A stretch of DNA of 64,000 bases. Source: Bugula neritina. Lineage: Eukaryota > Animalia > Bryozoa. The notes below the pieces were generated by a model. It ran no database searches, was not told where the DNA came from, and saw only the letters and a program-made list of their open reading frames with translations. The translations under genes and the position numbers were made by a program. This document shows, one piece after another, positions 1 through 64,000 of this stretch; the first letter of the stretch is position 1; each line of letters starts with the position of its first letter. The stretch covers positions 29,016,440-29,080,439 of the forward strand of contig OZ037766.1 of the NCBI GenBank assembly GCA_964035545.1. The letters are read 5' to 3'.

Positions 1-730
1 GTTTAGAAACAAGCTTGAGGATAATTCCCCCTGAAATCAACAAAGTGTATTGTAGAAACCACTTTTTTATATAATATAGTAGCTATATAGTAATATAAAA
101 GTTTGAGATTAACTCATATTAAAGTCAACAAAGTGTAGAAACTATAACTATTATGTAATATAGTAGACAGAAACTTTACACTTTACTACGTACTAAGTGA
201 AAGCTAGACTATTACATTCTCAATATATCATTATATAGGAGACTTGGCGGTGTACGTATTTATAAAAGCTCTAAATGTCTTTCTGACTTATCTTTGCATA
301 TTGAATTTGTTTATGTGATGTAGATACAGTAATTTTCTAAAAACACAAAATTGTTAATACAATGCTCCCCTACTTATCTCACTAAGCAAAAGGTGATGAA
401 TTCAAAAATCTTTATATGTCATTGAATACAATACAACTTTTATAAATAACTTTTCTTTTCCCAACCTATTGTAACCACGTGAACATTATTTTCCAGCTTC
501 TAACAAAAGTTAGAATCAATATAAATAAACTTATTTACCTCTTTCAACAGTCTTCATCTTTGTGTCTTTCCCTGTGACTGTGTGACAGTCTTTGAGGTTT
601 GTCAAAAATATGAATTATAGATATTCTATAGTGAGGGTGACACAAAGATCTGATTGGCTGATCCGTACAACAGAGGAATAGCATAAAGAATAATATATTT
701 TTCAGTTCAATACATTAGCCAATAAAAACG
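1..730 (-). promoter_or_regulatory. 5' flank and putative non-coding first exon/promoter module of a further array copy (G0) whose CDS lies left of the window
   Basis: Bases 1-60 match the sequence just upstream of exon 1 in other copies (e.g. 7414-7475). 535-730 carries the shared upstream module (ttcaacagtcttcatctttgtg...gatattctatagtga...gatctgattggctg...ttagccaat). Confidence 0.75.
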
Positions 731-1814
731 ATGTGTCTTATAAATGAGCCATTCAATACAAAATAATTTTGATTACCTGATTGTTGTATAAAAGAATTTA
801 AACATTCCTTTTCACAATCGTCTTGAATCTATTAGAAAGCTGTAATTCGATGACTTCACTTTACGTAATTTTTATACAATGTGACCATAACTCCCTGACT
901 ACACTCTACATTTTTATACCAAGTGCTGATAACTCCTTGCTATTTTGTCATGAACTTTTTCTAAGTGGCACATCTTGATTGAATGGTCATCAGTTGAGAT
1001 GTTAGCAGCTTAAGGTGATAAGACTTGTATATCGTGTTTATATGCACTAAACTTTATGATATTCAAATTTCCAAAAATACATATAAAACTATCTCAATAT
1101 ACACTGAAGTCAGCCTAAAAACACATGAAGTATATCTTGCTATACACATTGGTTATAAACAATATTGAAACTATATTAGAGTATTAGATTGTACACCTTA
1201 AAACCACTTTTGAGAGTTCTACATACAGATGAATAATAAACTGTTATAGTTTGTTGCAGGTGTTCTGTTCGGGATGAACGTTTTCCTTACCCTTACATTT
1301 CAAGCCAATAGTTTAATCAAAACTCTGATTATCAATTTATCAGATGAACAACCAAGTAATATGATGCGAAAAATAGTTAATAGAATAATAGGTATCACTA
1401 TGTACTACATGCATTGCTACCATTTCTATTACATCTATTTTGTCAAAATTGACAAATTTTAAAGTGAAAAGCTAAGATGTGTGTAATATAATTGAAATCG
1501 TTGGAACTAGCTTTGTTTGTTTATATATAAAAACTTATAGTATTTTTAAAACTATGAATTACTATAAGTCTAGTAGCTATAGCTACCATTCCTATTATAC
1601 ATCTATTTTGTCAAAATTGACAAATTTTAAAGTGGAAAGCTAGGCTGTATAATGAAATATAATTTAAATTATTGCAACTCAAAATTTATAGTATTTTCTA
1701 AATTACGTTTCTATATAAGAGCCTAGTATAGCTAAAATATGTTGTAGAATATATAAACATTGATTTTTAGAGCATATAGTACCGAAATTGAATCTATAAT
1801 TGTTTCATACTATA

Positions 1815-1980
1815 TGTGTCTGTATGTGGTGTGTATGCGTGTGTGTGTGCGTGTGTGTGTGCGTGTGCGTGTGCGTTTGCGTGTGCGTGTGCGTGTGCGT
1901 GTGCGTGTGCGTGTGCGTGTGCGTGTGTGTGTGTGTGTGCGTGCGTGTGCCTGTTTGTGTGCCTGTTTGTGCGTGTGTGT
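1815..1980. repeat. (GTGTGC)n/(GT)n microsatellite
   Basis: Directly visible alternating purine-pyrimidine repeat. Confidence 0.95.
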
Positions 1981-3364
1981 TTATTTTGCATATTTATACA
2001 TGTGTGTATTGTGTAGCTAATAATCTATTATATACATACATTTATTATACATAATGTGTTTATAAACTTTGCTCTTATAATGGACCAGAGATGTTCAACA
2101 GGGAACCCAGGGCTGGATAAGGCCTCAAGTTTACATTTTTGTGACTTTCAAAGGTATAACACATGAATTATTTTGTACACATTATATTCATAAATCAGAG
2201 TGGAAAAATACCTTTTAAATGTGTAAATTTTATACATGCAAAATAGCATGCAGCCTATGCAGCAAGTATAACATTTTACTTAACTGGGTAAAGATTCTTA
2301 GGCAATGAAGTAATTTAAAAATTACAATGGTGCTGTGGCCCCTAGCTCAAACTAAATTTTTCGATTCAACTCTTGTGATGTGAATATTCCATCAAAAATG
2401 AAAAGATTAGACACCCATGCTTTAGACTGCTGATATATAATCGGTTTAAACACACAGTTTTAGTTTTAGTATGTTTCTTGCAAATAAAACGCGAAGTTTT
2501 CAAATATAATATTACAAATAAAGTGGAAAAATCAAATTGGGCTGATGCCATATTTGATTAAATTAAGAATCTATGAATCCAGGTGCTTCTTTATAACAAA
2601 ATTATAGCATTGAATGTAAGTAGGGATGTGATTTTTTAAACTGCATTGAATGATTCAATTTAAAAGAGATGGTCCTAGTTTTTATCACCTCATAGAATAC
2701 CTTATATATAGTACTCCTCAGTATGTATAGAAACATCCAGGGTTATTTAATTCAATTATCAGTTTATTATCAGAATATTCTGCTTTTTTATTTTATTGTA
2801 AATTATATATGCTGATGTTAGGTATAAATGATTCGATTTTTTGTTGGAATTTCCTGTATTTAATTACCTAGTAACTGTGACAACAGCAAGTTTTCAATGG
2901 CCTATAAATTCTTTATGATTTTGTTATACTAACTGTCATCATAATAGGATAAGTGAGCAGTAAGTCTTAGTGAAATCAAAGAATTTAGTGCTTCAAACAG
3001 CATTTTTTCTTTTGGTTTAGTAGAATAGCACACTGAAACAATATCTTTTAGGTTTTAAAGTTATAATATGAGTAATATAATGTGTCTTTATTGTATGGAA
3101 TAAAACTCAGGGTAATGAATGTACTATATTCTAAATCTATAAAATGAAAAAAGCAAGCAGCTATAGGTTTACACAACTCAGTCAGTTTTATTTTTAAAAG
3201 TTTTTAGCAAAATATTTAATACAAACTATAATGTCAGAGTTAATCACTAAAAAGAACTATAGAAACTAGAATATAAAATGTATTAGAAACATTTGACATT
3301 TTACACTACTTGTATTTTAGAAAATGAAAGCACCAAAGTAAAGAATATTACACTTTACTATTGT

Positions 3365-6300
3365 TTATTTAGAACAAACAACACAAGTTAGCTGCTTCTT
3401 ATCATCATATGGTGGACATTGTCCAGTAGCTCCATTTCCAGAGCAAACAGTTCTGACAAAGTAGAACAGAGCTCCATTTGCATTACCACCCATTCCATTG
3501 ACATACTCAAGATCTTGATCTACACACTCATATGTAGTTGGGTGAGGATGATCATAACGTTGACTCATCAAGTAACCTGAAATGACATGCAAACAAGTTT
3601 CAAATTTACTGTAAATACTAGATTTAATAGAAGTAGATGTTTATAAGAAGTGTTTTGCATTGTTTAATAACCATTATCAGCTTCCCAATATAAAAATTAT
3701 ATTTGGCAACTAGCAATTAATGCAGTATGTATAGTAATAAATTAGACAAAGCAAACTATCAAAAACTAATGCTTTGAAACTATAACTTCTACAAGCATGC
3801 GACTTCATGTTTTTCAATATAACAGGTTGTGATTAATTGCTTAATTGATATTAATGATTTAAGGGCTTTTAGACAATACTTTTTTGGTGAATAAAAAATA
3901 ATACAATATATAAAATAATACTATTAAATTAGGTGAAATTATTACATATACATAGCACTATGCCTATCTTTCAAATTTAGCCATAGGAACCTTAAGAATA
4001 AAAAATAAACATAATAACACTAAGTTATAGATATATGGATCATTACTAATTTCTGGAAATAGGGCATTTGTTGAGATATAAACAATATAATTACCTTCAT
4101 ACTCCTGTGTCTACCCAGATGGACAGGATCTTTTAGCTGGAATCATCATAAGAGCTGGTCTGTTCTCTGTATAACATCTGGCACATGGTACATTCTGTTG
4201 AACAGCTGTATTGGGGAATATTCCATAGTGTTCTGTTTGGTATTCTGCACCATTTATGGAAGAGCCTTTAAAACTGCCACCAGTGTAGGCTTTGTTGTAT
4301 TGTGGGTCAAAGGGCATACACTGGTAGTTAACTCCACCTCCAGTGTTTGTATAATATTCACCTCCAGCAAATCCTGAGAAAATAAAACTGTTTTATTAGT
4401 ATGTGTGTTCATGGATAAATAGTAAACATTATCTATAAAACACTAAATGATAATCTAATTAATTAAAATGAGATAAAATAGATAAACTTCTTAGCAGTAA
4501 TTTGCTGAGTAATATTGTCATAGTCTTCATATACAAATATAACCTTCTATGACGCAATAGATTAGTACTAATTATTTCACCTGCATAAAGTAGTGTTGAT
4601 TGGGAACCACAAGATTTTCTTCCCCATCTTACGTAAACAGCTCCTCCTTCATTATGTGACACATTGCCAGGAGCACCTGGAGCACCTGTTGGACCTCTCA
4701 ATCCTGTAAGTCCAGGAATACCAGGTAATCCGTCTCTCCCTATTTTTAAAACAGAGTCAAATGCTGTTATATGCTAAAATATTTGCTCATAGAATTGGCA
4801 GAACAATACTTGTATTCTAGCTGATAAGTTAAGTTTTTCTCACCATCACGGCCACTTGCACCATCATTTCCATCTCTACCATCTCTGCCATCTTTACCAG
4901 TAAAACTTCTGACTCCTAATATAGATATTGAGATTGTATGATTGCAAAAGAAAAAAATGCAGCTTCTCATTATCTTGCCATGTGTTTGCTTTGCACTTTC
5001 ATTGTGCAATTACAAGCTCATGCAATGATGTAGCATTTTACAAAATTCGTATCTTAAAAATATTTACGGCTATATAAATTTTGCTGTAAACTTTTAAACA
5101 GCCACTCATATAGTATATAATCAACGAAAGATATTGCTTGCATGCGTGTGATATTTTGCCATTAATGAGTGCATGTATAAACTTTAATATATGTAGCCTA
5201 TTATATTAGCTGCCATCTATTGCAAAGTGAGAAGCAATCATTATATTATAGTTCAAATCTAAAAAAGAATCAAGTTATATATGCAGTACTTTTGATCTAA
5301 AATGTATTTATTTTGAATTATATTGCCAATTTAAATTAAATTACAGTTGAGTTCAAGCTGTGATGGTAGAAAATTAAAATCTGAATAGCCTCAATCAAAT
5401 TCACAATTAAGATATGCACATTTTTGGTCTAATCTTTTTCATTGGTTTAAAATTATATATTGGCGTAATAAAACATAAAAGTTTGCTTTTTAATTTTGAT
5501 TCATAATGAACCTTAAAAGTCTCAATATCCGTTGTGTTCACCTAAACTGCATGTCAGCTAGTTAATTGTTTACTGTGACTAAAATTGAGTAAAATTGACT
5601 TTTTCTCCATATAGACCAGTTCCTATAATATATACTGATAATTTTAATTCAGAAATTTGTAATAAAACCTACATATAAAGCTGTTTGCCAAATCTAAATA
5701 AAATATAATATATAAATAAAACATTTTCTGTCATTTTAAGACAAGAATAATTTTATCTATAATACAAAGCCTTTAATTTAAGAATAATAACTTTTACCAT
5801 GTATATGCACATCTGGGATAAAAAGCTAACAACTTCATTTTCTTCCTCTTTTTCAAGATAATCTGCAGTTGGCAAAGTTCCATTGAGTAGCTATAAATGA
5901 GATCAAACATTTCAATAACAATTTTTATATATCCTCATGCATGGCTTTATAGATTAATCGTCTGCAAATAAACGGTCACAAAGTATGCGTGAGTATATTT
6001 TACTTTCATCTTATAGCTATCACTAGTTATGCTAGAAAGTACACTAAAATTCTTTACCAGACGTTGTATTTTAAGTTTAAAAATTGTCAGCTCTAGATTT
6101 TGTAATTAATTTACTCAAATAAACTACAGCAAGATTCACTACCATAATTTGATATAACTTTGAATATTCTGTTTGTAAATACTAAATATTAAATTATTCG
6201 AATATATAGTAACCCGAAAAGTTAAAACTTATAGGAAAAAAACTATTGGAATTGATTCAAAATTTAAACAAAGTGTTTTGTCTTCTTTATATGGCAGATG

Positions 6301-7376
6301 CTGAAAGCAGGCAGCTGTGATGTAACAGCCAATAAAAGCGCTTAGCCTAGGGCCACACTGTGCGTAAATTCTCGCATGCGAAAATTGAAACCGCAGGTAG
6401 CAAAGGTGTCCACTGTAGCGTCAGGGAGATCAGAAAACTACTTATAGCTAATAATATTTGCGTTTAACTTTACGTACTGCCCGCCTTGTTGCTATATGGC
6501 TACAAGTGTGGGATAAATGAATTTTTCATTTTTAAATTGCCCTCGCTTTCAATAAAACGCACTTGCATTCAGAATGCTGAGCGGCAAGTGCGAATGTTTT
6601 CTCAACGCATACAGTGGACACCTTTGCTACTTGTGGTTTAAATTTTCTCATGCGAAAATACGCACAGTGTGGCCCTAGGCTTAGCACAATATAGCGTAAA
6701 CTGGGAATTATGTAACAAAAGCAACAAACGTGTACATATGGTGTATACATTAATTTAATCATTAGCTTATATATGATCCAATTCAGTTAAGATTTCCAGT
6801 ACATTGGACAGAACTAAGTGAATATATTCTGTGCCATAAGGTATAACTATGATATTGTATGCTTCTTGAGAGAAAAAATTTGATTAAAATAAATCTAAAT
6901 ACAAAGTTCATAGCATAAGTGTTCACTAAATTGTAACGAAAGGATTCAGAACACAAATGCTGCAATGGCTAAAGCGAGTAAAATATGTATATAGGGTATA
7001 CGCAGAGCTGATAACGCAAGTTGAAACTTATTGCATCATTCAATTCTTGATGTTAAATTAAATATTAAACCACACTTTGTTTATCGGGTGTATAATAATA
7101 TGTTAATCCACTTACAACATGCAAATGCGCTGTGCGTTTTTGAGCAGTTATCTGCTCCTGAAGCAACTCTATCTGCTGCTGCTGCCTCTCAATTTGTAGT
7201 TGCTGACTTTCATTTTGCTGCCTAAAAACCTCTGTTAGTGCTTCTAACTTATTTTGTTGTTCTTCTAGAAACTCTGTGATATCTTCAACAGTACCACTGG
7301 GTATTCCCTCAGAAGAGTGAACTAGCAGTGTACTTAGTGTTATTAAGAGGAAAACTACAACATAATATACCAACAT
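3365..7376 (-). pseudogene. G1: short-chain collagen C4-like gene with two inactivating lesions
   Basis: Exons 7376-7116, 5890-5798, 4915-4844, 4739-4581, 4373-4095, 3576-3365, all GT-AG. Exon 2 is 93 nt versus 91 nt in every other copy (frameshift). TGG>TAG at 4113-4111 in the conserved CPxGW motif. Confidence 0.85.
6345..6680. mobile_element. MITE in G1 intron 1, PIF/Harbinger-like
   Basis: About 70-bp terminal inverted repeats (gcctagggccacactgtgcg...cgcacagtgtggccctaggc), TTA on both sides, absent from the paralogous introns. Confidence 0.85.
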
Positions 7377-7859
7377 GTGTTTAATAGTCTTCTGTCAATT
7401 AACATGATATTCTGGTATAGAAACAAGCTTGAGAATAATCCCCCTTGAAATCAACAAAGTATATTGTAGAAACCATTTCTATTACTAATATGCTGTGGAG
7501 TGCCAAGTGGTCAAAAATTCACTCTCCATCATGTCTCGTATGCTTACCAAATGCTATGAAATACAACAATGAATGAACTTTTGACCATTTGGCACCCTAT
7601 ACATATACTATAATCTAGTAGAAATAAACCTTATTGTGTATGATAATAGGCTAAGGCTATATTATTGCGGCCACTCATTCTTAGTAATGCATTTATAATA
7701 GTTTTTTGTTATTCTAAACATCTTTGTAAGCTAAACATTTTTTCTCATGTATATACAGTAAATATTGATGTCTATAATAACACAAAGTTGTTATTAGAAT
7801 GACAGCATTGCAAATGTATATAGTTATATATTTAAAAATGAGACAAGCTGTACAAGAAC

Positions 7860-8110
7860 TACAATTGCTTTATAATATAAACCAGACAAACCTTTTTCAA
7901 CAGTCTTCATCTTTGTGTCATTCCCTGTGACTGTTTGACAGTTTCTATAATTTGTCAAAAATACTTATTATAGATATTCTATGGTGAAGCTGACACGAAG
8001 ATCCTATTGGCTAATTTGCAAAAATTTTGACATGAAAGGAAATAGCAGAAAGAATAATATATTTTATTTTCTTACTTTTGCTTAAGTTAGCCAATCAAGA
8101 TGGTGTGTCT
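7860..8110 (-). promoter_or_regulatory. Shared upstream module of G1 (two opposed CCAAT boxes, TATA-like tatagaa, putative 5'UTR exon ending at a GT donor)
   Basis: The same block lies 0.4-0.8 kb upstream of the ATG in G1-G4 and G8, and also occurs in the G0 and G7 flanks. The donor-like AAAG|gtttgt at 7892/7891 pairs with a conserved cag| acceptor about 35 nt before the ATG. Function is inferred. Confidence 0.55.
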
Positions 8111-8274
8111 TATTTCAGATGAGCTATTAAATAATTTTTATTTTAATAAGTAATTTGATTGCTGTATAAAATATTGACATTAATCTCTTCACAAAAGCTG
8201 CGAATATATTAAAAATTTGTAACTCTCTTATTACACTTTACACACAAACACACACATACACACGAATATACAAC

Positions 8275-8486
8275 TTTTACCTATAAGTATATTAAGTGTA
8301 TTTAATGAGGAAATATAAAGTTACAGCCTTTATAAAGTAGAAAAATAAATTGTTATGAGTATACATGCATGTTATATTATGTTATAATATAATATACTCT
8401 TCAATAATTTATTTCTCTGTTTTATAAAGGCTGTAATTTTATATATTTCTCGTTAAATATTATACCTATTATACTTATAAGTAAAA
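8275..8486. mobile_element. Fold-back (inverted-repeat) element, MITE-like
   Basis: Imperfect arms of about 90 bp: ttttacctataagtat...ttacagcctttataaa versus tttataaaggctgtaa...atacttataagtaaaa. Only the right arm recurs, at about 52245-52345. Confidence 0.55.
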
Positions 8487-9467
8487 AATAAAGCTTGAGA
8501 CAAAAAGCATATTTTACTCTTCAATTTAGAATGTATTCGCATTGAGTTTGCATTTATAGCATTGCATTTACTTATTTGCAATTGAGTTTGAAAAAATTTG
8601 TTATGTTTTTTAAAATGGCATTCACATGGCTATCACATTACATAACAAAAATGTAAACATTACTTCCAAATCTTTCTATTTGATCAAATTAGAAAACAGT
8701 TGCTTCTCTAACACAGGGATTTTAAGAGCAAATTTACATAAGTTCTATCACATTACAAAATCACAGTGCAGAGCATATGTAACATCCAGGTGTTTCTCTT
8801 AGATTATGTATTAAGCTATTCAGTTGAAAAAGGAATTGTTCCTAGTTCATATAAGAATAACTAATAATCATCAGTATGTAGTCACATTCAGTGTTATCTT
8901 ATTCAAGTATCGGTTCTGAGTAGGCTACTTAAATTTAATCTCCCCTCAATAATAGAAGTACTTTTACTTAAATTATATTAACTTATTTCAATCAATTAGG
9001 TATCCTTTGCTTTTATTTGGGAATTTCTGCATTCGATTAACTATTTAGTGGACCTACTGGGAAAGAATCTCTTGCAGGTTTGAAGGTAAAATGATGCCTT
9101 TATTGTAAGTAATAAATCACAGTGTAGTGCATATATGGTTTATTTCTAGTCCATAAAATTCAATTAGCAAGTGGATTTGCAAAATACAACCAGTTTTTTT
9201 AAATGGTTTCTCAGCAAAACAAACAAATGGGTTTGCTTACTAATTTACTATTTACTCTATTTTATAAAACTCATCATAATATTAATTTAGTGTTAAGGAA
9301 GTTCGACATTTTATGCTACTTGATATTTGTGCAAAGTAGGGCTACCATAATGATTTAGAAATGCTGTTTTTGCATGGAAGCATTTAGCATAACACAATAT
9401 GTAAGTAGGTCTTGTATTTTAGTAGATGAAAGCATTAAAGTAATAAAACATTGCGCGTCTTTGTTTT

Positions 9468-12013
9468 TTACTTGGAACAAATAACACAAGTGAGCTGCTT
9501 CTTGTCATCATACGGTGGACAGTGTCCAGTAGTCCCCTCTCCAGAGCAATCAGTTCTGACAAAGAAAAACAGAGCTCCATTTGTGTTGGCACTCAATCCA
9601 TTGATATACTCAGGATCTTGATCTACACACTCATATGTAGTTGGGTGAGCATGATCATAACGCTGAGTCATCAAGTAACCTGAAATGATATATGCAAACA
9701 AGATTCAAATGTTACTATCACTACGGCACTACGATTTAGTGAATAGATATCTAATCATTGGGCAAGTTTTTTTCATAGCAAAGATCACTTGATATATGCA
9801 CATGATAATATATATAAAATGGATGCGATCTGTTTGAAGTGGACCATAAAAAAACCATGCAATATTATAATACTAACATCAACATTGAGTTATAGGTATA
9901 TGGATCATTGTGAGCTTAGAAAAATGATGCTTCCAATATATAAACAATATAATTACCTTCATACTCCTTAGTCCACCCAGTTGGGCAAGATCTTCTTGCT
10001 GGAATCATCATAAGAGCTGGTCTGTTCTCTGTATAACATCTGGCACATGGTACATTCTGTTCATAAGCTAAATTGGGCAATATTCCATAACTAAAAGATT
10101 GATATTCTCCACCATTTATCGAAGAACCCTCGAAACTACTACCAGTGTATGCTCTGTTATATTGTGGGTTCAGGGGCATGCACTGGTAGTTAACTCCACC
10201 TCCAGTGTTTCTATGAAATTCTCCACCAGCAAATCCTGAGAAAATAAAACTGTGTTCACAAATAAATAGCATTCATTGTCTATATAAACCACTAAATGGT
10301 AATTTGATTAATTAAAGTGACATAAATGATTAAATTTTTAGCAGCAATTGCTGATTAATATTATCATGACATTTTCCATATACAAGGAAACATTCAGTGA
10401 TACATAATAAATGTAATCTATTTCACCTTCATAAAGTAAAGCTGATTGGGAACCACAAGATTTTCTTCCCCATCTTACATAAACCGCACCTCCTTCAACA
10501 TGTGACACATTGCCAGGAGCACCTGGAGCACCTGTTGGACCCCTCAATCCTGTAAGTCCAGGACTACCGGGTAATCCATCTCTCCCTATTTATAAAACAG
10601 AACTGAAATCAATTGCTCATTGAATGGACACAGAACACTTATATTCTAATATAAGCGTTTAGTTATAATTTTTAATTTTCTCTCACCATCACGGCCATTT
10701 GCACCATCTTTACCATCATCTCCATCATCTCCATTTCTGCCATCTCTACCATCTCTGCCATCTCTACCATCTTTACCAGCAACACCTCTAATTCCTAATA
10801 CACATTAAGACTATGATTACGAAGATAAGAATATATTGCCTTTTGTTATCTTATAATTCCAATATGTTTGCTGTGCACTTTTATCCTGCAATTGCAAGCT
10901 CCTGCATGTAAACTAAATGCTCCAGCTCATACATGTAAACTACATGCAGTTTGTTACTTGCTTAATATACATTTTCTATATATAAACTGTAATTGACGTT
11001 CTAATCTTTGTCACGACACCTAAAACTAAAAACTACTTGCCACATCCAAATGAAAATATAAATGAAGCCTTTTTTGTCTGTATATAACAATTTAAAAACA
11101 CTACATCATAATTCAAATGAAAAGCTACTAATTTCAAAACAATAATTTTCACCATGGGTGTAAAGCTGGCCTAAAACGCTACTGATTCCTTTTTCTCCGT
11201 CATTTGCAAGAGATTCTGCAGTTGGCAACGCTCCATTAAGTAGCTTTAAACAAAATTAAAATTCACAGAAATATCTTTTATCTACATGCATGTGTACATT
11301 TTCAGGGTGTGGCTGCGTTAATTACTTTCGTCTTAGTTATCACAAGCACTGCAAAAATAAACCTAATTAACTGCTTTAAAATACTATGTGTTTTGAAGTT
11401 AGACAGTTTTAGTTTTAGATACAGAAATTTACTAAAAAAACGTCTGCCAGATTCACCAGCAAATTTGTTCAAAAATAAACAGAATGTTTACCGTTTGACT
11501 CATTGAATGTCTGAATTAATTTCTACAAGCATACAGCTGTGAGGTAACAGCTGATGATAGCGTATAGTACAATACTAGCTACGAGTGCTTGCTTTTATCT
11601 TTGGTGTGAACTGAGCATAATGTGGCATCAACAAATATATCTTTATATTATTAGGTGGAGAACAAATCTTTTTGTAGCTGTTGAAAATTTGACATAATTA
11701 CATCCAAATAGCCTATTGTTTCAGTGATTATTTAACTATTCTCTCCCGCGCACACGCACAATGGTGATCCACTTACAACATTCAGTAGTGAAAGTGTTGT
11801 GAGTTGTTGAGCATTTATCTGCTCCTGAAGCAACGTTATTTGTTGTTGCTGACTTTCATTTTGCTGCCTAAAACCCTCTGTTAGTGCTTCCAACTTATTT
11901 TGTTGTTCCTCTAGAAACTCTGTAATATCTTCAACAGTACCACTGAGTGTCCCCTCAGAAGAGTGTACTAGCAGTGCGCTTAGGAGAAAAACTACAACAT
12001 AATATACCAACAT
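9468..12013 (-). CDS. G2: secreted short-chain collagen C4-like protein (361 aa; 21 Gly-X-Y triplets)
   Basis: Exons 12013-11777, 11243-11153, 10794-10687, 10585-10427, 10235-9957, 9679-9468; 1086 nt in frame; GT-AG introns with phases 0,1,1,1,1; hydrophobic N-terminus and complete NC1 motifs. Confidence 0.9.
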
Positions 12014-12389
12014 GTGTTTAATAGTCTTCTGTCAATTAACATAATATTCTGGTTTAAAAAACCTGAGGATAATTCTTCTTGAAGTCAGCAAAATGAATTA
12101 TAGAAACAATTTTTATATACACTAGTAGAAATAGACTTTATTATACGATAATATTCTGAGGCTAGATTATTGTTTACGGTCATTCTTGGTATAATGGATT
12201 TATATGAAATTTGTGTAGTTCTAATTTATTTTCTTTGACTAAATTTGTTAATTAAATGTAAACATATATATATAGTAAGTATCATTACTTAAGTAATGAC
12301 ACATTAAGTTCTTATTATCAGAAGAATAATAATAACTGATGTATATGCATGCAATTCCACTTTAAAAAGTAAAACAAGCTGTACAGAAA

Positions 12390-13020
12390 CTACAATTGGT
12401 ACATATAAACCAAACAAACCTTTTTCAACAGTCTTCATCTTTATGTCATTCCCTGTGACTGTCTGATGGTCTCTAAGGTTTGTCAAAAATACTTATATTA
12501 GATATTCTATAGCTAAGCTGACACAAAGATCCGATTGGCTGGCTTGCAAAAATGTTGACACGAAAGGAAATAGCAGAAAGAATAATATATTATATTTACT
12601 TTATAAGTTAGCCAATCAAGATGCTGTGTCTTAAAATAACAATGCAACAGAGAGCCATCATATCTTATGAGGAGTCGTCTTTTCTTAACATTGGCCTGCG
12701 GATTATAATAGTATGCTTTTATTAAGCAGTTGCAATTTTGAGCAATAGCTAATGATGTTTGACCTGAGTAAAACAAGTTGTACAAAAAAACTACAATATT
12801 GCTTCATATAAACCAGACAAACCTTTTTCAACAGTCTTCATCTTTATGTCATTCCCTGTGACTGTGGGACAGTCTGTAAGGTCTGCCAAAGATATTCTAT
12901 AGTGAAGCTGACACAACGATCTGATTGGCTGATCTGTCTGAAAACGGCAATAAATTAAATAGCAGAAACATTGGAATGCGGTTACTCCAGTTGCATAAAT
13001 TAGCCAATCAATGAAATATA
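12390..13020 (-). promoter_or_regulatory. Tandemly duplicated upstream module of G2
   Basis: Two copies of the shared module, at about 12390-12625 and 12775-13020. Confidence 0.6.
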
Positions 13021-13639
13021 ACTTTAATAAATGCACAATTGTTGTACATGGAATATTGACATTAATGTCTCACAAAAGCCTTGAATCTATTAAAAAGTTG
13101 CAACTCCCTGACTAAATTTGATATATCTATATACAAAGTGACCATAACTCCTTAAGTAGGCTCTACATATTTATACAAGGTGACCATAACTCCTAAACTG
13201 CAATCTATATATCTATACAAGGTGACCATAAATCATAAATGCCTTGCTATTTCACCATAACTTCCTGTCTAAATAATACATATGGATTAAATAGTGGTAT
13301 AACAACTTACAGCATTGAGACTGTTTTGTAGACACTGAATTTTGTTTAATATTCAAATTTCCAAGAATAACAAGTTAACCTATATATTAATTACCGCTGT
13401 AACTAGTCAATCTTATTTCTATATACACGGGCCCAAACAGTCATGGGGACTTATAGAATAAACTGTATAACTTAATAAAACTGTTTTTGAAGATTTTACA
13501 GATTATAAATAATTTAATTGCTAGTTTGTCAATAATTAGCTTAAAGGAAAAGCGTTTACTCTTATCTTTTTACAGTTGCGTTTCAAAGTGATATTATGTC
13601 AAAACTTTGAAAATACTAATACAAATATTACAAATACGA

Positions 13640-15265
<1,626 letters not shown>

Positions 15266-15367
15266 ATTTACATATAAAACTTGTTTCTTAAGAACTGTCG
15301 GAAGTGCTTTGATAGATTTTTGGAGTTTTCCTTTGATTTCATATTATTTAGCCTTTGAGTGATATAT

Positions 15368-15818
15368 TGTAAAGAATTTGTATCGTTATTATTATTATCG
15401 AAAGGAAAACTCCCCGTGGCTTATTTCTTATACGCATCATGGCACGATGTCTACAATTGCAGCAGATCAATTATCGTAATAGCTGACAACCGTAATGCAT
15501 ATCGTTTTTCCTATACTTGGCTGGACAGTTACTACTAATATAAGCTGTGAACCAAGGCAAGACTAGTTAATTAGAAATAATAGCTAGCGTTAGTAAATAG
15601 CCAATAATTAGCGTGCTCGACTAGCCGGCAAAGAGGACTTGATCGTGCTAGTGTAAAGTTGTGTACTAATAGCTCTCTATTATGTAGCAGTTTGTGTTAG
15701 TTGCTGTATATTTTGTTCGTGTATAATTAGCAATAAATAAACTCTTATTAATTACCAGACCTGGTGAAGTGGCTTTCAATAAATAAACTCGTTGATTGCA
15801 GTGAAGCATAAATTCACA
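15368..15818 (+). mobile_element. About 450-bp insertion, possible solo LTR
   Basis: Absent from the paralogous spacer at about 22960. Begins TGTAAA, ends TTCACA, with AATAAA motifs near the 3' end. TSD is not clean. Confidence 0.4.
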
Positions 15819-16963
15819 ATAATATTGCTTAACTTTATTTGGTCTCTTTTCTTTTTGTGCACTGTAAACCAAAGTTCACTGGAAGATCGGTAGAATATTC
15901 TGGAAGTCAGAGGGGCATCTGATTTCCAGAGTATATAAGGAGGTGAACTCACAGTGTAGAGTCAGTCTATAGCTGGAGCTCATCAGAGAAAGACCCACTA
16001 CAGATATCTCTACCTTCAAAAAAGATTCTAATATACCTTACTGGACACTCTCTGCTTCTTTACTAAATGCAAGGAGTTATGCTCTCCACTTAATTATGTT
16101 TCCAAATCCACCAAATTACTACAGTGTGCTTGAAAATTTCCTAACCAGTTTTTAACATTCAAATTTTTAATCAAATTATGTAATAAAATCGTAAAACATA
16201 CATCCAGGTATTTCTATTCAACTGCATGTATATTTTCAAATATTACATTTGTATATTACATAATGACAGTGTAGAACATATATAACATCCAGGTGTTTCT
16301 ATGAGACTTTATATTGAGGTATTCAGTTGAAGAAGGAAGTTCCTAGTTCATATCAGCTCTTAGAATAACTAATAATCATCAGTGTGTAATCATATTCAGT
16401 GTTATCTGATTCAATCATCAGTTCTGAGTACAAGTTTATTATCAGAATAATAGAAATATTTTATTCCTTTTTTAAATAATTTTATGGTATGTCTTGCTTT
16501 TATGTCATTTCTTTCACAATAATATTTGAATTGAGTTTGCATTAGCATTGCATTCAATTTGCAATGGAGTTTGAAGAAATTTGTTATGTTTTGTAAAATG
16601 ACATTAACATTGCTATCACATTACATATAAAAATGTAAAAGTTACTTCCAAATGTTTCTATTTGATCAAAATAGAAAATAGGTGCTTCTCTAACACAGGG
16701 AGTTTTAAGAGGAAATTTACATAAGTTCCATCACATTGCAAAGTGACAGTGCAGAACATATGTAACATCCAGGTGTTTCTATTAGACTGTATATTGAAGT
16801 ATTCACTCAGTTTAAGAAGGAAGTTCTTAGATCTCATCAGCTCATAAAAAGCTAATATAGTCATCAGTATATGTAGTTACACTCAGTGTTATCTGATTCA
16901 AGTATCAATTTTGAGTAGGTTACTTAAATTTAATCCCCTCCCCCAATAATAGAAATACTTTAA

Positions 16964-17305
16964 GCCTAGGGCCACACTGTGCATATTTTCACATGCGAAA
17001 ATTGGTATCACGAGTAGCAAAGGTGTCCACTGTACGCGTTGAGAAAACATTCGCACTTGTCGCTCAGCATTCTCAACGCAAGTGCGAATCGTCTGTCGTT
17101 GTCACCTAATTGGCTGGTAGTTATTCAGCGAGCCCAATTTCTTTATTTTAGTGCTACATTCCAGTAAATTGCGTTTTATTGAAAGCGAGTGCGATTTAAA
17201 AATGAAAGCTTTACTTATCACGCATCACTGACGCTACAGTGGACACCTTTGCTACTCGTGGTTTCAATTTTTGCATGCGAAAATATGCACAGTGTGGCCC
17301 TAGGC
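16964..17305. mobile_element. Second copy of the Harbinger-like MITE (opposite orientation to 6345-6680)
   Basis: Same TIRs gcctagggccacactgtgc...gcacagtgtggccctaggc. Empty site in the paralogous flanks at about 8960 and 52835. Confidence 0.85.
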
Positions 17306-17813
17306 TTACTAAAGTTATATTAACTTATTTCAATCAATTAGGTATCCTTTGCTTTTATTTGGGAAGGTTATGCATTTAATTAACTATTTAGTAGATCTGT
17401 TGAGAAAGAATCCCTTGCAGGCTTGAAGGTAAAATGATGTCTTTATTGTGAGTAATAACTCACAGTGTAGTGCATATGGTTTATTTCTAGTCTATAAAAT
17501 TCAACTAGCAAGCAATTTGATTTACAAAATACAACAAGTTTTTTTAGCAAGTTCTCAGAAAAATCTTCAATGCAAACAGATGGGTTTGTTTACTAATTTA
17601 CTACTTACTCAATTTTATAACACTAATCATAATGTTAATTCTGTGTTCAAGAAGTTTAACATGTTATGCTACTTGATATTTTCAAAAGGCGCCATAATAT
17701 TTAGAAATGCTGTTTTTGCATGGAACTGTGTAACATAACACAATATGTAGGTAGGTCTTGTATTCTGGTAGATGAAAGCATTAAAGTAAAAAAACATTGC
17801 GCGTCTTTGTTTT

Positions 17814-20760
17814 TTACTTAGAACAAACAACACAAGTTAGCTGCTTTTTATCATCATATGGTGGACAGTGTCCAATAGTTCCATCTCCAGAGCAATCAGT
17901 CCCGACAAAGAAAAACAAAGCTCCATTTGTATTACCACTCATCCCATTGATATACTCAGGATTTTGATCTACACACTCATATGTAGTTGGGTGAGGATGA
18001 TTGGAATATTGAGTCATCAAGTATCCTAAAATGACATGCAAACAAGATTAAAATGTTACTACCACTATGGCACTATATGATTTAGTTAAAGGAAATCTAA
18101 AGATTGGGCAAGGTCTTTTCATAGCAATAATCAATTTATATATGCATAGTGATATATATAAAGTGAATGCTGATATCTGTTTCAAGTAAGTCATAAAAAC
18201 CATGCAATATTCAGAACTAACATCAACATTGAGTAGGTATATATGGATCATTGCAAGCTTAGAAAAGTGATGCTTTCAAAATATGAATAATATGACAACC
18301 TTCATACTCCTGTGTCCACCCAGATGGACAAGATCTTCTAGCTGGAATCATCATAAGAGCTGGTCTGTTCTCTGTATAACATCTGGCACATGGTACATTC
18401 TGTTGCACAGTTGAATCAGGGAATATACCATAAAACTGTGATTGATATTCTGCACCACTTATCAAAGAACCCTGGAAACTACCCCTAGTGTATGCTCTGT
18501 TATATTGTGGGTTCAGGGGCATACACTGGTAGTTAACTCCACCTCCTGTGTTTGTATGAAATGCTCCACCAGCAAATCCTGAAAAAATAAAACAGTTTCA
18601 ATAGTATGTGTGTAATTCACATGTAAGTAGCATTCATTGTCTATATAAACCACTAAATGGTAATTTGATTAATTAAAGTGACATAAATGAATAAATTTTC
18701 AGCGCAATTGCTGATTAATATTATCATGATATTTTCCACATACAAGGAAACATTCAGTAATACATAATAATAGTAATCTAATTCACCTTCATAAAGCAAA
18801 GCTGATTTGGAACCACAAGACTTTCTTCCCCATCTTACATAAACAGCACCTCCTTCAACATGTGACACATTGCCAGGAGCACCTGGGGCACCTGTTGGAC
18901 CTCTCAATCCTGTAAGTCCAGGACTACCAGGCAATCCATCTCTCCCTATTTAATAAAAGGAACCAATTAACAGCTCTTATATACCAAACATGTCGTTACT
19001 CATTCAATTTACAGAAAAACATTTGTATTTTGATATAAAGTTTAGGTGATGAGTTGAGTTTCTCTCACCATCTCGGCCATTTGCACCATCACGACCATTT
19101 GCACCATCATCTCCATCTTTACCATCTTCTCCATTTTTACCATCTCTGCCGTCTTTGCCATCTTTACCATCTTTACCATCTTTACCAGAAACTCCTCTAA
19201 CTCCTATATACCGTCACATTGAAAACAGATGATTACAAAAGTAAAAATATTAAAGCCTTTTAATATCCCGGCCACAATGTGTTTGCATTGCACTTTTATT
19301 CTGTAAATACAAGCGGTTACAACAATATATAAATATGATAGCACTTTACAGAATTAAGATCTTGCAAACATCTCTACAGTTGTATTTTACATCAAATATA
19401 CGTGTATACACGCTTTTGATCTAAATCTCTTTTATATAATTCATGCGCTAATTCATATATAATAATTGTACTAATATATTTATAAACTTTGCTTGTAAAC
19501 TTTTTAACAATAAACTTAAAAATGTATTATCGTTGAGCAAACTTTAACTGGCTAGTTGCCTATTAATTCTCAACAAAATTGATTGAAGGCCACTTGTTTG
19601 TCATATAAACAATTCCCTTTATAAACTGCAAACAAAATCTCAACATTTGCTTCTGAACCTAGTATATAAAGCTAGTAGTTAAACCAAAAGAAAACATGAT
19701 CAATGTAAAGCTAATCTGTCTATAATGCAGAAATAATTAATAAGGCCTCTAATTCAAAATTTATACTTTTTACCATAGATGCACAGCTGATCTAAAAATT
19801 TATCAACTTCCTTTTCTTCCTCTTTTTCAAGAGATTCTGCAGTTGGCAAGTTTCCTTTGAGTAACTATGATAAATAAAATTACACTTTTCAATAATTGCT
19901 TTCATCTATACATGCATCATGAGTGTACAGGCTTTTCATTTGAAATTAAGGTTACATTTTATGGGTGTTTTAATTGCGTTAATCTTAGCTATCACAGTAC
20001 ACAGAATATTTCATTAAACTGCTTTAAATACATTGTAAACCTAAAGATTTTTCCTTCTGAATATGAATTTACTGACATAATTTGACCAGATTTATCACCA
20101 CAACCTAACATTATTTTACTATTTTCTTCTTGTAAATAATAAATAGAAAGCCTTGCAAAACAGCTCAGAAAACAATCAATATATGGAGTCGGTTCAAAGC
20201 TGAACAGAATGACTTGCATTCTACATCCTGAATGCTGGAACTCATCTCTAAAATCAGATAGCTGTGAAGTAACAGCAAATGAAAGCGGAGCTCAATAGCA
20301 ATGATGAGTGCTTACTCTTAGTTACAGTGTGAATGAGCATAATGTAGGGAAAAGTGCAAAAGCAGAAATATGTATGTGCTACTTTGATTGTTACCAAAGA
20401 CAACTCTTAAGCTAAAACAATGATTAACCTACTCTCTATATGTTATGTGTGTTATAATGTTAATCCACTTACAACATGCAGCAGTGAAAGTGTTGTGTGT
20501 TGTTGGGAGTTTATCTGCTCCTGTTGCCTCTCTATCTGCTGTTGCTGCCTTTCATTCTGAAGTTGCAGCTTCTCAATTTGTAATTGCTTACTTTCATTCT
20601 GCTGCCTAAAAACCTCTGTTAGTGCTTCCAACTTATTTTGTTGTTCTTCTAGAAACTCTTTAATATTTTCAGCAGTACCACTGGGTATCCCCTCAGAAGA
20701 GTGAACTAGCAGTGTGCTTAGTGTTATTAAGAGGAAAACTACAACATAATATACCAACAT
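17814..20760 (-). CDS. G3: secreted short-chain collagen C4-like protein (387 aa; 24 triplets)
   Basis: Exons 20760-20473, 19864-19774, 19203-19069, 18945-18787, 18578-18300, 18025-17814; 1164 nt in frame. The intron 5 donor is weak (gttgtc). Confidence 0.88.
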
Positions 20761-22124
20761 GTGTTTGATAGTCTTCTGTCAAATTAACTTGATATTCTGG
20801 TATAGAAACAAGCTTGAGGATGATTCCCCTGAGGTCAACAAAGTGCATTGTAGAAACCACAGCATCATTCCAGATAGAAGCTTCCCAGTTATACATGCAA
20901 AGCCTCTCACTCAGAGCTATTTATTTAGCTTTGTATAACATATTATGTATTCTGTGTGGAGTTTGGTTTTTGGGAAGCGTCTAACTAGGAAGCAATTATC
21001 TGGGATGAAACCGACATCACTTCTATACAATATTATAGTAGAAAAACTTTATTATATGTTTATTGGTAAAGGCTAGATTATTGTCTCCACTCGTTCTGAG
21101 TATTTGGATTTATATAAGGGAGTTTTGTTAATCTATTTTTTTCTGTAAATTGAATTTGTTTTTATCGTTTAAATATACAATCAGTCTATATGTTTGTAAT
21201 AATACAAAATTGTTATTACCAAGAGAGTAGTAAATGATGACATTGTTCATGTATATATAGTTATATGTTTAGAAGATATAGACAAGCTGTGCAAAAACTA
21301 CAATTAGTACATATAAACCAGACAAACCTTTTTCAACAGTCTTCATCTTTGTGTCATTCCCTGTGACTGTCTGAGAGTCTCTGACGTTTGTCAAAAATAT
21401 GTATAATATATATTCTATAGTGAAACTGACACAAAGATCTGATTGGCTGGTCTGTCTAAAATACAGCAACAAATTAAATAGCAGAAAAAAATTGGAACGT
21501 CATTACTCCAGTTGCATAAATTAGCCAATGAAAGATAACTTTAATAAATGCACAATTGTTGTAGATTGAATATTGACATTATTGTCTCACAAAAGCCTTG
21601 AATCTATTAAAAAGTTGTAACTCCCTGCAACTAAGCCTTATGTATATACAATGTGACCATAACTCCCCGACTACACTCTATATATCTACAATGTGACCAT
21701 AACTCCACATATTTATAGCAAGTGCCCATAAATCATAAATTATTTGCTATTTCACCATAACTTCCTGTCTAAATAATACATATTGATTGAATAGTCATCA
21801 GTTAGTATAACAGCCTTAAGACTGTTTTGTAGGCACTGAATTTTGTTTTATATTTAACTTTCCAAAAATAACAAGTTAACCTATAATAATCACCACTGTA
21901 ATTAGTAACTTATATTTCTATACACGCAGAGCACAAACAGTCATGGGGACTTATAAAATAAACTGTATATTTTAAAACTATTTTTGAAGATTTCACAGAT
22001 TATAAATAATTTGAATTGCTAGTTTGTCATTAATTAGCATGCTTTTTTTTTATTTTTGCGTTGCGTTTCAAGGTGATATTATGTCAAAGGTTTGAAAATA
22101 CTAATACAAATTTTACAAATATGA

Positions 22125-22860
<736 letters not shown>

Positions 22861-24267
22861 ACCATTTACATATAAAACTTGTTTCTTAAAAACTGTCGGA
22901 AGTGCTGTGATGGATTTTGGAGTTTTCCTTTGATTTCATATTATTTAGCCTTAGAGTGATATATTACTTATCTTTTTTGGTCTCTTTTCTTTTTGTGCAC
23001 TGTAAACCAAAGTTCACTTGAAGATCGGTAGAATATTCTGGAAGTCAGAGGAGCATCTGATTTCCAGAGTGTATAAGGAGGCGAACTCACAGTGTAGTCA
23101 GTCTACAGCTGGAGCTCATCAGAGAAAGACCCACTACAGATATTTCTACCTTCAATAAAGATTCTCATATACCTTACAGGACACTCTCTGCTTCTTTATT
23201 AAATGCAAGGAGTTATGATCTCCACTTAATTATTTCCAAACCCACCAAATTACTACAGTGTGCTTGAAAATTTCCTAAACGGTTTTTAACATTTAAACTT
23301 TTAATCAAATTATGCAATAAAATCGTAAAACATACATCCAGGTAATTTTATTCAACTGCATGTATCTTTCTAAATATTACATTTGCGTATTACATAATAA
23401 CTGTGTAGAACATATGCATCTATGTGTATTTATATTAGACTGTATATTGAGGTATTCAGTTGAAGAAGGAAGTTCCTAGTTTAGATCAGCTCATAGAATA
23501 CCTAATAATCATCAGTATGTAGTCACATTCAGTGTTATCTGATTCAATCATCAGTTCTGAGTACAAGTTTATTATCAGAATAATAGAAATATTTTATTTT
23601 TTTCACATAAACTTTTGAACATTGATTTCAGGTATGCTTTTCTTTTATGTTCTTTCTCATGTAATTAATTTCTTTGTTGGTAAGAATTACCAGAATTTAA
23701 TTTATAACAATAATATTAGCTATGAGTTTTGAAAAGCCTCTGTAATTTCACATAACCATTGTACTGTCGTAAGTTTACAATCGGTTGGTGCTGAGTAAGT
23801 GAAATCTAAAATGTTGAATTTCCAATGAAATTAATAGTGGAATAGGCTGTGTTCTTTGTCTAAAATCTAAACAACCACTATTTTAACTTTGAACCGTCAA
23901 GCTATTTGAGAAAAGCTAAAAATTCAAGAGCTCTTTAGTAGTTATATGATTTGTATGCCTGGGCCTATAACCGTGTAAATTAATAAGAAGAAACTAAAAT
24001 GTATAAGTAGTTCATTTCAATAATTTTTCGATTTTTGCTACTTTTATTTGTGGTACTAATTTAATAAAATCTTCACTCTTACATAAATAGAATTCTAGAA
24101 AATAGTTTGCAATATGATTATATGATTGGTTTAGCCACTCAAGAATTTGGCCAATAAAATGATGTGCTTACATAACAATATACGTTAGATGAGAAAAAAC
24201 AGTTGTAGCATAATACACTTATCTAGTTTTAAAAAAAGATTTTTTACTTTTGTCATCACAAAGCTGT

Positions 24268-30426
<6,159 letters not shown>

Positions 30427-31314
30427 GTGTTTAATAGTCTTCAGTCAATTAACACGATATTCTGGTATATAAACAAGCTAGAGAATAATTTCCCCTGAAG
30501 TCAACAAAGTGTATTGTAGAAACCACAGCATCATTCCAGATAAAAGCTTCCAAGCTAGACGCAAAGCTTTTCACACTGAACTATTCATTTAGTTTTGCAT
30601 AATATATGTATTCTATATGTGGAGTTTGGTTTTTGGGAAGCGTCTAACTAGGAAGCAATTATCTGGGATGAAACTGACGCCACTTCTATATAATATAGTA
30701 GAAAAACTTTATTACATGTTTATGCATAAAGGCTAGATTATTGTCTCCAATCGTTCTGAGTATTTGGATTTATGTAACATATTTTTGTCGTTCTAACTTT
30801 TTCGTAAATTTAATTTGTTCTTTTCATTTAAATACAGTCAGTCTCAATGTTTGCAATAATACAAAGTTGTTATTAGTACAAGGAGAAGGATAACTGATGA
30901 TATTGTAAATGTGTACAGTTGTATATTTAAAAGAAAGACAAGCTGTACAAAAACTACAATTGCTTTATATAAACAAGACAAACCTCTTTCAACAGTCTTC
31001 ATCTTTGTGTCATTCCCTGTGACCGTGTGATAGTCTCTAAGGTTTGCCAAAAATATGTATAATAGATATTCTATAGTGAAGCTGACACAAAGATCTGATT
31101 GGCTAGTCTGTCCAAAATTCAGCAACAAATTAAATAGCAGAAAAAAATTGGAACGCGGTTACTCCAGTTACATATATTAGCCAATCAATGGAAGGTAACT
31201 TCAATGAATGCACAATTGTTGTAGATTGAGTATTAACATTAATGTCTCACAAAAGCCTTGAATCTAATAAAAAGTTGTAACTCCTCAACTCAACTTTATA
31301 TATATATATATATA

Positions 31315-31500
31315 CACAAAGTGACCATAACTCCTTAACTAGACTCTATATATACATACAAGGTGACCATAACTCCTTGACTACACTCTACATATTCATA
31401 CAAGGTGACCATAACTCCTTGAATATACTCCACATATTTATACAAGGTGACCATAACTCCTTAGCCACACTCTACATGTTTATACAAGGTGACCATAGAT
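31315..31500. repeat. About 43-bp minisatellite (aaggtgaccataactcc...), 5 units, upstream of G4
   Basis: Five gtgaccata cores about 43 nt apart. The same repeat has 2-3 units at about 880, 13135, 21650 and 55735. Confidence 0.85.
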
Positions 31501-31929
31501 CATAAATTCCTTGCTATTTCACCATAACTTCTTGTCTAAATAATACATATGGATTGAATAGTGGTATAACAACTTACAGCGTTGAGAATGTGTTATAGTC
31601 ACTGAATTTTTTTTATATTTAATTTTCCAAAAATAACAAGTTGAACTATATTAATTACCACTGTAACTAGTAAATTATATTTCTATATACACAGGGCACA
31701 AACAGTCATGGGGACTTATAAAATAAACTGTATATCTTAAATAAACTAGTTTTTGAAAATTTTACAGATTATATATAATTTTAATTGCTAGTTTGTCATT
31801 AATTAGTTCAATGGAAATGCTTTTTCCTTATTTTTTCAGTTGCATTTCAAGCTGATATTATGTCGAAGCTTTGGAAATACTAATACAAATAATATTACAA
31901 ATACATATACATATACGTATACGTATACG

Positions 31930-31973
<44 letters not shown>

Positions 31974-32564
31974 CACATATACATACACCAAATATTACAT
32001 TTGTATGTTACGTAATGACAGTGTAGAACGTATGTATATAAAATCCAGGTGCTTCTATTAGACTGTATATTGAGGTATTCAGTTGAAGAAGGAAGTTCCT
32101 GGTTCATATCAGCTCATAGAATGACTAATAATCATTAGTATTCAGTCACATTCAATGTTATCTGATTCAATCATCAGCTCTCAGTACAAGTTTATTATCA
32201 GAATAATAGAAATATTCTATTATTTTTATGTAAACTGATGTATACTTATTTTAGGTATGCTTTGCTTTTGTCATTTCTCTTTTACCTGAATATTTTTATG
32301 AAAAGCATTACCTGCATTTACTTACTAGCAGCATAGCAGCTGCTTTATTTGCTTTTTTCTATGAAAACTAAAATGCTTTACAATAGAAATATATTACACT
32401 TTTTATTGTGACTAAAGTTATGGATAATGTTGTGGCTGAGATAACATTTTGTGTAACATAAAATGATATATTCTGATGAAGCAGTGAAAAATTGAAAACA
32501 AGTGTCACATACTATATTGTTTACAAGTGATAAAATTGTTGCACTTTTACAGTAGCAAGCCTGC

Positions 32565-33620
32565 TTATTTAGAAAAAACCACACAAGTTAACTGTTTCTT
32601 GTCATAATATGGTGGACAGTGTCCAGTAGTTCCATACCCAGAGCAATCAGTTCTGACAAAGAAAAACAGAGCTCCATTTGTGTCATCACTCAGTCCTGTT
32701 ATGTACTCAGGGTATTCATCTACACACTCATATGTCGCTGGTTTATAATTATGTCTCGAACTCATATAAGGTATCCTGAAAACACAAGCATATAAAACAT
32801 TTAAAGGAATTGTAGGCATGGGCTGTTTCTGTGTGCTTAAAGCTGTCAATAATGAAACTATAGTAGTTGATATTATGTAGTATAATCACACCATGGTCTA
32901 TACTACCATCTCTTATACATACATTTCTAATTATCAGTACCTTCATATTCCTTTGTCCACCTAGTAGGACAAAATCTCTCAGCTGGAATCATCATAAGAG
33001 CTGGTCTGTTCTCTGTATAACATCTGGCACATTGTACATTCTGGTCATATGAGCTGTATTAGGGAATATTCCATAATGTCTTAGAGATTGATATTTTGCT
33101 CTGCCCATCAAAGAGCCAGAAAAATCATCACCAGTGTCAACTCTGTTGTATTGTGGGTCAGGGGGCATACACTAGTAGTTCACTCCACCTCCAGTGTGGT
33201 TATAGTATGATCCTCCAGCAAAGCCTGTATGTTTACAAGCGTAAAAACATAACGTGCTTGTTAAAAACAACAATGTGCACTAGTGTGTGGGTGTGTGAGT
33301 GTGTGAGTGTGTGAGTGTGCGAGTGTGCGAGTGTGCGAGTGTGCGAGTGTGCGAGTGTGCGAGTGTGCGAGTGTGCGAGTGTGCGAGTGTGCGAGTGTGC
33401 GAGTGTGCGAGTGTGCGAGTGTGCGTGTGAGCGTGTGAGCGTGTGAGCGTGTGAGCGTGTGTGTATGTGTGTATGTGTGTGTGTGTGTGTGTGAGTGTGT
33501 GAGTGTGTGAGTGTGTGAGTGTGTGTGTGTTAACACCCAACCTTTAATTAATAAAGTTGATTCTGCAATGCAGCATATAGTTCTTCCCCATCTTGTACAA
33601 ACAGCACCTTCTTCAACTTC
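32565..33620 (-). pseudogene. G5: decayed NC1-only remnant (last three exons)
   Basis: Exon 5 has CAG>TAG at 33174-33172 and a +2 frameshift. Exon 6 has a +2 frameshift after GYL and ends CVVFSK. The exon 4 remnant reads EEGAVCTRWGRTIC. I recognise no collagen, linker or signal exon upstream. Confidence 0.88.
33283..33530. repeat. (GAGTGTGC)n and related octamer repeats inside the G5 intron
   Basis: Directly visible. Confidence 0.95.
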
Positions 33621-34712
33621 ATCAGATGGTTAAACCACTGCTTAAACTATGAATAAATAAACCTATAAAATATACCTAAACTTGCTTAGCAGCCCCAACC
33701 CGTGAGCTATTGAAATATATTAGCACATTTAAATAGCTAAAATATTAACAAACTAACTGGTAACTTTATCATGTTTGTGGAAAATCGTTTTAATTACTTC
33801 AAGGTAGTTGATTAATATGTATGTGGTTATGTGTATGTATACGCATGCTCGGATCTGGATATGTGTGCACATAGGTATAAATGTTGCAATTGCTAAGTCA
33901 GAACAAATGCTTTGAAAGATATTTTCGAAAACACACGCTATAAATTAGAGGGGGGAGCATAAGTTAAATTGAATGTATACATTTTGACAAGTACAATAAG
34001 TTGTATACTTGTAACACTACGCAAAGTTAGCAGAGAAAAGACTGAATAAACAAAATCATAAAACATAGCTGAGGGCTAGAACATTTTTAAACTCGTTTGT
34101 TTCAATGACTTAGATATATAATAAGCCTTTATATATTCCGATGCATAAGACTGCCATTATTGGATGTTTTAAAGTGGCTAGTTTAGGTAATGCACGGACT
34201 ACATTCTATAAAAATTAAAGTAGCTCAGGTGTAGTATTATGATTGAGGATGAAGTAGATTATATTTTGTTAACGAACACGAGCGAGTATAGTATTTAACA
34301 TGGCGATAACGTTATTGAAAACTTGAAGTAACCTTGATTTAATAACATTATAACCTCGTACATTATAATACAACATCAAGATCAACATGCAGATTTACAA
34401 AGCTCAACCACTTTATGCTTCAAGAGATTTTTAATGAGGAATTTAGTGCAGAAAAATGTAAATGTTTGTCCAAAACCTTTTACATATTGGCCTAACAGAG
34501 TGAGTAAGTCAGATATAACTGAAACTTGCAAATAGTACAATAAGTTGAAAATTTATTGTGTTTTGCAATTTAATTAGTTTTTTGACACCAAATCATTTAA
34601 AAATGTTATTCTTACAAAAAGCTCTATATAATAAAATAAAATAGAGGATATTAATCTTTGATTTAAAAGTCTTACAGCTCTTTGGTATTAGATTGAAAAA
34701 CCAACGGTAATA

Positions 34713-36020
34713 TAGGGGTAACGGGGGCACAACGGTCATAGGGGTACAAAAAGCCGGCCAAATTGTGAGAGAACTTATTAACTTAGAGTTGTGATTTTTT
34801 TCATAAAAAGATATTGACATACTTAGTTAGCCTTTGTAGTTTCAACACTTGCGGAACATACGTGTTGAAAAGGCGAGTAAAAAACTGTTTTTACCTACTT
34901 TTAGTAAATTTTTTAGGACGTCGTTAAAGCCTCATAACTTTTTACACTCAAAGGCAAGAAGCCTAGATTTTAATAATATTGTTGCCATTGCTTGTCTCTA
35001 CAATGCTTAACTAGTATAACAGCAAACACTGAAATAAATTTTCCTTGAGGCACATTTATTCTCAATTTGGCCACACGGGGCACAATGGGCCACGCTAACC
35101 GGAGCACAATGGGCCACCTGATTATTGCACCCTGATCACTGTTATTAGTTTGTTTGCCTAAAAAGTTGGTTGAACTGTTACTAAAATCTATAGATATAGC
35201 CATTTCTGACATTTTTGTAAAATATCAAAAACATCATGGTAAGACTACAAAACTACAAGTTGAAGCTCCCCTAATATATACATCTGGTGAGGTTAAAGCT
35301 TTGCAATTTTATACATAATACAAAACACTCTGCTGTTGCTACTAGTAGATAGTCATGATAATCATTATATATTACACCATTGAGGGAATATACATGTATT
35401 TGACTGAAATAAATTGTAATTTGCTCATTTGCTCCCCCTCTCCCCTCCGTACTCCAGTCACAAACCTCAGTCATGCATGCAACTTAGCTACAGTTCATAG
35501 AAAAAAGTCTACTCGGATTTTTGTAGTACACGTTACTAAAGTTTTTTTTGATAAACGTTGCTCTGAAGTGAAAATAACAGAATATTTTTAGTTCTAAACA
35601 GTAATGATAATGGCACTGCAGAACCGAGTGACGTGCGTTTGATTTTGCCTTCCTCTGCTAACCGTAGTAACACAAACTGTACAGCTAAAACATGAATTTT
35701 GCTGTAGATCTGAAAGAGTATCTTTATTTATTTGTAATATTAAATAAATAAAGATCAGATGTAACAAAATATACGCAAAATTTCAATATATTTGTTGTGT
35801 CCCATTGTACCCCGGTACCGGGGCACAATGGGCCGATTTTTTCGTCGTGAACATTTCATTATTCTGAAAGTTGTGAGAGAGATAGAAACAACAAACTGAT
35901 ACCTGTAATAGACAACAGATGCAGCATTAAGACTAGAGATTATTGAACTAGTAACTTGAAAAACAGACAAATGAGAGCAACGAATGCAAAATTCGGCCCG
36001 TTGTGCCCCCGTTACCCCTA
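34713..36020. mobile_element. Non-autonomous DNA transposon, about 1.3 kb, superfamily uncertain
   Basis: Perfect 23-bp TIRs taggggtaacgggggcacaacgg / ccgttgtgcccccgttaccccta. Internal copies of gcacaatgggcc at about 35080, 35104 and 35823. No transposase ORF. Confidence 0.85.
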
Positions 36021-36853
36021 CTATACTTATTTAGAATTATAAAAATATCATTCCACTTTTGTCATCATAAAGCTGTCCATTTAGAATTTATAATTTAGAT
36101 AACAGCCTTGTGCTTAAAAATTTCCAAAGTATTTATTTTTTACATTTAAATTTTTAATCACATTATAGAATAAAATTGTAAAACATACACCAAGGTGTTT
36201 CTATTCAACTGCATATATGTTTTCCCAAAATATATATAACATTTGTATATTACAAAATGACAGTGTAGAACATATTAAATGTACATCCAGGTGGCTCTAT
36301 ATATCAACTCAGAATTTTTTTCTACAACTACTCCACAAATTGTGACATATGTATTTGTTTTGATAAAAGACAAATTTAGCCTTTGTGTTTTAATGCACAG
36401 TACTGCCGTTATTGGATGCATTAAAGCTCAGTGCATATTCTATGAAATCAAAATAAATCAATTAATATAAACAAATTCACATGGCTCAACAACTTTCTAC
36501 TTCAGGAGGTCTTTAGAAATCATAGGCTTTTTGAGGCCTCGGCCTATAACAGGCTAAATCAATAATCAAAAATTAAAATATATGAATATAGTTTGTTTCC
36601 ACAATTTTCTGTTTTTTTAAGCTTTTATTTGTAGTATACTAAGTCAATAAAACCTTTAATCTTACAAAGACTTCTGCAAAATAGTATAATATAGTTGTGA
36701 GTAGTTCAACCACTCAAAATTTTGGGCAATAAAATGGTGTGCTCATAACATATATAGTAGTTAATGTATATCAGATTAGAAAAAAGCAATTACAACATAC
36801 TACACTTATTTATTTTTATGAAAATTAATTAAATTTTGTCATCACTAAACTGT

Positions 36854-36957
36854 TTATTTAGAACAAACTACACAAATAAGTTGTCTCTTATCATCATATG
36901 GTTGACAGTGTCCAGTAGTTCCATGTACAACTAGCTCTGATGAAATAGAACAAAGCT
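36854..36957 (-). pseudogene. Orphan fragment of the terminal exon (ALFYFIRASC/GTTGHCQPYDDKRQLICVVCSK*)
   Basis: Homologous to exon 6 with an internal deletion, followed by a G4/G8-type 3' flank (about 36100-36850). Confidence 0.8.
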
Positions 36958-37158
36958 ATGTTATAAGTATCTTTCTATTAATATTAAATACTTATCTGAA
37001 CGAGCAAAATAATTATTTAGGATGATCTTTAGCATTGCATTTCGTGCACTCATTGAGTAATTCAAGTCATAGTTGAGCATATAAAGGTTATTAAAGGTTA
37101 AAATATTTAGCAGTTAAATACTAGTTGAATACATAAGTCTTTTTTGATTAGACACAAA

Positions 37159-39874
37159 TTATTTAGAACAAACAACACAAGTAAGTTGTTTCTTGTCATC
37201 ATATGGTGGACAATGTCCAGTAGTTCCCTTTCCAGAGCAATCAGCTCTGATAAAGTAGAACAGAGCTCCCTCTGTATCACCACTCATCCCATTGATATAC
37301 TCAGGATCTTGATCCACACACTCATATGTAGTTGGATGGCCATGGTTGCAATGAGCAGTCATTAAATATCCTGAAATACAACTTGAATGTATTATATTGA
37401 CTCTTAAACTGACAAGTTTAGCAAACCATCTTTCATTTGTTAAATTTCTGTTTATTTGTTTTAAAAAAAACTAAAAAGATGCTATAATAGCAGTATATTA
37501 TGCAGACAAAGAATTTATGCCATATTAGTGAGAATTCAAAGTCATATTTTAAAAAAAGTGATTTTATAATGTCGATTACCTTCATACTCCTTAGTCCACC
37601 CAGATGGACAAGATCTCTTAGCTGGAATCATCATAAGAGCTGGTCTGTTCTCTGTATAACATCTGGCACATGGTACATTCTGGTTATGAGCTGTACTGGG
37701 GAATATTCCATAATGGTAAGATTGATATTCTGCACCATTTATCAAAGAGCCTCCACCATAGCCACTGGTGTAGACTTTGTTATATTGTGGGTCAGGGGGC
37801 ATACACTGGTAGTTAACTCCACCTCCTGTGCTATCATAATATACTCCACCAGCAAATCCTAAAACAATAAAATTATTGTGTTAGTATATTGTGCATGTGT
37901 ACATATAATTAGTAAACATTACTTAATCAGTTTAAAACCTAATAAGTTTCACTTTGTGTGTAGTAATACATTTTTACCAGCAATTTCATGGTGATTATTG
38001 ATATTGTCATATTCTTATTAAAAACCTGCTCTGTGATGCAAAATAATAGTAATCTAATTCACCTTCATAAAGTAAAGTTGATTGAGAACCACAAGATTTT
38101 CTTCCCCATCTTACATAAACAGCACCTCCTTCAATATGTGACACATTGCCTGGAGCACCTTTTACTCCTTTCATGCCAGGAGCACCTTTTATTCCTATAG
38201 GACCAGCTGCACCTGCAGCACCTTTTGCTCCAGGATTCCTATCCTTCCCAGCTGCACCTGTAGCGCCTTTTGTTCCATTGACACCTGGCAAGCCAGAAAC
38301 ACCAGGTGACCCCAAATCTCCTTTAGCTCCTTTAGACCCAGGAGGCCCTGCTGGACCTCTCAATCCTGTAAGTCCGAGACCACCAGGTAATCCATCTCTC
38401 CCTATTTATAAGACCGAACCATAAACAATTGAATAATAAAACACAAATTACTTATTGGATCGTCTGAAAGGCTTTTTTATTCTAATAAAAATGTCGATTG
38501 TGAGAATTGCTTTATTGCTTTCACCATCACGGCCGTTTGCACCATCTTTTCCATCTTTACCATCTCTGCCATCTTTACCATTTTCCCCATCCTTACCATC
38601 TTCCCCATCTCTACCATCATCTCCATCTCTACCATCTCTACCATCTTTACCATCTTTACCATCTTTACCAGCAACACCTCTAACTCCTAATACACATTGA
38701 AAACATATGATGACAAAATTAGGAATAGAGCTTTTTAATATTCTACATGTGTTAATACATATAGCACCTTTATTGTGGAAATATACATGCCCTTGCAACA
38801 GCAGCAAGGAGTTATACAAAATTAAAATATTAAAAACAGCCACAGCGCTGTAATATCCATTCAAATATACGTGTACACACACTTTGTACAATTAAACATA
38901 CAAACACTTACATCTAAGTATTCTCTATCTGTCATTCTTTGAAATACAATATAGCCTACAGTGCTTGGTAGTGGTTGAGCTAGCTAGTATAATATTATTG
39001 GTTGTGATATAAGCAGTAGAAGTCATATTAGTAGCATCAGTACAAGTAGTGTTGGTAGTAGCGGTAATGGTAGTGGCAGCAGCAGTGGCAGCGGCAGTGA
39101 TAGTGGCAGTAGTGGCGCCAACATGGGTATTTATAGATTGTTAAAGTGAGGTCTTTACCAAAAATGCAGATCTGTTCTAGCAAACTTGGAAGCTCTTCTC
39201 CCTCGCTTTCTCCAAAGTTTTCCGTTTTAGGCAATTCTCCAGTCAGCAACTTAAAAAGCAAGTTGTAGCAGAGCTGTTACTTTATACTTACATCTACTCA
39301 TTGAGTACATTATTATTTGAATGCATTGTATGTATATTATTGTATTGTATTGCATGTTATTGTAGTAAATAAAATAGCAACACTGCACACACGAAGTTTT
39401 TATGGAGTATTCAACTCTAACTCTGACAAATAAATACAAAATTTAAATGTTTGAATTATTTTCTGAGTAAAATTTATTCTTATTTCAACAGAGTTCCAGG
39501 CACTTCCAGAAAACAACTAGAGCTACTATGTAGTTCAAACTTACAGTTTTGAGTAAGGAGTAAACTGTTGCTTGAAGTTCTTTATTAGTTTGTTGTTGAA
39601 TCTTGGATTCCTGCTGTTGAAGCTCTAACTCTTGCAGTAAAGATTTATCTTTTAGCTGTAAAGCTTCCACTTGTTGCTGTAGAACTACACTCTGTTGCTG
39701 TAAAGCTATAATTTGTTGCTGATGCGTTTCATTCTGTTGTTTAAGAATGACTTCCAATTTTTCCTGTTGTTCTGCCAGCAACTCTCTAACACCCTCTACA
39801 TCATAACTTCCAACACTATCTGAGTATCCAATCAGAAAACAGAGTGTGATCAAAATTACTACTGGAACACGCAT
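37159..39874 (-). CDS. G6: short-chain collagen C4-like protein with divergent N-terminus (470 aa; 47 triplets, one Gly>Arg break)
   Basis: Exons 39874-39545, 39249-39159, 38686-38525, 38401-38063, 37858-37580, 37370-37159; 1413 nt in frame; same intron phases; exon 2 is still 91 nt. Confidence 0.87.
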
Positions 39875-40659
39875 CTTCGTATTCACTCAGCAAAACTTTA
39901 TAAATCAAAACACAAGGAGACACTGAAACTGTTTATAACACTCTCTTCTTAGAAGCTGCTTCTGTAAAATCCGTCCATTTATGTCTATCATACTATGATT
40001 ATGAACAGAATTGATACAACTTTTATATTCACAAGGAGCCAATGATCAAGTCACATCTATTAGCTGGACCCAGCTGCTGCGTATAATCAATCTCTCTACT
40101 CTATTCAGTTTGCTCATGAGATAGAAATAAGTCTTTTGTTACATTGTTATAAAATATACATTTTATTGTCATTTAGTTTTGTACTGTACCTATTACCTTT
40201 CAAAAGTGATATGCAGTTTCTTTTTTGATATAAGTTGAATAATTTGCTTTTTAATTTTTAAACTGCAAATAGTTGTTCAAAGATTTTGGTTGCTTATAGG
40301 ATCCTTATATACATTGTTATTGTTTACTATCACTATATTGTTATTGTTTAATGATATTATAGGGCTACTATGGTTTTCATTTGGCTAATTTGCTATTTTC
40401 TGGCACTTAGTGATGCACTCTATTTTTGATTATGAATGTTGTCACTAGCTTTAAAATTTTGTTTTGCTCATAGACTATGTACCATAACTAGCTGCACATT
40501 AAACTTACTATTTTTATAAATTAATCTAACCAACCTAAACTTAACTTACCCCGTTCAACTTTGGTGTAACGCGGAAGTTATTAGAATTCCCTTTGGCTAA
40601 CATCAGTATTTATATCTCTTAAAAACTCAACATTCCGATGTTATCATCACATAAAAATA

Positions 40660-41120
40660 ATTCAGTTTAAGAATTTTTTATAGACTGTATTATACATAAA
40701 GGTGTTTTTATTAGCCTGTTATATATTGAGGTATTCAGTTTAAGAAGGAAGTTCCTAGTTCATATCAGCTCATAGAACAACTAATAATCATCAGTATTCA
40801 GTCACATTCAGTGTTATCTGATTCAATCATCAGTTCTGAGTACATAAGTTTATTATCAGAATAATAGAAATATTTTATTCTTTTTATATAAAATCATTTA
40901 AACTAACTTTAGGTATGCTATGTTTTGATTTCATTGCTCTTGTGAATAAATTTTTTGATGGTAGGAATTAGTTGCATTTAATTTGTAACCATATCATGCA
41001 GTTGCGTGTGTTTCACGGCCTTCACAATACTGCATACCATGACACTTGTACGGTCATCAGTGTACAATAAGTGGATGCTGAGTTAGTGATTAGTCTAAAT
41101 GTTATATTACAGATAAAGTT
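40660..41120 (-). repeat. Orphan copy of the array's 3'-flank module with no attached gene
   Basis: Aligns by eye with 57090-57480 (downstream flank of G8), e.g. ggaagttcctagttcatatcagctcatagaa...cagttctgagtac...gcatttaatttgtaac. Confidence 0.7.
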
Positions 41121-41553
41121 TCTGGTTAAAGAGGCTGCATATTCTATGACATTGTCCAAGCTGGAACTCATAGGCAAAGACTATATGATCAAATAAGAAC
41201 TTTTCCACACTCATACTAATATTTTACATTTGTGCAGTCGATCACAATTCTACTTATTTTTTAGCATATAAGGCTTAATTTATAATACTACTTGCTATTC
41301 AAAATATGCTTAATTCACCACATTGTCATATGTTACCATATTACAGTTGACTGCTAGAAGTAGATTTAGAATCAAGCAAACACTTGCATTGGACTTCATT
41401 TCAATTTGCCACTATATATGCACCTGAAATAATTTGCTTGCTTGCGCTTTAACTTCTTGCATTGAGTTAGTGCTTTATCTATAGGTGTAAATACTTCCTA
41501 ACTTTGTTCCAGCTTGGCTACAGAGTCAAGATATTCAAAAGTAAGTTTATACA

Positions 41554-43140
41554 ATGTCTAATATTGCCAACACAGAGTTACCTGACATACAACAACATAT
41601 AGCCACTGAATGTTGTACGATTGAGTTCGCCGATGACTCAGACCCGTTACAGAGCCCGGGAGACCCAGTCACTGAGTCTGCAGAACAAATCGGTTCTGGA
41701 CAGTTAAACAGATCTTTAGAAGTCAATGACTCTACGTCCATGTCTATAGAGATTAAAAGAAAGTATAAATTTACTAGCAGTACCTCTATCACGCCGGTCT
41801 CGGCCAATGAGAGAGCAGAATTTAAAGTGACCGCTAAAGGGGTAAACAAAGCTACAGCTAAATGTCGTATAGCACCCATGAAACAACAACTCAAGATTCT
41901 TCAACTAGAACTCAATGCGGCCGTATTATCAAAGAGAGGCAAACAAGTTATCGAGACTGAAATGCGCTATGAGTTTGAGAAAGTTTATCAGCTTATAGAT
42001 TCTGAATCGGTGCTCAAGATGCTCCAAAAGAAGTCAAAAAGGTTTCATGTTTACGAGGGTGTACGCATTGGAGAAATTCAGGAAGCAACCAATGGGGATA
42101 TGAGCTGCTGCCACTGGGCAAGTGGCAAGGAAAACACGGCAGATTGGTTTAAAAGAGGGAACCCTGTCAATGACATTGGACCTGCGAGTGAATGGTGGAG
42201 AGGCCCAAATTTTCTCTATCTGCCGGAAGATCAATGGGATATAAAATCGCCATCTGACTCAAATGAGCTTGTCTTTGGAGAGAAGAAAATAGTTTACACC
42301 GTGATTGCATCAACAGAAGTCCAATCATTTATTCAATATAAAAATTTCAGCAGTCTCAAGAGTCTAACATAGACAATAGCTCAAGTTCGCAACATCTTCA
42401 AGTACAAAAGTTTTAAGGGAATCCAACCTGATCTCATCACTGTGACAGATCTATGGCAGACCAAACTCTACTTCCTGAAGCAGGTACAACGCACTATAGA
42501 TTCTGAGTTGAACAAGATTAAAGGGAAATATACAAGACTTCACCCCATTAAGACAGAGAGTGGAGTATGGATAATAGGCAGTAGACTCCTAAGGCATAAC
42601 CCCATGATAGCGATTAAAACGCACATGCAATCAACCCTTCCCACCACTCACTATACTTTACCTACTTGGCAATGCGGCAGGCACATACAGACAGCTATCA
42701 CCGTGGCCGAGATGCAACACTCGCAAGATTCCGAGAAAAGTTTTGGACTGGCTCTGGTAAATACAGTCTCAGATGACTTCTGGCAAAAGTGGACCGAATT
42801 GTATGCACCCACACTGATTCATCACCAAAAGTGGCATACCCCAAGACGAAACTTTCAGGTGGGAGATGTTGTAGTTGTTATGGATCCAAATCAGTTGCAT
42901 AATCAGTATAAACTAGCTCGAGTACATCAAGTATATCCGAGCAAGGATGGCGTAGTAAGGAAAATAGCCCTTTCCTACAAAAAAGCTATAAGGTAGCAGG
43001 AAAACTGAGGGACTATGTAGGCTGTAAAGACACTATCATAACCCGCAGCATGCATAGGTTGACTTTATTAACTGAGGTGAACCCATAAATGACTGATCTA
43101 CCTTCTTGGCCGTGTGTACGCTCGTGTCGCTGGAGGGGGT
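41554..43140 (+). mobile_element. Decayed BEL/Pao LTR retrotransposon pol remnant
   Basis: Pao RNase H region motifs AKCRIAP, LELNAAVL, DSESVL, RIGEI, ENTAD..RG, WWRGPNFL. C-terminal DUF5641-like FWQKW..LY, KWH, QVGDVVVV, YKLARV..VYPSKDGVVR. Stops and large deletions; purine run near 43130. Confidence 0.85.
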
Positions 43141-44529
43141 TTGCATTCAACCGTTTTTCGGGGGACGTGCTGGTGCGCGGAGGGGTCAGCGGATTGGTGC
43201 AAGAATTTCATGGTCTGTGACTGATCTTATTTTGTTTTGTTTGTTTTGATTTACATAATTTATCAATATTTGTCAGAATAGTATCCGCCAAACAATTCGA
43301 CCCCACCGATGTATTGGTATGCCACCCAGATGTATTGGCAGGCCGCCAATCATTAAAGCTTTCAGGCTTTAAAGCTTTCACCAAAGCTATTATTAGCTGG
43401 CAGGGCTAGTGCTATAATTCACTGTACTGCATGAGTCAGTGTGTCATGATCAAACCGTCAGAGAGGAGCATTTTTAGCATTATACGATTAACACACAGTT
43501 AGACTCCAATATTTACACTCTTTGTGAGAATAGACTATCGGTTTTGGCATTGTGATGGCTAAGAAGTTTATCTATGCATCAATATTGCAAGTTTTATTAG
43601 AATTATAATAGATCATATCAATTTGTTTGGTTCTGTAATGTTCATGGTGTTTCTCTGACTTTTGATTTATATTGTTACTACTTACTTATACAATTTCTAT
43701 TTTTTCCCATTTTTCTAGGGTACGGTTTGAGAGTAAATAAACTTGAAAACCTGTTGCCAAGTTGGCTAGTAGTTAAAGTAAATCATTCAACCAGACACTA
43801 ACACAAAACCGATACAGTTATATTATATCATTGTCCAACGAAAATATTAAATAAATTTAAATTTTATTAAAAATGAATTTCTATATATTAAATTATGTAT
43901 TAAAATGTATTTTCCTAGATTTATTACTTATAATAAATTTTCACTTAATAATTGATGGGTTGGAATTGATCAAGGACGACAATTAACAATTTAGATATTA
44001 CTTGATATAATTTTGCTTTAAAAGTTAGTGTATGCAATCCAGCAACTGTAGAATAAAAATAGGAGTTATCTCCGCTCGACAAATGTTTATTTATGGTTTG
44101 GTTTGGCAATATTACTCATGTATAAACAATATATGTGATTCTATGTGTATTGTGCAACGGTTAGCACTCAGGTTAATATTCTGTGTGACAAATTTGGGAT
44201 TTGCTCCCCCAAAGAATTGAAATTATAAGATATATATTATATGTTTTGTATAATATGTATATCTATATTTGATGATAATATCAAAGCAAGCAAAATTACA
44301 ATAACAAAATATTACAAGAAATTAACCAAACCAAAAAAAAGATTATCCTAGCGATCCTTTGAAATCTTGCTGTGTTTACATTATACTAGCAAACATAAAT
44401 TAATAAGTCTGACAAGCAAGATAGACAAATTATCCAGATTAGATTCACAAAAGAATTGCAGTTAAAACATCAATATTTAAAATACTTCCTTCAACATATA
44501 TTTCAACAAATTTCAACAAATATTTCACA

Positions 44530-45267
44530 ATGCGTTCTACTAGATCAACTAAGTCTACCTCAGAAGATGAGGTGACTCTAAAAACACTGGACAACAAACT
44601 AGATCTGGTTTTGAGTGAATTCTCCAGTATCAAATCAAGGCTGACAGCTATTGAGAATACTCAAAAAGAATTCGAAAAGTCCCTGGAATTCGTACATCAA
44701 GAAACTAGGAAAAATGACTACAATATCTCAAGGATTGAAAATTCTGTCAAACACGTTGAACAAAAACTGGAGGAGTACAAGTCTCTTGATGAGAGAATAG
44801 AGACATCTGAACACCATGAGAGAGCAAAGTGCGTCGAGTTAAATGGTATTGAATACAACAAAGATGAAGACCTAATGACTGGTTTTGATAGAATCATCAA
44901 AAATCTAAAAATGACCTCAATATCAACTACACAAGACATTGATAAAATCTATAGAATTCGACAAACCAAGCGCATCGTGGTTAAGTTTGTTCACACCAAT
45001 AAAAGAGATACATTCTTCCACACTTATCGTAAAAGTATTATGTCAACAAAACAATTAGGTTTTCAAACAGATTCCAAAATATTTATTAACGAGGTTCTCA
45101 GTAGTAAGCAAAGGGACCTTTTTTGGAAAACCAGAAACTTCAAAAAATCAAACAACTATAAGTATGTTTGGACATTTGCCCAACGAATTTACTTGCGCAG
45201 AACACCTGACTCGGAGGCTATCCAAATAAATGATGTAAATGATCTCGAGAACCTGAAATGTGTTTAG
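44530..45267 (+). CDS. LINE ORF1 (coiled coil plus RRM/CTD-like region, FP-protein-C-like tail)
   Basis: 245 aa. N-terminal heptads, VELNGI, RIVVKF, IFINEVLS..QRDLFWKTR....NYKYVW....IYLR; directly upstream of ORF2. Confidence 0.85.
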   Translation: MRSTRSTKSTSEDEVTLKTLDNKLDLVLSEFSSIKSRLTAIENTQKEFEKSLEFVHQETRKNDYNISRIENSVKHVEQKLEEYKSLDERIETSEHHERAKCVELNGIEYNKDEDLMTGFDRIIKNLKMTSISTTQDIDKIYRIRQTKRIVVKFVHTNKRDTFFHTYRKSIMSTKQLGFQTDSKIFINEVLSSKQRDLFWKTRNFKKSNNYKYVWTFAQRIYLRRTPDSEAIQINDVNDLENLKCV

Positions 45268-45317
45268 TGTACCTCACTTTTGTATTTAACTTAAACTGCT
45301 AAGTTATCTTTTGCAAA

Positions 45318-48188
45318 ATGCATGAAATTAACTGCACAGCATACGACATCTTTTCTTTTAACAAACTAGAAGTAAATAATTCAACTTTCTCTCTTCTTAA
45401 CTTTAATATTCAAAGCATTAGAAATAAATTTTCACATTTTGAATATTTTTTGAACACTTTTTCTAACCCCTTTGATGTAATTTGTTTAACTGAAACTTGG
45501 CTAAATGATGATGAAATTCAATTTTTTAAACTTGAAGGTTATGATTTTGTAGGTAGTCAGAGACTGGGTAGAGGAGGTGGTGTTGGGGCCTATGTGCGGT
45601 GTGGCCTGGGGGCCGACACGAAGGCTGTTTCGCTGTCTGGAGCAGACGTCCTCTCACTTGTTCTACACAGTCAGGCCTCAAAGTCTTCCCATTTCAGACT
45701 CACAATTATATACAGGCAGCCCGGTGCTTCCTCCACTGATGCGTTTCTTAGTGACCTGGAGGCTTATATTTCCCATGATTCTTCTCCCCATATTGTAGTA
45801 GGTGACATCAATATAGATACCCTTGACATGAATGTAAGTGACACTTATTCCACCACTATTTCTACCTATGCCTTTTACAATGCTATCACTCTCCCAACTA
45901 GAATCTCATCGTCACGAGCTAGCTGTTTAGATCATATCCTTCTAAACTTCTCTTGCATAAACGGTAAATCTGGAACCATTGAGTCAGATTTGAGTGACCA
46001 CCTACCCACTTTTGTGACGTTTCAACTGAATTGTTCAAATAGAACTAATATTGTCTCAGATGATATGTATAGAACTATTAATTATTCCAAACTAGTTTCC
46101 AAGATAAACTCATTTTGCTGGTTGAAGCTCTTTGATGACTCACAAAATTGTGAAGTAAACTATGATATATTTATTACTAGACTAAAATTTCTCATTGAAA
46201 GTTGTTCACAGACTATTGAAAACAATAGGCCTTCTAAAAAGTTTGCACAAAAACCATGGATTACTGAACATCTTTTAACTCAAATCAAAAAGAAATATGC
46301 ACTTCACAAACGAGTGAAAAAAGCACCCCTGAATAAAAAGATTTTAAAAAGATATAATGCTTTTAGAAATAATTTGAATGCTGATCTGAGAACCGCTAAA
46401 TATGATTATTTTAAAGCTTTTATTAGCAATTGTAACAGTTCGCAGCTTTGGGTACTTATAAATGAACAAACAGGGAAAGCCAAACTAAACAAAAGATGCT
46501 TTTCATCAAAACTGTATTCGGTTGAGGACTCTGAAACCATGCTAGATAGCAATATGGATATAGCTAACAATTTCAATCTGTATTTTTCAACAATAGCCCA
46601 AAAACTAGCTTCAAATTTTACAAATTCGAACTCCGATACCTACTCAATGCTGACAAATATTACTAAAGAAGAATTTCATTTAAAAAAAACTGATGAATCT
46701 CAAATAATTGAGATCATTGAAAAACTAGATTCCAAGAAAGCTATAGGTTTAGACAATATCCCGACTAAACTTATCAAATTTTGCAAAATTTCACTATCTA
46801 CACCACTTGCCTATTTATTTAACAAAAGCATAGAAGAAAAAATTGTTCCAGCGCAAATTAAAACTGCTAAAATATTACCATTCTACAAAAAAGGTTCTCA
46901 TGACAGATGTGAAAACTACCGCCCTATTTCAATCCTCCCCATTTTTAGTAAAATACTTGAAAAAATTGTTAACAATCAAATTTTAAACTTTTTAGAATCT
47001 AAAAATTTGATTTCTAAGAATCAATATGGCTTTCGAAAAAATTTAAGTACTGCAGATGCTGTTGTTAAATTTAAAAATAATACGCTCGAAGCTTTTAACA
47101 ATGGAAATTGCGTTCTCGGAATTTTTATAGATTTTAGTAAGGCTTTTGACACTATAAATCACAATATTTTACTTGCAAAAATGAGAAAACTTGGTTTTAG
47201 TGAATCCACAGTGTCATGGGTTGCTAACTACCTATCAAACCGAAGTCATTCCACACTAGTAAATGCAACCTTATCAAGTTCACGATCAGTGACCTGTGGG
47301 GTTCCCCAGGGATCTGTCTTGGGCCCTACCTTATTTTTGATATATATAAACGATCTTGCTCAACAATTTAAACTTTTTAATCCCATTTTCTATGCCGACG
47401 ACACTAATTTATTTTTTGAATCAAAAGATTTGAACTCCCATTTGGAAGCTATAAATCAAGATCTAAACTCTCTGTCAATTTGGTGCAATAAAAACAAACT
47501 CACTATAAACTATGAAAAATGCAACTATATTGTTTTAAAAAACTACCAAAATCCTTTTCAAATTCTAGAAAACTGTATATTATTAAATAAAAGACCTATA
47601 AATTACTCTAACAGCATAACTTTTCTAGGTGTACAAATAGATAAAAATTTAAATTGGAGCTTGCACATCTCAAACCTACTTACAAAATTACGACCACTTA
47701 GTGGATTAATATACCGATGTTCTGAATATCTCCCTCAAAAAATTTTACTTTTGATATATAATTCTTTCATCAATTCCAAGTTAAATTATTGTGCAGAGGC
47801 CTGGGGAAATGCAGCTAATACCCATCTAAACAAGATTTTTATTTTTCAAAAAAAGGTAATGCGTATCATGAACAAAAAACCGTTTGACCATCCATCAGCG
47901 CCTCTATTTACTAAGCATAAAGTTCTCTCAATATACCAGATTTACCGTTTTAAAGTGTTAAAGAAAGCTCATTCTTTTTTCTACTCTGACAATTTTTTTC
48001 CCACTCACTCTATCAATACACGTCAATCATTCATAAATCTCCCCCTTCCTCACTCTCAAACAGCAGCAGGTCACAGAAGAAACTGTTATCAGGAGGTGGC
48101 ACTATGGAATGAACTGCCAATCCCTTTACGGTCAATTAGCAACCCTAATGAATTTGGGAGGAAGTTGAGGCTTTATCTGTTAGAATAG
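45318..48188 (+). CDS. LINE ORF2: AP endonuclease plus reverse transcriptase
   Basis: 956 aa. APE motifs NIQS, LTETWL, GGGV, IYR, GDINID, PTR, LDHI, SDH. RT motifs YRPISIL, QYGFR, DFSKAFD, GVPQGSVLGP, YADDT, FLGV. Confidence 0.95.
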   Translation: MHEINCTAYDIFSFNKLEVNNSTFSLLNFNIQSIRNKFSHFEYFLNTFSNPFDVICLTETWLNDDEIQFFKLEGYDFVGSQRLGRGGGVGAYVRCGLGADTKAVSLSGADVLSLVLHSQASKSSHFRLTIIYRQPGASSTDAFLSDLEAYISHDSSPHIVVGDINIDTLDMNVSDTYSTTISTYAFYNAITLPTRISSSRASCLDHILLNFSCINGKSGTIESDLSDHLPTFVTFQLNCSNRTNIVSDDMYRTINYSKLVSKINSFCWLKLFDDSQNCEVNYDIFITRLKFLIESCSQTIENNRPSKKFAQKPWITEHLLTQIKKKYALHKRVKKAPLNKKILKRYNAFRNNLNADLRTAKYDYFKAFISNCNSSQLWVLINEQTGKAKLNKRCFSSKLYSVEDSETMLDSNMDIANNFNLYFSTIAQKLASNFTNSNSDTYSMLTNITKEEFHLKKTDESQIIEIIEKLDSKKAIGLDNIPTKLIKFCKISLSTPLAYLFNKSIEEKIVPAQIKTAKILPFYKKGSHDRCENYRPISILPIFSKILEKIVNNQILNFLESKNLISKNQYGFRKNLSTADAVVKFKNNTLEAFNNGNCVLGIFIDFSKAFDTINHNILLAKMRKLGFSESTVSWVANYLSNRSHSTLVNATLSSSRSVTCGVPQGSVLGPTLFLIYINDLAQQFKLFNPIFYADDTNLFFESKDLNSHLEAINQDLNSLSIWCNKNKLTINYEKCNYIVLKNYQNPFQILENCILLNKRPINYSNSITFLGVQIDKNLNWSLHISNLLTKLRPLSGLIYRCSEYLPQKILLLIYNSFINSKLNYCAEAWGNAANTHLNKIFIFQKKVMRIMNKKPFDHPSAPLFTKHKVLSIYQIYRFKVLKKAHSFFYSDNFFPTHSINTRQSFINLPLPHSQTAAGHRRNCYQEVALWNELPIPLRSISNPNEFGRKLRLYLLE

Positions 48189-48367
48189 TTGTATTTTTTT
48201 TGTATTTTTCTGGATTGAGTCGCTGTCAGCTCGTGTTGGCCCGCGCATGACTAGCTAGGCTATAGCGCAATGGGCCTCATCATCGCCTCCTTGGCATTTT
48301 CTAATGTCCTTGTGTTATTAAATACCTTTGATGAAATAAACCAAACAAACAAACAAACAAACAAACA

Positions 48368-48710
48368 TAAACTTGTGCAGCTTTGAAATTAATTTCTCAA
48401 TTCAAATATTTTCTCCAATATAAATTTGTGCAGCTTTGAAATAAATAATCCAATATAAGTATTTTCTCAAATATAAATTTGTGCAGCTTTGAAATTAATT
48501 TCTCAATTCAAACATTTTCTCCAATATAAATTTGTGCTGCTTTAAAATAAATTTCTCAATTCAAATAATTCTTTCAATATAGATTTTCGTACCTTCAAAC
48601 TAAATTTCTCAAATATTTTTTTCAGATAGATTTGTGCTGCTTTAAAATCAATAAATCAATTCAAACAATTTTCTTTAAATAAATTTGTGCTGCTTTAAAA
48701 GAAAATCAAT
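48368..48710. repeat. 53-bp minisatellite, about 7 units (taaatttgtgcagctttgaaat...)
   Basis: Units start at about 48368, 48421, 48474, 48527, 48580, 48627 and 48680. Confidence 0.85.
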
Positions 48711-49365
48711 GAATTTAGTAGTTCAAATTGAATAATAATAAAAAAGAGGTTAATATATCCTCAACATAAAATTGTAAAGTTACTTACTGCAACCAGTCTA
48801 TATTACTGATATATGTGTATTAACTATAGTCAATTTTCTTGATATTCCTTCTAATAATAATGTAATTGTTACTGCTGTTACTATAACTGCTGTATCTTCT
48901 GTACTCCAATTCTCTTCATTATCTTCACTCGCCTTTATCTTCTTCATATAAACCAGATCATGATTTTTCAGAGATTCGGCGTCTCCTTTTAGACTGAATC
49001 TTCTTGGCGATGGTTCAAAATTTAAGAACACCGGCAATAACTGGTGAAAACTGGCCGATGAAAACTGGCCGCAGAAATTGACGCGAAATTCAGTTAGGTA
49101 TGTTGTCAGCCTACAGCCAAGATAGGGATTGACGTAAGAAGGATCTATTGTTGGCTCATCTTTGTATATTGTGGGCTATATAATCATTAATTGTACCGCA
49201 ATCTATAATATAACGAATAACTTTTAAACTATAATATAATAAAATGTATCAGCCAATGCTCACGTGTTGATCTTTGTAACGGGCTATATCAATGTTAAAT
49301 AATTTATTAAGCATTTAAAATATTGTACATCATCTATATATGTTGGTGTAAATAAATATTCACAC

Positions 49366-49444
<79 letters not shown>

Positions 49445-49470
49445 GAAGTAAAATGAGATTTGATTAATAT

Positions 49471-49537
49471 AATGGCATTTATTACTAGTAGTTTCGTACA
49501 CAAGAACGATGTGCACTCGTCAGATAAATTAGCCACT
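49471..49537 (-). ncRNA. Type I hammerhead ribozyme
   Basis: Reverse complement of 50151-50217. Confidence 0.85.
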
Positions 49538-50150
49538 ATGATTGCTTACAACTATAAATAATGTAATATGTAAATATACACAGTGTTACTAAATGCAACA
49601 CCACCCCTATACCACAGGCAGGCTGTAACTGTAGAAATGTAAAGACATGCCCGCTCCCAGGAGAATGCACCACCCCAAACATTGTGTACCAGGCCAAAGT
49701 ATCCGTCCCATCAAAAGATACGCCGAAACATATGTAGGAATTTCCTCCACTGCATTCAAGGCAAGATACTACAACCACCTTGCTTCTTTCAGACACCCAA
49801 CCAAGCGCTTGCAAACTGAGTTGAGCAAACACATCTGGACCTTAAAAGACAAAGGTCTGGATTTTACCATATCCTGGAAAATTCTCAGAAAAGCTCAACC
49901 ATACAACAACACTAAAAACTGTCAGCTATGCTCATGGGAAAAATTTTTCATTCTTTATAAGCCACAGTTGTCTTCCCTCAATAAGCGCTATGACTTTTTA
50001 TCCATATGCAGACATAGTAGTAAATTTCTACTCAATAATGCTGTAACATAGCCAATTAATTCCAATGCTACCTCTTTGCTATATTTTGATCTTCTAGCTT
50101 TAATCTGTGTATATTTACATATTACATTATTTATAGTTGTAAGCAATCAT

Positions 50151-50217
50151 AGTGGCTAATTTATCTGACGAGTGCACATCGTTCTTGTGTACGAAACTAC
50201 TAGTAATAAATGCCATT
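50151..50217 (+). ncRNA. Type I hammerhead ribozyme
   Basis: Stem I uggc-uaa-uuuau / auaaa-u-gcca; CUGACGA 50165-50171; stem II gugcaca/uguguac; GAAA 50193-50196; short stem III acu-acu-agu; GUA cleavage triplet 50203-50205. Confidence 0.88.
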
Positions 50218-50340
50218 ATATTAATCAAATCTCATTTTACTTCTTCTAATGTTTATGCTCTAGATTTATTTCTATAGAGCACTCTAGTAACGTTTTATAA
50301 ACACTCATTTTACTATATATGTATATATATATATATATAT

Positions 50341-50482
50341 ATATAATGGCATTTATTACTAGTAGTTTCGTACACAAGAACGATGTGCACTCGTCAGATA
50401 AATTAGCCACTAGTGGCTAATTTATCTGACGAGTGCACATCGTTCTTGTGTACGAAACTACTAGTAATAAATGCCATTATAT
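50341..50482. ncRNA. 142-bp palindrome holding two divergent hammerheads (50345-50411 minus, 50412-50478 plus)
   Basis: Axis at agccact|agtggct (50411/50412); cores identical to 50151-50217. The plus arm runs on into pseudo-LTR sequence to about 50575, then (TA)n. Confidence 0.85.
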
Positions 50483-50571
50483 TAATCAAATCTCATTTTA
50501 CTTCTTCTAATGTTTATGCTCTAGATTTATTTCTATAGAGCACTCTAGTAACGTTTTATAAACACTCATTT

Positions 50572-50663
<92 letters not shown>

Positions 50664-50877
50664 ATTTATGAACGGCATCTGTTATATGTTTCGGCTTCTT
50701 ATTTATTCCCATTTGTTCATTAATTAGTGTTTTATTTCAAAATTCAATATTACTAATTTCAACACGTGATCAAGGCATGTATAGTATTATCTCAACACCG
50801 CAGTTACTTATTTAAAAACCATACTATACTAAGTAATCCTATTTGCATTATCTAAAGAAGCTATAAAATCATGTGTC

Positions 50878-51208
<331 letters not shown>

Positions 51209-51268
51209 GTTTATGCTCTAGATTTATTTCTATAGAGCACTCTAGTAACGTTTTATAAACACTCATTT

Positions 51269-51328
<60 letters not shown>

Positions 51329-53349
51329 TAATGCATTCTTTGTTTAAAGCAATTTCTATGCAAGACCAAAATATCTAACTTACTCAAAACTTGTACATTT
51401 GAACTTGAACTTCACTCAATTATTGGGCCTCATGCATCCTATTACTTTTGAATGTACTTTATATTCTTTCTTGAATGTTGTAGATAAACTGTAGTCTACA
51501 TACCGTGATGGAACAGATATAATAATTTATTATTGCATCAACCTGTTGCAGCAGCAATCTTACTGGAAGTCTCAAGCAAACCTCAGCATCGTCGAAGCCA
51601 TATTTTAGTGAGCTGGCAGAATATCTCACGACATAACTTGTGAAGTACAGAAGTAAGAATTAAACATAAAATAACAGTATATGTACAATCATGCGTCCTA
51701 TCGAGAATACAGCTTTTTTTAAGAATTTTTCTGAGAATAATGGTATATATATCAATACTTTAGTTTAATCACTTATGACATAATTAATAGAAATTCTACT
51801 TCTAACTTCATTGTCAAATATTCCCACAGTCCTTGCAACCTTCATAGTAATGAGGCTACTTGACATTTCTATTATTTACATTAGCAAATAGTTTCAGTCT
51901 TGATGTCGATCCTAATGAGGATGCAACTGTATTGACACTTCTATTTTCATCAATAAAATAATCATTTTCTAAGTAGAAACCAAAACTAGTTCTATCTACC
52001 TTAGTAAACTATTTTGCAAGGCCATGATTGAGTTTGACGTAGTAAATTATTTTGCAAGGCCGTTATGAAGTTTGAGTTTCTTCTCCACTGCTTTTCTAAA
52101 ACTTTTAAGCCATACATATATATTCAAACCATTAGTTCCAATCATAATCACTATAAGCATGTCATTTTGTAAATACATCAAGTTGCTGTGCAGTATCTAC
52201 TCTGCAAAACATAAAGTACTGTGTATTCCCTGGTCTGACATCATAATATACTCCTCAACAACTTATTTGTCTGCTTTATAAAGGCTGTAACGTTATATTT
52301 TATTTCTCATTTAAGTATTATACCTAATATACTTATAAGCAAAAATTAAAACTTGAGACAAAAAGCATATTTTGCTTTTTAATTCAGAATGTATTCGCAT
52401 CGAGTTTGCATTAGCATTTTGTTTAATTTGCAATTGAGTTTGAAAAAATATGTTATGTTTTTTAAAATGACATTCACATAGCTATCACATTACATAACAA
52501 AAATGTAAACATTACTTCCAAATGTTTCTATTTGATCAAAATAGGAAACAGGTGCTTTTCTAACACTGTGGGTTTTAAGAGGAAATTTACATAAGTTCTA
52601 TCACGTTACAAAATGACAGTGCTGAACATTATATATAACATCCAGGTGTTTCTATTTATAGATTGTATATTAATAAGGTAGTCAGTTTAAGAAGGAAGCT
52701 CCTATATAGATGTCATCAGCTCACAAAAAAACAGTCAGCAGCATGTTATAGTCACATTCAGTGTTATCTGATTTAATCATCAGTTCTCAGTAGGCTACTT
52801 AAATTTGATCTCCCCTCCCCCCAATAATAGAAATACTTTTACTTAAATTATATTAACTTATTTCAATCAATTAGGTATCCTTTGCTTTTATTTGGGAAGG
52901 TTATGTTCTGCATTTAATTAACTATTTAGTGGACCTGCTGGGAAAGAATCCTTTGCAGGCTTGAAGGTAAAATGATGTTTTTATTGTAAGTAATAAATCA
53001 CAGTGTAGTGCATATATGGTTTATTTCTAGTCTATAAAATTCAACTAGCAAGCAAGCGGATTTACAAAATACAACAAGTTTTTTTAACACGTTTTCAGAA
53101 AAATCTTTAACACAAACAGATGGGTTTGCTTACTAATTTACTACCTACTCTATTTTATAAAACTAATCATAATGTTAATTTTGTGTTCAAGAAGTTTGAC
53201 ATGTTATGCTACTTGATATTTTTGCAAGGTACCATAATGATTTAGAAATGCTGTTTTTGCATGGAACTGTATAGCATATAACACAATGTGTAAGTAGGTC
53301 TTGTATTCTGGTAGATGAAAGCATTAAAGTAATAAAACATTGTGCATCA

Positions 53350-55109
53350 TTATTTAGAACAAACAACACAAGTGAGCTGTTTCATGTCATCATATGGTGG
53401 ACAGTGTCCAATAGTTCCATCTCCAGAGCAATCAGTCCTGACAAAGAAAAACAGAGCTCCATTTGTATTACCACTCATCCCATTGATATACTCAGGGTCT
53501 TCATCTACACACTCATATGTAGTTGGGTGAGGATGATCGTAACGTTGACTCATCAAGTAACCTGAAATGATGTGCAAACAAGATTCAAATGTTACTATAC
53601 CACTACGATTTAGTGAAAGTAAATCTCGATCTACAGATTGGTCAAGATTTCTCCATATATAGCAACGATCAATTTATACATGCATGGTATTATAAAGTGA
53701 ATGCTATCTGTTTGAAGTGGACTATATAGGAACTGCATATGCAATATTCAGAACTAACATCAACATTGAGTAGGTATATATGGATCATTGCAAGCTTAGA
53801 AAAGTGATGCTTTTAATATATGAATAATATGATAACCTTCATACTCCTGTGTCCAACCAGATGGACAAGATCTTCTTGCTGGAATCATCATCAGAGCTGG
53901 TCTATTCTCTGTATAACATCTGGCACATGGTACATTCTGTTGCACAGCTGAATTGCGGAAAATTCCATAGTGGTTTGTTTGATATTCTCCACCATTTATC
54001 GAAGAACCCTCGAAACTACTACCAGTGTATACTTTGTTAAACTGTGGGTTCAGGGGCATGCACTGGTAGTTCACTCCACCTCCAGTGTTTGTATAAAATG
54101 CTCCACCAGCAAATCCTGAGAAAATAAAACTGTGTTCACAAATAAATAGCATCCATTGTCTATATAAACCACTAAATGGTGATCTGAGTAATATAAGTGA
54201 CATAAATAAATGCATTTTTAGCAGCAATTGCTGAATAATATTATCATAATATTTTCCATATACAAGGAAACATTCAGTGATACATCATATTAGCAATCTA
54301 ATTCACCTTCATAAAGTAGAGCTGATTGGGAACCACAAGATTTTCTTCCCCATCTTACATAAACCGCACCTCCTTCAATATGTGACACATTTCCAGGAGC
54401 ACCTGGGGCACCTGTTGGACCCCTCAATCCTGTAAGTCCAGGACTACCAGACAATCCATCTCTTCCTATTTATAAAACAGAACTGAAATCAATTGCTCAT
54501 TGAATCGACACAGAACACTTATATTCTGATCTGAGTGTTTAGTTATAATTCTTAAGTTTCTCGCACCATCACGGCCATCTGCACCATCTTTACCATCATC
54601 TCCATCTTCTCCATTTCTGCCATCTCTACCATCTCTACCATCTTTACCAGCAACACTTCTAATTCCTAATATACACATTAAGACTATATGATTACGAAGA
54701 TAAGAATATATTGCCTTTTGTTATCTTATAATTCCAATATGTTTGCTGTGCACTTTTATCCTGCAATTGCAAGCTCCTGCATGTGAACTAAATGCTCCGG
54801 CTCATACATGTAAATTACACGCAATGTCTTACTTGTTTAATATACATTTTCTATATAAACTGTAATTGACATTCTAATCTTTGTCATGACACCTAAAAAC
54901 TATTTGCCAGATTTAAATAAAAATATAACTAAAGACTTTTTGTCTGTATATAAAAATTTAAGAGCACTACATCATAATTCAAATGAAAAGCTTTTAATTT
55001 CAAAACAATAACTTTTACCATGGGTGTAAAGCTGGCCTAAAACGCTACCGATTCCTTTTTCTCCGTCATTTGCAAGAGATTCTGCAGTTGGCAACGCTCC
55101 ATTAAGTAG
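53350..55109 (-). pseudogene. G7: G2-like copy with open exons 2-6 but exon 1 (ATG, signal peptide, coiled coil) deleted
   Basis: Exons 55109-55019, 54665-54567, 54465-54307, 54115-53837, 53561-53350 are in frame. At about 55300 the sequence jumps from the G2 equivalent of about 11435 to about 12729. Confidence 0.8.
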
Positions 55110-56207
55110 CTTTAAACAAAATAAAAATTTTCAGATACATCTTTTATCTACATGCATGTGTACATTTACAGGGTATGGCTGCGTTAATTGCTTTGATCTT
55201 AGTTATTACAAGCACTGCAAAAATAAACATAATTAACTGCTATGAAATACAATGTATTTAAAAGCTAAACATTTTTAGCTTTAGATACAGAAATTTGCTG
55301 AAACCTGTTAGCCGTTGCAATTTTGAGCAATAGCTAATGATGTTTGACCTGAGTAAAACAAGTTGTACAAAAAAACTACAATATTGCTTCATATAAACCA
55401 GACAAACCTTTTTCAACAGTCTTCATCTTTGTGTTATTCCCTGTGACTGTCTGATAGTCTGCAAGGTTTGCCTAAAATATGTATAATAGATATTCTATAG
55501 TGAAGCTGACACGAAGATCTGATTGGCTGATCTGTCCAAAACACAGCAACAAGTTAAATAGCAGAAAAATTGGAATGCTGTTACTCCAGTTACATAAATT
55601 AGCCAATCAATGAAAGGTAACTTCAATAAATGCGCAATTTTTGTATATTGAATATTGACATTAATGTCTCACAAAAGCCTTGAATCTATTAAGAAGTTGT
55701 AACTCCTTGACTAAACTTTATATCCATATACACAAAGTGACCATAACTCCTTAACTATACTCTACATATTCATACAAGGTGACCATAACTCCCGGACTGC
55801 AATATACATATTTATACAAGGTGACCATAAATCATAAATTCCTTGCTATTTCACCATAACTTCCTGTCTAAATAATACATATGGATTGAATAGTGGTATA
55901 ACAACTTACAGCATTGAGACTGTTTTGTAGACACTGAATTTTGTTTTATATTCAACTTTCCAAGAATAACCAGTTAAACTATATTAATTACCGCTCTAAC
56001 TAGTCAATCTTATTTCTATATACACAGCCCCCAGTCATGGGGACTTCTAGAATAAATTGTATATCTTAAAACTGTTTTGTAAGATTTTACAGATTATAAA
56101 TAATTTAATTGCTAGTTTGTCAATAATTATAGCTTAAAGGAAAAGCTTTTTTTTATTTTTACAGTTGCATTTCAAGCTGATATTATGTCAAAGCTTTGGA
56201 AATACTA

Positions 56208-56694
<487 letters not shown>

Positions 56695-56777
56695 TGTGCC
56701 TGAGGAGTGCCGAAGAGGCATGAAACTATTAATAGTGCAATAAAACAACATCTATATAATTAAATTGCTCTTTTCCT

Positions 56778-56836
<59 letters not shown>

Positions 56837-58030
56837 TTTCATATACCTTACAGGACACTCTCTGCTTGTTTATTAAACCACAAGGAGTTAACTTCTTTGC
56901 TTAATTATTTCCGAATCTACCAAATTACTACAGTGTGCTTGAAAATTTCCCAAATGGCTGTTAGCTTTTAAAATTTTAAGACGACTGTGCAATAAAATCG
57001 TAAAACATCCAGGTATTTCTATTCAACTGCATGTATCTTTCCAAATATTACATTTGTATATTACATAATGACAATGTAGAACATATACATCCAGGTGTTT
57101 CTATTAGACTGTATATTGAGGTATTCAGTTAAAGAAGGAAGTTCCTCGTTCATATCAGCTCATAGAATAACTAATAATCATCAGTATTCAGTCACATTCA
57201 GTGTTATCTGATTCAATCATCAGTTCTGAGTACAAGTTTATTATCAGAATAATACAAATATTTCATTCTTTTCATGTAAACTCATGTAAACTAATTCTAT
57301 GTATGCTATGCTTTTATGTCATTGCTTTTGTGACTAAATTTGTTGATGCTAGGAATTAGCTGCATTTAATTTGTAACGATATCAGTTGCGTGTGTTTAAA
57401 ACCTTTTCAATACTGCATATAATCATGGCACTTGTACTGTCATCAGTGTGCAATAGTAAAATCTAAAATGTTTTATTTGCAATAAAATTGCTAGTGCAAT
57501 AGTCTGTGTTTTTTTAACATTGTCCATACAAATAATTTTACATAACCATTTTACTGTCGTAATTTTACAATCGGTTGGTGCTGAGTAAGTGAAATCTAAA
57601 ATGTTGAATTTCCAATAAAATTAATAGTGGAATATAGGCTGTGTTCTTTGTCTAAAGTCTATAAAACAACCACTGTTTAATTTTTAAACCTTCAAGCTAT
57701 TTGAGGAAAGCTAAAAATCAAGAGGTCTTTAGTAGTAATATGATTTGTATGTCTGGGCCTATAACCGTGTAAATTAATAAGAAGAAACTAAAATGTATAA
57801 GTAGTTCATTTCAATATGTTTTTGTTTTTTTTTGCTATATTTATTTGTGCTACTAATTTTAGAAATTCTTCAATCTTACATATGTGTAGATCTCTACGAA
57901 ATAGTATGTAATATATATGATTATGATTAGTTCAACTACTCAAGAATTAGATGAGAAAAACAGTTGTTATAGCATAATACACTTATCTAATTTTAAAAAA
58001 CCTTTTCCACTTTTGTCATCACAAAGCCGT

Positions 58031-61000
58031 TTATTTAGAACAAACAACACAAGTTAGCTGTTTCTTGTCATAATATGGTGGACAGTGTCCAGTAGCTCCA
58101 TCTCCAGAGCAATCAGTTCTGACGAAGTAGAACAGAGCTCCATTTGCGTCACCATTCATCCCAGGGACATATTCAGGATATTGATCTACACACTCGTATG
58201 TAGTTGGATGAGAATGGGTATAGTGTTCTGTCATGAGGTAACCTGAAAAATATTTTATAGCGGAGTTTTAAAACTCACTATAATTTCTACTGATAGTAGT
58301 AAGAGCTGGCCTTTACATTTTCTGGAAGAATTCATACTTATATTTGGTCTAATTTTTATATGAAAGCACTACTTCCGCAAGCATGATAATGCATGAGGTT
58401 TGAGATCAAAATTTTTTATTTATTCACTACATATCATATTATCAAACCAGTTATGTAATACCTGATAAATTCATAACCTACTGAATAAATGAGATGATAT
58501 TTATGATTTTTGTTAATGGCTCAACAACAAATTTTATTGCTTTTCAGTGCTGATTCATCGCCATCAATGCAGCACAATGCTATAGTTGTTAATTAATATG
58601 ATAGTTTATTTTTAATGAGAGGTTTTACTTCAACATAAAAGTAGTCTTTCACATGAATCAATTGTGTAATTTGCGCAGTTCAAACAATTACTTATGAAGA
58701 ATTCCTCAGGATATGGATCATTATTCCGAAGGCCCATTGCTTCGAAAGTTCATTAGTCCAAAAATATTTGCCTAGTACACACTAACTGAGGCAAGTTGTT
58801 ATTCAAGTTACACCATAATATATTATTACAATAGAAGTAGAATATAGCTTTTGGAATCATTGATACTATTGCACAGCTCTTTTAAAATTAGGCTCTTATA
58901 CTATATGCATGAATGGGAATATATAAATCAAGCTTTTTGTGCCATCATAATTGCATGCATTATATAGACTGAGCTTCTATAATGTAATTTAGAATTTAGG
59001 CTGAATATTTAATGCCAAGTTATATAATTTATGTTGGTGGACGGCAATGCAAATAGTGAAAAGATCAAAAATAAAAATAAAGCACTAGCAAATAATTGTT
59101 CAAGTAAAAAGTTTCGTTTATACCTCTGCTGAAAAAAGTACCGATTTTAAGTTAATAATGCTTGTCCGGGTACCCCTTTATAGTCAAACTGAAACTCGTT
59201 GAAATCATATTATTGATGCGGTTGCTCACTTTCTGAAATTGAAATTTGACTCGGATAATAGCTATTTGATGCCCTTTGTAAACGTTGTGAATTAGTGAAG
59301 CGGAAAGCATAAAAGCGATAATTGAGAAGGCGTAGGCTATATAATTATAACCGTACTAGTACGTTGTCTAATCGCCAAAGTAATAACTAAATAACGATGT
59401 TTACAAGGAGTTATTACTCCTATTCTAAAATTGGCTGATTAAGTTATCACAGTACAAAAATTTCAACGAGTGGCTTTTACAATGCAATGCAACTCGGAGA
59501 AATTTCAACCCGGCCAAATTGAATTTTTGACCGAAAATCGTGAAGGTATAAACGCAACTAAAACATTACTTTGCTTTTTTGACCAATTACAATTCAACAC
59601 CTCCGGGCCTACAAAACAAAGCCAATAACAGTTTTATTTTATTAAGCAACCAGATTTGGAGCGATGGGCCTTTGGAATATTGACTAGTCACTTATTTCCT
59701 CAAAACCACGGACTTACAAACTATGACATTGCATGGTAATTTGCACTGAACTTAAAATTTCTAATAAGCTGAATGGTAGTGGTGAATAATATTTGAAATA
59801 AATAAGAGCATTGAGTATAGGTAATTTAATTACTGCAAACTTACATGAGCAATAATAATTTATTTACCTTCATACTCTTTAGTCCACCCAGACGGACAAA
59901 ATCTTTTAGCTGGAATCATCATCAGAGCTGGTCTGTTCTCTGTATAACATCTGGCACATGGTACATTCTGATTATGAGTTGTACTGGAAAATATTCCATA
60001 ACTATAAGATTGATATTCTGTGCCACAAATTGAAGAGCCCTCAGAAATGCCACTAGTGTAAGCTTTGTTATACTGTGGGTTCAGGGGCATGCACTGGTAG
60101 TTAACTCCACCTCCTGTGCCTTTATAATATACTCCACCAGCAAATCCTGAGAAAATAAAACTGTTTCTATAATATGTTTGTACAAATAATTAGTAAAAAT
60201 TACTTAATCAGTTCAACACCCAAGAAGTTTCACATTGTGTGCAATAAGTTGCTTAGAAGTGAGTCTCAATTCGTGTTGCCATATGTTTAAAAAATCAAAC
60301 CTTCACCCCCTGTTCACACATTGCCGTATTGTACGCCGTAATGTAAAATATTAGTAATCTTTAATGTGTCAGGGCTGAAGTTTACAAAGTCTGCTATTAG
60401 GTAACATATAAGACTTTTCATTTGCCAATTTTATCCAATGAGCTGACGCGAAAGTTTTTCTATCCAATAGGAATTCGCCGCAACTAGTTTGAATCAAGCA
60501 GTGCTTGATCCATCTCGTAGCACTGTACAAGAACCTCAGACATTTGTAAAAATTGCTGATATTTTACGTTACGGCGTACGATACGGTGATGTGTGAACAC
60601 ATAATAATAGCAATCTAATTCACCTGCATAAAGTAAAGCTGATTGAGAACCACAAGATTTTCTTCCCCATCTTACGTAAACAGCACCTCCTTCAACATGT
60701 GCAACATTGCCAGGAGCACCCTTCACTCCTTTCATGCCAGAAACACCTTTTACTCCTTTGAGACCAGCTGCACCTGTAGCACCTTTTGCTCCAGGATTTC
60801 CATTTTTCCCAGGTATTCCAGAAACTCCTTGAGCTCCATTAACACCAGGTAAGCCAGAAATACCAGGTGATCCTGAATCTCCTTTAGCTCCTTTAGACCC
60901 AGGAGCCCCTGTTGGACCTGTAAGTCCAGGACTACCGGGTAGCCCATCTCTCCCTATTTATTAAACAGAAACGAAAACAATTATATGCCAAAACATTTAC

Positions 61001-63154
61001 TTATAAAATTGGCAGAAAAAACATTTGCATCCTGATACAACTTTTAGTTGCATGGTATATAAGTCAAGTTTATCTCACCATCACGACCATTTGCACCATC
61101 TTTACCATCTTTACCATCATCTCCATTTTTACCATATTCTCCATCTCTACCATCTCTACCATCTCTACCATCTTTACCATCTTTACCATCTTTACCAGCA
61201 ACACCTCTAACTCCTGACACACATTTAAAATAATATATGATCACAAAAGTAAGAATATAGCCTTCTAATGTCCTACAATGGATTAATGCAGGGATGTCCA
61301 ACCTTTTTGGAGTGAGGGCTACTACAATGAAACCCTTCTTGGCAAGGGCCACATTGTAAAATTTACCTAGAGTTAGGGGATACAGCGTCAGTATTTTTCA
61401 AATAACTTAATTCCAAATTTCTATAAGTCATTACGCAATGAAGTCCCAGTAGTTACTGCAGACTGCATGCTTTTAGCATAATATGTAAAAACAAGACATT
61501 TAAAAGGTGTCTTCGCACTGTAATTCATATATACGGTATGGAAAATAATTTTATGTGTTATGCCTTTGAGGGCACATGAAATGTAGGGGGGGGGGGCTGG
61601 ACTTGGGGCCTTCTGTTGGACAGCCCTGTGTTAATGCATAGCACTTTTATTGTGCAAATACAAGCGCCTGAAACAATATAGCATTTTACAAAAACAAGAT
61701 TTTACAGAATTAGAATGTTACAAATATCCCCAGCTGTATTATACAATCAAATAATTAACATGCAAACATATACTTTTGATATAAAAATTTTTGTTTATAA
61801 TTTCTTTCATTTTGCGTATATAATTGATGTAATAAAATATGTATAAACTTGACCTGTTAAATCTTTTAAAAATATAAACCTGAAAATATAGTTTTGTTGC
61901 TCAAACTTTAATTGGCTAATTACTTCTTGTGACTACAATTGGTTAAAAGCCACTTTTTTATATAAACCTTTCCCTATAAAAATCTCAATATTTTTCATGA
62001 AATCAATAAAGCTGCTGGTTAAACCAGAAAACATAATCAAAGTAAAACTAGCTCGTCTATAATATAAAACTTAAAAAGCCTCTAATTCAAAAGTTATAAT
62101 TTTTACCATAGATGCACAGCTGATCTAGAAAATTATCAACTTCCTTTTCTTCCTCTTTTTCAAGAGAATCTGCAGTTGGCAACTTTCCATTGAGTAACTA
62201 TAATAAATAATATTACTGGTTCAATAATTGCCTTCATCTACATTAATGGTGTTTGGGGTTGCAATTATGGTTACATCATGTATGAGTTATATCCCAGCTA
62301 TCAATAGTACACAAAATACTCCATTAAACTACTTGTAATTACAATGTATTGTAAAGCTAAATATTTTCAACTCTAGATATCAATTGACTGAGATAATTTG
62401 GCCAGAATTAATACAAAAATCTAACATAATTTTAATATTTTCTACTTGTAAATAATAAATAGAAAGCCTTGCGAAACAGCTCAGCCAATCAACACTCAGA
62501 AAACAATCAATGGAATTGGCGCAATAGTAAACAGAATGCTTTGCACTCGATATGCTGAATGCTAAGTGAGAGCCTTCTAAAACCAGACAGCTGTGACGTG
62601 ACAGTCAAGGAAAGCGTAACACATTAGCAGTGATGAGTGCTTACTTTTAGCTACAGTGTGAATGAGAATAATGTGGGGGAAAGTGCAAAAGCAGAAATAT
62701 TATGTATGTACTACTTTAATTGTTAGCAAAGACAACTCTTAAGCTAAAATAATGATTAACCCACTTTATGTATATTATATATATAATGTTATTATACACT
62801 TACAACATGCAGTAGTGAAAGTGTTGTGTGTTGTTGGGAAGTTATCTGCTCCTGTTGTCTTTCTACCAGCAGCTGCAGCTCTCCTATCTGCAGCTGTTGT
62901 CCATCATTCTGCTGTTGCTGCTCTTTATTCTGAAGATGGTGATTCTCTACCTGCTGCTGCAGCTTCTCAATTTGTATTTGCTGACTTTCATTCTGCTGCC
63001 TAAAAGCCTCTGTTAGTGCTTCCAACTTATTTTGTTGTTCCTCCAGAAACTCTTTAATATCTTCAGCAGTACCACTGGGTATCCCCTCAGAAGAGTGAAC
63101 TAGCAGTGTACTTAGTGTTATTAAGAGGTAAACTACAACATAATATACCAACAT
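58031..63154 (-). CDS. G8: secreted short-chain collagen C4-like protein, long-collagen type (465 aa; 43 triplets)
   Basis: Exons 63154-62804, 62197-62107, 61213-61079, 60953-60624, 60146-59868, 58242-58031; 1398 nt in frame; three intronic TE insertions. Confidence 0.88.
58709..59693. mobile_element. Non-autonomous TIR element in G8 intron 5, Mutator-like
   Basis: Degenerate inverted ends (tcattattccgaaggcccattgcttcgaa / tttggagcgatgggcctttggaatattga) and a near-perfect 9-bp flanking duplication aattcctca / atttcctca. Confidence 0.6.
60311..60599. mobile_element. MITE in G8 intron 4
   Basis: About 45-bp imperfect TIRs tgttcacacattgccgtattgtacgccgtaa / ttacggcgtacgatacggtgatgtgtgaaca; absent from G4 and G6. 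Confidence 0.8.
61289..61628. mobile_element. hAT-type MITE in G8 intron 2
   Basis: TIRs cagggatgtccaac / gttggacagccctg. Flanking 8-mers gattaatg / tgttaatg. Empty site tgttaata in G6. Confidence 0.8.
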
Positions 63155-63689
63155 GTGTTTGATAGTCTTCAGTCAATTAACATGATATTCTGATATATAA
63201 ACAAGCTTGAAAATAATTCCCCCTGAGGTCAACAAAGTGCATTGTAGAAACCACAGCATCATTCCAGATAGAAACTTCTCAGCTATACATGCAAAGGTTC
63301 TCACACTGAGCTATTCATTTAGCTTTGTATATAATATATTATGTATTCTGTGTGGAGTTCGGTTTTTGGGAAGGGTCTAACTAGGAAGCAATTATCTGGA
63401 TGAAACCGACATCACTTCTATACAATATATAGTAGAAAAACTTTATTATATGTTTATTGGTAAAGGCTAGATTTTTGTCACTACCAGTTCTTAGTATTTG
63501 GATTTATATATAAGGGAGTTTTATTAATCTAATTTTTTTCTGTAAATTGAATTTGTTTTTATCGTTTAAATATACAATCAGTCTATATGTTTGTGATAAT
63601 ACAAAATTGTTATTACCAGGAGAGTAGTAACTGATGACATTGTTCATGTATATATAGTTATATGTTTGGAAGATATAGACAAGCTGTAC

Positions 63690-63930
63690 AAAAACTACAA
63701 TTATTACATATAAACCAGACAAACCTTTTTCAACAGTCTTCATCTTTGTGTCATTCTCCGTCACTGTGTGATAGTCTGTAAGGTTTGCCAAAATATTTAT
63801 AATAGATTTTCTATAGTGAAGCCGACACAAAGATCTGATTGGCTGGTCTGTCCAGAATACAGCAACAAATTAAATAGCAGAAAAAATTGGAACGTCATTA
63901 CTCCAGTTGCATAAATTAGCCAATGAAAGA
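63690..63930 (-). promoter_or_regulatory. Shared upstream module of G8
   Basis: Same CCAAT / tatagaa / donor block as in the other copies. Confidence 0.55.
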
Positions 63931-64000
63931 TAACTTTAATAAATGCACAATTGTTGTAGATTGAATATTGACATTAATGTCTCACAAAAGCCCTGAATCT

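Follow-up and report, generated by a model that had tools for sequence, protein, structure and literature searches.

An expanded tandem array of spongin-type short-chain collagen genes in the bryozoan Bugula neritina, with head loops that probably tolerate change

We analysed a window of 64,000 nucleotides of the Bugula neritina genome, whose minus strand, between positions 3365 (where the stop codon of G1 ends) and 63154 (the ATG of G8), carries eight paralogs, G1 to G8, of one six-exon gene in same-strand tandem (Table 1). The window is the distal end of a cluster of ~330 kb with ~30 copies, which is probably a birth-and-death, gene-converting expansion of spongin-type matrix collagens whose loops tolerate change; a matrix role for the Bugula genes is what their family membership suggests. 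Across the genome we counted at least 74 head exons, and the arrays reach ~30 genes. Spongin short-chain collagens (SSCC) have undergone a very large lineage-specific expansion in this bryozoan, a finding of use for annotation of the lophophorate matrisome and for tracing the evolution of the NC1-like head.

The eight copies were modelled from the sequence with GT-AG introns. These models bear out an earlier, sequence-only reading, which had described secreted proteins with collagen stalks and globular heads, encoded in tandem on one strand. Every motif and variable string that it quoted was located on the minus strand where it had been placed, and the four variable strings of each copy match our translations exactly. 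As judged from sequence and predicted models, the order in an intact chain is a signal peptide, a helix of ~50–90 residues, a short linker that usually has one Cys, a Gly-X-Y stalk and a head with ten Cys. The stalk has 21–43 Gly-X-Y triplets in the intact models (63–130 residues), and begins with a charged G-K/R-D part followed by a Pro-containing part; in G8, the charged repeat is encoded by exon 3, and exon 4 covers the Pro-containing Gly-X-Y stretch and runs on into the head. Two lengths of exon 4 occur, a long one in G4, G6 and G8 (330–339 nt) and a short one in G1, G2, G3 and G7 (159 nt). The head, of about 170–190 residues, is beta-rich (pLDDT of the predicted model, 89.9), and the intact copies of the cluster share its ten Cys columns. 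The long helix of G8 exon 1 was predicted by AF2 (alignment A3) with a mean pLDDT of 86.4, exceeding 90 across residues 41–117, and by this model is probably a trimerising coiled coil. Homologues of exon 1 are present in G1–G4 and G6, and the length of the coiled coil differs between copies.

Table 1. Features of the array (positions in the window)
Feature	Position	Strand	Description
G1, pseudogene	3365..7376	-	gene model with lesions
G2, intact gene	9468..12013	-	gene model, 361 aa
G3, intact gene	17814..20760	-	gene model, 387 aa
G4, intact gene	24268..30426	-	gene model, 457 aa
G5, pseudogene remnant	32565..33279	-	exons 5 and 6 only
Exon-6 tail remnant	near 36770-36957		additional to G1-G8
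G6, intact gene	37159..39874	-	gene model, 470 aa
G7, 5'-truncated copy	53350..55109	-	gene model, exons 2-6 open
G8, intact gene	58031..63154	-	in-frame GT-AG model without stops, 465 aa
G8, exons	63154-62804, 62197-62107, 61213-61079, 60953-60624, 60146-59868, 58242-58031	-	
G8, exon 1	62804..63154	-	predicted signal peptide helix, residues 2-21; Gln/Glu/Leu-rich helix, residues 27-116
G8, collagen stalk	60624..61213	-	Pfam Collagen PF01391, E 6.7e-19 and 5.9e-10
G8, variable segment 1, after FAGG	60118..60132	-	predicted loop following strand; dN/dS 1.11 over 5 codons
G8, variable segment 2, after YT	60025..60054	-	predicted loop and strand start, lower pLDDT; dN/dS 0.64
G8, variable segment 3, after EYQ	60001..60009	-	predicted loop; dN/dS 0.84
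G8, variable segment 4, after GYLM, exon 6	58211..58231	-	dN/dS 0.55
G8, 60-nt near-invariant block (NVPCARC...IPA)	59908..59967	-	nearly constant as DNA and as protein

Five of the eight copies are intact (G2, G3, G4, G6 and G8) and three are broken (G1, G5 and G7). In G1, a TGG codon of exon 5 has become TAG (4111-4113), and 2 nt are inserted immediately before the exon-2 donor. What is left of G5 is interrupted by a stop and by frameshifts, and its last motif has Phe in place of a Cys; a (GTGTGTGC)n array occupies the expected place of its collagen exons. Exon 1 and the promoter region of G7 are gone, with a deletion of ~930 bp relative to G2; homology between these two copies stops 194 bp into intron 1 and restarts upstream of the G2 ATG, and tblastn gave no match for a G7 exon 1. 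Among the intact copies, the linker of G2 is without the Cys that most copies carry, intron 1 of G4 (3.1 kb) contains a reverse-transcriptase fragment, and G6 has divergent exons 1 and 2, with exon 1 similar to Bugula neritina protein P0270, and a triple-helix repeat that is broken once by a Gly-to-Arg change. The lesions of G1, G5 and G7 had been overlooked by the sequence-only reading, as had the long helix of exon 1 and a fifth variable stretch (alignment columns 81–87).

By sequence, the genes belong to the SSCC family, 'short-chain collagen C4-like'. The representative library contains 1777 relatives. Proteins of Bugula neritina come closest, and the relatives named 'short-chain collagen C4-like' come from Watersipora, Amphimedon, Branchiostoma and Magallana; the full-length head is 45–58% identical to the Watersipora, Amphimedon and Branchiostoma members (E to 1e-60 and below). 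The SSCC, which are the 'short-chain collagen C4' of Aouacheria et al. 2006 as that work is cited in PMC5395295 and PMC12549020, lack an HSQ motif and have heads with ten conserved Cys, of which seven are as in collagen IV and three are specific to spongins (PMC5395295). In 101 family heads we found ten Cys that are invariant or nearly so, matching SSCC by Cys count, and the HSQ motif was not conserved. The Bugula proteins are like SSCC in being secreted and in having a short Gly-X-Y stretch directly upstream of a C-terminal, NC1-like, ten-Cys head. They differ in the size of the expansion and in the added coiled-coil-type helix N-terminal to the collagen. This helix is shared by Watersipora and Bugula relatives, and in a clam relative the N-terminus is coiled-coil-like but collagen is missing altogether; in the family literature examined, we found no description of a layout of coiled coil, collagen and head.

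The sequence-only reading had placed the head in a family of spongin short-chain collagens related to collagen IV NC1. The relatives and the ten Cys uphold the SSCC part, and NC1 is retained as a weak structural neighbour, but the Pfam C4 domain (PF01413) had no match in the window exons, in the full-length homologs or, at E<=1, in the 101 heads. A genome-wide scan with the C4 HMM matched other loci only, at C7:2.30 Mb and C2:16.09 Mb, which are true collagen IV genes, and a profile of the 101 heads found nothing at E<=10 among PDB chains. The top 39 Foldseek matches to the head model were all collagen IV NC1, at weak scores (E of at least 2e-3, probability up to 0.87, TM ~0.25). VIA-align likewise gave a weak match to 6MPX, a single-chain trimer (Z 6.1, rmsd 6.0, 164 aa), and Z of 2–3.5 to single collagen IV NC1 chains; of 48,161 PDB representatives, collagen IV NC1 alone reached Z>=2. 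The head thus appears, from its predicted model, to be remotely related to collagen IV NC1 and weakly its structural neighbour. Collagen IV NC1 (PDB 1LI1, 1M3D, 5NAX, 6MPX) is also a Cys-rich beta head at a collagen C-terminus, but has ~230 residues, and collagen IV has an interrupted triple helix of ~1,400 residues and a 7S end in contrast to the short stalk here.

A likeness to collectins, ficolins and C1q had also been proposed. It holds for the layout, since these defence collagens are likewise secreted and carry a globular head C-terminal to a collagen stalk. It does not extend to the head itself, as Pfam C-type lectin, fibrinogen-like and gC1q domains had no match in the window exons, homologs or 101 heads. 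In addition, the coiled-coil neck of collectins comes after the collagen, whereas here the coiled coil comes before it; the order of coiled coil, short collagen and head is that of EMILIN/multimerin. A further difference from defence collagens is that no selection for diversity was detected in the Bugula heads.

Invariant blocks contrasting with variable segments of the head, described earlier for the window, were also seen in the wider cluster (26 copies). Of the segment residues, 80% are at predicted non-strand (loop) positions. In a set of 101 heads drawn from several phyla, it is again the variable positions of the Bugula heads that differ most (rho 0.55, p 8e-16), and this family-wide variability extends to sponges, amphioxus and others. 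Mostly predicted loops and variable throughout the family, the segments fit low constraint. The claim that they are rich in Tyr, Phe, His and Ser was correct for His (10.3% versus 1.5%), for Ser (19.9% versus 6.0%) and, slightly, for Phe, but not for Tyr, which is equally high over the entire head (about 9–10%). Close paralogs have loop sequences in common, and the variation thus tracks phylogeny.

The segments had been proposed to be under diversifying selection, with a dN/dS at or below 1 named beforehand as the outcome that would speak against it, and it is this outcome that we found. For the four segments combined, pairwise dN/dS came to 0.70 over 24 copies and to 0.58 over the six intact heads of the window. 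The M0 omega was 0.30; the core of the head is strongly constrained (omega ~0.05), and omega in the segments is near 1 or lower. Without a site-rate term, M2a was favoured over M1a with an omega>1 class (p=5e-7), and flagged sites 34, 62, 65 and 74, all inside the proposed segments. With a gamma rate term, this class was gone (M2a+G versus M1a+G; LRT 0.03, p=0.99), because site-to-site variation in synonymous and overall rate was now modelled. The complete loss of a textbook M1a/M2a signal under rate variation, in a family with clear gene-conversion mosaicism, is a caution for the method. FEL gave weak signals at 4 of 163 sites (p<0.1), not above chance, and exon 6, which carries the GYLM+7 segment, gave no selection signal (M2a versus M1a, LRT 0). 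Purifying selection was significant at 38 of the 94 codons of exon 5 and 27 of the 69 codons of exon 6. About 40% of exon-5 codons fall in the omega=1 class, a proportion that is high for expressed genes and could mask mixed positive and negative selection; one to three codons with omega of 2–3 may be compatible with the data. The codon models were home-made, with branch lengths fixed up to one scale factor, and were checked solely by reproducing the IQ-TREE M0 likelihood. Given that the tests detected no selection for diversity, the cluster looks like an ordinary expanding family of matrix proteins, not an immune repertoire.

We found several marks of exchange between copies. The trees of exon 5 and exon 6 conflict, and PHI was significant over the whole head (p<0.0005) and not inside exon 5 alone (p=0.14). 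G2 and G7 are 92–99% identical in their 5' half, and G2 and G3 are 93% identical in intron 4. G4 and G8 have the same segment 1 and different segments 2, and for G2 and G7 the reverse is true; these mixed pairings suggest reassortment. The 60-nt near-invariant block has 95–100% identity over 28 cluster copies, with a synonymous heterozygosity of 0.03 versus 0.2–0.37 elsewhere and a dS of 0.08 versus 0.41.

In the explanation that we favour, the family would gain and lose copies through tandem duplication, gene conversion or exon exchange, and pseudogenisation. Three chains would zip via the N-terminal coiled coil and the collagen helix, and the heads would set the register of the chain ends and join molecules into the extracellular matrix, a linkage modelled on sponge spongin and other invertebrate members. 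The 'hypervariable' segments would be mostly predicted surface loops, tolerant of change on a constrained core. Family members are placed by the literature in the skeleton of sponges and, in other invertebrates, in the matrix; spongin is a skeletal material of demosponges (PMC5395295). In a sea anemone, the family is expressed mainly in neuroglandular cells (PMC12549020), and two members are up-regulated in the adhesive pedal disc of a sea anemone (PMC6626399). The family literature examined assigns no immune recognition role, and we found no pointers to immunity.

Arrays of collagen-stalked or globular-head proteins that are large and restricted to one lineage are typical of recognition families in invertebrates. 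The Bugula array, a big tandem family with His- and Ser-rich loops distinct in nearly every copy, might likewise be a diversified recognition repertoire, the trimer heads showing their loops as one ligand-binding face for immunity, allorecognition among colonies, or recognition of symbionts or in larval settlement. Consistent with this are the M2a signal at four codons within the segments, the 11 different residues among 24 copies at site 62, the mixed segment pairings, and the three closest pairs, whose variable segments differ by 0.20–0.26 per nt versus 0.07–0.22 in the flanking introns, diverging more than intron 4. However, we consider such a repertoire quite unlikely in view of the segment dN/dS, the loss of the omega>1 class under site-rate variation, FEL at chance level and a signal-free exon 6, the variability of the same positions from sponges to amphioxus, loop variation that follows phylogeny with PHI non-significant in exon 5, and a family literature with no such role. 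Were it nevertheless true, a new head domain would join the few collagen-stalked pattern-recognition molecules. It would take a long shot to go further, to a germline-encoded, combinatorial recognition set in which near-invariant DNA blocks anchor the conversion of loop cassettes among ~30 paralogs. Here the 60-nt block could be an example of a homology anchor, the high synonymous and nonsynonymous divergence of the loops could represent old exchanged cassettes and not relaxed constraint, and the diversified trimeric heads could serve colony allorecognition, symbiont recognition or immunity.

Two other readings give the loops a different role. Lying at interfaces between heads or between chains, they might decide the choice between homo- and heterotrimers or end-to-end joining, much as variable parts of NC1 settle which collagen IV chains come together. 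NC1, the sole structural neighbour of the head, directs assembly and is called a recognition module (PMC5395295). Many co-resident paralogs with two classes of stalk length, and with coiled coils of differing length, would require such sorting. Yet the N-terminal coiled coil might sort the chains instead, and the adaptive or compensatory signal expected of a chain-selection code is absent after control for rate variation, which makes this code unlikely. The loops could also provide His, Ser and Tyr handles (metal coordination, quinone or di-tyrosine, phosphoserine) for cuticle hardening or adhesion. Selection would then act on composition rather than exact sequence, and omega would be near 1. 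The 7-fold His and 3-fold Ser enrichment of the segments, the high Tyr of the entire head, the pedal-disc up-regulation in a sea anemone (PMC6626399) and the skeletal nature of spongin in demosponges (PMC5395295) are in keeping with this. This is an argument from composition, and the enrichment might be a by-product of loop propensity; we regard it as very unlikely compared with the matrix-protein expansion in which loops tolerate change.

For G8, run X1 (labelled RNA-Seq) yields a contig in which 62197 is directly linked to 62804, with intron 1 exactly spliced out, and coverage by this contig at G8 is exon-biased.

The collagen array is a real, expressed and partly decayed tandem set of genes belonging to a known matrix-collagen family. 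The DNA is AT-rich and of animal type. The motifs picked out by the sequence-only reading were all found, all on the minus strand, and its coordinates, as well as the strings that it listed per copy for four variable segments of the head (after FAGG, YT, EYQ and GYLM; segments 1-4), matched our translations exactly. We assembled six-exon models from conserved exon ends and GT-AG sites (Table). Among the eight paralogs in the window (G1-G8), intact copies are G2, G3, G4, G6 and G8, with lengths of 361-470 aa; the lesions of the other three are listed in the Table. Exon 4 occurs in a long form of 330-339 nt (G4, G6 and G8) and a short form of 159 nt (G1, G2, G3 and G7).

Some copies carry individual changes. 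In the otherwise intact G6, arginine takes the place of one glycine in the triple-helix repeat (G-K-D-R-N-P-G), a single interruption of the helix. The linkers of G2 and G7 read QLYTH in place of QLCIY and lack the sole Cys that lies between coiled coil and collagen. If this Cys makes an interchain disulfide, the G2 and G7 chains would form none.

Table. Features of the array and its surroundings (window positions)
Feature	Position	Strand	Description
Exon 1			signal peptide, then Gln/Glu/Leu-rich stretch
Exon 2			linker, 30 residues, one Cys in most copies
Exon 3			collagen repeat, charged, G-K/R-D
Exon 4			Gly-X-Y with Pro, then initial ~26 head residues
Exons 5 and 6			remainder of head
G1 lesions	4111-4113 (TGG to TAG)	-	stop codon; also 2-nt insertion preceding exon-2 donor
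G5		-	exon-5/6 remnant, frameshifted
G7		-	exon 1 and upstream DNA gone; ~930-bp deletion relative to G2
G2 exon 2	11153-11243	-	linker variant
G7 exon 2	55019-55109	-	linker variant
G6 exon 4	38063-38401	-	Gly to Arg
60-nt block	59908-59967	-	codes NVPCARC...IPA; present in all cluster copies
LINE ORF	45318-48185	+	endonuclease and reverse transcriptase; between genes
Pao/BEL-type pieces	41554-42993	+	peptidase and DUF5641; between genes
Reverse-transcriptase fragment	28188-29486	-	in G4 intron 1
High-copy repeat	60311-60599; 59057-59569		in G8 introns 4 and 5
(ATATAC)n	13625-15276		271 copies, between G2 and G3
(ATATAC)n	22124-22874		124 copies, between G3 and G4
42-nt minisatellite	13130; 31308; 55732		three places

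Transcript evidence came from X1, a sequencing run with the library label RNA-Seq. One of its contigs links 62197 with 62804, which is exactly G8 intron 1 (GT..AG, minus strand). X1 coverage lies on the exons and is approximately zero in most non-repeat intron bins; the RNA label is a guess, the library may also contain DNA, and other mapped contigs possibly derive from close paralogs.

The family is that of the spongin short-chain collagens (PMC5395295, PMC12549020). Searches were run per exon or on public homologs, the joined coding sequence being used for codon analyses only. The exon-5 profile matched 1777 proteins; the nearest public ones are from Bugula neritina, and named relatives, annotated as 'short-chain collagen C4-like', come from Watersipora, Amphimedon, Branchiostoma and Magallana. 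The head retains ten Cys. Pfam C4, which does detect true collagen IV genes at other loci of the genome, matched no single exons, full-length homologs or heads, and Collagen was the sole Pfam match. The PDB returned nothing by sequence with either the exon-5 profile or a 101-head profile. The protein collection lacks the full-length proteins of the window itself, so P0160, a homolog from Bugula neritina, served as the structural proxy. The AlphaFold2 model of its head (P0160:201-393) had a pLDDT of 89.9. The top 39 Foldseek matches of this model were all collagen IV NC1, albeit weak (best E 2e-3, TM ~0.25), and VIA-align gave Z 6.1 over 164 residues against a single-chain NC1 trimer, the sole entry with Z>=2 among 48,161 representatives. 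The modelled relationship of the head to NC1 thus appears specific but remote. The proposed assignment to a spongin and NC1-related family stands for the spongin relatives, with the tie to NC1 being a distant one.

A collectin-like layout had also been proposed. The stalk and head are present, but the order is coiled coil, collagen, head, which differs from that of collectins; exon 1 is modelled as a single helix of 90 residues. This predicted N-terminal coiled coil appears to be undescribed, and the expansion is unusually large. A literature search returned nothing relevant on bryozoan expansion of, or selection in, spongin short-chain collagens.

An alternative to a matrix-collagen set is a recognition repertoire, in which the head loops would have been diversified for ligand recognition. 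Head exons were taken from 26 copies of the cluster, and the 24 stop-free copies were analysed with our own codon-likelihood code, whose M0 likelihood (-5335.30) was identical to that of IQ-TREE. Overall omega was 0.30. Without rate variation, M2a was preferred over M1a both for the complete head (LRT 26.6) and when exon 5 was analysed with its own tree (LRT 28.9, p=5e-7, omega 3.2 for 5.6% of codons), with sites 34, 62, 65 and 74 falling within the variable segments; exon 6 gave an LRT of 0. Per-site FEL, computed on a 26x26 rate grid with a free synonymous rate, pointed weakly to only 4 of 163 sites; sites 65 and 74 had a high synonymous rate. A gamma site-rate term improved the exon 5 likelihood by 53.6 units, and under it the class with omega>1 disappeared entirely (LRT 0.03, p=0.99). 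The M2a signal, although significant, was discarded after this control. A profile scan of exon 5 with site rates showed no gain for any omega2>1.5; 1-3 codons at omega 2-3 are compatible with the data.

Pairwise Nei-Gojobori dN/dS came to 0.70 for the four segments jointly and to 0.27 outside them; for the six heads that are intact in the window, the segment value was 0.58. The claim of diversifying selection in the segments, for which a dN/dS at or below 1 had been named as the contrary outcome, thus fails. Recognition by diversified loops finds no support in the selection test that could be run and is an unlikely reading, with a matrix-collagen set as the more probable one. Of the variable positions, 80% are predicted non-strand residues, and variability is highest at the same positions when 101 heads spanning several phyla are compared (entropy 2.44 vs 1.25 bits, rho 0.55). 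Segment divergence in the three closest pairs is 0.20-0.26 per nt; this exceeds the divergence of intron 4 (0.07-0.12) and is similar to that of intron 5.

Trees of exon 5 and exon 6 disagree, different paralog pairs have different gene halves in common, and PHI over the whole head was significant (p<0.0005). Inside exon 5 PHI was not significant (p=0.14), so cassette shuffling within the exon is without support. The 60-nt block coding NVPCARC...IPA has 95-100% DNA identity in 28 of 28 cluster copies, whereas synonymous sites of the same paralogs outside it are ~30-40% different; a neighbouring 60-mer is recognisable in nine copies only. Synonymous heterozygosity was 0.03 in the block against 0.2-0.37, and dS was 0.08 against 0.41 and, in the variable segments, 0.73. 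Candidate explanations for the block are anchoring of gene conversion, a constraint at the splicing or RNA level, and codon bias; more generally, the strong heterogeneity of synonymous rates could reflect gene-conversion tracts, nucleotide-level function or mutational bias.

Spongin-type heads were also seen in two giant proteins, with 10 in tandem in P0001 (EukProt, Choanoeca perplexa, 3949 aa) and 6 in P0005 (metagenome, 3827 aa). These heads are 32% identical to the Bugula head, retain the Cys pattern and adjoin TNFR and ephrin-receptor-like domains, and also SH2 in P0005; neither protein had a collagen match. Because the Choanoeca perplexa protein has such heads though spongins are described as animal-only (PMC5560861), the head may, on this sequence evidence, be older than animals, contamination being the alternative.

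The array extends upstream of the window, which covers 29,016,440-29,080,439 of the contig, with ~30 copies at 28.75-29.08 Mb arranged as two opposed blocks; the downstream 20 kb contained none. Across the genome, head exons number at least 74. The (ATATAC)n arrays and the 42-nt minisatellite may be substrates for unequal crossing-over. A very high-copy repeat occupies parts of G8 introns 4 and 5, its summed contig depth exceeding 50,000 in two larger runs and being clearly raised in a third, and G8 intron 4 also holds an inverted repeat pair of 53 nt.
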